Shown: positions 1 to 64,000 of the stretch, piece by piece | How positions within the stretch are numbered: the stretch's first letter is position 1 | Layout: every line of letters begins with the position of its first letter | NCBI GenBank assembly: GCA_905178155.1 | Contig: CAJINV010000001.1 | Span: 667,643 to 731,642 of the forward strand | Length of the DNA: 64,000 nt | Reading direction: 5' to 3' | Origin: Amoebophrya sp. A120 | Lineage: Eukaryota > Protista > Dinoflagellata | The notes under the pieces: model-generated | The model's database searches: none | Seen by the model: the letters and a program-made list of their open reading frames with translations, nothing else | What the model was told of the DNA's origin: nothing | Translations under genes and position numbers: made by a program

Positions 1-1979
1 GAGGACGGTGCGGGCGAGGCGGCCAAGGAGCCGGAGGAGCCCCAGGGCACCTACGAGCGATTTTTGCTGCCCGGCTGTCCGGACGTGCTTTTCCTCTTTT
101 CCGCGGACGAGGCGCACCGGAGTTTGGAGTGTGTATGAGAGTTGTGGACAACTACAACTCCCCCTCGTTCACGTTTCCATGATTTTTCATGCGAAATTTC
201 GAGTGTAGCTGCTGCCTTGTGACACTATTGTGCACGACAAATTTCGCAATTTATAATTCCAAGCAGTACTTTGCTCGACGCATGAGGAAAAACTTGTCAT
301 GCACAGGCTCCACCGGTGCTGGTGTTTGTATTGCTGTTCAACATTGCGACATACAAACGAGGGAGGAGGGGAAGTTGTGCACTCGGATAGCCCGAGCTGC
401 TGAGCGAGGAACAGCTCGAGGCGGCGCAGCTCACCGCGAAGCTGGAAACGCGGGAAAGCAGCCTGCTCACCCGAATACAGGAGCAAAAGACGCAGCAAAC
501 GGACGTGATAGACGCGGCCACGGAGGAAAACCCGTTGCCAGAGGACTTTGTGAAGCTCACCAGCGTGCGGGACTTTTTCCAGACGCACAACCGGCTCTGT
601 GAGTGCGATTTGAACGCGTTCTACGAGGAGTTCGCGATTTGGGGCAAGGAGGAGATGGACTTCCGGAACCCGCCAGAGGAGGAGCCGGCGGAGTATCGTG
701 AGGAAAAAACGCACCCGACCCAAATACTCAAAATGGAAGTTATTTGTGATGCTGATTCGTGACCACAAATCACCTCGGTTTTGCATATGGGTCGTCGGAA
801 AGTGTGAGCTTATTTGGCGCATTCCGCCGCCAATCTGTGACGCGCTTCTGCTACATAGCGCAAAGCTGTCTCCCTTTTTGAACTGCTAGTGTTTTGGTTA
901 CCCAGCCAGGGATAGAAAATGCATCATCCGAGCGCTTGCTGCAATACACCGCTTTGTCGTTTACAGAAGCTCAGCATACAGATTTTTTTTTTATGGAGTA
1001 GGGGCAGGTTTTTTCACTTTGACACGGAATCCCCCAACGCCAGTCCGACCGAGGAGGCGGCGCCGGAGCCCACGGAGGAGGAACTGGCGCTGCAGGAGAA
1101 GAAAAGGCTCGAGGCCGAGGCGCGCAAGGAGGACCGCCGCGTCAAGCGGGAGCACATGCTGTCGGTCGTCAAGGGGAACGCATTCGTCAAGTTTTTTCAG
1201 GCCGCATTCGAGAAGTCCACGGGGAAACCGTTCAAAAACTTCCTGCAACCCTTGGACACCACGCGAGTACCCGTGGAGACACCCGTGTCGGAGGGCGAGT
1301 ATAGATTGTTTTCAATTTTTTCCGAGTTCTGTAAAAGTAGAAAAAACACACTGACAAACACAAAGAAACGGCGCTTTGTCTGTTTTTTTTTCCGTCTCTC
1401 CACGACGAGCCATCGAATACGGAAAAGAGATAGAGAACTAGAAAAGTCCCTTCCCCCTTCAACACAGGCTGGTGGGCCTTTCCCTCGAGGAATCCCCTGA
1501 GGAGATTGCGGAACGAGAAGCGGCCGCTCGCGCTGCCGCCCAGAAAGCAGAGGCGGAGAGAAAGTACCAGGACAAGTTGAGGCGAGAAGAAGAAGCACAG
1601 CTGGAGGAAGTGTACTGTTTCATTTTCTATCATCTCTACTTTACGCAGTAGTAAAACGAAACGCACAAAATAAAAGAACTTCTCATCAACTGCGTAAGAA
1701 TAGATTCCCACAATGGTAGAAGTAGAAACCACGTCGGAAGTTGTAGTAGACACTGCATGATCTACTTCCCAGAGACGACGACGATGCTATTTGCTCCTTC
1801 TAAATACAAAAAACAGGTCGGAGCCGCTCCGCAAGTACCTGGCCGAGTACGTGACGCCCCACGTGACAGAAGCGCTGATAGAAATCTGCCGCGTCATGCC
1901 AGAGGACCCGGTGGACTACCTCGCAGAGTACCTCTTTTTCAAGTCCGAGGAGATGAAGGGACCGGATTCCGAGGACTGA
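1..1979 (+). CDS. 3' part of adenylate kinase 7-like protein with C-terminal Dpy-30 motif (exons ~1-132, 391-693, 1030-1298, 1468-1611, 1817-1979)
   Basis: The spliced frame gives a Glu-rich coiled coil followed by [40 protein letters not shown], a Dpy-30 motif as found at the AK7 C-terminus. Two IR-bearing introns and two plain GT-AG introns. The 5' end lies outside the window. Confidence 0.7.
134..389. mobile_element. Degenerate introner-like element forming a GT-AG intron (133-390)
   Basis: Imperfect IR TATGAGAGTTGTGGACAACT..CCCCTCGTT / AACGAGGG..AAGTTGTGCACTCGGATA. Removing 133-390 joins SLEC|PELLSEE in frame. No 5-bp DR. Confidence 0.55.
694..1024. mobile_element. Introner, B-related, degenerate
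   Basis: TATCGTGAGGAAAAAA.../...TTTTTTCACTTTGACA, DR CGGAG/CGGAA, joins EPAE|SPNA. Confidence 0.7.
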
Positions 1980-2868
1980 TGTTTTTAACCGGGAATTGTA
2001 GGGGCGTTGTCGACGAGGACCATATTGTATCAACTATTCGACGAGGTGTTATAACAGAAGAGGCGCCTTGATGTACGTCGTTCCTGCATTCATCATGTTG
2101 AGTACGTACAACCTACTCTTCGCCCCGGTTGTAGCAAGCCCATTGTACCAAAAACCTATCAACATGTCCTCTTACCAAAAATTGACTGTTGTTGAAATCC
2201 ACGGTTTTATTTTGTCCAGGTGAAAAATTATAACCATTAAGCATCAATTAAGAATAACAGCTCGCGACCTGCGGGAGTCCTCTTCCAGACAATTTGGGAA
2301 GACCTCCTGTTGGGCACGATGCGTGCGTGAGTGAAATCTAAGGTTGAAATTAATTGCGAGAAAATCGCGGTGCGCGATTTTCTATCAGCAAGCAGAACGA
2401 AAAATTGACAAAAGTCAAGGGAGAGCTGGCTCGTCCTGCTGTCCGGGTTGTAGATTGTTCGTGGTGGCGGTTGTGCCTCGACGCTAAGGGTGGATTCTGA
2501 GTACTTATGCAGCTGCTCCTTTTGATCATGATCATTGTGTGGACGACGAGGAGCATGATGAAACGATATATAAAAGTATCATGCCAGCGTTCTTTCGTGA
2601 GGCAACAACTACAAGATGCAGAGACCCGGATCCGATTCAGATCCGCGAAGCGTTTGTAGACGCATGAGAAAGACGAGGATCATCTCCGAAGGTTCAGCAT
2701 CAGAGCACAGTTAAAAATCGATGTATGATCTCCAGATTCCTCCTACTAACTAGGCTCTCGTAGAGATGTGGCGCAGCAATACTGCACAAATCACCTTTGT
2801 GCTGCCTCCTTCAAGTCATTTTGTGCGCTCCTAGGACAAGTTCTATTGCTGACAGGTTGGTTAATACA

Positions 2869-5800
2869 ATGAGACTTCGTGACGGCCGGACCCCGACTCT
2901 TTCCTGCGCATTCCCCCGGTCCTGCTTCCGTGTTCTTCTCGTGGGAGCGCTTCTTCAACTAGGGACGAGCGGATTGACTTTGCGGACGACAGTTGACGGA
3001 ACGAAGCCTGGCAGTACTAGCAGGAATGCAGCAGGAGCTGCTGCTTCCGCTACTACAACTCCTGCTGCGCAGGAGACCACCACCAGTGACCCGAAAATTA
3101 AAGTCCGCCTGTGCGATCCGAGTCGCCCGATTCAGGTCGTGCCGCAGTCTACGCGCTACGAAGTGCGAACGCTGTACTACGAGGCGGACAGATACAGTGA
3201 CCGGACGCGTAGATTGCTCCTGTTCGCAGGTTTAGGTGGCCACCGGTATCTCGAACTCCATGACCTAGAGCAAGAGGCAATTTCTATCGGCGGCGGGAGT
3301 TCGTCGGAGGAGGAGGAAGAGGAAGGGAGCGATGATATTCCAACTGACCAGGATCATCACGACCGACTGCGTAATGAGGAGGATCACAACAATTTCTACG
3401 AGTCGTTTCCTCGACCCGAAGCCCAAGCAGGGTTCTCTGCTTCGCTCCCCGGTGCGGAGCATCTTCGGTCAGACCAACGACCACTTTCGCGCCAAGGAGA
3501 AAACCGAGAAACATCAAATCCCGGGCTTGCTGCTCGTAGAGCTACTAGTAGAGTTGCTGCAGTAAAGACGAAATGCGTTCTCACGCTGGGTTTTTACTAC
3601 GACAGTGAGACGGACGCGTGCAGTTTGCAAGCCCCGGACGGCGTCGTCGCGCCGAAGAGTCGGCTATCCAATGCAAATATGTCTGGGTCCGGAAAGTTGT
3701 AATGCTAAAATGTGCATGCTGAAAACACTTTCTTATGCACGAAAGCATGACAAGTTGGCAGAAGAGAACGCTTTCTCATCTGGTAACCAAATGCGTGCGC
3801 GCGCGCGCGCAGAGCGCGCGCCGGCCCACGAAGCCGGCGCGCGCGCTCTGCGCGCTTGCGATATTGCTTAGCAAACGCAGCGCGAAGGCAGTTGCCGTTA
3901 CCATATAGGGCAACCGCCGGGAGGCGTGAAGGTCAGGGAAATGGCCGGAAATGAAGCGGGAGAAGGGAAAAAAAGCGGACCAGATGTGAAAATGTCCAGG
4001 AGGTCAAAAATGTCGCAAAAACGGCAGAAACCAAGCGGGAGAAGGTGAAAAAACAGCATTTTTGCGGTTTGGCCCACTTGATAGCTGAAAAAGAGACGGA
4101 CTATTTTTTGCTCCGCCCGCTGGCCAGCTGCGTTGGAGAAGCAGGCCCGCGACCTGTTCGGAAGTCTTGGGCCGCTTCGTAACTGAAAAAAGTTTGAAAA
4201 AAATGGCAAAAAATTGCTTCATAACGTGGGTGGAAGCAATCGTCGGATTTTGTCCAGACCACCCGGGCCACTTGAAAAATAGAAAAAGACGAAAAATTGC
4301 CCAAAAGCGTAATCCCTCCGCAGGCTTCAAAACTGCCAGTCAGATGCGGGCGGTGAAAATGTCCAGGTCGCCCGGGCCACTTGGAAAATAGAAAAAGACG
4401 GAAAATTGCGCAAAAGCGTAATCCCTCCGCAGGCTTCAAAACTGCCAGTCAGCTGCGGTCGGTGAAAATGTCCAGGTCGCCCGGGCCACTTGGAAAATAG
4501 AAAAAGACGGAAAATTGCGCAAAAGCGCAATCCCTCCGCAGGCTTCAAAACTGCCAGTCAGCTGCGGTCGGTGAAAATGTCCGGAGCCCTTCGGACACCT
4601 AAAAACCTGAAAAAAAAGCGAAAATCGCAAAAAATCGAAAACCCTCGGCAGGCTTACAAACTGGCCGCCAAGGGCGGTCCGGTGGGCGCGCGCTTGCGCC
4701 ATACCATCGCGATTGGGAAAAAAAAGTCGGACTAGAAGCGGGCGGAGGCATGTCCCAAAGTTCCGATTTGGCCGGGGTTGTGAGCACCAATTCGGGACCT
4801 CCACCGCGTCTGAAGTGGCCGATTTTGGTTGCCCGGAAGGGTTCGCGGGTTTTCGGCTTTCCGCATACCTTCCTGGCCAGGGGGCCAGTTTGTCATGCAG
4901 GGGGCTAGAGAGGATGCCCCGCTGCGAAATAGCAGACCGGATTTCGCTCCACCACTTCCCCGCGGCCCTAAAGGGCCGCGGACAACTACTGTCGCCCGCG
5001 GCGGCCCGCAGGCTCCTGCGATAAGCTTTGAATGCGAATCCGGAAGCCCCCGATGACCCAGATATCTTCCTGGCCAGGGGGCCAGTTTCTCATGCAGGGG
5101 GCTTGAAGAAGAAGGAGTGGGACTGTAATCAAAAATAAATAGCGCCAAAGCGCGGCCCGCGGGGCCGCGCTTTCGCCGCGCGGCTGGTTAGGCTTTCGCG
5201 CTGGTTAGAATTTCGCGCACGCTTTTGGTTACCAATATCGCCCTCCGGGCGCGACCTTCATACGCACTCCTCATGAGAAGCTGCGTTTTTGTATAAAACA
5301 AAAGAGACTACCACTACGACTTTTGTCGGTCATGCAATACAAACAGACTTCACAGGAATCCGTTAGGCGGCCAGCATTACAAGTTCCAACTTTCCAGACC
5401 CAGACAGATTTGCAATGCATATCGGCGATGCCAGCGCACCTTGCACGCGGCCGAGGCGACCTGCCGCCGGGACAAGTGCAACTTGTCGGGAGAGCGCACG
5501 GTTTTTCACGACGGGGCAGTGGACGAGAAGTATCGGTCCCTCTTGTTGCAGCTGCACGCCCGGGAAAAGGCGAGAGCCGCGGACGCGGAACTACCCTCAG
5601 GTGGCTCGACTTGTAGTGGCTCTACTCATGCGCATGCGGGTAGTTGTTCAACATCGTTTACCTCTACTGGTTCAGACTCGACTGCTCCGAGAAGTAAACA
5701 CCCAACAAGTCCGGCATTGCAACTCGGTCCCCGTGCCGCAGTGTTTCTTCCGGCTCTCGGGACTGCAATACCGTCGAACTTTCGGCAGCATACAGCGACT

Positions 5801-7360
5801 AGCGTTGATGGAGTGCTGGCGACAACCGCTTCCGTATCTACTTCGAGAAGTTCAAGTTCTTCCGAAACAGGAGAAGGCGCGCATCAAGCGTCTCTCGATA
5901 AAACACGACCTCCAACCTTTTCGTTATCTGCGGACGCCGCAAGTGATCATACAACTACTCATCCAATCCAGAACGCCACCTCATTGTCCTTCCCCCCGAA
6001 CATCAACGCGGTGAACCAAAATTCCCGTTCCTTTCTCGCCGCCGCACTGCAGGCGCAGAAGACCGTGGTGGAGCAAGAGATGGCGCGGCTGGAGGAACTG
6101 TTGCAAAAGGAAGAGCAGCTCAAAAAGCTCGAGCAGGAGCAGGATCTGTTGCAGCGGTTCAGGACCTGCTTCGCGTCCTGCCAGGCCGAAGTGGAGCGGG
6201 ACAAACTGACGCTTTGTCGGAAAGCGGACAACGCCATCACTATTTCGGAAGTCCGTGAGGTGGATACATACCTTTTCGACGAGGAGGGAAGGACTACAAG
6301 CGAGGAGAAGGCCAGGGCACGAAGTACTAGTAGTACCTCGACCACCAGTAGTGGATTGTACAACAGTAAAAAGTACAATTATCTTTTCCACAGCAACCAC
6401 AACGAACCACCACATCAGCAAAACAACCCGGAGGTAGTGAACTCCGACCCGTTTGCCCAGCGCTTTCTGCTCACCTCCTACCCGGAGCAGCTCCTACGCG
6501 GCTGGAAGGTGCCGCACCTGAACTGGAACTTGTTCCGGGGGAAGGCTTTTGTGACGGCGGAACAGGCGGACTTCTTGACCGCGTTTCTTTCCAGCCCGGT
6601 GCGCACGGTCGGTGGTAACTACAACAACTCCCCGTATGGTCATTTTCCTGGAAGCACAACAACATCATCGCCCCCGTCGGCCACGATAATTCCGAAGTGC
6701 ATGCTCCACGCAAAGCTGCCGCGGTCCGACATGTCCCAAACGGCGTCGACCTTTTTCCTGGACATGATTGCGACTTTCTACTACGGGCCGTACACCCGGT
6801 GGAGGCACAAGTGGGATCAGTGGAGGGAAGAGCAGCGGAGAAAGCAGGAGCAGTCCTCGTGTAATTTAATATCACAGATAAATCCGCACCACCACCACTG
6901 TTCTGGACGAGCAACAGAGACTTGTTCCGGAGATGAAGAGGCCCAAGATGTTGATCTTCATACTGGTGGAATTTCGGCTTTTACACGACGGTTTCGGGTC
7001 TTACACAACATCTCTGTCCGCGCCGGCTCCACCGCCCTGCGATCCATTGTGCCGGAAACTACAACCGGCGCGGCCATTTGTCTGCTTAAAACCGTATTTG
7101 CGAACACATTAGAGCTGGCACAGCCGCGCGAGATGTGGAGGAAGGTGCGCCAGTCGCTTGCGCAGACGGGGGGTGGAAGTGGGAGCAAAGATTGCGCCGA
7201 CCATCTTGGTCCAGGGAAGAACGTGCTGCCCGTTTTTGAGGAGAACTGTCACTCGTTCACCAACACCTTTCATCGGGGGAGGCGAAGATTGGAAAGAAGA
7301 TTCACGGAGCAATTGATTCCGGGAAAAGAAGAAAAGACAAAGCGCGTTGTACTTACGTAG
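2869..7360 (+). CDS. Hypothetical protein with hydrophobic N-terminus and coiled coil (exons 2869-3664, 5427-7360)
   Basis: ORFs 2797..3702 and 5441..7360 fuse in frame (PKSR|RCQRTLH) after removing 3665-5426. Confidence 0.75.
3781..5234. mobile_element. Nested non-coding TIR element
   Basis: 21-bp TIR with 1 mismatch (TGGTAACCAAATGCGTGCGCG at 3781-3801, CGCGCACGCTTTTGGTTACCA at 5214-5234), GC-rich subterminal hairpins, internal tandem repeats. Confidence 0.8.
4262..4582. repeat. 109-bp tandem repeat, 3 copies (plus a degenerate 4th)
   Basis: Units start CCCGGGCCACTTG at 4262, 4371 and 4480. Confidence 0.95.
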
Positions 7361-7928
7361 ATGGTTGATTCCTCAGAAGATATTCATATTTGATCTTGAT
7401 GTAGTTTCTACAAACGTTTCGGTTATTGACAATAGCCAGAAAGTGGTGCGTGTGTCTAGGTTGTACTGCATGCTCAAATGAACGAAATCGTAGTGGCTAC
7501 TACGGTACATGAAATGAGTCGAATTATAATTATGTTGAAAAACGACAACGAGAATAAAGGAACATGCAAAACGCACCTGTAAAAGCTCTTCCCGACTCTA
7601 TTCTCTACTTCTCGCAGTAGTGCAATCAAAGAAACCGATTCATCTTGCAAGTGGATATTATCGGCGAACTCAAAATTCCCCGCTCGTGTACTGGTTCGCC
7701 GGAATCGGTTCACGTCACGTTGCACTTCTTGTTTTCTACTGGTGTGGTCCCTGACTCAGGTTGTGGCATATTGGTGCTGCCATTCGTGTGCGTATTGTCG
7801 GGTTCTTTCCACTCATCGCAAAGGCGACGCTGATAAGGATTTATCATCGATCTTCTCTTCATCCTTGTCCGTCGTGGCGCGATTGGATCTGCAGAGTTTC
7901 ACACTTCATTACAGTTTCTCAACACAGG

Positions 7929-10900
7929 ATGGATCTCCACGAGGCGCACGTGAAACTGGAACAGTTGGACTTCCGGGGTATCTCGGTCCTCGTTCAAAAC
8001 CTGCAGAGAAGCGCAAATCTGCACTCGAGCAGCAAGGTGCGGGTGGCCAAGCGGTTGAAGCGGTGCTTGCACTTACTTTTGAACGAGGAGCCCTCCGTCC
8101 GTGGGGTGCTACTCGCGAGCAGCGTGCGAGAGAGTAAACAAGAAAATGACCACACCGCGGAGCAGCAGCCGGAGCCGCACGTCGCGACGTCGAGTCCAGT
8201 GAAAGAAAAACCGCTCGCACTCGCTGGAGCAGAGTCCCCCGTCGTTTTGGATCATGTGCAGCTTCCTGATAGTACAACAAATACCAAACACGAACCCGAG
8301 CAGGACGAGACGCCGACCAGTGGCGCTTTGCTGCAGCACTTTTCTCCGCCGGGACGGGCGGGAAAGGGAGAGCAGAACTTCGTAGCACCTCCCGGGATCG
8401 TGAAAGTAGTAGATTCTGCCCCTGCGGTCGACGTGGACCTCCAAATACCCGTTGTACCACTCTTTTCTTCTTCTACTTCATCGTCTTCTGAGGGGGTGGC
8501 AACCACAGGGGAACACGGAGCCGTGGTACAAATCAACATGCCCCCGGCCCCGGCCCCCGCGTTCGTGGGAGTAGAGAATGACGAAGACGAAGACCAAGAA
8601 CCCAAATCGGTTCTGGACGTGTTCGATCTGTGGGAGCCCATTCTGAATTTCGCGGTGGAGTGGCCGCGCGGGTGGGGCAAGCTATCGTGCGTGTGTCGGA
8701 AGTGGCGCAAGTTGCTGAACTCACCGGTCGCCTGGGAGGGCCACCATGTGCAGCTGGCGAAGCGGGATATTGTGGGGATTTGGCCCCCGATCTGCCACTT
8801 GGCCGCGGTGTGGGCCAGCGCCAAAAGCATTCGCCTACCGGACCGCCTCGCGGCCGAAAGCGAGGATATCCTGTTGCGCGGGTTCGAGCGGAAAGAGGTA
8901 GTGCCACTCACGCGCGTGAAAGCCGCGCGCAGAGCCGCAAGAGCGAAGCGCAGAAAACTACAGGAGAAAGAACAACAACTTGCAGCGGCTGCAATGGGAG
9001 AAGCATCTTCAGCTGTGGCTCTGGCTTCTACTACTGCTGGTGTTGAAGACCGTGCGCCGGGTGCTGCTATTTTAGGAACCGACGACCATCCTGATCCTCC
9101 GCAACAGCAACCGTCGAAAATAATGACTTCTGTAGATATAATGATTCGCACCGAAACGTCAGCGTCCAACACTGCTGAGCTGCCCGGCACCACTACAAGG
9201 CAGACAATCACCAGCGGGACGAGTGCGCAATTGCAGCATCAACATGTTGGCCCCGCGCTACTGCCTGGAACAAGCACAACTTCTAGACCTACGCCAGTGC
9301 AGCTACCACCTCTCGGGCACTACAAAGATAATTTGACGAATAACGAAAGTATCTTCCAGTGGGACAGCAGTGTGTATCTGGAAGATAACAGTCGACCGCC
9401 TTCGCCTAGCAATCTGCTGCTGCCCGGCGGGGGAAGAAGAGGAGGGCAGCTGTCGCACTTGCTTTTGCAAGAAGATGACAAAGATGAACCTCTCTCGGAT
9501 GAAAGTGGTGTAACGGGTCCTCGTGCGGGAGATGATCGTCAGTACCCCAACGGTGCTCCTGCTGGTGCTGAAAGTAATCTTTCAAGTAGTTATCGCGACA
9601 ACGAGTTAGTGTTCGAGCTCCACGCTCTACGACAGATTTTTGAACACCGCTTGAACGCGCAGAGTAATCCGAAGGACCAGACTACTTCTCTAGAAAAAAC
9701 TGCGTCGCGGCGCCCGCGGAGAAGGAGCTCGCTGTATTTGGAGGGCGACGTTATGTCCGACGCAGAGCAAATGCTGGAAAGAGACGACTTCGCGAGCACC
9801 TTTGGGAGCGGGTTGGACACTAGCTTTACGAAGACTCAGTTGAGTTTTCCCAAGCTCCAAGAGGTTTTTGACCACGTAGTGTTGGATTATCTGTGCATCG
9901 ACGCCTCCACTCTCGCGTACGACACAAGTGGGCTTATGTCGCTCGAACTTGGAAATTTATCCGGACGCGGCTCTTCTACTGTGGCTGGCGGTAGCTTTTT
10001 GACAGCAGGGGATTTTTTGTCACATAATGCGCAACAGGAAAGACAGAGAATCCCCTCCGACCGGCCGCCACTCACTGCGCGAGTGCTAACAGTGCACAGT
10101 TGCGAAATGCAGGCAATGGACGACGCGGCTGGCACACCACAACATGGTAGTTCAGCTTCGAGGACACCCGCTCATACAAATCATCTTCAACAACAAGCAC
10201 CTACTACAAGTTCGACCGGTAATATTCTTCTGCACGTCGGCGCGCCGTCTTTGAACACCGGGGAAGGAACGCCAGCAGTGTCTGAGATGAAACACACTGA
10301 ACAGCCGGAGCAGCAGACCACGACCTTTTCGAGTCTTTTGTTTCAGAAAATGATGGCCGCCTCGGAGCAACCGGACCAGCGCGCGCGACTCCTTCTGCCC
10401 ATCGAGCTGCGGAATCAGCTGCCGCTCCTCACGGGCTCCTGGTACGATTTTAAGAATCACGAGCAAAGCGTCGACGTGCCGTCGCCCCGCCGGTGCACGG
10501 CGCTGCGGACGCCGGAAAGCTCCAAGGGCTTCGGTGTGCTCGTCGGTGCGCAGTGCCTTCGGCGCCGCCTGCAGGCGGAAGTGCGGTACGGAACAAATTG
10601 GGCAGTAGCTGGTGCAAACGAAGCAGGAGAGGAGGCCGCGCTCGCGTCATCACACTCGGATCATCAAGGGGCCACTACCAAAACTCGGAAAGTAAAACCT
10701 TTTCAAGTCGCCTTCGCGGAGTTCCGCCGGTTCCGGTTGTTCCTGGAGCACTGGTCAGACGGGTGCCGCCTGGACATCGGCGTCACGCAGGTCGCACCCC
10801 AGGAGCAAAGGACAAAAATTCGGTTTGCGGAGGACCTACTCGGCTGCTGGATCGTGGAAGCCACCGGCTTGCTCGTTGGCTCCCACCCGGGCGTACGGCT

Positions 10901-11114
10901 GCGCTCGCCCTCGTGGAACGCAGGCTTTCTACGGCAGGGGGACGTGCTCGAGTGCCGGATCTACAAGGAGTCCGGGGATCTGGAGCTCTGGGTCAACGGG
11001 GTGCGGCGGGGCGTGTGGCAGGCCAAAATTCGCAAGTCGCCGCATCTCTACCCGGTGGTGGACCTGTTCGAGCACCAGGGGGAGAGGTTGCGGGTGGTAT
11101 TGTTGCAAGAGTGA
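7929..11114 (+). CDS. Intronless protein with an F-box-like motif and a C-terminal Neuralized (NHR)/SPRY-like domain
   Basis: DLWEPILNFAVEW..KLSCVCRKWRKLLNSPVAW (F-box-like); WSDGCRLDIGVT..GDVLECRI..GDLELWVNG..LYPVVDLF (NHR-like). First ATG at 7929. Confidence 0.65.
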   Translation: MDLHEAHVKLEQLDFRGISVLVQNLQRSANLHSSSKVRVAKRLKRCLHLLLNEEPSVRGVLLASSVRESKQENDHTAEQQPEPHVATSSPVKEKPLALAGAESPVVLDHVQLPDSTTNTKHEPEQDETPTSGALLQHFSPPGRAGKGEQNFVAPPGIVKVVDSAPAVDVDLQIPVVPLFSSSTSSSSEGVATTGEHGAVVQINMPPAPAPAFVGVENDEDEDQEPKSVLDVFDLWEPILNFAVEWPRGWGKLSCVCRKWRKLLNSPVAWEGHHVQLAKRDIVGIWPPICHLAAVWASAKSIRLPDRLAAESEDILLRGFERKEVVPLTRVKAARRAARAKRRKLQEKEQQLAAAAMGEASSAVALASTTAGVEDRAPGAAILGTDDHPDPPQQQPSKIMTSVDIMIRTETSASNTAELPGTTTRQTITSGTSAQLQHQHVGPALLPGTSTTSRPTPVQLPPLGHYKDNLTNNESIFQWDSSVYLEDNSRPPSPSNLLLPGGGRRGGQLSHLLLQEDDKDEPLSDESGVTGPRAGDDRQYPNGAPAGAESNLSSSYRDNELVFELHALRQIFEHRLNAQSNPKDQTTSLEKTASRRPRRRSSLYLEGDVMSDAEQMLERDDFASTFGSGLDTSFTKTQLSFPKLQEVFDHVVLDYLCIDASTLAYDTSGLMSLELGNLSGRGSSTVAGGSFLTAGDFLSHNAQQERQRIPSDRPPLTARVLTVHSCEMQAMDDAAGTPQHGSSASRTPAHTNHLQQQAPTTSSTGNILLHVGAPSLNTGEGTPAVSEMKHTEQPEQQTTTFSSLLFQKMMAASEQPDQRARLLLPIELRNQLPLLTGSWYDFKNHEQSVDVPSPRRCTALRTPESSKGFGVLVGAQCLRRRLQAEVRYGTNWAVAGANEAGEEAALASSHSDHQGATTKTRKVKPFQVAFAEFRRFRLFLEHWSDGCRLDIGVTQVAPQEQRTKIRFAEDLLGCWIVEATGLLVGSHPGVRLRSPSWNAGFLRQGDVLECRIYKESGDLELWVNGVRRGVWQAKIRKSPHLYPVVDLFEHQGERLRVVLLQE

Positions 11115-11715
11115 TGTTGAATAAGAGTACACTCGGCTGCTCGCAGTTCTAATTCTGAAAGTATCCTACATGCTGACTCCTCGAAAGCTTGCATAATGTA
11201 GTACGGAAAGATATAATAGCGATCGATCTTACTTCGACGACGTTTCAAATGAATTGATGAAAATTCAAAATTGAAAAGACTCACTCCGACTTCCAGCACA
11301 GTGTTGCTGCTCTGCTGGTTCGATCTGCGATTCGAGTGTAACTCGTGCAGTTTCGTGCTTGAGTACACCATTGCCCCCAGATCGTGTTTCCGATTCGTTT
11401 TTGTTGTCGTTGTCTCAATTGCTTCGCTCCGTGTGTAATCAACGCTGTAGGGTGGCGCAGTCGTTTCGTTTCCTGTCGTCTTTCATCGCCATCGCTTCTC
11501 GCCGAGAGAAATTCTATCGCCTAGCATGTGCAAAAATCGGAACTTCTTTGTTTTCCTCGTCGTGTCATGTTGGTGTAGCTAAACATGCGCGCCACAACAT
11601 CGTCGTCGTCGTCGTCGTCGTCGTTGTGCTAAAAAAGATACTTCCCCCATACTATTAAAGGCGGGGCAACATCAATACTTTACTAGTTGAAAAATAGACC
11701 CCACTGCTCTCAGAA

Positions 11716-14700
11716 ATGGTTTCCTCTTCCCTGAGTGTGACCGGCGGCCCGGCTCCGGTCCGGGGAGCAGCTGGATCCTCGTTTCACTCACCGCAGCAGC
11801 AGATGCAAAAATCCTGGAGCAGCACCAGTGTATTCGACGAGACGCATTTGAGGAGTTCTTCGACCATGGAAGGCCAGCATACAACCAGCCGATTTTCGGC
11901 GGGGTCCACCTTACCAAGCTTAAGCCTGAGTCCGCGAACCACCCGGATCGCCACCTCCTTCCACACCGATTCCACCGGGTTCCGACTGCCCACGCTGTCC
12001 TCGATGGAGCTAACGACCACGACCGGGGGTAAAAGACGACACCAAAGGTCCAGTTCCACCCATTCGCACTGGACCTCGGAAAACTCCGGCTTCATAGCCG
12101 GGCTGCCGCAGTCTCGACACGGCACGAGACCCGGAAAGCGGGGAGGCGCGCAAGGGGGGTCGCCGCAAGAAGCACACCGGTTGGAAATCGCCAGCCTGAA
12201 AAACCAGTTTGAGAAGTATAATTGTGTGGCTGCTATCAGATCTACGTATAGAAGTTTTGCTGTTCTTGTCAACGTAAAAGCATGGCTGCTCTGTTTTATC
12301 CTTTTTTGATCAGACGTTGGATCGTGTTGCACCAGCATCCTCACTGTATACATAGACAAATAAACACGACAGCAACGTGAAATGGATTGCAAACACCACG
12401 GAGCGGTTGCTCGGCCACGACGACCACCAAGACCACCACGGCGGGAGCCCCGACCACAAAGGCGGCGATGCCGGCCACGGCGCGATCTCGAAATCGCAGG
12501 AGTTTCTGAACCTCCGCGGTCAGTTTGGCAGCATGCGGGAGCGGCTGGAGTACTTCCGATTCCATAAGGCGTTGGAACCAAAACTCGCCCCCATGAAGGA
12601 GAACTTTCTCTGCCCCTCGCAGTATTTGAAGGCGAAGGAGAAGTCCCCGCGGAGCAACGCCGTTCTGAAGAACACGAAGCCGGTATTGCAATGAAAAATG
12701 CCCCCACCCCCGAACTTGGGAGAATTTGTATTGCAAACCTTTCCAAATGAAACGTTCGCCGTCTTGCATCTATCAGCATCACAGGTTTCCAATCGTGAAT
12801 AGCAAAACTTTGTATCGCCAGAGACTCCAGCAAGAGCGGCGCTTGTCATGCAAGCGATGCGATACACGCCTAGACTCTGCATCAGAAAGAATCGTACTCC
12901 TTTCATGCATGACAAAAAAATTTCATTTGGAAACTTCGCATCACAAATTTTTGCAATTTTAGGAGTGGGGGTCACTTTTCACTGCAATAGCCGGACGTGA
13001 TTCTCAGCTACAAAAAGGAGAACCGGGTGACGAAATACTTGGAGCAGGGCCAACTGTGGGAGGAAAAAATCAAGGTGCGGACAAAGTGGAAGTTATCCAC
13101 AGTAAAATTCCCGTACACGACGTACAAATGCGGTTTCTGCATGACAAAACTGGGCTTCGTCGATCCTAGTGTAGCATGGCAAGTGTTCTTACACTCCAAA
13201 TTGGTGAATAAATTTGTGATGCATCTTGTACAGACATGTACGGGGAATTTGTATTGCATAGAAGCGGCAGAAGCACCGGCAGTTCCGGCTGGATACCCTG
13301 TACTCGCTGCGGAAAAAGCAAATGCACTACCCGATCCTATCAAATGCAAATATGTCTGGGTTCGGAAACTTGTATTGCTGAGTTGTGAATAGGGAATTAT
13401 CTGTAATGCAAAGTCAAGCATGAGACATATTTGCGCTGCTTAGTGTAAGTGTTGCACTTTCCGCATGACAGGGTCGCTTCTTCTTCTTGGACACGCACCA
13501 CAAACTCTTCAGTTATGCCAAACAAGCATGACAAACCTTGCATCCTTCCAGACTCAGACATATTTGCAGTTGATAGATCCTCGGCAGCACCCACTTGATG
13601 CGCACGTTGGACGTGGACGCATGGGAACTGCAGGGTCTCTCCCCGGACGAGTCCGCGGACGAAATGCTGCGCCGGATCCTGGTTGGGGTGGTGTTGTACA
13701 AATTCACGCAGAATTGCGACGAGATCCTCCAGAACTCGGAGAACGAAACCTTTCTCACGCAGTTCCGGTCCACCATGAAGGAGAAGCGGCGGCAGCGGCT
13801 GCTGGAGGAGGACCCGGACGCGCTCGGGGGGCAGGGACTGCGCTATCAAGATGAAAAATCCCCCCTCGTCCGCAAACGGACATTTGTGTAGCATGATTTG
13901 TTATCACAAATCGCGTTGTCATGCTAGAAGGGAAGTAGAGATGCGGACAACTCTAGAAGTACCTACTGGCAGGGCGGGAAAGCCTTGCGTCTTCAGCATG
14001 ACAGGAAGCTGCAACTACAAGCACGAAGCAGGATAACAAGTTGCCTGAAAACGAGGCGGCATCTGCGTCGCTTGGCCTTCTAGCAATACAAACTACGACT
14101 TGTGTACGCGAGTCCAGCAGCACAAACTTCCTCTTCGATATGGGGAGGGGGGACTTTTCCTCACAATATGCGCCCGCCCGGAGAATCCTCGACAGACGAG
14201 GAGAAGCACAGTGCGGCGGACCTTATCAAATGCAGATATGTAGTCTGGGTCTGGAAACTTGTGATGCAAGGAAGGGAACCTCAGGGAGCGCACTGCAATG
14301 CGCTGCCACGCATGACAAGTTTTTCCTTGGTTCTGAGTTGCGTCCTGCGCATGAGAAACTGCGTTTTTGCATGACAGGCAAGAGGAGCAGCTCATTGCGG
14401 CCGTGCAATACAACAGAGCTGAGCCATGCCAAGCTAGCATGACAAACCTCCCAATCTTCCAGACCCAGACATATTTGCATTTGATAGAGCTGGCGGTGCG
14501 GCAGAAGAACAAGCTGCGGTATCTGCGGTTCAAGATGGCGCTGCGGATCGCCGTATCAAATGTAAAAATGTCTGGGTCTGGAAAAGTGTAGACTTGTCAT
14601 GCAGATTTTCCATGAGCCATGAGGTCTGGAATGCGGGACTTAGCGTGACAGACTCTGCGAGGTCTCTGCCATGCCTACCCTGCATGAGAAACTCCCTTCT

Positions 14701-16031
14701 AAGTTGGTCAAAAGTGTACAGCTCTTGGCACTCATGCAACACAGATTTTTGCATGCTTCAGATTTACCATGACAAGTTGCAATCTTCCAGACCCAGACAT
14801 TTTTGCATTTGATACGCCGTGCGCACCTACCGGCGGATACGGAAGGCCCGGATTCTGTACTCCACCATGCAGACCTTCGCGAGTAAAATGCTGCACTGGA
14901 ACACGATCTTGGCGTTCCAGGGGTTCAACAAGAAAACCCGGTTAATCCAGCGGTTCTGGCGCGACTGCCGGATCGACATCAAAGCCAAACTGAAGCTGTA
15001 CCTGCAAAAGGCGAACAAATTCGAAATGCGGCACCACCGTCGCGTGTTCATCGACCGGCACGGCGGCGCGGTCAGTCCCCCCAGTCAGGCGCAGCTGCGG
15101 GCACTGTTGATTCCGGAAAAGGACCGATTTTTGTTTATCACCATGGAACTGCGGGCGAGAAGGTAGTGAAAAGAAATCAAGTAGCTTGTTGTTTTCAGCA
15201 AACAAGTTCCCTGTCGATGTTGTATTTATTAACCCTGTCATCCGGGATGACAATGTTCAATTTCTATGATCAATCTTCACAGTATGGGATGATCCCATAC
15301 TGTGAAGATTGATCATCGAAAATTGATTGCTCCCAACATGGTTTCACTGTCCTGCCCCTGGGGGTTTATTGCTTGTTTAGACTGGTGGCTGTTTTGCCAT
15401 CGCAAGCAAAGGGGAAAAAGCGACCGCGCTGGCCATCTTACACACAGCTAGGTGAAGAGACAACAAGAATCAGTCTAGTACTAACTTACTCGCACGACCG
15501 AAATGTAATCAAACTATCGCTGGACCACATCATTACAAGTTCAACAGGTACCTGTCCCTGACCGGTCTGGCGGAGTACCGTCGCGATTGGCGTGACTACG
15601 AGGAGCAGGTGGAGAAGTGGCGGCAAGCGCGGTACGCCGCGAAGCTGATGGGCAGCGAGGTCGGGGCGATGCCGTTTCCACCACCGTATCCGATCTCCTA
15701 TCCGACGGAGAAGGAAATGCCAGACGTGGTGGAGCGGTACATGAACATTTTTATGCACCGCGCGCTGAAGCGGCTCGGCGACTTTACCGAGGAGGAGAAG
15801 CCGCAGCTGTTTCTCCGCTACACGAAGGAACTCGCGGAGCGCAAGCCCGAGATGCTCGCGGATGACGATGCGGGGGACGGGGTTGACGGCGTGAATGAAG
15901 TTTCGCTGGAAACGCTGTTTCTCGTGCGTCTCCGGCTGGACGAAGCACCCGTGATTCCGGACTTGCCCGTCGCGCCGAATCAGGAGGTCAAGAAGGTGAA
16001 ATACATGACACGCGGGACGGAAGCCTGGTAA
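11716..16031 (+). CDS. Hypothetical basic protein, 9 exons (11716-12215, 12373-12683, 12995-13093, 13266-13337, 13581-13843, 14174-14223, 14492-14553, 14820-15162, 15548-16031)
   Basis: One continuous frame after removing 6 introners and 2 GT-AG introns (12216-12372, 15163-15547). Confidence 0.75.
12684..12989. mobile_element. Introner, B2 subfamily
   Basis: TATTGCAATGAAAAATGCCCCCAC / GTGGGGGTCACTTTTCACTGCAATA, DR GCCGG, close sibling of 38491-38798. Confidence 0.9.
13094..13260. mobile_element. Introner family F
   Basis: TATCCACAGTAAAATTCCCGTACA / TGTACGGGGAATTTGTATTGCATA, DR GAAGT/GAAGC. Confidence 0.85.
13338..13575. mobile_element. Introner family A
   Basis: TATCAAATGCAAATATGTCTGGG TIR, DR GATCC, joins YPI|LGST. 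Confidence 0.9.
13844..14168. mobile_element. Introner family B
   Basis: TATCAAGATGAAAAATCCCCCCTC / GAGGGGGGACTTTTCCTCACAATA, DR TGCGC. Confidence 0.88.
14224..14486. mobile_element. Introner family A
   Basis: Family A TIRs, DR GACCT/GAGCT. Confidence 0.9.
14554..14814. mobile_element. Introner family A
   Basis: Family A TIRs, DR CGCCG, reverse-complement sibling of 59890-60151. Confidence 0.92.
15266..15316. repeat. Perfect 25-bp inverted repeat with 1-nt spacer, inside a canonical intron
   Basis: ATGATCAATCTTCACAGTATGGGAT-G-ATCCCATACTGTGAAGATTGATCAT. Confidence 0.95.
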
Positions 16032-17055
16032 AGAATCTAAAGACGAGCTACTTAGACGCGAGAATAAAGTTGATTAGCATGGGCGATGCTGATCCTACTG
16101 TTTGTTCTTTTTCGTAAAATTGAGTCGCTCCCGTTTGCGTTTACTGTTCCATAGCTTTTACTTAGTCTTAGATCAGAAAAAATTGCAAAGTGCTACGCTG
16201 TGTTTAGTACCTAAGTTAGTAGGAGGTGGAGAGGAGTAGGAAGCTTGCGGTTCAAGCTGCGAGAGTGGTGGAAAACGTGTAGCAGGGGGCGTATAGTAGA
16301 AGTTCCTAGAAATAAGATAGTGAAAAACAAAAATTGTAGAATAGGATTGTCGTTTGTACAAAAATCACAGCACAAAGCACCTCCACCTTCCACCGAGGAC
16401 TTCTAATATGTTGTCATCGCCTCCCTCGCTTGTAGAAAAAGAGCACGAACTACCAGCATCATTGTCGAAACGAACTGAAAAGTAAAAGAAAATGGCATAA
16501 TCTTGATCGTTGTTCGATTGACGTCAGCAAACGAGTGAACGGGAAGTAAAGGAAAAGAAAAAGACAGAATTTGGCGTTAGATGCTCGGTCGTTGGTACTA
16601 CCAGGAAGTCTCCTCCCTGATGTCGTAAGTGATTTATCAATATACGTAGAATTGTCGCCTTTCTATTAGGTCAATACAACTCCCTTGCGGTCGTTTCAAG
16701 CTACATAAATCTCACAGTATTTCGTCACCATTGGTGTCTTCGTGGGTCGTCTCGGGGATCGATAATTGAACAAATTTTAATTACTGCTAGGGGGCTTTGA
16801 AAATGCAAATAGAAATACTTGTATGCGCAACGGTGAAATAGGATGAGTGACAGAAGAAGGGAAGAAGAAGGGAACAAGCGGATATGTATTCACAATGCCG
16901 CACAGCAACTCGCCACCTGCTTGTCGTTTTTCCAGGACGACTATAGCTCGAGATTAACGTAAACAATACGTTTGATGTTTGAAAAATAAATTTTCATACC
17001 AGTACCAGGGAACTGATTTTTTTTTTCTACTAGAACCTGCACTTTTGTTGAAAAA

Positions 17056-18891
17056 ATGGATCCGACAATGGACGAGGAGCAGGAAGGAATTCCGATGGAC
17101 ATTAGGAACTGCAAAAGTATCGTACTAGTAGTAATTGCAATACAAATTAGCCCAGCATGACAAATGGGATTTGTCATGCTGCTTTGCCTTGGGATGAAGA
17201 TTTGTATGTAATGCATGATTGCAATTACTACGAGTGCGATACTTTTGCACAGGATAGACATGGGCGGGAACCCAAACATCGGCACCTACCCTTACGTCGT
17301 CGTGAAGGGCATCCCAACATACCAGACCGACTACCAGGGGTTTGGCCAGAAGAAGATGACACACCAAAAAATGAACGCGATTGTACTAATATGAGTGCCT
17401 TCTTTTGTTTCGCTGCTCTTGAAAAATACTGTATTTGTCGCGCTTTGGCCAGCGCGCTTCGTAGTTGTCAAACATTTATTCTTTTCTGCGGTGCCTTGAA
17501 GTGCGAAGTGCAATACAAAATTTTCACATACAACAGGAGGATGATGCAGCCCGAGAGCACGAGCTGAACACACAGAAGCTGATATTGTAAGGAAAAATCC
17601 CCCCTCCCCATATCGAAAAGGTATGTTTCCGAAAATTTGTGTTGCTGATTTGAGACCACAAATCACGTCTGTCTTGCAAGAAGGCAAGTGTAGAGGCTTC
17701 CGCGCCATTATGGAAGCGCTTTGGCATGCTGTTGCGCCTAGGGGACAGCCGTTTGTAATGCTAAGCAACTAGACCCAAACGCCCCTACCTAGGCCGAAGA
17801 TCTGGCTGCGCTGCCTTACTGCAAGACAAATCGGATTTGTGTACGCAAATCCAGCATNNNNNNNNNNNNNNNNNNNNNNNNNNNNNNNNNNNNNNNNNNN
17901 NNNNNNNNNNNNNNNNNNNNNNNNNNNNNNNNNNNNNNNNNNNNNNNNNNNNNNNNNNNNNNNNNNNNNNNNNNNNNNNNNNNNNNNNNNNNNNNNNNNN
18001 NNNNNNNNNNNNNNNNNNNNNNNNNNNNNNNNNNNNNNNNNNNNNNNNNNNNNNNNNNNNNNNNNNNNNNNNNNNNNNNNNNNNNNNNNNNNNNNNNNNN
18101 NNNNNNNNNNNNNNNNNNNNNNNNNNNNNNNNNNNNNNNNNNNNNNNNNNNNNNNNNNNNNNNNNNNNNNNNNNNNNNNNNNNNNNNNNNNNNNNNNNNN
18201 NNNNNNNNNNNNNNNNNNNNNNNNNNNNNNNNNNNNNNNNNNNNNNNNNNNNNNNNNNNNNNNNNNNNNNNNNNNNNNNNNNNNNNNNNNNNNNNNNNNN
18301 NNNNNNNNNNNNNNNNNNNNNNNNNNNNNNNNNNNNNNNNNNNNNNNNNNNNNNNNNNNNNNNNNNNNNNNNNNNNNNNNNNNNNNNNNNNNNNNNNNNN
18401 NNNNNNNNNNNNGAAGGGTTGCCGGGGTCTCCCTCGCATCGGTTCTCGATGTCGGGTGTGAGTTTGTGACTGCGGGGGCAGTGGTTGGCTTAGGTTTGCG
18501 GAGTACATCTGAAAAGAGGCTCCCATTCCTTCTTCCAGGTAGCGATCCTAGATCGCCGCCACGCGGAGCCACCCCCGTATTTCACCCCCAGGGGGTTGTG
18601 GACCTGGCAAAACCGATGAGTTCGGGCTGCTGACTGTTCCACTTCTTCCGAGCGCGATCATGCTACGCCTCACGCCTCACGCAAATCCAGCATCAGAAGT
18701 TTCGTTTTGATATGGGGAGGGGGGATTTTTCCTGTTGATAGCTGAGACAAAAGAACAAGCCAAAGGAAAGAAAAGACCTCAGTCGGTACGACGGGAAGCC
18801 AAAAATGACTGCTGACGGTATTACTGAAAAAAGCGCACTACTTCATTCACTTCCTGAGGTCACTGCAATCGTCTCGATTTCTATAGTGTAA
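17056..18891 (+). CDS. Short hypothetical protein, model uncertain
   Basis: MDPTMDEEQEGIPMD|MGGNPNIGTYPYVVVKG and NTQKL|RQKNKPKERK are joined across two introners. The donor of the middle intron and the 3' end are unresolved. Confidence 0.4.
17103..17256. mobile_element. Introner family D
   Basis: TGCAAAAGTATCGTACTAGTAG / CTACGAGTGCGATACTTTTGCA, DR GACAT. Confidence 0.85.
17583..18740. mobile_element. Introner family B with a nested insertion and assembly gap
   Basis: TATTGTAAGGAAAAATCCCCCCTCCCCATATC / GATATGGGGAGGGGGGATTTTTCCTGTTGATA, DR GCTGA. The body matches 34909-35230 except for the insert. Confidence 0.88.
17858..18412. other. Assembly gap (Ns)
   Basis: Run of N. Confidence 1.
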
Positions 18892-21800
18892 TTTGGTATT
18901 GGTTGTCTTGTGCTTGTGTTCTGTATGCCGGCATGAAGAAAAACTGTGCTTCGTGTAGTGGTGAACATAAAAAATGAGAACACGTCAGGCACCGTCGTTC
19001 CCCGGCCACCTTTGTCAAGGTCCACGTCAGTACAGGAACTCGGCGAGATCACTTTTACGGGAATCAACTTTAAGAAGCCAACCGCCATGACAGTAGCAAA
19101 TTTCAAGAAGGGCAAGCGACTATCCATGTGCTGGGACAACGTATTACATACAGGCTGCTTCTTTTTTTCGATGCCTTTTCGACCACTGTAAAACTAAAAG
19201 CTACGTAGTGTATGTCTATCAAAGCTGTTTTCATGTGGAGGAGCAGCTTACACAGTGACAGGTACCTATGCGAAAAAAACAAATTATCAATTTGAATTAT
19301 TCGCAAAACAGATCGCCAGTTACGGTTCAGATTCGTGGACGACGACAAACGGTGAATTCGGCAGCGTCGTACAGCCAAGCGTGTTGAAGGCCAAGAGGCA
19401 CGGGGTGATGAGCTTTGAGAACTCAAGGTAAATCATAATCTTCTATTGCGCTGTAGTTGCGGGGACAGTGTTCTTTTGTTTGAGCGTTTTTTTTCTATGC
19501 GATTGCGGTGGGGTTGTCGAGGCCAGAGTTGAGCTTCACTTTTCTTTGCGACGACAAGGGTGGATGGATTTCGTAGTGATTGAAGCGCCGGGCGATTTGT
19601 GAATGTCTTACGGTGCTGGAGAATGAAGATAGAAGCAATTTCTAATTTCAGATTTCTGCCGAACCATCCGCACTGGAAGGACCGACCGTACAAGCCTGGT
19701 GAGTACATCAAGTGCCCCCGATCCACGTATTCGCCTGTTATAATACTTTCTCACATGTAGACTACTTCTTGCAACAATTCACTTGGATTTTATCATGCGG
19801 CCTTCGTCGGTCTTTTTCTGCAAAAATGATAGTTAGACTGTCGTATAAAAAAAAAAATTTCAATTAGAGCTTTAGATGTCGTCTGTACTGTGATCAACTG
19901 CAAAACAGGTATTCGGATCTCGGTTCCTACTACATTGATGGATACAAGTATCATGGGGAAAAAAGAAGACGGTCTCTTCAACCTCGTATTTGCATTTTAT
20001 GCACACGATTATTCCGCATCCGCTGTTGAAAGAAAATGCAAAAAAACAAACAGCTGTAAAAATCAAATTGCACAAAGAAAAGCTGCCATGCGAAGATGCC
20101 ATTTGTGGTTTGGAAAAACGACACCGTATGATTTGTTTCTCGTGCATACAAAGCTCCCGCCCGAGTACCAGTACACGCTTACCAAGCGCGTGACGGATGG
20201 TGTTGACAACGGGAACCCAGTGATGTAAGCAGGATTTTTTCCGGATGAATCAACATGCATAAAATGAAACGTCAATTTTGCATGACCAAGGTATGATAGG
20301 CAAGAACATCACAATTATTTTGCCTCATCACAAGAATTTTCGTCGTGGAAATAAAGGCAACAATTTTATTCTTTCATCGCAAAACAGAATTTTCATTTCG
20401 AAACCTCCTCACTATCAAGTCTAGTACCTTCACATTGTGTTTAATTATCTTCAGTTTTATCGCAAACACGAAGAACACCCGAATCAATCTTACAGTCAAA
20501 AATAGCGGCTTGTGGTAGGAGCGGAAATTGTAGCTATTTTCAATCTACCCTAGATAGGTCTATCCCAAAAACGAAGAAAACAAATGTAGCAAAAATGGTC
20601 ACGGAAGCTGTAATATAATTATCCGAACCCAGCGAGGGTGGTGGATGAGAGTCAGTTACAGTTTATTCATGTAAAAAAGGAAAAAGCGTCATGCATTTGA
20701 TGCAGTTTGTCTTCCGGGGAAACAGCAGTACTGTGGCTTTCGGTGGATCTTCACGCAGGTAGAAAATTCAAATGTATACTAGTATCGCCGCATGTACAAT
20801 ACGACGAAAATAACGGAGTCCTCCATAGTCCCATTAGGCGTTTGGATACAAAACGACACTTACACCAATAAGTGCTTAGATTGTTGTTTTGTTGATGTAA
20901 AATGATGTGTCTCAAGAAGAAAAACTTGAAAACGCTCCGTCAGCAAAGATGTTGGACCACTAAGGAGCATATTACGGCAAGTGGTTGTTCAGAAAAATGT
21001 GCAGCCCTCGCTTTTTTATTGCGTTGAGATATATTTAATGGTAGTGCGTCGTCCGCTCGTGTTTTTTTGTTTCTATCGGTCAATCGTTTAGACGTCTAAG
21101 GACAACTCGGTCTAAAGGAGGCATGAAACAACAGATCATACCTGTATTAAGAGTACAGTGGCTGTAACTCCCGTAACAGTAGAAAGAATTCTATATTCAA
21201 CGGCAACCAACGCGGACGAACTGCAGCGTCGTTGCTGGAAAGAAGCACGAAGAAGAAGCGGAATTGCATCGGTGAAGATGAAAACGATGAGGGCTATTCA
21301 TTTCATTGCACAGGTCGGTGGATAACTTCTACCTGGGAAGGAATGTGAAACGCCAGGAGTTGGCTGGGTCGGTTTCGTGTGCGGTGTGTCGCTCTCGTGC
21401 CTCGGTGTGTTGCAACTTGATGGTAAAAGATAATCGGTATGCGTACTGTTTCTGCCCCGGACGTCGTGATTTTAAACAAAGTGTTACCCGCGTCATCGTG
21501 CCTTGCTGAGACTATGTTCGTATCCATATCATTCACGGTCCAACACGATGTTGATTCGTCAAAAATAGAAGGCTCTGGCTTCAACACGGCTGTGTCGGTG
21601 TGGTTTCATATGTCCGTCTGACTGCATTCATTTTTCTGTTGTCGTCTGACTGTTTTCTCTTGTACGTCCACTTTGCCCTCTTATTTGCCAGGCTCAAACT
21701 CCCTACGAGAAAAGGCGTCACTCCGTTTTGGCTCCCCACTAGTGCTAAAAACTTGTCGCGTCTACTTGTTTTCGTGGTTCGAGCTTGAATTTTTGTTTTC

Positions 21801-22036
21801 AAACTTCAACTGTCATCAACTTGCTCGGCACTCGAAATCCATATTATATATTCATTTTCATTTGTGTAGTACCCTGTCGATTTCAAATTTGATTGTGATT
21901 TCCCCTATGATCTAAGGAAATAATTTTTGACCTTCCATTTTGATTTGTTTTTTCTTTCATTTTCAGAATTGTTATTGTAGTGAGTGCCGCGAGTTGGTCG
22001 GGCACAAATATCGAAGACCGACGACAACAGACGATT

Positions 22037-22301
22037 TATCCTGTGTAATAGAAATGTCCCCACCGCAGAGGAAAGAGAGGGTCTGTGAACTCCGCATGAC
22101 AAATCCGCGTGCTTAGTTTCGTTGTGCCTGACTGTAGAAGCCGCACCACAAGTCGATCATCAATCTCATGTAGCATTAAAAATCCGATGAAAACACCATG
22201 TGAAAGATGTTCCTCATGGGGCTGCGCATGAGAGACATCCTCACCATGTAAGTAACTACGCATGACAGCTCTGAGACGTGGGGACGTTTTTACACAGGAT
22301 A
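22037..22301. mobile_element. Introner, B3 subfamily, outside any evident CDS
   Basis: TATCCTGTGTAATAGAAATGTCCCCAC / GTGGGGACGTTTTTACACAGGATA, DR CGATT/CGACT. Confidence 0.85.
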
Positions 22302-22765
22302 CGACTAAGAATTGCAACAACGAGAAGAATTGCGCATAACGAGCGAGGCGAATTTGATAAAGAAAAGCTAAAGATAGTAAATCCGGGGAGTAGTGCTTAT
22401 AGATACTTAAAGAGAACAAGGAAGGAAAACAGCGCTCCGCTGTTCCAAGTAATAGGCAAAAGAAACAGAAAAACAAATCAGGAGAAGGCCAACCTGTCAC
22501 CTGCGGCGCGACGCGGTACAAATTTATCACCTGACCACTCGTTTTCGTCCGCTTTTCTTCGTACTTAGAGTCTTATTCCTGCTCGCGAAAACTATGATCC
22601 ACAATATTTATTCTTGCATCTGATCTATCTTCAATACAGGCACGACTCGCAAGAACGCGGAAAAAAGAAGTGCTGTGCAGGCCAAAGAAAAAGGTAGAAA
22701 GACCGGAGAAGCCGTCGTCGATCAAGAAGCCGTCGTCGATCAAGAGCAGAACGTCGTAGCAAAAA

Positions 22766-25341
22766 ATGGTGCGAAAGTTAGCTGTGAATGAGCAAGAGCA
22801 ACTCCTCGCGGGTGGCGGCGGGGGTGGTGGAGCAGATTCGGTGGACGACGCTTGGATCCAAAAGTTGGAAAACAAGGTGAAGCACCCAAGTGGACCAGCT
22901 GGGGACGCAAAGCACTATTTGCGCGTGAAGAACAGGAACGAGAAGTATTCGGCGGTCCGCTGCAATGAGGTAGAGAAAATGCCAAATGGAAGTTGGCAGA
23001 TTACTGTCGGCGGCGGCGGGATACCCTTCATTCAGAATGGCCAGTGGATTCGTACACTGGATGCACCGCGCCGCGGAGGTTTGGGGAGGTTTCAAAACGA
23101 CTACTTCTCGCCCATCGCGTTCCAGGGCCGCCTTGTTTTCCTGAACACGAAAAATTTAGAAGGATCGGGCGCCTGGAAGGCGGGGAAAAGTCCCGAAGAG
23201 AGGCAGGCTTTCGCGACGGAGCAACACCGAAAATGGAAAGAAGCGTACAACTTGCACGAAAAGTGGATCAAGAACTTGCACAGTGGGATTCAGTTTCCGT
23301 CCGCGCCAAACGGCAAACAGTACCACAACGGGCTGAATCGTTTCCGCGAGGTGATTACGAACGACGTGGTGAATAGAGCACTGAGCCCGGAAGGCCTTCC
23401 AGATGGAAGCGCGGACGAGCTCTCTTACCAAAGACTGACCGATACCTATCTGGGGTACGTGGCCGGTCAAAACATTGAGCACGTGGATGCGTTAATGTTG
23501 GCAGAGTACAGAACGGGGAAGACAAGTCTGAACATCGACCCACGTGTGGTCAAAATCAAAGATGACCAGAACGGGGAGTTGCGAGACCTCGAAGCGTTCC
23601 GCGAAGTGCCAGACCAACATGATGCTATTTTGCAAGGGCAGGGACTCTATCAGATTGGTTTCCGCAGCACCACGAGCGGCGCGACGACAACCGTTCACAT
23701 GCGGGCCGAGCTGTTGGGGCTTGCAGTCTCCAGCGTCAATGGAGAGCTTGGTGGCGATGGGTATGATGTTGGCAAGGACGCGCAGGTGGCGAACAAATTG
23801 ATTCAAGAGGACGCCTTGTGGTCCGAGCACTTCGGTTTTCGGGATCCCTTGCCAGCGTTAGGCGGTAGTCACAAAAATCGTGCCGATCGCGGTCTGTGGG
23901 AGGAATCCCCCGGAATGCAGGCAGCCGTGAAAAAGGGCTTGGTTACCTCCACCGAGGCGAAATGGATTACCAGCTTCGGCCGTGGAAGTCGGGATGAAAC
24001 CTACGGACGCAACGGCAACCTGGAAGATTCCGTGCGCTTCCTGCAGGCACTCGACGCGGAGGACCAGGAGCTCCGCCTCCAGCAACAAGGAAAAGCAGGG
24101 CAAGGAGGAGCAACAGGAACCCCTACAGGAGCCACGCCCCTGGGGGATTTGGTGAAAGCCGATGGGAATGCTTTTGGTGCCTGGGGCATGCTTGTTTTCG
24201 GCCACAGGAAGGACGAAAAAGACTTTGACCCGGCCGCCTTTGCCCGAAACGCGGCTCCAAAAAAGGAGCTGGTATCGCACGACGCAAAGGCGCCTTTGGT
24301 GGATGTGCGGCACATGAACGAGGACATGCAAAAATTCTTCGGCGTCCGCTTGATGCGCGACGGGGACGCGACTCCCATCATCCGACCGAGTTCCAAGTTC
24401 GGCGCGGTGGTTGCCATGCACTTCGACCCGGATGGTTTGTACCCGAAGAAGTTCTCGTTCAAAGGGTACCGAGATGGCGAGCCGGGTTCGAAAGGCGTGT
24501 TTCTTGAATCGCACCCGTTTCCGCACGTGGTTACGGCGAAGGACGAAAAGGCCGTTTTGCGCTATTGTTTGGCGAAATACGGGACGGACGGAAAACTGTA
24601 CATGATAGAAGTGGTTGTGCCCTTTGGGTACGGGCTTTTCGTGAACAAAAACGTGATCCACGGGGACACCTATGTGAAAGGAACGGTGCTCATCTACCTG
24701 GAGCCGCTGGAAGAATACGCAGACTCCGCGCTGGTCCGCATATTCACCGCAAATATGTCCTCTGGGTCACTGGAAAACGGCCACTTTTGTCATGCACATT
24801 TTGCATGATCCATGATTTCTGTGATGCAGCATGCCCTCGCATCTACACAGATTTTGTGATGGCTTTCTATATATAAATACCTATACCGCATGAGAAATGA
24901 TGCCCTCTCCGCGTAGCAAGAACTGGAACTCTTTGGCTTTTCATCCAATACAGATTTTCATTTTGGGTTTGTAGAGTCCCAAGGTTGCTTCACAAATTCC
25001 ACCTCTCCAGACCCAGACCTATTTGCATTGCATACCGCACCGCCGATGGCAAAATGGTGAACTACTACAAGGAAAGCGACGTGCTAGATTTCCCTTATCA
25101 ACATGGACCTGATTTTGTTGCTCAAGCTCAAGGTGCTGAAGATGGTAGTTGTGGCGGAAATTTAGTTTGCAACGGCGCCAGCACCGCGGGCCTGACCATC
25201 GCAGTCGTTTTGGGCTGTGGCCTTGTGGTCGCCGTTGTCATGTTTTTTCTCATGGGCAGAATGGGAAGGGCAAGGGGGGGCGGAAACGATAGAACCGCGG
25301 CGACGTCAGCTCGTGACAATGTCGACGCTGATCTAGCGTGA
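22766..25341 (+). CDS. Protein with a C-terminal ureidoglycolate-lyase-like cupin region and a TM helix (exons 22766-24740, 25040-25341)
   Basis: FLESHPFPHVV..VVPFGYGLFVNKNVIHGD resembles the AllA-type ERHP..GV-WH pattern; C-terminal GLTIAVVLGCGLVVAVVMFFLMG; frames join at ALVR|TADG. Confidence 0.6.
24741..25034. mobile_element. Introner family A (diverged)
   Basis: GCAAATATGTCCTCTGGGTCACTGGA / TCCAGACCCAGACCTATTTGCATTGCATA, DR CCGCA. Confidence 0.85.
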
Positions 25342-26855
25342 TGCAGGTGAATGATGTAGATCTGAGAAGGACTCCTAGTGCGAAGACACAATTAATTGTT
25401 CACTTTATTTTTAAAATGAGAGTTAAAAAATATTTATAGATAAAGATTATATGATGAATTCTTAGTATATTAGGGTCTATTTTCGCTTCGCTTTCTTCTC
25501 TTCGACCCAAAACGACAGGACAAGCCTACCAAACCTCGCAGTTCGCACCGGCTCCAGTGATCTACTCAAACTTCTATTTTTATTTTACATTGCAGTATAA
25601 GTTCTAGGTATAGGTTTTGAAGAGTTACATATGTAAAAAACTAAAAACACAAAAACAAAACGTTCAAACTTACACCTTCAGAAGTTCAAGAGACACAAGT
25701 TCCTGCAGAAATAGACTTTTGGTTTTGCTGTTTTCACACAAGCAAGCTCAACTTTTCGCAAGCACGACCTTTCGTTTTCTCTTACAGAACTCCGCACTCG
25801 CAGCAGGCGCAAGTAGATTTCACTTTTTCAGAAGCAACAGCAGCGTTTACTTTTTCAACATCTAGAGCAACTTTTGGACTTTCTCTTCGACTTTTTAACT
25901 TTCGAAAAAAAAAACTTTTTCCTAGTTCAGAAAAACAGCTTTCCGGAACGTTTAGTTTTTCTCAGGCTAACGAGGCCAAAGCTGCTGTAGCCACCTAGTA
26001 TTTTTTTTAAACTGAGAGTTAGTGAGGTGAGAGTTGGCGTCCCCTTCTCTCCCCTTGCTGGGAATCACTACTACTACTAAACTAGCTCTAACATCGTGAG
26101 AGGAAGGTAAGCCCTTCAAGCGGAAACCACGACTCCAACACTAACAAACAAACAAACTACAGGTTTTGAAGAGGAAAAAAGTGAATAAACATCCCCGCAA
26201 AGAACATGCGGAAAAATGTGGGTGCTCATTGTGTTCAATTTGTTTATACTAGGCTGTAGTTGAGGTATCTATGGGTGTTTACGTTTACCAAAGCCTGACG
26301 TTTTGCGGCCGCCCGTTGATCGAGAGGGAGCAGAAAGATCTCTAGACCTGCGAGTGTTTTTTTTGTCTTTATTACTGCAAGAGGAGGGATTTTTTAGTGA
26401 GTAGAGAGTGAGCAAAAATGGGATTTCTGACGCAAGCGTTAGCGTGAAGAGGATCAACCTGCCGTGCGATGTAGAGAAAGAGGTTTTTTGGTGTGCTGCT
26501 TTATTTCTTCGTGCAGCTTGACTGAGCGTACTTACAACTTGATTCGCTGCAGAGCAAAGCCAACTGTTGAGGTTTACTTTTGGCTTTGCTGCAGCTCTGC
26601 GTGCCGGCGCCAGTAATTTCGTACTCAAAATTGTGATGAAAAATCAATTTGTGCGGTCGCGAAGAAAAGGTCGGCAAATCTGCCGGGACGAACCGTGATT
26701 AAAAGATGGCGTTTGCAGTCGAGGGCTGTGTCGAGCCAGACGCCAGCACCGTTCGTTTCTCCAGTCGAGAAGGGGTTCGGAGCAAGAATTGCAGCCAGTC
26801 GTCACGGTCCAGACATCAAATTTTCCCACGCACGACCGGGAGCAGTGACAACAAG

Positions 26856-29800
26856 ATGCTGTCACTTGTAGAACCCTCGCGGCAGGAGGACCTGCGTTTC
26901 TTGAGTGACGCGTCGAGTCTTGTTGACAGCAGTAGGGGAACAATGCATATGCAAGATGAAGCTGATCATGAAAATAGCTACAACGGAAGTCGTCAATCAG
27001 CGGGCGGAGCTGCATTTTCACCCTGTGGTCGTTTAGGGTTAACACCAGCTGCATCAAGGACCTCCGGTTGTACACTACCTGCAAAAAGGAGAAGTAGAAA
27101 GAGTAGAAACTTACTCCTGTCCAGGACAGCTACCGCGAGCTGTCTCGTCTGGACTGCCGGAATGGATCTCCACCAGTCCGTACGCGCCGACTCGTCGGAG
27201 TACCACGTGGACCTGACCTGCAAGGGCACGCAGCGGGAGTATATCCCACAGAAAAAAGCTGGCAGGGCATATTTGTAATGCAAAAATCAATACACAGAAA
27301 AACAAAAATCTGCCATGGGCGGCCTCATAGCATGCTATTTAGGATATGCAATACAAATTTGTTTGTCAATTTATTTTTGCATTACAAATATGACCTGCAA
27401 GCTTTTTTCTGTGTGATAGAGTACGAGGGCTGCGAAATCGAGCCCTGCGAAGTGAAAACCTGCATGGACTGCGTCTGGTCCGTATCAAATGTAAAAATGT
27501 CTGGGTCTGGAAGAGTGCAAGCCTTGTCATGCACATTTTGCATGACCCACGATGTCTGTGATGCCTGCCCTAGCATCACAATTTTTTTGACGGCTTTCTG
27601 ATGCGTATCCTGCATGACAAGTGCCCTCTCCGTGTAGCACAAAATCGAATCCTCTTGCTGGTCATGCAACACAGATTTTTTTAGAATCCGACGACAGCAT
27701 CAGGAGTTGCATCCTTCCAGACCCAGACATTTTTGCATTCGATAGTCCGAATGGGCGCCGTATTCCGCCTGTACCTGCGAGGGCTTGCGCGAGCGCCACC
27801 GAGTCATCGCACAGCAGTCCAACAGTTGCGGGAAACCGTGCGACGGTACTACTATACTAGAAACTCGCTGTTGTGCTTGGCGGCGTCCGTGCTAGTAGAC
27901 CACGGTGTGCTGACCACTTCTAGAGGAGACTCTCTAGTTGTGTTGTAACAAGCTTGCTCCTGCTCATATGCAGCCTGTCGTGCTGCAGTTCGTAGTTATC
28001 GGTTGGTCAACTGCAGCACTGCACTAATATGCAGAAGATGCCAACAAGTAGAAGTATCTTGCAAAACCCTCAACACCTCCTCAGCGGTGATCTTCGAACC
28101 ACCACTCTCTTTGTCTACTTATCAGGCCCGAAAGTCGAGACTGCCACTTGCACGCCGGACTGTCACCACAATCCGCAGGACTGCGTGCTCTCGGAGTGGT
28201 CGAGCTGGTCGTCCTGCTCCAAGGACTGCGGGGGCGGGCAGAAAAACCGCACGCGCGTGGTGGTTACGGAGGCGGCGCATTTAGGCAAACCGTGCAGCGG
28301 CAGTCTGGTCGAGACCGAAGCCTGCAACGACGCGGCGTGCGTCGCCAAGCGGGACTGCGAACTTTCCTATTGGTCTTCCTGGGGGGAGTGCAGCAAGAGC
28401 TGCGGCGGCGGCCAGCAGAACCGCACGCGCACCGTGACGGCGACGGCGCTGGCGGGGGGGAAACCCTGTTCCGGCGGCCTGGTCGAGCTGCAGGCGTGCT
28501 CGCTGCCCAAGTGCGAGACGGACCTGGACTGCATCTGGAACGAGTGGCAGGAGTGGTCCGCGTGCTCGCGGTCCTGCGGCATCGGCTCGCGGGCGCGCAG
28601 CCGGATGATCGAGCAGGCGCCGCGGGGGCACGGCAAGCTCTGTATCCGATAAAAAAAAGCTGGCAGGGCATATTTGTAATGCAAAAATAAATACACAAAA
28701 AAATCCGCATTGCATATCCGAAACAGCATGCTATCTGGCTACCCATGACAAATTTTTCTGTGTATTTATTTTTGCATTACAAATATGCCCTGCCAGCTTT
28801 TTTCTCTGGGATACTCTGCGAGCCGCTGGACATGGTGGAGACCGCGGCCTGCGACATGGGCTTGTGCTATCCACAGAAATAAAATTCCTGTACACATAAA
28901 TACAAATATCGCGCCGGTTCCTGCATGACAAGAGAGAAGAGACTTGCTTTTGATTCTAGAAGTCACAGCATGGCAAGTCATGTTAGGTTACTCTCTAAGA
29001 TTGGCGAAATTTGTGTATGCATGTCGTATTTTTATGGGAAATTTGTATTGCATATGTGCCACGAGGCCGTTGATTGCTTGTTCGAACCCTGGACCAGTTG
29101 GGGCGAGTGCTCCAAATCCTGTCACGGCGTATTGATAATGTGCTGCGATGAACAAGATAGGTCATCATGTGATTACTATGGTGGATGCTAGATTGCGGTT
29201 GCCTCGCACCATCGACCGATCGTGAAAGCTTAATATTTCCAGAAAAAGAAAGGCATTAACGATGAAATCTGATTTCGAATCATTTTTCCTTCCCTTGACC
29301 ACTGCTACCAGGTCCAAGAGCGCACGCGCCACATTGCAGTGTACCCAGCGCACGACGGCGCTGCGTGCGAAGGGAACCTGAAGGAGCTGCAGGGGTGCAA
29401 CAACGAGGGTTGCATTGACGAATCGGAGAAGGTGCCGGTGAATTGCGAGCTGAGCGCCTGGAAGCCCTGGGCAGAGTGCTCCAAGAGCTGTGGAGGCGGG
29501 GAGCGTACACGGTCGCGCGAAGTGGTGCAGGAACCGAAGAACGGTGGGGACCCCTGCGACGGAGTGTTGGCAGAGATGGAGCCGTGCAACGTGGAGATCT
29601 GCCCCGAGGACGTCGTGCCAAAAATCGACCCGGTACTTACTCGCGCCGGGAGGCTTGCATGCTTCATTTTTGTGTCATGGAGCAGGAAGAACTAGAGCTA
29701 CAGATAGTTTTTGGTGGCAATATCATATGAAAATCCGACCCGATCATACACTGACTTGTGTTCTTCCATTTTTACCTATTTACGCACAACCAGGTCGACT

Positions 29801-32800
29801 GCGCCTGGAGCGAGTGGGAGAGCTGGGGCCAGTGCAGTAACAGCTGCGGGGTCGGGCAGAAGTTTCGCAAGCGGCGCATAGTCCAACTGCCAAACAACCT
29901 GGGAAAACCTTGTTCTGCGAATGACTCCATGGAGGTCGCGGAGTGCAATTTAGCATCGTGTTTGGGTAAGTCCGTGGTATTACTGTTTTAATAAAGCTGC
30001 TGCTTAAGATGCAGTGCCAAAGCCATTATTGTATGGGTATCCATTTTCATCATCAGCAGCAGCATCCATGTAGTTGTAGCGCATTTGTTTCTTTGATGAG
30101 CAAGAAAAACGAACTTTAACCGTTATTTGTCGAATGTTCTGTAGGGGCTGCAGAATATGCAAGTTTTTGTTCACTATCACTGCTTTGGAATCTTCATCAT
30201 CAACACTGCTACAGCCGTCGACTGCGTCTGGTCTGAGTGGTCCGCTTGGTCCGATTGCACGTGCAGCGGTCTGCGGGAGCGCCACCGCGAGATTAGCCAG
30301 CACTATGCGGGAGACGGTAAGCCCTGCGAGGGCGCAAAAGTGGAGACCAAAGAGTGCCATGCAGATTGCTACCCGGACCCAATAGACTGCGTTCTCTCCG
30401 GCTGGGCGGACTGGTAAATTTAGTACTTACTACCGGAGAAATTACTACTGAGTATCGACTTGGTGGAGCTCACGCTGTACCGAAGAATGCTGCAGCTGCG
30501 ATTCTTGTTTTGTTCCACAGCGTGTTTCTTTTTGTTGATCTTTACATACAACTCTCCCCTAAGTTGTACTCTTGTCTTCTATCCAAAGGTCGACCTGTTC
30601 CCATCCCTGCGGGGGCGGGCAGAAGAAGCGCACGCGGAAGGTAAACACCTTGCCGCAGTACGGCGGCAAGGATTGCGCGTCCGGATTGGAAGAGGTCGCG
30701 CCCTGTAGCACGGAGCCCTGCGAGCATCCCAGCGACTGCGTGATGGGGGACTGGACGGACTGGGGCAAGTGTTCTGCCACCTGCGGGGGCGGAGAGCAGC
30801 ACCGCGCGCGGAAAGTGGTGAAGGCCTCCAAGCACGGCGGCCGCCCGTGCAGCGACGAGACGAGCGAGGTGCGCGGCTGCGGCATGGACCCCTGCAAGGC
30901 CGCGGTGGACTGCCGCTGGGGCGAGTGGTCCGAGTTTGACGAGTGCAGCAAAACGTGCGGCGGCGGGCAGCGAACCCGAACCCGCCACGTCGAGACCAGC
31001 CCGCGGAACGGCGGCAAGCTGTGCGACGCCTTAACCACCGAGGAGGTGGCGCCCTGCAACACCGAAAGCTGCGAGGAAAAGCAGCCCTGTCGTGACGGGC
31101 AGTGGGGACCCTGGAGCCGATGGTAAGTCAAAAATTTTGAGGGGGTGTTGAAGAGAGTGACAGATGTTGAAAGTAGAAGAGTGTCTCATTGCGAATATCA
31201 AACTCATAGGTCGACGAGTCAACGAGCCCCTGGCTCCGGGAAACGAAAATCAAAATCGAAAACAAAAACAATCTTTTGTCTAGGTCTCTCTGCTCCGCTA
31301 CGTGCGGCGAAGGGTATCGTGTGCGGCATCGACAGGTTGGCGTTGAGCCGAACTACTGCGGTGCAGCGGCGCATGGCCAGTACGATCAGTACGAAAAGTG
31401 CAATCTGGGTCCCTGCAACACCGGAAAACAAGATTGCGAGTTTGGAGAGTGGTACTTACTACAACGTGCTGAATAAGTCTAGAGCAAGATTTTTACTGCG
31501 TCCACTAATCGTGCGTTTGCATAGTTTTCGTTTGGAGAAACCTCTGAAATGGCCCACGATGACGTCGGTACTACGAATCAGAATCTTGTAAAAAGCGAAT
31601 CCTAGAAATGAAATTAAAAAAAAAGCCGCATTATCTACTATGAAAATAAAGGCAAAAGTGGGAGCCCTGCAGCAGCAACTGCAATGGTATTCACACTCGC
31701 GAGCGGCTCGTAAGCCAATACGCCAAGGACGGTGGGTCCCCCTGTACGGGTGCCACGAAGCAAATAGGACCATGCAACACCGGACACTGCAAGTCGCTCG
31801 AGCCCGTGGACTGCGTACTCGGTGAGTGGTCAGCGTGGGACGAGTGCACCGCAGCCTGTGAGGGCGGCAGCCAGGCCCGGTCCCGCACAATCGTCGAGCT
31901 GCCGAAGCGCGGTGGTAAGCCCTGCGAGGGGGCGCTGGACGAAGTGCGGGCGTGCAACGAGGAGCGGTGCAGGGCGACGCAAGACTGCAAATGGAGCATC
32001 TGGGGCGAGTGGGGCAGCTGCTCCAAACCATGCGGGGGAGGTACTGAAGTTATTTCTTTTTATCGCATTTGGGGTGAGTTGGGTAGAATTTTTCAGCAGC
32101 GTGCCGTAGCGATGATTGTGCTACTGGCTTTGCGAAGATGAACCAATTTTTGCAAAGCGTCGGTCGGGAGGAGGAGTCAACAAAACTAGAAATGTAAAAA
32201 GAATTCTGGTCAACACATCGGCAGGCGAGCGCACGCGGTTTCGGCACATAATGAAGAACCCGCGGCACGGCGGCAAGGCGTGCGATGCGAAGGAGGCCGG
32301 GGAGATGGAACCCTGCAACGTGCACCACTGCGGGCACCGGGAGTACTGCGTGTGGAGCCACTGGGGCCAGTGGGGCGAGTGCAACAAGAGTTGCGGCAAG
32401 GGCACGCGGCACCGGCAGCGGAAGCTGGAGATCAGCATGAGCCACGCGGACGCGGAAACCGCGCTCTCCACGGGAATCTTCTCCGAAATAGCCTCGTCTT
32501 GGTCCTTATGCATTGCAAATATGTCAGGCTGGGTCTGGAAGCTTGTAATGCGCGTCAGTGAATAATAAGCATGCGCCATCCAGCATGACAGATTTTTTCG
32601 TGGCTCTGTGTTGTGTAGTCCGCATGAGAAGCTGCGTTTTTCCATGACAGACAACAGAGGCTGTGCGTGGCTACGCAATACAGAGCTCAGATTCATGCCA
32701 GACTAGCATGACAAGTCTCGCAATCTTCCAGACCCAGACATGTTTGCACTGGATAGTCTCCCGGAAATTTCTACACCGCGGACCACCTGGCCTTCACCTT

Positions 32801-32969
32801 CCTGATCGGCATGGCCAGCAGCGTCATGGTGCTCTTCGTGATTTACCAAGGTGGGGTCCGACTCAGGAGAAGATCACAGGGCGACGACGATTCGTCAGCG
32901 GCAGCACTGTTCCTCGACGATGACCGACCACTCGCGCAGCCATTCGCGATGGCGTCGCCGGTGGAGTGA
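26856..32969 (+). CDS. Thrombospondin type-1 repeat membrane protein, copy 1 (16 TSP1 repeats, TM, acidic tail)
   Basis: Repeated DCxxSxWxxWxxCSxxCGGGxxxRxR motifs across many exons; ends DHLAFTFLIGMASSVMVLFVIY..DDDRPLAQPFAMASPVE*. 5 introners plus several GT-AG introns. Start codon uncertain. Confidence 0.85.
27242..27418. mobile_element. Introner family C
   Basis: Long TIR containing AAAAAAGCTGGCAGGGCATATTTGTAATGCAAAAAT, DR GAGTA. Confidence 0.9.
27483..27744. mobile_element. Introner family A
   Basis: Family A TIRs, DR GTCCG, joins CVWS|EWAP. Confidence 0.92.
28643..28813. mobile_element. Introner family C (inverted relative to 27242)
   Basis: Long near-perfect TIR, DR CTCTG, joins GKL|CEPL. 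Confidence 0.92.
28868..29054. mobile_element. Introner family F
   Basis: TATCCACAGAAATAAAATTCC / GGGAAATTTGTATTGCATA, DR TGTGC. Confidence 0.85.
32507..32755. mobile_element. Introner family A
   Basis: Family A TIRs, degenerate DR GTCCT/GTCTC. Confidence 0.85.
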
Positions 32970-33861
32970 GATGTTGAAATGCAGTGTGCAAGTAGCAAGA
33001 AAGGCGACGGCAATTATTCATGCCGGCCGGTTGTAGTGTGATTGTGAATGGCATAGTCGAGTTGAGTAGATTCACTGAAATTCAAAATACGTAGTCGACG
33101 GTCCATCTTCCATGTTGAGTCGTCTCCAGAAAGACCACACAAGAGAGGACGCTAGAACTTTCTATGCGTCGTCTTCCAGTATAGCTACAGAGAAACACAG
33201 CAGCTTGTTATGGCAACCACACATGACGACTTTTTAATATGCGCCGGTGGCGGTTCTTTTGCGTCACCAGTCGTGCACGCAGGTCCGGCCAAGAGTGTAC
33301 TTGAACCAAAGCCGCATGATTTTCCTAGTCTCGTGTGGATCCGTTGCCTCGTCCACGGCAGCGGGGTGGACCACTTGACAATCAAAGAACACAGAAGTAG
33401 ATTCCTGCTCGCTGCATGGCGTTGGCGTCACGGACTGGACTTGCAGTTGATAAATCTCCTTCCCCAGCTGTTACTGGCGGCTGCGGTTGCGATCTGGTAT
33501 GTTGGCAGCGGAGCCAATCCTGCGAGTTGTAAGTTGTCAACATTTGTGAAGACGAGTTGAGAAAGCCTTTGGCCATGCTCATCATGCTGTGAAAAGAACT
33601 TTGGGACGACGAGAGAAATTGGAATTGCTGCCCTGCGCTGAGCCAGAGCACCGTTTTTTTTTCAGCTGTGGGCGGCGGGCCACACGAATTGCTGAGAGAA
33701 AAAGGTTTTCGTCGTGGTGCTGTCTCCACCTTGGAACCACGTAAAGCTTGTTCTCTATCGAAACTGTGGTTCGGGCAGCTCCGAAAGCGGGAAAGCGCCG
33801 GCGCAGCTACGGGAATCCTCGTGATAGAAAAAAAATGGCGCGAAAGCCCAGGAAAAAGACC

Positions 33862-36800
33862 ATGAGAGTGGCAACAGCGCTGCTTTTGGCGGGTGCGACG
33901 TCCACACGGCGGGCCGCCGCGGAGGAGAAAGCGGGCTTCACCTGCGAGGGGACACAGAAGGAAACAAAAGTCTGCAAGCAGCCCGACTGCATGGGCTCGC
34001 CATGTATCTATCTTTTTCCCGATGTTGTAGACTGATGACAGCAGAAGTTCCGGTGTATTTGTTCGGCGTGCTTTCATAATGCATAAGCATATGTGCTTGT
34101 TAAAGTTAATATCTTCATGTGTCACTCAATCTATCATATCTTGACAAAACCAACGCGCAAAGATCGTGAATGAAATTCCGAATCGAAGAAACTCGTAAAA
34201 ACCCCACGACATCAGGCAAGGACTGCGTCTGGAGTGACTGGAGCCAGTGGGCGCCACCGACGTGTCTCGGGCTCTGTGAGCGGCACCGGGAAATAGTATG
34301 CATCGCAAATATGTCTGGGTCTGGAAACTTGTTATGCAAGTCTGTGAACAATAATTGCTCTGTCTCTGTAATGCGCCGCCAAGCATGACAAGTTTTTTCG
34401 TGCTTCTGTGCTGCGTATTCCGCATGAGAAACTACGCTTTTGCATGACAGGCAAGAGGACCTCTTGGTGGCCACGCAATACAGAGTGCAGAGTCATGCCG
34501 GACTAGCATGACAAATATCGCAGTCTTCCAGACCCAGGCATATTTGCATTTGATAAATAGCGGAGCACAACAATTTTTGCGGCGACCCCTGCCACGGCCC
34601 CATGACAGAAACAAAATTTTGCCAGCCGGACTGCGATCCCCCGCCCGTGGACTGCGAGGTATCGGAGTGGTCGGATTGGTCTCTCTGCACGGAGCTCTGC
34701 GGCGGGGGGCAAACCTACCGGGAGCGGAAAGTGAAACAGTTCCCCAAGCACGGCGGCAAAATTTGCAGCACGGACCTGACGCAGACCAAGCCCTGCAACC
34801 AGAAGAGCTGCAACACCCCGCAGGACTGCGTGCTAGGCGACTGGGGCGCGTGGGACACCTGCAGCGCGAGTTGCGAGGGGGGCGTGCGGAAGAGGAAACG
34901 ACACATCGTATTGTAAGGAAAAATCCCCCCTCCCCATATCGAAAAAGTATGATTCCGAAAATTTGTGTTGCTGATTTGAGACCACAAATCACGTCTGTCT
35001 TGCAAGAAGACAAGTGCAGAAGCTTCCGCTCCATTATGGAAGCGATTTGGCATGCTGTTGCGCCTAGGGGGCAGCCGTTTGTAATGCTAAGCAACTAGAC
35101 CCAAACACCCCTACCTAGGCCGAGGATCTGGCTGCGCTGCCTCACTGCAAGACAAATCAGATTTGTGTACGCAGATCCGGCATCAGAAACTTCGTTTTGA
35201 TATGGGGAGGGGGGATTTTTCCTTTTGATACATCGAGGCCGTGGCGATGTTCGGCGGGGTGCCGTGCCAGGGCGAGCTCGAACAGGTGGAGGAGTGCATA
35301 TGGGGCTCTCAAACGTTACATTCTCAACTGTTACATGATTTGTCATGCAAAAACGCTATCACTTTTCACAATTTCAAACCTTCTCCGCATGACAAGTTCT
35401 CGACACGCTAGATAGCATTGTAATCTGCTCCAAACCTGTAATGCAAAAGGAGCAAGCTTTTCCCTTTCACTTTTGCCATTCTTGCATTACAAATTTCATG
35501 TAACAGTTGAGAATGTAACAGTTGAGAGCTCCATAGTGCAACGAGCAAGCGTGCATCTCAGCAGTAGACTGCTCGTGGGGCGAGTGGGGCTACTGGAGCG
35601 ACTGCTCAGCATGTAAGTAGTATTCATGTGTTTCTTTTCCGGTTTTTCGGCTCAAGTACACAGTTTGAAGATCATTCTGTCATACTTGGGACTGTGTCGT
35701 GCTGCATGATCATACTAGCTTACAACTACACCTCCTCGTTTTCTACTCTACAGCGTGTGACGGTGGCGAGCAGACCCGCATGCGATTGATAGACATCGCG
35801 CCCAAGAACGGCGGGAAGCTTTGCTCCGTCGATATCGTAAGGAAAAATCCCCCCTCCCCATATCGAAAACGTACCCGTCTGAAAATTTGCGATGCGCATT
35901 TGCGACCTCAAATCCTGTCTGTCTTGCAAGAAGGCAAGTCCAGAAAGCGTTCCGCATTTTGCAGGCAGTTTGTGATGCTGTTTGGCTTAGAGCATACACG
36001 TTTGCAATGCTAGGCGCCTACGTCAAAACCTCTCGACTGAGGCTTGGCATATGCCTGCACTCCTCTACTGCAAGACAAATCTGAGTTGTGTATGGAAATC
36101 CAGCATCAGAAACTTCGTTTCGATAGGGGGAGGGGGGATTTTTCCTCACAATAGTCGAGGATATGGTGGAGGTGCAACCCTGCAACCGACTCCCTTGCAA
36201 GGGACCCTTAGGGACTTAGGGACCTGAGGTCCAGAAAGCAGCCTAAAACGAACTCTAAAACGCATGGTATGCTCGCAAAATGGCCGACCATTTTACCCCC
36301 CCCCCCATTTGGGCCCCCCCAGAGTGCTTCGGCGGCTTCGGGGCTTCGGGGTCCCTTGCCGTCACTTGCCAACAAGTGTGGGCTCTTGATGGTCGAATAT
36401 AGTTCGTTAGCCGATAGCGGATGCCACGGACAAGTGGCATCTAGGGGGCCAAAAATTTCCGCATGCGTGTCCTCCACGCGGGCGGCCCCTGGGGCGCTGC
36501 TGTCGTTATCCATCAGGGAAAGTTGAAGCGGGCACTTCGATTTTCCTTCGATGAGGTAAAGTTGAAATGGCCAACTCAAATTTCCTTCGATGAGGGAAAG
36601 TTGAACTTCAATTTTCCTTCGATGATGGAAAGTTGAAGTGCCCATTTCAAATTTCCTTCGATCATGGAAAGTTGAAGCGGCCACTTCGAATTTCCTTCGA
36701 TGAGGGAAAGTTGCAGCGGCCATTTCAAATTTCCTTCGATGGGGGAAGGTTGAAGCGGTCGCGTCGATTTTCCTTCGATGAGGGAAATGCGAAGTGGCCA

Positions 36801-39800
36801 CTTCAAATTTCCTTCGAAGAGGGACATTTGAAGTGGCCATCTTAAATTTCCTTGCTTCGATGAGGGAAAGTTGAAATGGCAATTGCGAACTTCCTTTGAT
36901 GAGGGAGCGTTGAAGTTAGTGGGCACTTCGATTTTCCTTCGATGGGGGAAAGTTGAAGGGCCCATTTCAAATTTCCTTCGATCATGGAAAGTTGAAGCGG
37001 CCACTTCGAATTTCCTTCGATGTGCGGGCGCGCGGTGCTCGTTTGCCTTCGAATCGATGCAACGCCATTGGCTGCGTATGGAGTGAGTGCGCGCGCGAAT
37101 TTTTTTTTGGTTCTATGGCTCTCATTCACTACAATCATATATAGTAAGTGTATAAAAGTAGAGAACAGTGCGCAGAAATCGAGCATACCATGTGGATTGG
37201 ATAGCATTAGCAGCTACGAGAATAGGGCAAGGTCCGTAAGTCCCTGAAGTCCCTAACGCTAGGTCCCTAAGCTCCCAAATTTTTAGCCTTCTATATAGGA
37301 TATGGTGGAGGTGCAACCCTGCAACCGACTCCCTTGCGGGACCGTAGTGGACTTATTGTGAGGAAAAATCCCCCCTCCCCATATTGAAAAGGTATGTTTC
37401 CAAAAATTTGTGTTGCGGATTTGAGGTCACAAATCACATCTGTCTTGCAAGAAGACAAGGGCAGAAGCTTCGCCCCATTATGGAAGCGATTTGTCATGCT
37501 GTTGGGCCTAAAGGGGAGCCGTTTGCCATGCTGAACAACTAGACCCATACGCCCCTACCTAGCCTGGGGATCTGGCCGCCATGCCTCCCTGCAATACAGA
37601 GCTGATTTGTGGCCACAAATCAGCATCACAAATTTCCGTTTTGGTATGGGGAGGGGGGATTTTTCATTTTGATAGGACTGCGCCTTCAGTTCCTGGACTT
37701 ATTGGTCCGATTGCAACGCACCCTGCAACGGGCTGCGAAATCGAACCAGGGAGGTCACCGCGTACCCGGAGTTCGGCGGCAATGCCTGCGACGGACCGCT
37801 CAAGGAAGTCGAATCGTATAGTACTTTTGATTGTCTCAACATACTCGTCCTATGCCACTGAAAAAAGGAGCAATCGTGATTTATCGATGTAGCAGAAGAA
37901 GTGGGCGCATGTTAGCTTTGCTAATGCGTAGAGCAGAATTTGACTCTGCGCCAGAACTACATACACCCAGGTGCAACACCGAGAAATCGCTTTGTATCGA
38001 TGAACCGCCGGAGCCGGTGGACTGTGTGTTCGACTCCTGGAGCTATTGGAGCAAGTGCAGCAAAACCTGCGGCACCGGCGTGCAGCACCAAACACGGGAC
38101 ATCAGCACGCCCGCGAAACACCTTGGCAAGCCCTGCCAGGGCGAAACCCTGCGCGTGCTATCAAATGTAAACATGTCTGGGTCTGGAAGGATGTAACCTG
38201 TGATGCGCATTTCAGAACACACAAAAATCTTTCATGCATAGGTAGCAAAAGCTGCTCACTTTCTGTCACCAAAATGGGGGATTTGTCATGCGGGTTCGGC
38301 ATTGCGTAAGCTTCTCGAAACCTGTGATGCTAGCGCTTCCATGCCAGACCTTCTGTGTCATGCCGAAACAGCATGACTCTTCCAGACCCAGACATTTTTG
38401 CATTTGATACGTGCGCCCCTGCAACGAAGACCCCTGCATCGAGCCGCCGCACGAGAGGCAAAACTGTGCCTACGAAGAGTGGGGCTACTGTATGACAATG
38501 AAAAACGCCTCCACCCCCGAACTTGGGAGCATTTGTATTGCAAACTTTTCCAAATGAAACATTCGCCCTCTTGCATCTATCAGCATCACAGATTTCCGAT
38601 CGTAAATAGCAAAAATTTGTATTGCAAAAGACCCCAGCAAAAGCGGCGCTTGTCATGCAAGCGATGCGACACACGCCTTGACTCTGCATCAGAAACGTGG
38701 CTCATACTCCTTTCATGCATGACAAAAAGTTTTCGTTTGGAAACTTTGCATCACAAATTTTTCCAACTTTGGGGGTGGGGGCATTTTTCCTCGCGATATA
38801 CTGGTCGGAGTGCACCGTCAGTTGCGGCGGGGGACAGAAGCAGAGAAAACGAGGCATTTCCCAGTACCCGAACAAATACGGGACGCCCTGCGCGCGCGAG
38901 TCTACGCTCGAGATCGCGGAGTGCAACACCAAGGAGTGCTACTGCCAAAATTGCGTCTGGGGTACTACAGTTAGACAAGCTGGTTGAGAATGTTGATAAA
39001 CCACTTCTTTTCTAGAACAAAAAATTTTTGGGTACGTCAACGAATTCTGATGCGGAGCCAGAAAGGTCGTGGAACCACCAAGGAACCACAACCTCCAGAG
39101 GTAAGTACTAACTTGCTTTTGGTTCGGCATGCAAAGTAGTAGACTACACTTCTGAACAACAAAGCACATGAATTACATCCTCTATCGCATTATATCTCGC
39201 AGGCGACTGGTCGGAGTTCGGGGCCTGCACGTGCGAGGGTCTGCAGGAGCGCCACCGCAAGGTCGCGATTCAACGAGACCCCTGTGGCGATCCCTGTGTG
39301 GGCGCCAAGGTGGAGACGCAAACTTGCAAACCCGACTGCATAAAAGAGCCGGTCGACTGCAAAATCGGAGAATGGGGCTATTGGAGCTTCTGCTCCAAAG
39401 ACTGCGGCGGGGGGCAGAAGGTGCGGACCCGGGAAATAGAAGTGCCGGAGAAAAACGAAGGAAAGCCATGCGGTAGAGAAGATGTGGTTTCGTTTGTTTG
39501 GCTCTAGTATCGTTCCAACTGTTTGATGGTATCTGATGTCTCTCGAATGACAACCGTGTGATGCATTTAGATTTAGATCGAAAATCTTAATAACCAAACG
39601 CGCATCTTCACCCCCATAATAGGCGAGCAAGACGTGAAGCAAATCGCGCCTTGCAACGAGGCACCGTGCAAGGAGAAACAGGATTGCGTTCTGAGCTACT
39701 GGACGGACTGGACTTCGTGTTCGCAGACGTGTGGTGGCGGCCAACAGTACCGAACACGAGAGGTGGAAACCCCGGCGAGCGCGGGCGGCACGCCCTGCGA

Positions 39801-42078
39801 GGGTAATTTGAAGGAAGTGGTCGCTTGCAACACCGACCCCTGCGTAGAACCGGTTGACTGCAAATGGGGCGAATGGACAGAGTACTACGTTCGTCTTGTT
39901 GATAAAAAAGACGAAGGCCTGATAGTTGTATAGTATCTACTTGCTTACTGCAATATTTTTGCACGACTTGCCGCGCAACAGAAAGCACAGTCAGATTATA
40001 CAAGCATTGCAAGGTAGTTCTAGTTAACAAAGACCGAGCAACCCCTCTACAACTTCCAGGTATGGTGCCTGCTCCGCGTCCTGCGGTGGCGGGGAAAAGG
40101 TCCGGGATCGCGAAATCGTTGTGGCCCCGCGGTTCGGCGGGAAGCTCTGCGAGCCGCACGTCAAAGAGGAGGTGGCGCCCTGCAACCAGCAGAGTTGCGA
40201 CACGCACTGCATTGACGGGGCCTGGGATGAGTGGGCGGCCTGGTCTGCCTGCACGGCCACCTGCGGCACCGGATTTCAGTGGCGCCACCGCGAGATCCTG
40301 CAGCGGCCCAACGGCTGCGGCAAGCCGCTCGAGGGGCTAAGGGAGGAGGTCCGAAAGTGCGACGACCTATACCCCTGCGAGGTCGAGGTGGAGGACTGTG
40401 TATTTGACGAGTGGGGCAGCTGGGGCGACTGCAGCTGCACCTGCAACGGGATCCGGGATAGAAGCAGAAGAATATACCAAGTCTCCAAGAACGGAGGTAC
40501 TAAATAAATATGTAAGTAAGTGATTGTTAATATCGTAGTTGTGGATGAAGTTGAAGATAATCATCACGGCAGTAGAAGACCGGCAGCAGCTCTCATTGCG
40601 TCATGTTTTTTTCGCACGAAACGCCGTGAGACGCAAGAGCAATTTATAGAACACCAACAAAACGCCAGGTAAGCCCTGCAAGGGATCACTGAAGGAGATC
40701 GAGCCCTGCAACGTAAAGTCCTGCACGGTTTTATCCTGAGGAAAAACGTCCCCACCCCATAGTCACGATGGGAAATCTGCTAGAGAAATCAACGAGCTTT
40801 GGCTGTTGCGCATGACAAGTTTGGCCTCTTAGTGTGGTCCTGTTTGGCTAGTGCAGCAGCCTCACAGATTTAGCACACGGCGCGGATTTGAGCGCCACAA
40901 ATGGCAAAGCGCCAAGAGTACTAGAAACTGCATCGCATGGGTCTACTCCGCATGAGAAACATTCTCAGCATGCAGATTTGCATTGATAAGTATACAGCTC
41001 TGGGGTGGGGACGTTTTTACAAATGATTGGTTTTCGACCCGGTCGACTGCGTGCTTTCCGAATGGTCCTACTGGAGTAGCTGCTCGGCCACCTGCGCCGG
41101 CGGCGCCCGGGAGCGCACCCGGAAGATTGAGGTGGCCCCGAAAAACAACGGGAAGCCTTGTGAGCGCTCATTGCACGAGGTAGAGGCTTGCAACTCGCAG
41201 CGGTGCGACACTGCGGTAGACTGCAAGTGGAGCGATTGGTCTGCGTGGTCCGAGTGCACAGCAGGTATGATTTGTTGATTGTGATAAAGCCACCTGAAGT
41301 TCATGAAGTTCACAGAAGGTTAAAGATGAATTTTTCGAACGTAAGTACTTTTTTATCGAGAAGAAACAGAAGAAAATATACGACTCAAACGCAGAATGCG
41401 GCGGCGGGCAGAAGACGCGATTTCGACGGGTAAAAAATCTGCCAAAAGACGGCGGTACCGAGTGCCGCATGATGGATGCCCAAGAGGAGGCCCCGTGTAA
41501 CACGCACGTGTGTGGCGAGGTGAACTACTGCACCTGGTCGGACTGGACGGAGTTTAGCGAGTGCAGTGTCACCTGCGGCCTCGGGTCCATGGAGAGGTCA
41601 CGAACCTTGTCGCACAGTACAGAAAAACCCTCGGTGGTAACCAACGTGATAGCAACAGGTATTAGATTACTTATACTTTCATTTTACACTGGCGGGTGGC
41701 AAAGGAAGAAACCGAGGAGGTCTCTACGGAGGTTCGGTTGCGCAGGGTTACTTTTGTACGCATGATTGAAGAACTAGAACTAAAGTCGGAGCTCTTGCTG
41801 TGTGATGGGTGCTGGGAAATAAACATGCTCACTGTTATGAAACCAATTTGTAAGGTATTCTCGATGCCGTCTTCCGACACAACGCCGGCTTAGCCCGGTT
41901 CAACGCGGAGCACATAGCACTTACCTTCATAGGGGGCTTTGTCAGCGCTCTAGTGGCACTGTTTTTGCTGACACGAAGGTCATGGAGCAGGGGAACAAAT
42001 ACTGGACAAGAGGGCCGCGGCTTCAGTTCCATTGTCGAGGGCGATATCGAGCTGCAAGACCATGAGCTGGTTGAGTAG
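33862..42078 (+). CDS. Thrombospondin type-1 repeat membrane protein, copy 2 (signal peptide, 16 TSP1 repeats, TM, acidic tail)
   Basis: Starts MRVATALLLAGA; 16 TSP1 repeats collinear with copy 1; ends EHIALTFIGGFVSALVALFLL..EGDIELQDHELVE*. 8 introners, one large insertion and several GT-AG introns. Confidence 0.85.
34297..34555. mobile_element. Introner family A
   Basis: Family A TIRs, DR AATAG. Confidence 0.92.
34909..35230. mobile_element. Introner family B
   Basis: Family B TIRs, DR CATCG, joins RHI|EAV. Confidence 0.92.
35299..35535. mobile_element. Introner family E
   Basis: 40-bp TIR TATGG(G/A)GCTCTCAA..GTTACATTCTCAACTGTTACATGA, DR GTGCA. Confidence 0.92.
35833..36153. mobile_element. 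Introner family B
   Basis: Family B TIRs, DR GTCGA. Confidence 0.92.
36199..37296. mobile_element. 1.1-kb non-coding insertion flanked by a 41-bp exon duplication, with inverted TTAGGGAC-type ends
   Basis: AGGATATGGTGGAGGTGCAACCCTGCAACCGACTCCCTTGC occurs at 36158-36198 and 37297-37337; left end CCTTAGGGACTTAGGGACC, right end GTCCCTGAAGTCCCTAA..GGTCCCTAAG. Confidence 0.8.
36515..37022. repeat. ~39-bp tandem repeat array, ~13 degenerate units
   Basis: Consensus TTTCCTTCGATGAGGGAAAGTTGAAGCGGCCACTTCGAA. Confidence 0.92.
37354..37674. mobile_element. Introner family B
   Basis: Family B TIRs, DR GGACT, joins VVD|CAFS. Confidence 0.92.
38159..38409. mobile_element. Introner family A
   Basis: Family A TIRs, DR CGTGC. 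Confidence 0.92.
38491..38798. mobile_element. Introner, B2 subfamily
   Basis: Sibling of 12684-12989, DR TACTG, joins WGY|WSEC. Confidence 0.92.
40732..41028. mobile_element. Introner, B3 subfamily
   Basis: AAAAACGTCCCCACCCCA / TGGGGTGGGGACGTTTTT, DR GGTTT. Confidence 0.88.
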
Positions 42079-42985
42079 CGGACTGCATGCTTTTCCAAAA
42101 AAGTTCCATAAGTAGATTATGCTTTAATAAAGTTTTTAAGAAGCACAAGGACCACCACATCTACATAGCTCTGTTCCTCTACAGAAATCCAACTGTTACG
42201 TAGATAGATTCACGATGTCAGAAGTCCATTTTGTGGACCCATTTTCCTTCTGGACGCACGGAACAGCGGCCTTGAGACGTGGAAAGATGGTCGTCAACAT
42301 GGAACGCGGAATACTAAAAACCAGTGTGATTTACCACGACGAGTAAAAATTCAGTAAATTCGAGAACACAGCTAGTATTCTGAATCCGCCAAGAGCGTTC
42401 CGCCCGCGGTTGCGAAGACGGGCAAAATGTAAAAACCGCCCCCCGCAGTGCATACAAGGGGAATTCTTGCAGGCCAAGAATGCTCGAGAAACTAACTCTC
42501 ATGTCGGTCGTGCTCGTGTACAGAATAACATTAAAGATCCTACCAGGGAAGTAAAACGGAGATCACACCAGCCGTGAAGAGGTACCAGGACCGGATCCGA
42601 CTCCTTGAGAAGGTGCAGCACTGGTAGCGCGAGACGATGTTGAAGAATCAATTGGGTCACAAGATGAAGTAGTAATTAAAATGAATCGAGTTCATTCAAG
42701 CTCATTACTAGAAGAAAACAAATGGAAAAAATGCATGATCCGACTTCGCCGAGACCGACACTGAATGTCGGCGAATGACAGTGCATGGCCTAAGCTAATA
42801 TTTGATGTTTCGTTGTCGACCATAAACTACGAACTTTAACTTTTATACTTGTTTTCCCATGGCATCTTCAGTGTGAGTGTCGCCGTTTCAGGCTCGATGA
42901 ATAAGTACACCGATTGAGCATGATGCGTTGAATATTCTCTATGTACACGTGACTCTCTGCTCCTCAATACAAACTCAACGGAATC

Positions 42986-44290
42986 ATGAAGTTCCACCTC
43001 CTGACCGCCTACACCGACGACGGTTATCGCGAGGTTGGCGACCTGTGCGCCGAGGTGAACGAGAAGTATGCGGCGTATTGGAATTATGCGTCCTTCACCG
43101 CCGTGGTTAAGTCTAAGGAGGAAATGATGCAGGTAGTCGGCTCCCGCGGCCACCCAACCTGGTACAAGGTGCATTTATTTCGGGAGTGGCTAAGGGATGA
43201 GGCTAGGAAGGTTTCTGTCTCCGATGATAGAATCGAGCAGGACCAGGAGTACGAATACCTCGTGTGGCTGGACGCGGACGCTGTGGTGGTAGATTTCCAG
43301 AAGTCATTGGAAAAAATCGTACAAAACGCAGACCACAAGGACCTCATTATCGCCGAGGACATGCACTCGGGTAACTTGGTGAATTGTGGCGTGATTCTGA
43401 TAAAAAACTCCGACTGGAGCCGGAACTTGTGGGACCGCGTTTGGAAACTGCAGCGAACGGTCCAAAGTAACCGGAGAAAAAGAGAGGTGGTTCTTGTTGA
43501 AGAAGAGGAGCCAGCACAGGTGCCTGTTTCAGAAAACACAACTAAGGAAAACGATGTTGAACAAAATAAAGAGTACTACAACAAGCCTTTCTACGAACAG
43601 ACTGCATTGCAGAAAGTGCTGAAGTCACTGGGGCAGTTTGCGACTTTTTTCACTGGCGACAACATGGAAGACGTTTTGTTGAAGACGTCGAGCACAGCTA
43701 CGAGGAGAATTTTGGGCGAGGAAATGCATGAAGGAGTGGAGGTAGTAGATTCGGCCACTGTTCATCTTGGAGACGAAGTTGAGCAGCAGCCCGTGATCAT
43801 ATCGTCCACGTCGACCCAGAAACGAAGACAGAAGTGGGACGGCTGGCACTCTTTTCACCAACCGGGGAACATCCTCAAAGACGTTTCTGTACCAGAGGAT
43901 GATGCTTATAATTTTTCCGGTCGTACGAACAGCACTGGTACCTGTACAACCACAGATCATTTGGTGGACCAGCAGCATTTGAACTTGAAGCACTTCGCAA
44001 ACGTGTGTATCTATCCGATTCACAAGCTGAACAGTAACATCACGGACGACGCCTTGAGGCTGCTCCAGGAGAACAAACAGCCGAGAGGGACGTCCTTCCG
44101 CATGAACGGGAACAAGAGAAACTACCACAGGAGAACCGAGTTCATCTTTCACGCCGCCGGGGCGAACAAGAAAAAACCGCTAATAGAAGGCATGCTCAAG
44201 GCACGCAGAACGCTTGATGATGTTCTTCTTCACGGGGAGAATTTTTCGACGGTGAATCATGAGCAGGCATTGATGAACGCCGTCGCATAG
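42986..44290 (+). CDS. Glycosyltransferase family 34 (GMA12/MNN10-like), intronless
   Basis: WYKVHL..EYLVWLDADAVVVD..DLIIAED..VNCGVILIKNSDWS..YEQTAL..FIFHAAG. Confidence 0.85.
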   Translation: MKFHLLTAYTDDGYREVGDLCAEVNEKYAAYWNYASFTAVVKSKEEMMQVVGSRGHPTWYKVHLFREWLRDEARKVSVSDDRIEQDQEYEYLVWLDADAVVVDFQKSLEKIVQNADHKDLIIAEDMHSGNLVNCGVILIKNSDWSRNLWDRVWKLQRTVQSNRRKREVVLVEEEEPAQVPVSENTTKENDVEQNKEYYNKPFYEQTALQKVLKSLGQFATFFTGDNMEDVLLKTSSTATRRILGEEMHEGVEVVDSATVHLGDEVEQQPVIISSTSTQKRRQKWDGWHSFHQPGNILKDVSVPEDDAYNFSGRTNSTGTCTTTDHLVDQQHLNLKHFANVCIYPIHKLNSNITDDALRLLQENKQPRGTSFRMNGNKRNYHRRTEFIFHAAGANKKKPLIEGMLKARRTLDDVLLHGENFSTVNHEQALMNAVA

Positions 44291-44987
44291 TGGTACTAAC
44301 GTAACATATCTGCTTCGCTGTTGAGCGACTTTCTATCTGAAGAAGCGACACCTGACAAACATAACATGTTCACATCAAGACAATACGCCGCGTGTGCTAG
44401 TACCTAAAGTTCGCCTAACCACAGGTCGTTGCCAGAGGCTGCCAACTGTTCTTTGTAGTTTTTCGAGCGCTTCTTTTGACTCTGAAACAGGATCAGGATG
44501 AGGATCTGTATTATTTAAGCGAGGAACGGTGTCGTGGATCTACAACTATACGCAATTTTACTACGAAACCCCGAGAAGGAGTGCGTACAGAAGATCTTTT
44601 GAATTCGAAAGAAAGTGCGTTTTTGCGATGCTTTCAGCTAAGGCTATAGCTAGGGCTGTATTTCTCATGTTTTTTTGTCCCCTTTCCTTCGTCCGTACTG
44701 TGAGGGCGGGTGCGTTTGACGTAATTCACGTTTTCCATTTTTCATCCTGATCCTCTGTCAGTGCATCTATGCAAATTTTTCAATCCGATACGCGAACGTG
44801 GTTCGTCTCGCATTTCTATTTCTACACATTGACCCCCAGCAATTTATTCTTGTCGAAGTCAGCCCTTTAGTATATTTTGGAGGACACTTCTTCTACTTGC
44901 AGGTGGTTCTACCTGTAGTAAAAAGAATCACAGAAGAATATACATAGCATCACGATAGTCTGGCATCTACTGCGCAGCACGAGGACG

Positions 44988-46631
44988 ATGATCGCACCAC
45001 TTAAGCAGGCGCCGGTCTTGTGGCTGTTCCTCCTAGGGGCAGCTGCGAGTTCGTCCACTCAGTTTGCCTACGCATCGAACTCGCCACAGAATGGCAGCAA
45101 GAAAGGGAACCCGAACCACAAAGTGCCCACCAAAGCCCTGCCCTCTAGTCCGCAGGCGATGTACCAACTGCAGCGCGACTTAGAACGTTCACAGAAACGT
45201 TTTCGGGAGGTGAAGCAGGAGCGAGATCAGTTCATGCAAGAGCGCGACGATCTGAAGGCAGAAAATGAAAAGATGCAAACAGAACGGGAACAAATCCTCC
45301 GTGACTTCGAGCAGGTGAAAATGCAGCTTGCGGAAAGCAATCAGAGGCACGCGGGGATTGCGGAGGAGGTGCAGCAGCTGCAGCATACTCTGTTCCTGCT
45401 CGAGCAGAGGCGCGCGGCGAACATAACGGCCTCTCAGGAGCAAATCGTTGCTCTGAAGAGTCAACTGGTGGACTCGGAAATTAGGTTCGCACTGATCTCT
45501 GCAACGATGGAACAAGGAGCAGGAGTAGAGATGAAAAGCGAACATCAGGGGGTGTTGGACGCGAAGAATCACGATGAGGATGTTGATGTGCAGGCTGCCA
45601 ATATCGCGCAGGCCCTGGGGAATCTGCAACTTCGAGTCGGGAAGAGCAGGGTATTGCAAGATGAACTTCGAGGTGCGGAAAGTGATTGCGAGGAGGACAA
45701 GGGAAGAACGCTGCGCCTGAAACTGAATATGAAATCTCTGCCCGGACAGGTGCCGTCGCCGAGTACGAAAAATAAATCGAGCTTACTCACAACCAGCACT
45801 TTATTGCGTGGCATGAAGAAGACAGACACATCTTTGAACGAGGACGGCGATAAAAGCTTGCTGTACCCTACTGATGCGACGGCACAATTTTACAACAACG
45901 ATCGACTAGACTCTCAACCACGAACATCACTGGACTCTCTTGCCAGGATCCACTCTGCAGGGTCGCTCGATGTTGACGGGGGTTCATCTGATGTGATCGT
46001 CCCAAATAGTCACCTCGTGTCGCGGGGGGGCGGCGACCACACGTCAGTACTGCGCGACTTTGGCTTTGCTCCGGCTCCGAAGACCACGACCGGGCTGCTC
46101 GGCGAGAGTCCGCATGCGTATGCATCATCAATTCGGGGCGCATTTCAGCATCCCTCGAGCTCCGAAGACAAGACTGCCAACACCCCCAGCGAACAAAACA
46201 AGACTGCAAAGGTGGACTCATTTCGAAGCACCAGCTCCAGTGCAACCTCCTTTGGAGGACCATTCGACGAGCAAAGCGCGGAGGGCAGGAGCGACAATAC
46301 TAGCAACAGACAAAAGCTTAAGGTAGAGGAGTTGCGTGATGGTGCACCGGCGTTGCTCGGTCCGCGGCATCTGCTGCAGATTGAGAATACTCTACAGGAG
46401 ATGCATAACGAGAAGAGTGAGCTGAAAGCGAAGGTCGAGCGCATCAACAGCGAAGAGAAGGTGCTTGAATGGCTTTCAAAATCCGAGCAGCGGGACGAAC
46501 TGCATCACCGTTCGGAAGCGGCCACCGCGGATGGAGACTCCCCGCCGCCTGTTCCGGCTCTTGCCGCCGCCGGATCTGCGTACGAAGTGCGGCCGGTCTT
46601 TAATTTGGACGGTTCTGGGACGAGCTTGTGA
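44988..46631 (+). CDS. Hypothetical coiled-coil protein with signal-peptide-like N-terminus, intronless
   Basis: 547-aa ORF with VLWLFLLGAAA followed by long Q/E/R heptads. Confidence 0.75.
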   Translation: MIAPLKQAPVLWLFLLGAAASSSTQFAYASNSPQNGSKKGNPNHKVPTKALPSSPQAMYQLQRDLERSQKRFREVKQERDQFMQERDDLKAENEKMQTEREQILRDFEQVKMQLAESNQRHAGIAEEVQQLQHTLFLLEQRRAANITASQEQIVALKSQLVDSEIRFALISATMEQGAGVEMKSEHQGVLDAKNHDEDVDVQAANIAQALGNLQLRVGKSRVLQDELRGAESDCEEDKGRTLRLKLNMKSLPGQVPSPSTKNKSSLLTTSTLLRGMKKTDTSLNEDGDKSLLYPTDATAQFYNNDRLDSQPRTSLDSLARIHSAGSLDVDGGSSDVIVPNSHLVSRGGGDHTSVLRDFGFAPAPKTTTGLLGESPHAYASSIRGAFQHPSSSEDKTANTPSEQNKTAKVDSFRSTSSSATSFGGPFDEQSAEGRSDNTSNRQKLKVEELRDGAPALLGPRHLLQIENTLQEMHNEKSELKAKVERINSEEKVLEWLSKSEQRDELHHRSEAATADGDSPPPVPALAAAGSAYEVRPVFNLDGSGTSL

Positions 46632-47938
46632 AGATAAAAAACTCCGATAGGAGTTCGATCTCGAACACATCGAAAGACAATTTTTTGTAAAAAGCTGATA
46701 AGATAGCGATTGCGATTCGCAGCTTCTCGAGGGATCAAATTTTTGAAAAAGCGATCGACACACCTGGCCATCCTGCACATAGATTTTTTTGATTTCAGCG
46801 AGCCGACGCGTTTTTTGCAAAAGAACGCATTCAGTCGGTATTTCGGCACAGAAACCACAAACATAAAGAAGATAGTGCAACGTGACCCGCAAAGGTAACT
46901 ACATTTTCCTGTCCAGCTACAAATTCATTTTCCGTTCGTGCGCGCGATAGGTTTCTCTTTCTGTATGCAGGGGGACACGAATCTGACGAAAGAAACTGTT
47001 AGAGCTCCATCTGGTTCATCCCGAGCATGGACTTCTGAGTTTCATGTCTGCTAGAGCGCCGAGCAAAAACAACGCGGGGAAAACCAAAATGCATGATTTG
47101 TACGACCTTATGAGCTATTTTTTCTTGGTTTGGAACTCCAATAACTCTCTCAACGAACCTGCTCAGAAGTCGAGCAGTTTACCCTTGACAATCGAGTATG
47201 AAAATTCTTTTGCTGTTCGCTGACGGTATGAACAGTCTCTCCGATTATCGAAGGTGTCGGTTCACGGTAGATGCACCCCATGATGAGTAGGAAAAGATAA
47301 AAGACGACGATCTGAAGGAAGAACTACCGGTGGTCAACATCTGTATACTAATGATAAATTTTTCATCGAGGTTGATGTCCGGCGACTATTTCGCAAAAAG
47401 CGATTCTCGCAAGTACTTACGATATGTGGATTAAAAGCGTTTTTATCCCAGTACTGTACTAATCATGGTTTTGTTGACACACGCCAACATCATCAGGAAA
47501 TGCAGCGACGTTCATGGTAAGAATCGGATGAGGATCATTTGCGCAGCACAGCAGTGCGTTCACGTCTATTTTTGCTTCGAGGTTGATGTCTTGCAGTAGC
47601 AGTTTCTTGATTTTTGATTCATGGGAGAAGGATCCTTTGTTTCAATCTCACAAAGAGTACTGAAGAGCACGGACGTAGCATTAGAAACGCGCGCGAACAT
47701 CATCATGAGCTTAGTTGTGATCCGGGCCACGCTCTATTTTGCCACCTTCGTACTTACCAAGATGTGAGCACCAGTAAGAACGCGATGTGAAAAATAAGTC
47801 CCACATCACGATAGGCGCTCGTCATCTGTCGCAATTCGACGAAGTTGTTTGATATTCGGCAGGTCAGAGAGCAAAAGATCAAGGTGGAAAGAAGATCCAA
47901 CGCGGAGTTAAACGCGTTTGTTGCGCGAAACTTTGGCT

Positions 47939-50900
47939 ATGGGTGGGACGCAAAGTGTAGTGGCACCTGGTACAACGACGGGGATCACGAGCGGCAGTAC
48001 GGCGGGAGACCAGCCGTCAATGCGTTTCGAGAATTTTCTTATGTACTACAACCCCCTGCATTACATCATCAGTTCTTCCTCCCTGTTCAATTCCGATCCA
48101 TCGTCATCTCGTGGAGGCCAACTGGATCTGCCAAGTGCTGGCACCGCTGGGACATTAGAAAACCATCTATTGCAACAGCAGAACGACAAGAACTTAATGG
48201 CCAGTACTGGCGCTACCCCGGCGGCGGCTCTGGGAGTGGTCTCTGCGGATCAAGATGCGATTCCAGGAAAAATAGACGACCCTGCAGCTGCGGTCCTCGC
48301 AGTGGCAGCAGCCGCATCGCAACCTTCCTGGATCCCCAGTTATTTGATCTGGACGCAGATTCTTGGCGTGGTGATCTACGTGCTTTTTGTCACTTTCAAA
48401 CTCGGGTTTCCCCGGGAGTACGTGGTAATCCAAACGCAGGAAGTGAAACGCGAGACCAAGCGGTGGCCGGTGTGTCTCGGGCACGCGTTGGTCTTCTACC
48501 TGCTGCGCCCGGTGTGCTGCTATCAACTGTAAAAATGTCTGGGTCTGGAAGATTCTGAGACTTGTCATGCACGTGTTGCATGAGCCATGATGTCTGTGAT
48601 GCATGCCCTAGCAGCACAGATTTTTTGAGGGCCTCTTGATGCCTCTTCGGCATGACAAATGCCCTCTCCGCGTAGCAGAACTTGCGTTCCCTTTGCTGCT
48701 CATGCAACACAGATTTTTTTGGAATCCCAATGCAGCATCACAAGCTGCATTCTTCCAGACCCAGACATTTTTCCATTTGATAGCTGCTTCTTTGGCAAGC
48801 CCGGGATTGCCTTGTACGAAAGGTTTCTGCGGTCCTTCACCGTGCGCCATAACAGCTGGGACGTTCCCTATGAAACGGAAAGGATCGATCTTCTTCTACA
48901 AGGGCAAATGAGAAATGCATGTTGTGCATGTTGTAGCTTTGATTCCAATAATTCGTACAACACGTTCCTGGAAGTAGGATAGTAGCTGGACACAAGATCA
49001 AGCGGGCAGCGCATCTATCGTTGTCCTCTTGGAGGATGATCAAGGTCTACATAAAAACAGCATTCGAAATTTTCTTGTTTGCTCTCAAGTGGGTTATTTT
49101 GCGAGTTGTATACGCTCTACAAAAGCAAGCGGGCCGCGCAGCGACAGGTTTTGCTATGGTGCCGATTTTGGGGGGTGCAGGTATGAAGAATTTTTTAACG
49201 TTCTCTCGATGAAAAGCTTGCAGCTTGCAAGTACGTTTTTTTCTCTTGGTATTACCTACGTGACTTAGTCAGTACACGATTACCTACGTGACTTAGTCAG
49301 TACACGTTTCGTTCTTGAACCGAAACCTTAACCTTTGTTGCCAGCGGGAGATGATAACGGGATAAGTGGAAGAAAAACTACCCACAAGAACGTAAGAACC
49401 CACAACCAAACAGACGGAGCCCTGGGTGTGGGACCGGCAGCCTTCGGACTACGTGTCCAAAAACGACTTTTTTACCCGCACCTATGCGAAGAAATACCTG
49501 CCCCAGATGGGCCGCGCGCAAATCGTCAGTCCGGTGGATGGCGTCTGCACGTGGTTCCGGTCCACGATTGACATGCCGAAGCAGCTGAAAAACGACGCGT
49601 TTTGGGATTTGGCGTCCATCGGTATTCCCAACAGCGAACGCTACGAACGCAACCCCGCCTGCATGCTGTATCTGGCGCCAAACGATTACCATTGGTATCT
49701 ATGAATGTAGTCTCAAGTACTGAGAAAAGATTTGAGTGCAAAGAACCGTAGACTGCTTGGAATCGATGCTTGTTCTAGGCGAAGTTTTACGATGATGTTT
49801 TTTTATGAAGGAATTGATTTCTACTTTAGGGCACCACCAGAAAAGCGAAAAAGTAAGTAACGATAAAAGTTCAATAAATCAACAAAAGTTTCCACGCCCC
49901 GGTGACCGGCAAAGTGATTCACTGCACGATGTTCCCGGACTTCTGGAGCGGCACCGTAAAAAGCGACATCTGGGGCTCCGTCAACATCCTCGCCCAACAT
50001 CGGCGCGTGGTCGTTGTGTTTGAAGTGAAAGCGCCCACCAGCGACCGGAAGATGAAAAGATCCACCACTTCCTCGTCCGCCACCTCGCTCCGCGCGACCC
50101 AAAGTTACCGGAGTGTCGCCTCCAGCTGGTTGCCCGAGAAACAAGGTCGTGGGGACAAAGAACAAATAGAAATGACGGAAAGTCGAAACTCTGCAACTGA
50201 GCAAGAACTACCGCAGGACCAGGAAAACGACCGAGCACGAACCCAAATCGACGAGGAGGAGGCACTCACCTCCGGATCCAGTAGTGCTATCGACAGCGAG
50301 ATGAGCAGCGGGAACTTCACCGCGCTATCTACGCCACAGCCCGACGTAGAAGTACTCGATCACATGTCCTCTTCGCCGGACGATGGTGGTCCCGGGTTGC
50401 TGTCCTCTCCGGTGGAGTATGCACTGCAAAAATGTCTGGGTCTGGAAACTTGTAATGCTGAATTGTGAGTAGTGAATTCTCTCTAATGCACAGCCAAGCA
50501 TAAGAAATATTCGCGCGGCTTAGTGTTGCGCTTTCCGCATGCCAAACTGTGCTGTGCATGACAAGCAAAACGGTAAGGGTTTCTTCTTGGACACGCATCA
50601 CAAACTCTTTAGTCATGCCAGACAAGCATGACGAACCTCGCATCCTTCCAGACCCAGACATATTTGCATTTGATATTGAGGAGGAAAATGGTTCTTCTTT
50701 GTCCGGTTCGCCTGCGCGTTCCAGCACTTCTGCTGGCCCCGGTGTTGAGCAAGAGGACTCGGTGCACCGAAGGCGACTGGGTGCGACAAGCAGCTCGTCT
50801 TTTACACCCACTAGAACGGCGGGTTCCAGTGATGGAACTAAAAATGCTTCCCCTGGCACTGCTGAAACAAATCCTTCCCGAAGAAAAGAAGCAGCAGCAG

Positions 50901-51953
50901 CGTCGTCAGGCTTCTCTACTACGACTCCGGTCACCCCTGGCAATGCAAACGTAGTTTCGAATGAAGAGGACAAGAACAATCTTGCATCGCTGCCAGCGTT
51001 ATTTCCTGCCCGTACCAGCAGCGCAGCATCATTCCAGTCCACCGATTCGGGGATCTCTTCGACCACACGACAGCAGCAGCAGAACCAACAAGTGCCGCGG
51101 AAGAAGTACGTGGCGATGGTGATTGTCGGCGGGATTACCGTGGATAGCATCAGGATGGACATCCACTGCGACATTGACAAGAGTTCGCGGACCAAGGAAA
51201 AGCAGCAGCAATTCGAGGCAGACGACGATTGGCTGGATTGCAACGCGCCATTGCATACGGAAATCGCAAAAGTATCGCTCTCGCATGAAAAATTGCATCA
51301 CAAATGCTTTGTTCAGGTTGAAAAAATGAATTTGTAATGCTAATTTAGTAAGTACCTCATCCTCAGTACGAGAGAGATTTGTCATGCAGTACTGCAATTT
51401 TTACGACTATCGGAGCGCGAAGATACTTTTGCCCTGGACATTGCACCACCCGAACTCCACCGCAGTTTTGGACGACAGCACGACCGAGTCCTCCTCGCAG
51501 GAGGAGGACGACCACGACGGGAGTTCCAAAAATAGCGGCGAGAATGTCGAATCCAGTCTAAACAACCGGCTGAGAAGCGGTAAACCAGCGTTGACGCAGC
51601 TCCCTGCAGCAGCCAGCACGGCGTCGACGGCAAGCATGTTGAGTGAAGAGGACGTGGAACTACAAGAAGATCGAAATGTGGACGAGGTCGAAAACAGCCA
51701 GACGTCGGGGAAGAATTTGTCTGGCGGGCAGGCCGGTAGTTCTAGCAACTCCTCAAAGACCTCCACGAGCAAAAGACAGTACGTGCGGAAGGGCGACAAG
51801 ATCGGGTGTTTCGCGCGCGGTGGCAGTCTGGTTGCCATGTTTTTCTCGCACAGTGTGCGCCTCGACCCGGCTGTCACGCAGACACGGGAAAAATTCGGGC
51901 CTATGGACTTCAAACTGCACTTCGGGGAAAGTCTAGGGAGCATGCTGTTTTAG
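47939..51953 (+). CDS. Phosphatidylserine decarboxylase-like proenzyme
   Basis: NDFFTR, IVSPVDG, YLAPNDYHW, VAMVIVGGITVDSI and VRKGDKIGCFARGGSLVAMFF (G-S autocleavage motif). 3 introners and 2 other introns; the donor of the intron ending at 49413 is uncertain. Confidence 0.88.
48521..48782. mobile_element. Introner family A
   Basis: Family A TIRs, DR GCTGC, sibling of 27483-27744. Confidence 0.92.
49251..49306. repeat. Perfect 28-bp tandem duplication in an intron
   Basis: ATTACCTACGTGACTTAGTCAGTACACG x2. Confidence 0.95.
50418..50675. mobile_element. Introner family A
   Basis: Family A TIRs, DR TGGAG/TTGAG, sibling of 13338-13575. Confidence 0.9.
51256..51440. mobile_element. Introner family D (diverged)
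   Basis: GCAAAAGTATC / GATACTTTTGC, DR TTGCA, joins APL|HHPN. Confidence 0.8.
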
Positions 51954-52770
51954 GGGTAAAAAATAAAGTGAGGATATATAATTGAATTTTAACCACATGA
52001 TCAGACGGGCCATTTAGTTGTTCTAGTTGCACAATGAGAGAAAATACAGGACTACTCCTACGTAGTGATGATGGAGAAAATACAGTACTACTAGTCCTGA
52101 TGTGGTAGTAGAAATTATAGGGAGGTGCGGCTGCGAGGAGAGCAGTTTGTCCCTTCAATGACAATGAGGAATTCAATGCCCTCGATGCGATTATCATTAT
52201 TGCCGCTGCACCAGCAGCTGTTTGATGAGTGTACAAAAGAAATAAAACGTAGTATACTAGTAGATCATGCGCTTCTCCTCTCAAATTTATGGATGCTTTG
52301 AATTGACGAAGGCGAACTCCCACGACTGGCGCAACTAGATTCGGCTCGGCGAATATGAATCAGAATCTTCGTCATATTGATTTTAAGTACATACACCTAC
52401 ATGCGAAAAATCCGAAGCAACAGTGGCAGCTGTCAAAGGAGGGTAAGAACTACTGCTGTTCTTTTTCCGAAACTTCGCTGTCCAGTTTTGGTGACGCGAG
52501 GTAGCAAGTGCTTGGCGCAATTTTCTCCCCGAAGGAACGTTGTTTCCACCTTTATAGCAACTACTCAAGGACGAGAAAGCGACGTGCCTGAGGGAGAGAG
52601 CAAGAGTACCTGCAGGTCTTCTGAGGTTGACATCAAACCTTTCTACATGTAGAAAGTTAACGCTACGTCTGTATTCGTGGGCGTGCTCTTATCTTGCTTC
52701 CCGCTTCGCATTTATTGTACGGTACCGCAAAGTAGATAGAAGCAGAAGGGGATTTGGAAAAATCAAAGTC

Positions 52771-55359
52771 ATGTCCTGTGTACCCAGGCGGGGGCCGCAC
52801 GCCGCGGCACGGCTGCTGTGTGCCACCTACCTGACCCAGGCATTGCTGGGCCCTTCCAGTCTGGTGGTTCGCGGGATCAAGCCCGTGACGCTGGTGGAGA
52901 AGACAAAAACTACGACAAAATTGGCGAAGGAAGAGATTGAGCCGGTTACCCTGGTGCACAAGAAAACGACGAAATTGGAGTCTTCGGCCGAGGGAAAAGC
53001 GGAGAAACGGAAAGCAGAGGAAAATAAAGCGGAGATCAAAAAAAAGGCCACGAAAGAGAAAAAGGCGGAAGAGGGCGCAGACGCTGAGGAGAAAGCCGAG
53101 GAGAAACTCGAGGAGAAAGCCGAAGAAAAAGCCGAGGCTGAGGAGGGCAACGAGGCATCGGCGGAGGAAGAGGTCTATCAAATGCAAAAATGTCTGGGTC
53201 TGGGAGGTTGCGAGATTTGTCATGCTTGTCTGGCATGACTCTGAGCCCTGTGTTGCAAAAACGCAGTTTCTCACGCGTAGTACGCAACTCAGAACCATGG
53301 AAAAAACTTGTCATGCTTGGCAGCGCACTATAGTGAGTTCACTATTCCCTCTCTTGCATCACAAGTTTCCAGACCCAGACATTTTTGCAATTCATAAGGT
53401 CGAGGAAAAAGCGGACGCCGAGGAGGGCAATGAGGCCTCGGCGGAAGAGGACGCCGAGTCGGAGAACCAAGCCTGGCGGGTCGCGGCGAAACAAGAGCGG
53501 GTGGACAAGGTGAAAGCAAGATATGCATTGTCGGACCGTGTCGTACTAGTAGATTTTCAACAAATGATCGCACTTTTCATTTTGTTCAAACTTGTTGAAA
53601 TAATTATCAGAATGAATGGACTTCGTCAACACGGTGGTTCACAACGAGGAAGCAAGAAGCGCATGATCTGTCATGCATGATCAACCCGTTTAATACTATA
53701 ACGAGTACGACGCTTTTGCAGTGGATCTATGACGCATGATGAGCAAAGAAGCGATCGAGGAGCGAAGCAGGAAGACCAAGGCGCAGTTCAAGTCGAGCCG
53801 GCACTTCTGCTACTGGACGGAAGACACGTACTTCAAGGAGGAAGACGCCGCGGGGAAGCACCAGCGGCGGGGCACCTTGGAGGAGCTGACGACGAAGGCT
53901 GCCTTATCAAATGCAACTGTGTCTGGGTCTGGAAGACTGCGCGTTTCGTGGGACGGCAGGTTTCTTCGCATGACCGAGGAGGTTTGGAATGCGGGCTCTT
54001 GCATCACAATCTTTTAGAGGGCTCGTCGATGCCTATCTTGCATGAGAAGCGTTGTCTTGATCGGATGATCAAAGACAAAATTGAGGAGCGCTTTTGCTGG
54101 TCATGCAACACAGATTTTTCTTGTCGACGAGACCTAGCATCACAAACTCGGTTTCTTCCAGACCCGCACATATTTGCCTTTGATATGCGTACGAGCTGTA
54201 CAAGGAGGTGCCGACCGTGACGGCGGACGACCTGGCGGCGCTGGTGACCAAGAAAAAGGCCGCCGTGGTGGTGTTTTTCGCAACCTGGTGCCCCTTCTGC
54301 ACGAAGGTGGTGGAAGAAGGCCAGGACGACGACACCCCGGCGCCGTACTCCGAATTTTGGGGCGAGGTGCACGACGACGACCTGTTGAAGGACAAGCTGG
54401 AAGTAGTGAAGTACGACGCTTCGATATCCAAGAAAAAAAGGTTGTTAGTGTAAATTTGTGATGCGCAACATGCAAATTGATTGCGCCTGTCGTGCTGGGC
54501 ATGCATTGTAGGGTCCATTCAACGGCGTTTTCCCGTACTATCTGCGCATGACAGGTTTTTCCTGTCATGCGAGAGATATTTGTGATGCTAATCCTCCAAG
54601 AAAGTTACACCCACAATCTTTTTTTTCTGGATATTCGAACACCGAGGACTTGGAAAAGGTGCCGAAGGAGTTCGGGCAGATCAAGTTTTTTCCAAACGTG
54701 AAGGGCCTCACGGCGGACGGCAAGCTGAAAGAGTTTGACAACGACCCGCGCTCTATCCAAGAGAAATATGATACATAATGTCGGGGTCTGGATAGAAATG
54801 ATTTGACATCGTCTGTCGTGCAGTTCTTGCAAGTACATGTAAGTAGGACAGGAGGCCTGGAGTGCATGCGGAGCATGACAAATTCTGCGGAGCAGTGGCT
54901 TCACCTGTCTATAGTCGGCATGGATGAGGAACAATGCGAATGCCCTCTCTAGCAGACAAAAGTCGCAAGGTTCTTTTGCGGAGCTATGCAACACAGTTTT
55001 TTACCTGTTCCCCGCATAGTAACAGGTTTACATCACAGTTTTGCATCCTGTACTTCCAGACATCCGGGGATGAAGATATTTCTCATGCATACGCTCCTCG
55101 GACGAACTCTTCGAGTTCGGCAAGGCAGTGGCGGGCGAGGCCCAGGGCCCGAGCATGAAGTATGCTGTGCAAAAGTATCGTACTCGTATAAATGCATTAC
55201 AAATTTCCTCAGCATGAGAGCTGGACTTTGTCATGCTGTTTTACCTTAAGGACAAGACTTGTCATGCATAAACGCAATTAGTACGAGTGCGATACTTGTG
55301 CTGAGGATATGAAGGTCACCTTGACAATGACGGGCCGGAAAATGACGGGCAAAAAGTAA
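52771..55359 (+). CDS. Thioredoxin/PDI-like protein with signal-peptide-like segment and Glu/Lys-rich N-terminal region
   Basis: AAVVVFFATWCPFCTKVVE (CxxC), QIKFFPNVKG (cis-Pro loop-like). 5 introners and 1 other intron; stop at 55357-55359. Confidence 0.82.
53176..53396. mobile_element. Introner family A (inverted relative to 14224/34297)
   Basis: Family A TIRs, DR AGGTC. Confidence 0.92.
53905..54185. mobile_element. Introner family A
   Basis: Family A TIRs, DR TGCCT/TGCGT. Confidence 0.9.
54425..54633. mobile_element. Introner family G
   Basis: TATCCAAGAAAAAAAG / CTTTTTTTTCTGGATA, DR TTCGA. Confidence 0.88.
54754..55091. mobile_element. Introner, A-related diverged
   Basis: TATCCAAGAGAAATAT..GTCTGGA / TCCAGAC..ATATTTCTCATGCATA, DR CGCTC. 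Confidence 0.85.
55161..55309. mobile_element. Introner family D
   Basis: GCAAAAGTATCGTACTCGTA / TACGAGTGCGATACTTGTGC, DR TGAAG, sibling of 17103-17256. Confidence 0.88.
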
Positions 55360-56400
55360 GAACCGGGACGAGGAGAACGTGCGAAGAGGAGCAATTTATG
55401 TTCCATGTAACAAGCACGCGATGTTTCTAAACGATCCAGGTGCGACTACGTGGCTGAAATCACGATTCTGTACGATGATTATTTCCAACAAGAAGCAATA
55501 AAGCGAATACAAGGGTTGATTTTTTGGAAGAAAATTTAAGCTAAGTTTACTGTGTCCGTCGCGTTGAGGATTGATTTATTCTAAATTGAGACAGGACATC
55601 GGCTAGCACTTATCGGAGATTTTAAAAAAATTATGAGGTTCATAGTATTACCCTGGGGCGGCAATATAGTCACTGATGAAGTAGAGCCCCAGGTTTGAAT
55701 GTAAGTACTGAAGATCTGGACTGCGGCGGGCCTGTGAAACCTTTTTTTTCTGAAAATTTCAAATGAAATTCCTATCTCGGAGATCGGTGGCAGCAAGAAA
55801 AGCATGGAGTTGTTGCTGGTGTTACAGTTCTCACTTATTCACAAATAAATTTAAATACACCGCACACTCGTTGCCGATGTCTTCTCCTATCTGGCAGTAG
55901 CGCAGCAGCGTTGCGTTTCTTTCTGGACCTTCGTTACTCAGTTTTTTCTTTTCGTCGTCACGTGTGTGTATCAGATTTCTGAAATCGTTCTTTGTCTCGT
56001 TCCACGTAGAAGTAGAACGAAGATGAAAGCGTTCGTGCGCCATTTGTTTCGTCTTGCCTGGTACCTCGTTGGTTTCCTCCTCGTTCAAATCGTTGTCGTG
56101 GAAAAAGCGTTGCTTCGTCGCACAGACTCTTTCGTCCTCTTCCTTCGAAAATTGTATGCTTTCTTCAACAGTTGTGTTTGTGATGCAGTGTCCCTGCTGT
56201 GCGAACCGGAGACGGCATTTGGGAAAGGTGTATCAGTACTTCTAGTAGCTTTGCTCATGAAGATAGATCAGATCTCTTTATTTCTCTTGTTCCTGTTTCG
56301 GAATACCAGCTGTCCTACGTTGTAGCTTTTATTGCTTCAGAGGTATTAGCGGGTAGAGTTTCAGTTTGTTTTTTTTTGTTAAACAGCACCAGTCGGCACT

Positions 56401-57855
56401 ATGGTCGTAGAACTGCAGCAGGGTCGTGGCCTTTCTCCCGCCTCCGCCACCTACGGTGCGTGGGTGGAGCGTCGCGCAACGGATTTTTGTGAGCAGCTGA
56501 ATAGGGACCTTGAGGACCAGTCCGCGGCAGACCGGCTAAAGATCGGAAAAGACGTCCAGCACGCCGCGGACGTTCTGAACAAAAACGCGGCCCGTGCGGA
56601 ACAACAAGCGGTTGCGGAAAAGACGCTGGACGCGCATTTATCCTGCAGCGCGGCAGCCAAGGCGGGGCGACTGTGCTGCAAAAACAGCATGACGGACGCC
56701 ACGGACGGCCGCGTGATCGGCGCGCCGCTATTTGTCTGGGTGCCGGGGAAAGTGAACAATTACTACGCGGACGCGGTCGCCGGTGTGGGGGCAGCACACG
56801 CTGCGAACAACGCGAACGGAGGACAAGCTCCAGTGCCGGACCGGCCTGCGTTCGTTGTGCGCGAAGATGCATTTCGCGAAGTAGTGCTCGCGCCAATGCG
56901 TGCAGCTATGCGGAACCGGCCTGAAGAACTTCCGATGCTGGAGCGGCCGCAACCCAACGCGGCCCTTCGAAATGTTGTTCACCCGCCGCAGGAGAACGTG
57001 AACAACGCGACCACTGCCTCAGCTACTCGGCCGCACTACGGTGCGCGGATCGAGATTTGGCATCGACACGCGGAGGGCGACGGCCGGCGGTTCCGCTTTG
57101 TCAGTGCTTTTCCAAAATACGGCTCGAACAAGATGTCGGTGGTGTTCGGGCCCCTCGGGGATTCGCTCGTCCAAGACCAAATGCGCGCGTGGATGGCTGC
57201 GGTCCGCCGCTCGACTGCCCGGGGAGAATCCTTAGCCGGGTCGTCGTCCTGCTCCTCTCCTGCGGCACTGTTTCCACTCCCAAATTTGCCCGACGAGGTG
57301 TTTCACCAGATCAAGTCTTTCCTGCGACCGGTGGAGTCGGTGCTGCTGAACCCAACGCACCTCGCGTACCTCGCGGGACAGCGGCGGCTGCAGGACCTGG
57401 AGCGCGTCCTCGACCACGCTCTGGCCGCTTGTCTGCAGGACATGCAGCAGCAGGCGGCGAGTGTGCACCCCGGGTTGACGAAGATAAATGGGAAATTGTT
57501 TTTGTCAACCGACCGGCTGAAGGTCTGGGAGAGCGGGAATTTGAGCCTCGGCGTCAAGCTCGGCAACACGATCTGCTCCGTGGAGGGCCCCCGGGTGTGG
57601 CCTTGCAAGGAGGAGGAGGAAGTGACCGGGAGCGCAGCGTGGGAGGCACAACGGCTGCAAGACATCGCCGCGAAATGTAGCATGGTGCCGCCTTCCAAGG
57701 CAGAGGCCCGGTTTGATAACATTATGTCCGCGCTCCGTACATTCTTTGAAGGAAAAGGGCTCACCTTTTCACCAAGCGACCAATGCCGCGCCAGCTTCGC
57801 CATCGCGTGGCCAAGAAAACAGAGCGCAGAGGACGGCGAGGCAGCATTGCGGTAA
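56401..57855 (+). CDS. Hypothetical protein with a weak F-box-like motif, intronless as seen
   Basis: 484-aa GC-rich ORF containing LPNLPDEVFHQIKSFL. Confidence 0.7.
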   Translation: MVVELQQGRGLSPASATYGAWVERRATDFCEQLNRDLEDQSAADRLKIGKDVQHAADVLNKNAARAEQQAVAEKTLDAHLSCSAAAKAGRLCCKNSMTDATDGRVIGAPLFVWVPGKVNNYYADAVAGVGAAHAANNANGGQAPVPDRPAFVVREDAFREVVLAPMRAAMRNRPEELPMLERPQPNAALRNVVHPPQENVNNATTASATRPHYGARIEIWHRHAEGDGRRFRFVSAFPKYGSNKMSVVFGPLGDSLVQDQMRAWMAAVRRSTARGESLAGSSSCSSPAALFPLPNLPDEVFHQIKSFLRPVESVLLNPTHLAYLAGQRRLQDLERVLDHALAACLQDMQQQAASVHPGLTKINGKLFLSTDRLKVWESGNLSLGVKLGNTICSVEGPRVWPCKEEEEVTGSAAWEAQRLQDIAAKCSMVPPSKAEARFDNIMSALRTFFEGKGLTFSPSDQCRASFAIAWPRKQSAEDGEAALR

Positions 57856-58926
57856 ACGGGAAGAAGCATAGTACTCGAACACTTTGGCGGAGAAGTCTAC
57901 TCAGCTGGTCAGAATGTGTTGTAAGAGTACTAAGTAGTTTAGTCGTTTGAGGAGGTAAAAAGCTGCTTACGTGGGCCCTTGTGGCGCTGTTATTTTGCGT
58001 TTTCCCTTGCACAGTGAGCCACGCTACTTCTTCGCTGGTCTTTTCTTTTTCTATTCTCTTTGTACTAGCACTATCTGCTTGCATGGCGATGTGAATATTA
58101 AGGAGTCGCATCGATGCGCGAGTAGCTGTAAATTTACAGTACTACGATATTTTTTTTTTTGAAAACCATGATATGTCACCTACCCGTTTCAGCTTCCACT
58201 GTCTACTGAATTCATTTTCTCATCATGATCTATGAAAGAATAAAGCTCCTCCTTGATGACGTCGTTTTCAAAAAGAGGAAGACCGTAGTCGGATTGGTTT
58301 TCGCGTAGAAGACTTGCAGCTCTACTTCAGGAACTGTACATATTTTTCCGTCTCTCGTTGCCAGAGAGAGTTCGAGTTGTCATTCGCCGGACTTCTTCTG
58401 AAACGAGTGCCGTTGCATTGAAGCTGTTGTCTTTGTCTTCCAGTGGCCGATATGTCGGGCCTTTTTGGGGGACCTAGTACTCCGACGACAGCACGAAAAC
58501 CGAGGACGGGTCTGCTCGTGCTCGCCTGGAAGGATATCATTTGAACCAAATTTACAAAACTAACCACATACCACGTATCTCGCTTTCTTCAACATCAGCG
58601 CGACAACGTCGAACCCGCGCTCTGGGGTCTTCGCAGCTAAGTACAGGAAGGGAGAGCACCCGTTAAACTTAAACTTCGCCTCTGAGGGACGTAGAGCGAG
58701 TGCTTGACAGCCTAGACGCGTGCGAGTGATCAGAGCGATGACAAACTGGGTGTAGAGTAAAACAAATTCACCCTCACCGATAATGATGAAAGGAGTGACA
58801 CTTTTAGTTTTAGATACGGGCGGAAAATAAACTGCAAGTCACTGTCGAAAAAAATGAAATGCAGCCTACGTATTGCGCTAAAAATGTTCTAAACACGTAG
58901 TGAAATTGTGACTCATTGTCAACATC

Positions 58927-61573
58927 ATGTCGCTGCTCCGCCGGTTCGCCGACGGCACTTCAGATTTTGGCACTTCCGTCCCATCAGCATCTGCCACAAC
59001 TAAAGCTTCCTCCTTATTGGATAGAGGAGTGGAAGCGTGGGCCGCCGCTTTTGCTCACGGACATGACGGACGAGTTGACGCGCAAGGTCAAGGTGCGAAA
59101 GCTGCCCTAAGTTTGCTGCACCTGGACGGCCACGCGGGGCTGAGCGAAGAGGGCGCGACCCGGGTGCTCCTTGGCACGGCGCTGACCTGTTCCGTACTCG
59201 CCGCCGTCGTGACGCAACGGCAGCTGGTGAAAAGTACCGTTTCGTCCTGTCTTTTCGGAAAGAGTCCCGTTCCTGGGGAGGGAGGTGAAGAAGAGGAAAA
59301 TGACCAACTCAAGAAATCGACCGCACCGACGGGGACAGTCTTAATGAATCAAACGACTGTGACATCACCTCCTGTCGATGTTGTTGACACCAGTACTAGC
59401 AAAAGCGCGCGCGAGAAAGAGACCACCGCGGTGTGCGCGTTGAAGTGGCGCTACGTGGTCGCGTTTTGGCTGGCGACCGGGGCCGACTGGCTACAGGGCC
59501 CGTACGTGTATGCGCTGTATGACGCGTATGGGCTGACGCACTACCAGAACTCCGTCCTGTTCATTTTCGGATTTGGCAGCTCCATGCTGTTTGGCGCACT
59601 GTTCGGCGGGTGGGCGGACCAGAGTGGGAGACGAATATCCAGGAAAAAAAGTGTGTAAGTGTAACTTTCTTTGAGAAACAGAATCACAAATTTGCTCTAC
59701 ATGACAGAGAAAACCTGTCATGCGTGGCTTGAAAGGGAAAACACAGTTAAAAAGAGGACTTCGTGGCTGTCTGGCATGACAGGTGTAACTTTGTTGCATG
59801 TTCTACAACACAAATTTACACTTAGCTTACACAGTTTTTTTCTTGCATAACGAAAATTCGCCCTGTACTACTGCCTCCTCTACGGCCTCTATCAAATGCA
59901 AAAGTGTCTGGGTCTGGAAGATTGCAACTTGTCATGCTAAATCTGCAGCATGCAAAAATCTGTGTTGCATGATTACCAAAAGTCGGCCAGTTTTGACCAA
60001 GTCGGGAGAGAGTTTCTCATGCAGGATGGGCATTAGAAAGGTCTCGCAGAATCTGTCATGCTAGGTCCTGCATTCAAGACCTCAGGGGTCATGGAAAAGC
60101 AGCATGACAAATCGCGCACTCTTCCAGACCCAGACATTCTTGCATTTGATAGCCTCGGCTGCGCGACCAAGCACTTCGCGAACTTCTACGTGCTGGCGCT
60201 GGGGCGGGTGCTCGCCGGCATCGCGACCAGTCTGTTGTACTCCGTATTTGAGTGCTGGCTCGTGTGCGAGGTCTATTCGGAAAAAGCGATCCGCAACAAG
60301 GACGACGCGCTCGCGGACGTCTTCAGCCTCGCGATCTTCGGCAACTCTATCGTCGCGATTCTGATGGGCTTCTTGGCGGAGTCCGCCGCCAATTTGTTCC
60401 CTCTCGTGAAACTCGCGGACTTTCCGTCCGTGGATTTGTACGCGGGCCACTACTGCATGCCGTTCGACCTGTCGGCGTTTTTTCTGCTGGTCACGGCGGC
60501 TTTCTTGTCGCTGTGTTGGACGGAAAACTACGGGTCTGGAAAGGAGCAACGGGTTCTGTCCGAGGAGGAAAAAACACTTCCGAACGAGAAAACCGCATTG
60601 CTGGCCAAGGCGCAGCGCCAGAGCGGAGAGAACAAGGACCACAGTAGTGACTATACCGTTTCGTCCGGCGATTCGGACGCGCCCACGAAAGCCGACACGT
60701 CCGACACCGGCAGTAACAGCAGCGGGGCAGGAGCTCGTCCTGCAAGTATCAATAACACAGCGATTGAATTCCGCGAGCAAGAGGAGGCGGACCACGAAAA
60801 GCAAATAGCGCATCCAGGCGGACCCTCCTCCTCCTCCGCCGCGGATCATGGCAGTGCTGGGGCGCTGCTGGAGGCGTTCGAGGTCTTGTGTACGAACCGG
60901 AAAGTGCAGTGCACGATGCTGCTGTGCAGTTTCTTCGAGTCCAGCATGTTCATCTTCGTGTTTCTGTGGACGCCGGCGGTGATGGCCTTGCACCCGAACG
61001 AGAAGACGCACCCCTTCGGCCTGATTTTCGCCCTGTTCATGACGGGCTGCATGCTGGGCTCCTGCGTGTTCCAGATTCTGCGCAACGACTGCAAGTTTTC
61101 GGTCTTGCAAATCGCAGGCGGACTCTTCGCGGGGTCCGCAGTCATGCACTTCCTCGCGGCCGGTCTGGTCACGGAGTTTGTGCACCTGACGGCGAGCTTT
61201 GTGGTCTTCGAAATCTGCGTCGGGGCGTACTGGCCGATGATGAGCATTCTGAAGGGTCGCGTGGTCCCCGAGCCCCACCGGGTATGCATTGGAAATATGT
61301 TTCTGGGTCCCGTCTTCTGGAAAATCTGTGATGCGAGATCTGTGATGTCATACAAGATTCAGCAGGGCAAGTCGCGTGATTTTATCCAGACTCAGGCATA
61401 TTTGCATTTGATACCGCGCGGCGCTGTACAACTTCTTCCGCGTGCCGCTGAACTTCATCGTTTGCGGGATTTTGCTGCTCGACGTCTCCGTGACTACCGG
61501 CTTCTTGTTCACCAGCGGACTCCTGGTCTCCAATCTGTTCCTTCTTTTACGCAAAGTGAAAAAATGTGTGTAA
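58927..61573 (+). CDS. MFSD5/MOT2-family MFS transporter (molybdate-anion transporter-like; exons 58927-59635, 59855-59889, 60157-61282, 61419-61573)
   Basis: ADWLQGPYVYALY, GRVLAGIATSLLYSVFECWLV, FESSMFIFVFLWTP, VPEPHR|AALYNFFRVPLN; the family motifs are restored by removing 3 introners. Confidence 0.92.
59636..59849. mobile_element. Introner family G (inverted relative to 54425)
   Basis: TATCCAGGAAAAAAAGTGTGTAAG / CTTACACAGTTTTTTTCTTGCATA, DR ACGAA, joins GRR|KFAL. Confidence 0.9.
59890..60151. mobile_element. Introner family A (inverted relative to 14554)
   Basis: Family A TIRs, DR GCCTC, joins YGL|GCATKHF. Confidence 0.92.
61283..61413. mobile_element. Short introner, family A
   Basis: 131 bp, family A TIRs, DR CCGGG/CCGCG. 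Confidence 0.88.
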
Positions 61574-62860
61574 TGTGCTAGATGTAGTTTGGGTATAGGG
61601 TGAGGAAAGTCGAAGGATAAGTACCCATCGTAGTAGTTCTGCTGGGCTATTATGCTGAGACTGTCTACAACTCTCTCATATGGTACTTCGATGCTTCGCA
61701 AAAGCTGCGGATCAGCACACTAGAGACACTTTTTTTCTTGCATACCAGTACGCGCTCAAGCAGGAAATGGACCGCGACAACGAAAAAATCGGAGAGAGGC
61801 CAGCTGCGTAATGCTCAAAGGAGGCTTTTCAACCGCTTTTACTTTTAGGTTTCCGCTGGTTTTTGTGAACAGTAAAGAGAGTCTAAGATCAAGAGCAAGA
61901 CTTGTTCTGCAGGATGATGGTGAAAGCGGTATCACGGCTGCTAGCATGCTACAGGAACCTTTTTTTCGTCACTGCTTGGTTATATGAATTATGCGCGCGT
62001 AATGTTACGTAAGAAGGACTTTCCCGGGTCTGTCACAGAGCAATTATCTTTATCCCTAGTGCAGAGAGCACAAGAAAAATACCAATTATCGAGGACCTAT
62101 GTCTTTTGAAACGGTCTGGCTTCGCAAATTTTAAAAATTCGGAGCTAGGTAAAGAACATTTTAGGATCAAACTCACTTCTTCGAAAAAAATGGCGAGGGT
62201 CGTGATTTTGAAACAAGCATGATCGTTCTCGAATGGCGCAGCTGCAAGGAGGTGTCAGTCCAACGCTCCACCGGGTTCTTTCCATAGTCTGTGTAAGTAC
62301 CAGCTGCGGTTTCCGTTTTTATCTTCAGTCTCAGACCAACGATGATGATGAAAGAACGATAAACATGAAGAAGCGTTGATCCTGTTGCGCTTGCGCTACT
62401 ACTAACAGTTCAGAAAAAATCCTTCGCCATTTTCGTTTATCGTATTCGTTGCTGGGGTCGTCTATTCGTGTATGGTGGATGAATCACTTGCAGTTGCAGT
62501 ACTCTTTGGGTCGTTCCAGTTTTGAATTCGTTAAAGCAAGTTGCTGTGGGCAAACATCACGGTCGGTTAAGAAGCAATGAGCGCACAAATACAACTGTAT
62601 GTATACGAGTGCATTTGCTTACTTTGCTTCGTGGATACGCGTGCATAGACCTGATAAGTATCTTTATCGCCTTCCAGATTTAGCCTTTCTCGCCTTGCTG
62701 GTTTTTTTCAAATTGAGTGGCCTGATCGGCGCACCACGTTTTGTGTTATTTTAGACTTACGTTTTGCTTTTGTTCAAAATGTTCGGCGTTTCGTGATTAA
62801 CGCACTTATCGTCACCTCCGTCGTGGTCCGACAGGTTTCTCTCGTTGCAGCTACGAGAAG

Positions 62861-64000
62861 ATGCTTCGTTCTCGGCAAGATCATTTTCCGCAATCAACGA
62901 GTCTTCTCTCGCGGCAGATTTCGGCCCCGGTGCAACCTGGACAAGTTAGCCAGCCAACCCTTAATGGTGGGTACACAAGTTATGCAGCCGGAGGCGCCGG
63001 AGCGTGTTTCAACACTACTACGCAGAGTAGCAGTAGTAGTACCTCCGCTGTGCGGCTGCAGTCCCAGCCACTGCAGATGCCAGGGACGACGGGGTTCCAG
63101 CCCCCGCCTCATTGGGGCGCGCAGTCAATCACCACTCCTCGCGTGATGCTGCTCGGCGCTACAACCAGTGCAGGTAAAAACACCAGCCTTGGTACTATGC
63201 AGGAACCTGTGCCGGAGGACCGGCCGTTGCACTTTGACGGAACATCAAACCACGCACCCTTGCTGTTCAACGCGGAGCCCGGAGCCGTGCCACTGCAATA
63301 TCAGGGGAACAAGGCGACAGCAAGGACCACGAATAGAAACTCTAATGCCAGTGTCCAGATGAGAAATTCGAACTCGTCTAACTTAGACAAGCACCCGGGT
63401 ATGGATCAGTTTATGGAGGTGGATGAGGACACTTACAACTTCTGGCGCCCCTCCGAGCAGTCTTCCGTTCCCCGTTACATGGCCCCGCGCCGGAAAGATG
63501 TGTCGTCCTCGACGACCCCGAGGAAAGCCAGAGGGAGCAGGACGAGCCCACGCGGGGTCGTACTAGACGCCGACCGCGAAGCACCGGACCAGGATGGTGT
63601 TACAAACCGGGCGACCCGCAACAAGACCCCGCCACCAAAAACTACTTCGCAATCCGCACGACAACCCCGCAGCGCGCGAGCCAAGACCCCACCGCCCAGT
63701 ACTGGTAGCGCAACTAAAACTGATACCGCAGTTGTGGAGCAGCTCGACACAACACCGAAATCTGCAACCCCGTCGAAAACGCCCACGGAGGGGAGCAGCG
63801 CGGCCGGGTTCTTGCAGAACTTGAGCACGCGCAACGTGCCGCACATCGCCGTGTTGCGGGAGTTGCGGGAGGCGCAATTGGAGCTGAAAAAGATGGGGGA
63901 AGAACTTCAAGCGAAGGAGGAGACAGCGCGGCACCTGAAACAGAAGGCCGACAACTACCGCAACAACCACACGAGACTCGTGCAGGAGAATGCGCGGCTG
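62861..64000 (+). CDS. 5' part of a hypothetical Ser/Thr-rich coiled-coil protein (runs off the window)
   Basis: Stop-free frame from ATG 62861 to the window end (..LRELREAQLELKKMGEELQAKEE..); absent from the ORF track, probably because it has no stop in the window. Confidence 0.75.
   Translation, partial: MLRSRQDHFPQSTSLLSRQISAPVQPGQVSQPTLNGGYTSYAAGGAGACFNTTTQSSSSSTSAVRLQSQPLQMPGTTGFQPPPHWGAQSITTPRVMLLGATTSAGKNTSLGTMQEPVPEDRPLHFDGTSNHAPLLFNAEPGAVPLQYQGNKATARTTNRNSNASVQMRNSNSSNLDKHPGMDQFMEVDEDTYNFWRPSEQSSVPRYMAPRRKDVSSSTTPRKARGSRTSPRGVVLDADREAPDQDGVTNRATRNKTPPPKTTSQSARQPRSARAKTPPPSTGSATKTDTAVVEQLDTTPKSATPSKTPTEGSSAAGFLQNLSTRNVPHIAVLRELREAQLELKKMGEELQAKEETARHLKQKADNYRNNHTRLVQENARL

What the first reader, a model, noticed from the sequence alone, without database searches (positions are those of the whole stretch)
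133..61418. Transposon-like introns defined by inverted repeats and a 5-bp duplication rather than GT-AG
Seen: 37 elements in at least 7 TIR families, nearly all TA(T)...ATA, and 36 with a 5-bp DR (28 perfect). Removing element plus one DR restores recognisable proteins (MFSD5, PSD, TSP1, thioredoxin). Many element lengths are not multiples of 3 and the bodies contain stops, so functional genes need precise removal. Most junctions offer no GT-AG pair at a frame-preserving offset. Established: IR/DR non-canonical introner elements are reported in Amoebophrya dinoflagellates, and to my knowledge their removal machinery and transposase are not identified. Inference: a MITE-like system with a fixed 5-bp target duplication, coupled to a non-standard RNA (or possibly DNA) excision pathway.
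Basis: partly seen in the sequence, partly recalled or inferred. Interest (0 to 1): 0.9.

Follow-up and report, generated by a model that had tools for sequence, protein, structure and literature searches.

The report
Transposon introns cut at fixed offsets
Genes of the marine parasite Amoebophrya A120 are interrupted by dozens of already described transposon-like introns, and RNA contigs show each one missing together with exactly five flanking bases, likely cut one base before and four bases after the inverted repeat regardless of GT-AG signals, which would give this unexplained splicing system a simple, testable rule.

Summary
Observation confirmed. The window holds 39 TAT...ATA inverted-repeat elements; 28 of 39 have a perfect 5-bp duplication. 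It is Amoebophrya sp. A120, so these are the introner elements of Farhat et al. 2021, and the system is already known.

RNA contigs support removal of the element plus exactly 5 nt at 21 elements (7 listed joints, 14 from contig coordinates). DNA-like contigs keep the elements. In-frame GT...AG options at 134 and 12684 are not used.

What I did not find in print: the five RNA-covered elements whose duplications have drifted apart fit only one cut register. The intron starts 1 nt before TAT and ends 4 nt after ATA. Farhat called the border variable and unknown. All families share an internal motif phased at 31-33 nt, and a second assembly shows the fixed 5-bp duplication (291 of 393).

The machinery is untested. 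A modified spliceosome reading N-U-A at the 5' end is slightly favoured over a Euglena-like stem-guided route. Earlier scan notes report similar introns in other dinoflagellates and protists.

The parts
134..389 (+). Element, flanks GTGTG/GCCCG (2/5); in-frame G|TAT..ATA|G option present but unused
   Evidence: Joint 132->394, skip 261 = 256+5, in 4 of 4 RNA runs
694..1024 (+). Element TAT..ACA, DR CGGAG/CGGAA
   Evidence: Joint 688->1025, right copy kept at position 5
3665..5421 (+). Long element, DR TCGGC, with a nested GC-rich insert of about 1.45 kb
   Evidence: Sequence only; no joint listed
12684..12989 (+). Element, DR GCCGG; GT..AG option unused
   Evidence: Joint 12677->12989, skip 311 = 306+5
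13094..13260 (+). Element, DR GAAGT/GAAGC
   Evidence: Joint 13088->13261, right copy kept at position 5
13338..13575 (+). Element, DR GATCC
   Evidence: Joint 13332->13576
13844..14168 (+). Element, DR TGCGC
   Evidence: Joint 13838->14169
14224..14486 (+). Element, DR GACCT/GAGCT
   Evidence: Joint 14221->14490 derived from contig coordinates; left copy kept at position 3
14554..14814 (+). Element, DR CGCCG
   Evidence: Contig coordinates
17103..17256 (+). Element TAG..ATA, DR GACAT
   Evidence: Sequence only
17583..18740 (+). Element spanning the N gap 17858-18412, DR GCTGA
   Evidence: Sequence only
19949..20148 (+). Element, DR ACAAG/CAAAG (3/5)
   Evidence: Sequence only
22037..22301 (.). 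Element, DR CGATT/CGACT; no open frame across the junction, probably not in coding sequence
   Evidence: Sequence only
24741..25034 (+). Element, DR CCGCA
   Evidence: Joint 24735->25035 in X1 (depth 146), absent in DNA-like X5
27242..27418 (+). Element in TSP1 gene, DR GAGTA
   Evidence: X1 contig length 159 nt fits element+5
27483..27744 (+). Element in TSP1 gene, DR GTCCG; GT..AG option does not fit the contig length
28643..28813 (+). Element, DR CTCTG, opposite orientation to 27242
   Evidence: X1 contig length 814 nt
28868..29054 (+). Element, DR TGTGC
   Evidence: X1 contig length; intact in X5 contig 28786-32613
32507..32755 (+). Element, DR GTCCT/GTCTC; fixes the cut after duplication base 4
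   Evidence: Piece starts at 32760; 839-nt accounting gives 32505->32760
34297..34555 (+). Element, DR AATAG
   Evidence: X1 contig length 1786 nt, summed over seven elements
34909..35230 (+). Element, DR CATCG
   Evidence: summed
35299..35535 (+). Element, DR GTGCA
   Evidence: summed
35833..36153 (+). Element, DR GTCGA
   Evidence: summed
37354..37674 (+). Element, DR GGACT
   Evidence: summed
38159..38409 (+). Element, DR CGTGC, opposite orientation to 27483
   Evidence: summed
38491..38798 (+). Element, DR TACTG
   Evidence: summed
40732..41028 (+). Element TAT..ATT, DR GGTTT
   Evidence: Sequence only
48521..48782 (+). Element, DR GCTGC
   Evidence: Sequence only
50418..50675 (+). Element in phosphatidylserine decarboxylase gene, DR TGGAG/TTGAG
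   Evidence: Sequence only
51256..51440 (+). Element TAC..ACA, DR TTGCA
   Evidence: Sequence only
53176..53396 (+). Element, DR AGGTC (an exact GT-AG placement exists)
   Evidence: Sequence only
53905..54185 (+). Element in thioredoxin-like gene, DR TGCCT/TGCGT
   Evidence: Sequence only; removing four elements opens one frame
54425..54633 (+). Element, DR TTCGA
   Evidence: Sequence only
54754..55091 (+). Element, DR CGCTC
   Evidence: Sequence only
55161..55309 (+). Element, DR TGAAG
   Evidence: Sequence only
59636..59849 (+). Element in MFSD5 gene, DR ACGAA
   Evidence: Removing element+5 at four sites reproduces annotated protein P0104 exactly
59890..60151 (+). Element in MFSD5 gene, DR GCCTC
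61283..61413 (+). Element in MFSD5 gene, DR CCGGG/CCGCG
61548..61744 (+).
   Evidence: P0104 is matched only with the cut after base 3, 4 or 5

Best explanation
These are Amoebophrya A120 introner elements: short inverted-repeat insertions with a 5-bp duplication that are missing, with exactly five flanking bases, from spliced RNA contigs, likely cut from the pre-mRNA one base before TAT and four bases after ATA, probably by a modified spliceosome. Step 1 (shown): TAT-N7-AAA termini, fixed 5-bp duplication, repeated families, both orientations in genes. Step 2 (inferred): one integrase-type (Ginger/Copia-related) transposase acting in trans mobilises all families and would bind the shared TGT[ACG][AT]TGC motif that recurs three helical turns apart. 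Step 3 (shown at 21 loci): the element plus 5 nt is removed at the RNA level, which restores the pre-insertion coding length. Step 4 (shown at five loci, inferred for the rest): the intron is N-TAT...ATA-NNNN. Step 5 (inferred): the 5' site is read as N-U-A, in register with this genome's GTA donors but with position +1 relaxed. The 3' site is set without AG, at a fixed distance from the inverted repeat, which is predicted to fold the two ends together.
For: Seven listed RNA joints all skip length+5; 14 more fit contig coordinates. Allowed registers at imperfect duplications: {4,5}, {0-4}, {0-4}, {3-5}, {4}. Only 4 fits all five (about 0.02 if registers were random). GT..AG options at 134 and 12684 are ignored. 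All 17 canonical introns used here start GTA (one row there was mis-set and is corrected from the 1611->1817 joint), and register 4 is the only one that puts T and A at +2/+3. All nine predominant A120 non-canonical pairs in Farhat Table S4 start with NT (aligner bias possible). In 280 oriented elements of a second assembly, terminal changes spare the 5' TA and the first A of the 3' ATA (p = 0.03; 0.002 with the window; post hoc). The spliceosome is largely intact except U1 (Farhat section 10), and the tunicate Fritillaria shows that a spliceosome can adapt to such introns. Folding: median z -6.2, 34 of 37 below -2, against median -0.8 and 4 of 17 for canonical introns. Motif: 125 copies in 11.5 kb inside against 8 in 52 kb outside; 44 of 174 pairs at 30-33 nt against 7 expected; 294 of 879 against 35 in the second assembly.
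Against: No lariat, branch point, inhibitor or protein evidence exists, so the machinery is unshown. There is no excess of GT (82 of 288) or AG (19 of 288) at the register-4 ends, so no drift toward canonical signals. There is no G-U over A-C excess in the stems of the second assembly (only window positions 17-25 show one, 24 against 9), so selection on an RNA stem is not demonstrated. The terminal 3 bp are often predicted unpaired. The register rests on five loci, all in plus-strand genes, from contigs of one study. The lower bound rests on two loci, one of them derived by length accounting. No transposase was found.
Confidence: 0.52

Rival explanations
1. Same elements and same 1/4 register, but removed by a separate, stem-guided route (an endonuclease plus ligase, or a Euglena-like machinery) that measures from the paired TAT/ATA ends and ignores splice dinucleotides.
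For: Neither GT nor AG is needed or enriched; GT-AG options are ignored; strong end-to-end hairpins in both orientations; the Euglena code has the same stem-plus-spacer logic, 3 nt before and 5 nt after paired triplets (PMC12501133), and those introns leave as circles (PMC11282704); U1 snRNA was not detected in A120.
Against: The cut lands exactly in the register of canonical GTA donors; the terminal conservation differs between the 5' and 3' ends; no wobble signature of stem selection; no enzyme identified.
Confidence: 0.35
2. Removal is precise in length but the cut position within the duplication varies, as Farhat et al. state; the five loci agree by chance or because each locus fixed its own cut.
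For: Only five informative loci; contigs show the majority form only; Farhat Fig. 3 and S23 legends describe variable positions at 1-5 nt.
Against: One register satisfies all five loci plus the annotated protein; perfect duplications make aligner placement slide, which alone would produce the reported variability.
Confidence: 0.1
3. The elements are excised from DNA in a life stage, like ciliate internal eliminated sequences, and the RNA copies the rearranged DNA.
For: Transposon anatomy and a helically phased motif that looks like a DNA-binding site; only one DNA-like run was laid, and 293 joints were not shown.
Against: X5 contigs run through element junctions and keep the whole 28868-29054 element; X5 depth at the 24735->25035 joint is 0. 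A low-depth contig in an RNA run keeps the left junction of element 134 (depth 3 against 51 for the spliced form), though this could be DNA carry-over.
Confidence: 0.03

Closest known systems
Introner elements among the non-canonical introns of Amoebophrya sp. A120 (Farhat et al. 2021, PMC7789003)
   Same: Same strain; IR starts TAT + 7 variable + AAA; DR at the boundaries; hairpin; repeated families; RNA-supported non-GT-AG junctions; no internal transposase.
   Different: The paper gives DRs of 3-5 nt, variable splice positions and an unknown border, and argues against general transposase-mediated spread. Here the duplication is always 5 nt, five loci fit a single 1/4 register, GT-AG options are ignored, and all families share a phased internal motif.
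A120 introner family 38 (Gozashti et al. 2025, PMC12130899, dataset row)
   Same: TIR element with 5-bp TSD and TA/TA termini in the same genome.
   Different: About 810 bp with Copia-related ORFs; the elements here are 131-338 nt with no such ORF. I could not compare the sequences.
Euglena non-conventional introns, code N3-CDG / CH'G-N5-6 | R (PMC12501133)
   Same: Paired triplets near both ends with fixed unpaired spacers, no GT-AG, slidable direct repeats, coexistence with canonical introns.
   Different: Triplets TAT/ATA with 1- and 4-nt spacers; no clear purine rule at the next exon start (169 of 288); unrelated lineage; excision product unknown here.
Fritillaria borealis MITE-derived non-canonical introns (PMC13326754; review PMC11282704)
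   Same: TIR/TSD transposon origin, mass loss of GT-AG.
   Different: There the ends are mostly AG-AC or AG-AT and the spliceosome is implicated through divergent U2AF and snRNA methylation; here the terminal dinucleotides are NT and any two bases.
Micromonas/Aureococcus and Symbiodinium introners (PMC11282704; 10.1101/2020.10.14.339549)
   Same: MITE-like introns with TSD and TIR.
   Different: Those carry or co-opt GT/GC/GA and AG; here a G|TAT..ATA|G site is available at three loci and does not match the RNA at any of them.
GingerRoot DNA transposons (PMC6839031)
   Same: TA...TA termini, TIRs, no target sequence preference.
   Different: 6-bp TSD rather than 5; they encode an integrase-related transposase, none found here.

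Membership tests
Amoebophrya A120 introner elements (Farhat 2021) | Located in genes of strain A120 | tested here: met
   Window exon is 100% identical to P0104, named Amoebophrya sp. A120
Amoebophrya A120 introner elements (Farhat 2021) | Inverted repeat starting TAT, seven variable bases, then at least three A | tested here: met
   Position counts in 39 elements: T39 A39 T36, then A35 at positions 11-13; paper section 11
Amoebophrya A120 introner elements (Farhat 2021) | 3-5 nt direct repeat at the exon/intron boundary | tested here: met
   28 of 39 exact 5-mers, none of 3 or 4
Amoebophrya A120 introner elements (Farhat 2021) | Repeated families; removal from RNA at non-GT-AG ends | tested here: met
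Amoebophrya A120 introner elements (Farhat 2021) | Predicted hairpin joining the ends | tested here: met
   34 of 37 with z below -2; prediction only
Canonical spliceosomal introners (Micromonas/Aureococcus type) | GT/GC donor and AG acceptor carried or co-opted from the TSD | tested here: not met
   25 of 39 have no in-frame option; options at 134 and 12684 unused
Spliceosomal introns generally | Lariat with branch adenosine; snRNP dependence | not testable with these tools
   Only contigs of RNA runs covered these genes
Euglena non-conventional introns | N3-CDG / CH'G-N5-6 signature with purine at next exon start | tested here: not met
   Signature here is N1-TAT / ATA-N4; purine 169 of 288
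Euglena non-conventional introns | Excision as full-length circles | not testable with these tools
   No raw reads covered the elements' host exons
GingerRoot / Ginger-like transposons | TA...TA termini with TIRs | tested here: met
   paper passages
GingerRoot / Ginger-like transposons | 6-bp TSD (GingerRoot) | tested here: not met
   5 bp in 291 of 393; exact 6 bp in 1
GingerRoot / Ginger-like transposons | Integrase-related DDE transposase in a full-length copy | tested here: inconclusive
   None in 64 kb plus 634 kb of loci by ORF listing, recalled-motif scan and one Pfam scan; whole genome not held

The most novel reading that the evidence does not exclude
Amoebophrya A120 runs a second, non-spliceosomal splicing code, N1-TAT...ATA-N4, in which a dedicated machinery measures from the paired ends of a transposon, overrides GT-AG signals and restores the pre-insertion sequence exactly. 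This would be convergent with Euglena's code, and one integrase-type transposase recognising a helically phased motif would have spread all the families.
Probability: 0.3. Interest if true: 0.85.

Novelty: already known. Interest (0 to 1): 0.5.

Why it matters
The element class is published, but how tens of thousands of such introns are removed is an open question, and the paper left the intron border undefined. A fixed 1/4 register would give the true intron ends. It allows re-annotation of the A120 genome and tells an experimenter where to look for lariats, circles or cyclic-phosphate ends. It also explains why these insertions are neutral in either orientation and at any target: the pre-insertion coding length is restored exactly. 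The shared, helically phased motif offers a bait for the missing transposase.

Tried and rejected
No run holding the stretch is on record as RNA. X1-X4 are guessed RNA, and their contigs skip canonical GT-AG introns. Raw-read runs X8 and X9 laid only 10 and 241 partial reads and none on junctions: uninformative. No TIR match in viral contigs; no P0104 relative there. No Rfam match in the window. Long copies in the second assembly (9 over 500 nt; 7 inspected) look like composites or mis-pairings without a transposase ORF. A scan of 3034 ORFs with recalled integrase motifs found nothing; this is a weak test. The 216-aa ORF in the nested insert has no Pfam hit. A requirement for an intact duplication is rejected (134: 2 of 5). 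Duplication mismatches by position in the second assembly (15, 18, 8, 6, 14) and their direction gave no usable pattern. The G-U versus A-C test was negative in the larger set. A YUNAY branch-site reading of TTGATA was considered, but the base two before the A is T in only 17 of 39. No exon of the window overlaps the second assembly's loci, so no empty-site comparison could be made. No earlier scan note exists on this genome or sequence.
Full report
Observation. Scans for inverted repeats and family termini gave 39 elements from 134 to 61744 (two coordinates were off by one and corrected). All start TA (36 TAT) and 36 end ATA. The five bases on each side match perfectly in 28 of 39, at 4/5 in 7, 3/5 in 2 and 2/5 in 2; no other duplication length from 3 to 9 occurs. 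Three shuffles gave 0, 0 and 4 TAT-starting pairs against 30 in the window. An alignment of six copies shows homology ending exactly at TAT and ATA. Same-family copies lie in both orientations in plus-strand genes, for example 27242 and 28643, or 27483 and 38159. Element+5 shifts the frame for 25 of 38, and 25 of 39 have no in-frame GT/GC...AG pair nearby. Host genes include Dpy-30, TSP1 and MFS_5 proteins, a phosphatidylserine decarboxylase and a weakly scored thioredoxin.

Organism. The MFSD5 exon is 100% identical to P0104, labelled Amoebophrya sp. A120 (the first search, excluded that length). Removing element+5 at four sites reproduces all 686 residues of P0104. That protein is a published gene model, so it is not independent of the RNA behind it.

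Removal from RNA. Contigs of runs X1-X4 (guessed RNA, one study, two samples) skip canonical GT-AG introns and the elements. Seven listed joints all skip length+5: 132->394 and 688->1025 in four of four runs; 12677->12989, 13088->13261, 13332->13576 and 13838->14169 in X4; 24735->25035 in X1. Both joint tables were cut (8 and 293 rows not shown). Contig coordinates fit +5 removal at 14 more elements: 14224 and 14554, 27242, 27483 and 32507, 28643 and 28868 (after choosing the GT that gave an open frame), and seven between 34004 and 40059. In that last gap the unexplained remainder was 1139 nt, exactly the period of an exon duplication there. Offsetting +3/-3 changes cannot be excluded in summed gaps. 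The DNA-like run X5 keeps the junctions, the whole 28868 element and the canonical introns, and has no depth at the 24735 joint. Fourteen elements have sequence evidence only.

Register. With a perfect duplication the cut can slide; with an imperfect one the RNA shows which copy is kept. The allowed numbers of left-copy bases retained are {4,5} at 134, {0-4} at 694 and 13094, {3-5} at 14224 and {4} at 32507. P0104 needs 3-5 at 61548. Only 4 fits all. The intron therefore begins one base before TAT and ends four bases after ATA. I formed this rule from 32507 (note) before laying the other four loci. Element 134 keeps only 2 of 5 duplication matches and offers an in-frame GTAT...ATAG intron, yet all four runs skip 261 nt, not 258. 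At 12684 the skip is 311, not 308. So neither an intact duplication nor GT-AG decides the cut. Limits: five loci, all in plus-strand genes, majority forms only.

Second assembly. A TIR pattern matched metagenome contigs (145 loci, 634 kb, a sample of about 390 stretches) holding the same families at up to 95% identity. With ends defined without the terminal three bases, 393 elements were found: 291 exact 5-bp duplications, 58 at 4/5, 14 at 3/5 and 30 lower (seeds came from the window and from perfect copies). 288 of 393 could be oriented by a codon model. Those with under 3/5 matches, over 700 nt or no clear strand were dropped. On the window the model called 31 of 39 correctly and 8 not at all, with training overlap. 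At register 4, 82 of 288 start GT and 19 end AG, which is no excess. Six families occur in both orientations. Among 280 with at least 4/5, terminal changes were 2 and 8 at 5' positions 1-2 and 3, against 9 and 3 at the 3' end (p = 0.03; 0.002 with the window, whose detection favoured TA starts; post hoc). G-U did not exceed A-C mismatches in the stems, which is a result against selection on an RNA stem.

Shared anatomy. The elements fold into end-to-end hairpins (median z -6.2; 34 of 37 below -2; the two long ones were left out), and canonical introns mostly do not (median -0.8). A motif TGT[ACG][AT]TGC occurs 125 times in 11.5 kb of elements and 8 times in 52 kb outside. Same-strand copies lie 30-33 nt apart in 44 of 174 pairs (7 expected; 10 of 20 representative elements) and 294 of 879 in the second assembly (35 expected; 343 of 344 elements carry the motif). 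Copies within a family are not independent. Three helical turns suggests a DNA-binding protein common to all families; this is inference.

Mechanism. Shown: transposon anatomy, RNA-level removal of element+5, and one register at five loci. Inferred: the machinery. All 17 canonical introns used here start GTA (one row corrected), and register 4 alone places T and A at +2 and +3. The nine predominant A120 non-canonical pairs of Farhat Table S4 all start NT, though aligner preference may contribute. I give a modified spliceosome 0.52, a separate stem-guided route 0.35, variable cuts 0.10 and DNA excision 0.03.

What is known. Farhat et al. 2021 (PMC7789003; I saw the abstract, passages, sections 10-12 and 16, supplement legends and table rows, not the figures) describe these elements in this strain. 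They call the splice sites variable and the border unknown, report U1 as undetected, and argue against general transposase-mediated spread. Gozashti et al. 2025 (PMC12130899; passages, A120 rows 1-41 of 58 plus a term search; supplement files 13-14 not searched) list family 38 as Ginger-like with 5-bp TSD and TA/TA termini. The Euglena code (PMC12501133, parts 1 and 3 of 6) is the closest logical analogue. Tunicate work (PMC13326754, abstract and a term search; review PMC11282704, part 2 of 5 and passages) shows spliceosomal adaptation. I saw passages only of 10.1101/2020.10.14.339549, PMC12005148, PMC6839031 and PMC11453091. Searches turned up no paper giving a fixed register for A120; subscription papers and the figures could still hold it.

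Verdict. The added value is the fixed 1/4 register, the override of GT-AG, and the phased motif, which make the open question of mechanism easier to test. Interest 0.5.

Noticed in passing
window 36159-37297: A 1.1-kb insert with a 39-nt tandem array and its own inverted repeat sits between two copies of a 41-nt piece of TSP1 exon. The RNA contig length requires exactly this 1139-nt unit to be skipped; a GT-AG placement (36172-37310) exists inside the duplication, so it may be an ordinary intron created by the duplication.
   Followed up: partly
window 3781-5240: GC-rich insert with 109-nt tandem repeats and a TGGTAACCAAA-type inverted repeat nested inside element 3665-5421; RNA-run contigs about 95% alike point to other copies. 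No Pfam hit for its 216-aa ORF; no match in fetched loci.
   Followed up: partly
window 17583-18740: Element 95% identical to 34909 over 275 nt that spans the assembly gap 17858-18412 and carries extra sequence after it.
   Followed up: no
window 26480-42080: Two tandem genes made of many TSP1 repeats, each ending in a hydrophobic stretch, joined in one RNA contig; they hold 13 of the 39 elements.
   Followed up: partly
window 1-64000: All genes examined lie on the plus strand; several long exons (5422-7357, 7930-11111, 22760-24736, 56404-57849) have no element, while other genes have four to seven.
   Followed up: no
window 27483-27514, run X8: A 2026 raw-read RNA run that does not cover these exons still holds reads with this family's terminus and other flanks, so unspliced or untranslated-region copies occur in that run.
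   Followed up: no
L001-L145: One metagenome assembly holds hundreds of elements of the same families; whether it is the same strain was not determined.
   Followed up: partly

Follow-up and report, generated by a model that had tools for sequence, protein, structure and literature searches.

Small transposon-like introns are equally frequent forwards and backwards in Amoebophrya genes

In genes of Amoebophrya, small transposon-like introns are equally frequent in forward and in reverse orientation. The elements are the published non-canonical introners of Amoebophrya sp. A120, recognized by TAT…ATA inverted ends and a 5-bp target duplication; this class of element, the way it spreads like a transposon and the phenomenon of two-way introners have all been published before, and the literature searched gave no report that orientation is neutral in A120. 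We favour the view that these elements are probably removed from RNA, together with one copy of the repeat, by a relaxed spliceosome which would read a start signal contained in both mirror-image ends.

Introners and host genes

The window, that is, the whole 64,000-nt stretch of A120 DNA analysed, contains the following host genes and elements; the host genes of the window elements are on the + strand.

11716..16031, + strand: host gene GSA120T00010876001 (P0011), no Pfam hit; six introners, two GT-AG introns
13094..13260: introner, repeat GAAGT/GAAGC; in the model, base 5 comes from the right-hand copy (k ≤ 4)
14224..14486: introner, ~258-nt family, repeat GACCT/GAGCT, whose single mismatch requires a junction register of k ≥ 3
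14554..14814: introner, ~262-nt family, repeat CGCCG/CGCCG, reversed relative to 59890; omitted as element plus 5 (L+5) in P0011
26706..32969, + strand: host gene GSA120T00010879001 (P0017), TSP1-repeat protein; five introners, eight GT-AG introns
27242..27418: near-palindromic introner within the TSP1-repeat gene, model P0017
28643..28813: near-palindromic introner, sibling of 27242 in the same gene; aligns better reversed
32507..32755: introner, repeat GTCCT/GTCTC; the model retains the right-hand fifth base (k ≤ 4)
34297..34555: introner, ~258-nt family, oriented as 14224, within a second TSP1-repeat gene
53176..53396: introner, ~258-nt family, opposite in orientation to 14224 and 34297; its repeat AGGTC allows a canonical GT-AG intron
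53736..55217, + strand: host gene GSA120T00010885001 (P0132), thioredoxin-like; three introners omitted, one read into
54425..54633: introner, ~210-nt family, within the thioredoxin-like gene, model P0132
55161..55309: introner, ~150-nt family; model P0132 reads in and stops inside, the sole retained case
58927..61811, + strand: host gene GSA120T00010887001 (P0001), MFS_5 transporter; four introner-derived introns
59636..59849: introner, ~210-nt family, reversed relative to 54425, within the MFS_5 gene; no gap against homologues
59890..60151: introner, ~262-nt family, repeat GCCTC/GCCTC, within the MFS_5 transporter gene; omitted in P0001, no gap against homologues
61548..61744: aged introner with TAC start, repeats differing at three of five bases; the modelled intron is element + 5, TT…AG at k = 4

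A check against the window sequence found all nine elements of the opposite-orientation pairs at these coordinates; each starts with TAT and finishes with ATA, and the flanking 5-bp repeat is perfect in eight, 14224 having one mismatch. Perfect repeats are found in 27 of 35 window elements and in 251 of 308 elements of a second, related assembly, where the caller allowed up to two mismatches; the caller made 141 calls in 40 real loci and none in 199,609 shuffled bases of the same loci. As in the definition of A120 introners, the terminal inverted repeats (TIRs) begin with TAT, seven variable bases and AAA, a direct repeat of 3–5 nt lies at the element boundaries, and repeated family members are introns within A120 genes. 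Like miniature inverted-repeat transposable elements (MITEs), they combine TIRs with a target duplication of fixed length and variable sequence, and insert in either orientation. An autonomous partner did not emerge: a 1757-bp copy contains tandem repeats and no long internal ORF, and neither viral contigs (three patterns) nor prokaryote genomes gave a match to further copies or to an autonomous element.

Evidence of removal comes from published transcript-based gene models. Seven of the nine paired elements are introns in A120 protein models, the exons of which match the window exactly, and across four transcript-based models exactly the element plus one 5-bp copy (L+5) is left out for 18 of 19 elements, 55161 being the one read into. 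Homologues are gap-free at four of five junctions in the TSP1-repeat gene and at all four in the MFS gene; the exon following 34297 has a TSP1 match on the + strand and none on the − strand. For 53176 the support consists of the codon score and a restored 298-aa frame, which is without Pfam hit.

Orientation within families

An earlier note on this DNA had claimed that the same introner sits in both orientations inside same-strand genes, and alignment upholds this, as all four pairs score higher with one member reverse-complemented. With 35 nt trimmed from each end, the forward and reverse-complement core scores (shuffle z in brackets) are −17 and 236 (3.2 and 24.5) for 14554 against 59890, whose reversed full-length identity is 85%; −51 and 143 (1.3 and 19.6) for 14224 against 53176; −43 and 125 (1.4 and 17.1) for 34297 against 53176; and −21 and 76 (3.1 and 12.9) for 54425 against 59636. 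The pair 27242/28643 is the weakest because it is nearly palindromic (85 and 131, z 11.2 and 15.7; 9 and 47 with 60 nt trimmed). As 53176 offers GT-AG in one register, its pairing with 14224 and 34297 is no evidence for two-way non-canonical splicing; this option, given by the repeat AGGTC, had been overlooked in the earlier note. Both members of three opposite-orientation pairs are left out of A120 models.

Counted family by family in the second assembly, orientation is about 50:50, with strands taken from a codon model that was correct in 16 of 17 window cases (χ² 5.41, df 11, p 0.91). Members in both orientations were present in all 11 families, or all 17 when a stricter cut-off was applied, and no edges were inconsistent. 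A Pfam check of the codon-model strands gave matches in 4 of 56 sense and 0 of 56 antisense frames. Among sibling pairs, 3 of 11 with opposite and 4 of 12 with the same orientation lie inside single open frames, a count that does not depend on the strand model. In the second assembly only 5 of 219 copies would be tolerable if retained.

The inference that the elements spread by DNA transposition gains from these data (TIRs, 5-bp target duplication, 50:50 orientation); it is already the published view (PMC7789003, PMC12130899). What does not follow is the further claim that a non-spliceosomal or DNA-level route of removal is implied: orientation by itself would leave the spliceosome possible, because Aureococcus and Polarella have introners that form introns in either direction with ordinary splice sites.

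Element ends, cut register and mode of removal

The elements mostly lack the GT-AG or GC-AG boundaries of canonical U2 introns. GT-AG is possible in 1 of 34 window elements, and when six registers were tried for each of the 17 intact elements within models, GT-AG, GC-AG and GA-AG were all absent; the second assembly has GT-AG in 11 of 184, and GT-AG, GC-AG, GA-AG or AT-AC in 28 of 184. No base preference in the target repeat is significant at any position, the bases matching the codon background (p 0.12–0.98). A branch-point motif does not stand out in the elements either; YTRAY occurs in 100 sense and 119 antisense strands of 218 elements, while among ten canonical host introns just two contain it. 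Any removal signal must sit in the mirror-image ends because family interiors work either way and the target repeats are without base bias. Of the symmetric parts in which the earlier note had placed this signal, the mirror-image ends thus stand; matching direct repeats look non-essential, as 61548, with three of five bases differing, is omitted as element + 5.

Three mismatched repeats bound the cut register (k ≤ 4, k ≥ 3, k ≤ 4), and the aged 61548 permits k = 3–5, AG falling exactly at k = 4. Register k = 4 makes the intron start N-T-A; ordinary donors in these host genes start GTA in 10 of 10 cases. Among repeat mismatches, 18 of 30 favour k = 4 and 25 of 42 are at third codon positions, as if either repeat copy could reach the mRNA; their polarity does not confirm a fixed register, and a count over these mismatches gives three gains and three losses of AG at the k = 4 acceptor. 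Insertion phase is uneven (107:59:53, p 6e-6), with the phase-0 excess found in k = 4; local sequence accounts for part of it only (p 0.015).

BLAT slides gaps towards GT-AG. In the boundary table of PMC7789003, T stands at +2 in each of the nine non-canonical boundaries most frequent in A120, a pattern that may be an aligner artefact. From this table came the idea of L+2 splicing, in which an N-TA donor and a TA-N acceptor would add one codon; it was rejected, as all omitted elements are L+5 and as it would create a stop at 27242, though there are 0 stops among 219 copies in the second assembly.

The element ends appear to be read directionally along transcription, to judge from their base changes. 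In 21 copies with a single altered terminal base, the 5′ T1, A2 and T3 are changed 0, 2 and 6 times and their 3′ mirrors 7, 4 and 2 times; the differences for the outermost base (0 vs 7, p 0.016) and the outer two bases (2 vs 11, p 0.022) are uncorrected, come from an asymmetry first noticed and then recounted on the same DNA, unreplicated, and include four strands that lean on neighbouring calls. Elsewhere in the TIR, conservation does not follow a direction (positions 4–32, 584 deviations in the 5′ arm vs 623 in the 3′ arm, p 0.32), and in the 150-nt family a conspicuous 8:0 imbalance at position 21 of the TIR did not survive permutation (p 0.18). The two ends thus seem to be under different constraints along transcription, a difference not foreseen by wholly symmetric DNA excision or stem cutting.

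In the reading we prefer, a transposase would have spread the elements, and the mirror-image ends would supply a usable start signal on both strands. The 5′ cut would fall one base before TAT, so that the intron would start N-T-A, which is present on both strands and may be the ordinary G-T-A donor of the host with its first base relaxed; the 3′ cut would fall four bases past ATA, with AG not needed, and might be placed by a fixed distance from the stem end or by a branch adenosine in the terminal ATA. For A25, whose elements begin with TTA, the N-T-A rule would make the first T the first base of the intron. According to PMC7789003, A120 has nearly all spliceosomal proteins and U2, U4, U5 and U6, while U1 was not detected.

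That U1 was not detected (PMC7789003) is also in keeping with a spliceosome-independent RNA pathway, which would cut the long terminal stem at its base and ligate the exons, as proposed for euglenids, whose introns with TIRs and target-like repeats leave as circles (PMC11282704). A stem joining the ends is predicted in each of the four elements folded, folding is about as good for the sense as for the antisense strand, and neither end requires a dinucleotide. We nevertheless consider this pathway rather unlikely: selection on RNA pairing was not detected (G·U vs A·C, 263 vs 251; sense strand folding better in 132 of 242, p 0.23), the base spared from change is the very one required in a spliceosomal donor, and the offset cut and the excess of phase 0 are in line with how spliceosomes work. 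An endonuclease that reads direction may still be involved. Much less probable is precise DNA excision in some nuclei or life stages, transposase- or repeat-mediated as for the IES of ciliates, leaving transcripts without elements. It would be suited by transposon ends, by complete symmetry of orientation and by the fact that the sequence before insertion is restored exactly, but the elements are present in two DNA assemblies (the window and the second assembly), matching repeats are not needed for removal (61548), and terminal constraint and phase bias follow the direction of transcription. We know of no separate germline and somatic nuclei in Syndiniales.

Marginally less probable again is that each strand carries ordinary splice sites and a branch point. 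Aureococcus and Polarella provide the precedent, 53176 has GT-AG in one register, and the same repeat layout is reported for 15% of A120 canonical introns (PMC7789003). The register counts given above, from the intact modelled elements as from the second assembly, already largely refute it, the target repeats follow codon background, and an N-T-A donor with a T-A-N acceptor amounts to the L+2 splicing found in no model; canonical sites on each strand, which the earlier note had named, together with a conventional branch point, as fatal to its reading, are largely missing. Least probable of all is that one orientation is unspliced or mostly confined to dead genes. Although 55161 is read into by its model, three opposite pairs have both their members left out of models that are full-length and have conserved homologues, three opposite sibling pairs lie within single open frames irrespective of the strand model, and with a 50:50 ratio there is no scope for either orientation to be selected against.

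Significance and comparison with known systems

Most introns of Amoebophrya lack GT-AG, and U1 is not detectable; the way in which these introns are removed has been a standing question since 2021. Orientation neutrality narrows the signal to ~30 mirror-image bases per end, the terminal asymmetry would yield the sharp rule of a cut one base before TAT and four past ATA, and reciprocal orientations within one family are natural controls for branch-point mapping. The chances seem even that A120 has a system precisely removing these transposons in any place and orientation through nothing more than the symmetric end of the element and a measured 3′ cut; the donor would be N-U-A, G at +1 and AG would be dispensable, and no U1 has been detected. 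If so, insertion into exons would be nearly cost-free and the transposon end itself would be the splice code; either the spliceosome would have been rewired to the transposase-binding end or there would be a second, non-spliceosomal RNA splicing machine. No special target sequence would be needed, unlike in other two-way introners, and this would account for exon insertions in the tens of thousands, a case of a host neutralising a transposon wholesale through splicing.

The A120 non-canonical introners of Farhat et al. 2021 (PMC7789003) are the same elements in the same genome, with inverted ends, short direct repeats, hairpin and repeated families. In the part of that paper accessible, orientation is not treated, the splice position is called variable and general mobilisation by a transposase is argued against; the present analysis differs in a uniform 5-bp duplication, TIRs of ~30 nt, 50:50 orientation and a candidate fixed register. 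MITEs and the Ginger-like integrase element of A120 family 38 share TIRs, fixed-length target duplication and subterminal repeats, and likewise have short copies without coding capacity (PMC12130899).

Polarella glacialis (classes 1, 2, 3, 6, 7, 8 and 10; bioRxiv 10.1101/2020.10.14.339549) and Aureococcus anophagefferens (Huff et al. 2016, via the review PMC10228655) both have two-way introners with ordinary splice sites. They too are transposon-derived introns with target duplications, either orientation and phase bias, and two-way intron creation is common to all; the Polarella and Aureococcus introners, however, either contain G(T/C/A) and AG sites or recruit them, depend on particular target sequences and favour one orientation, whereas the A120 elements have no target base bias, are mostly without GT-AG, recruit no ordinary site from the target duplication and have no orientation bias.

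Nonconventional introns of euglenids (PMC11282704) resemble the A120 elements in non-canonical ends, terminal stem, target-like repeats and likely MITE origin; they leave as circles and have a pyrimidine/purine boundary, whereas in the A120 elements no selection for RNA pairing was found. The non-canonical introns of Fritillaria borealis (PMC11282704; PMC13326754), on the orientation of which no statement was found in the literature searched, are likewise transposon-derived, with TIRs and target duplications, and mostly non-GT-AG, but differ in preferring the boundaries AG-AC and AG-AT. They are removed by a modified spliceosome (PMC11282704; PMC13326754), the model favoured here for A120.

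Introners and host genes of the window

The window contains 35 introners (11,072 bases in total), which start with TAT and end with ATA, one terminal base being altered in three of them; their inverted ends span about 30 nt and the flanking 5-bp repeat is perfect in 27 of the 35. The same end motif is described for A120 introners in the text of PMC7789003, and the element class is therefore published and known. Deletion of an element together with one repeat copy (L+5) yields long open frames on the + strand, in which Pfam recognizes MFS_5, TSP1 and, weakly, thioredoxin. Each of four exons queried matched a protein with 100% identity, all four proteins being Amoebophrya sp. A120 models with locus numbers close together. 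Other features of the window are:

3665–5421: 1,757-bp element whose ends are those of the main family; perfect 5-bp repeat, 109-bp internal tandem repeat (3 copies)
17583–18740: 1,158-bp element with ends of the ~324-nt family, across a 555-base assembly gap
22037–22301: element whose flanks score better on − in the strand model, where the window otherwise favours +
26706–41762: tandem TSP1 (spondin-like) repeat genes with many introners; A25 and other dinoflagellates have close homologues
36515–37022: partly palindromic 39-bp unit, 13 times in tandem, between TSP1 exons
279–327, 694–785 and 51266–51440: fragments or one-ended remnants with subterminal motifs, lacking a matching repeat

Removal of the 1,757-bp element as L+5 opens a 944-aa frame, and no long internal ORF was found in it; the 1,158-bp element is possibly a longer or autonomous copy.

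Insertion in both orientations

Four sets of introners in + strand genes (named by start coordinate) had been proposed in the earlier note to be reverse-complement siblings, and with the inverted ends trimmed all four indeed score higher reversed than forward:

14554 and 59890: z 24.5 reversed
14224 and 34297 versus 53176: z 19.6 and 17.1 reversed
54425 and 59636: z 12.9 reversed (forward scores to this point, 1.3–3.2)
27242 and 28643, nearly palindromic: z 15.7 reversed versus 11.2 forward; centre alone, 9.3 versus 4.2

Removal was judged from gene models, which for A120 derive from transcript alignments according to the text of PMC7789003. Mapped back onto the window, the four models cover 19 elements and omit 18 of them at exactly L+5, including both partners of three opposite pairs; 34297 and 53176 lie outside the retrieved models. 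Into the remaining element (55161–55309, near the C-terminus) the thioredoxin-like model reads and stops, which reflects either retention or mis-annotation.

For a larger sample, a scan with the main-family end motif gave at least 167 loci (425,496 bases, overlaps included), those listed all being from contigs of JACKZZ01, which may not be strain A120 and whose elements are ~70–93% identical to those of the window among the longest BLAST matches listed. These loci hold 308 unique elements; shuffled DNA gave 0. Exons of the window served to train the codon model that called strands; with each gene left out in turn, it was correct for 16 of 17 modelled elements. Flanks were present in 283 of the 308, the best frame was open across the L+5 junction in 266, and 187 were confident; agreement with their own locus added 32, so that 219 were analysed and 89 dropped. 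Pfam matches (4 of 56 predicted-sense, 0 of 56 antisense frames) are concordant with these calls but thin.

When 242 elements of 130–400 nt, 30 of them from the window, were clustered, both orientations were present in 17 of 17 families (strict) or 11 of 11 (loose), with 0 inconsistent edges. Orientation counts from the loci only are compatible with 50:50 (chi2 5.41, df 11, p 0.91), 140 close pairs divide into 70 same-way and 70 opposite, and the target-repeat bases follow the codon background. Of the 219 elements, only 5 would be harmless if retained. That the same introner sits in both orientations is real and general.

The junction and the two ends

Because of the flanking repeat, the junction slides over six registers (k=0–5). 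Mismatched repeats in three modelled elements limit it to k≤4 in two cases and to k≥3 in the third; the aged element 61548–61744 has three differences between its repeats, is compatible with k=3–5, carries AG exactly at k=4 and may be an introner turning into an ordinary intron. At k=4 the intron begins N-T-A-T, ordinary donors in these genes begin G-T-A (10 of 10), and the insertion phase of the 219 elements, 107:59:53, reads as the usual phase-0 excess, accounted for only in part by local sequence. Mismatch polarity (18 of 30) and the share of mismatches at third codon positions (25 of 42) count against a fixed register.

A search treating both ends alike turned up 21 copies in which a single terminal base is altered (19 from the loci, 2 from the window; four strands rely on neighbours). 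Changes at 5′ T1, A2 and T3 number 0, 2 and 6, those at the 3′ mirrors 7, 4 and 2 (outermost base, p 0.016; outer two, 0.022; both uncorrected and from the same DNA that first showed the pattern). Since orientation is random, a difference between the ends points to selection following transcription, and the base that it spares at the 5′ end would be donor +2. In the 150-nt family, TIR position 21 (e.g. 17103–17256) shows A-to-G in the 3′ arm only (8 versus 0), the significance of which is lost under permutation.

Possible modes of removal and known systems

We consider it rather probable that the elements are non-autonomous DNA transposons whose mirror-image ends would each supply the spliceosome with an N-U-A donor, whichever strand is transcribed; the spliceosome would have to tolerate any base at +1 and a missing AG. 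A euglenid-like RNA pathway cutting at the stem (cf. the accessible part of PMC11282704) is an unlikely though serious alternative; neither pairing (G·U 263 versus A·C 251) nor folding energy or arm conservation showed asymmetry between strands or arms. From two-way insertion the earlier note had inferred structure- or protein-guided splicing or DNA-level excision; a non-spliceosomal or DNA-level route need not follow and is somewhat disfavoured, and we regard excision from DNA as very improbable. Ordinary splice sites hidden on each strand are slightly less credible again. Of 184 elements of the second assembly, 11 offer GT-AG in any of the six registers; in the window, 53176 can be read as GT-AG. 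That one orientation is left unspliced seems the least probable of all.

The candidate filter of PMC12130899 demanded same-orientation similarity, and the search of PMC9860276 permitted opposite-orientation insertion. The accessible parts of the literature searched (including PMC7789003, PMC12130899, PMC9860276, PMC11282704, PMC10228655, PMC13326754 and PMC11453091, with subscription journals mostly outside) give no account of the orientation of A120 elements; this refers to the text of PMC7789003, whose figures are possibly relevant, to two PNAS papers without their datasets and to bioRxiv 10.1101/2020.10.14.339549 without supplements. The orientation-neutral, target-neutral behaviour of these elements appears to be unreported.

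Two-way introners of Aureococcus were reportedly the subject of Huff et al. in 2016. From the accessible parts of the respective papers, such introners are known in Polarella (bioRxiv 10.1101/2020.10.14.339549) and Aureococcus (PMC10228655); there, however, ordinary splice sites were recruited and orientation is biased. The phase bias found here comes without a matching bias in target sequence, which differs from the proto-splice-site explanation offered for Polarella in the preprint's text.
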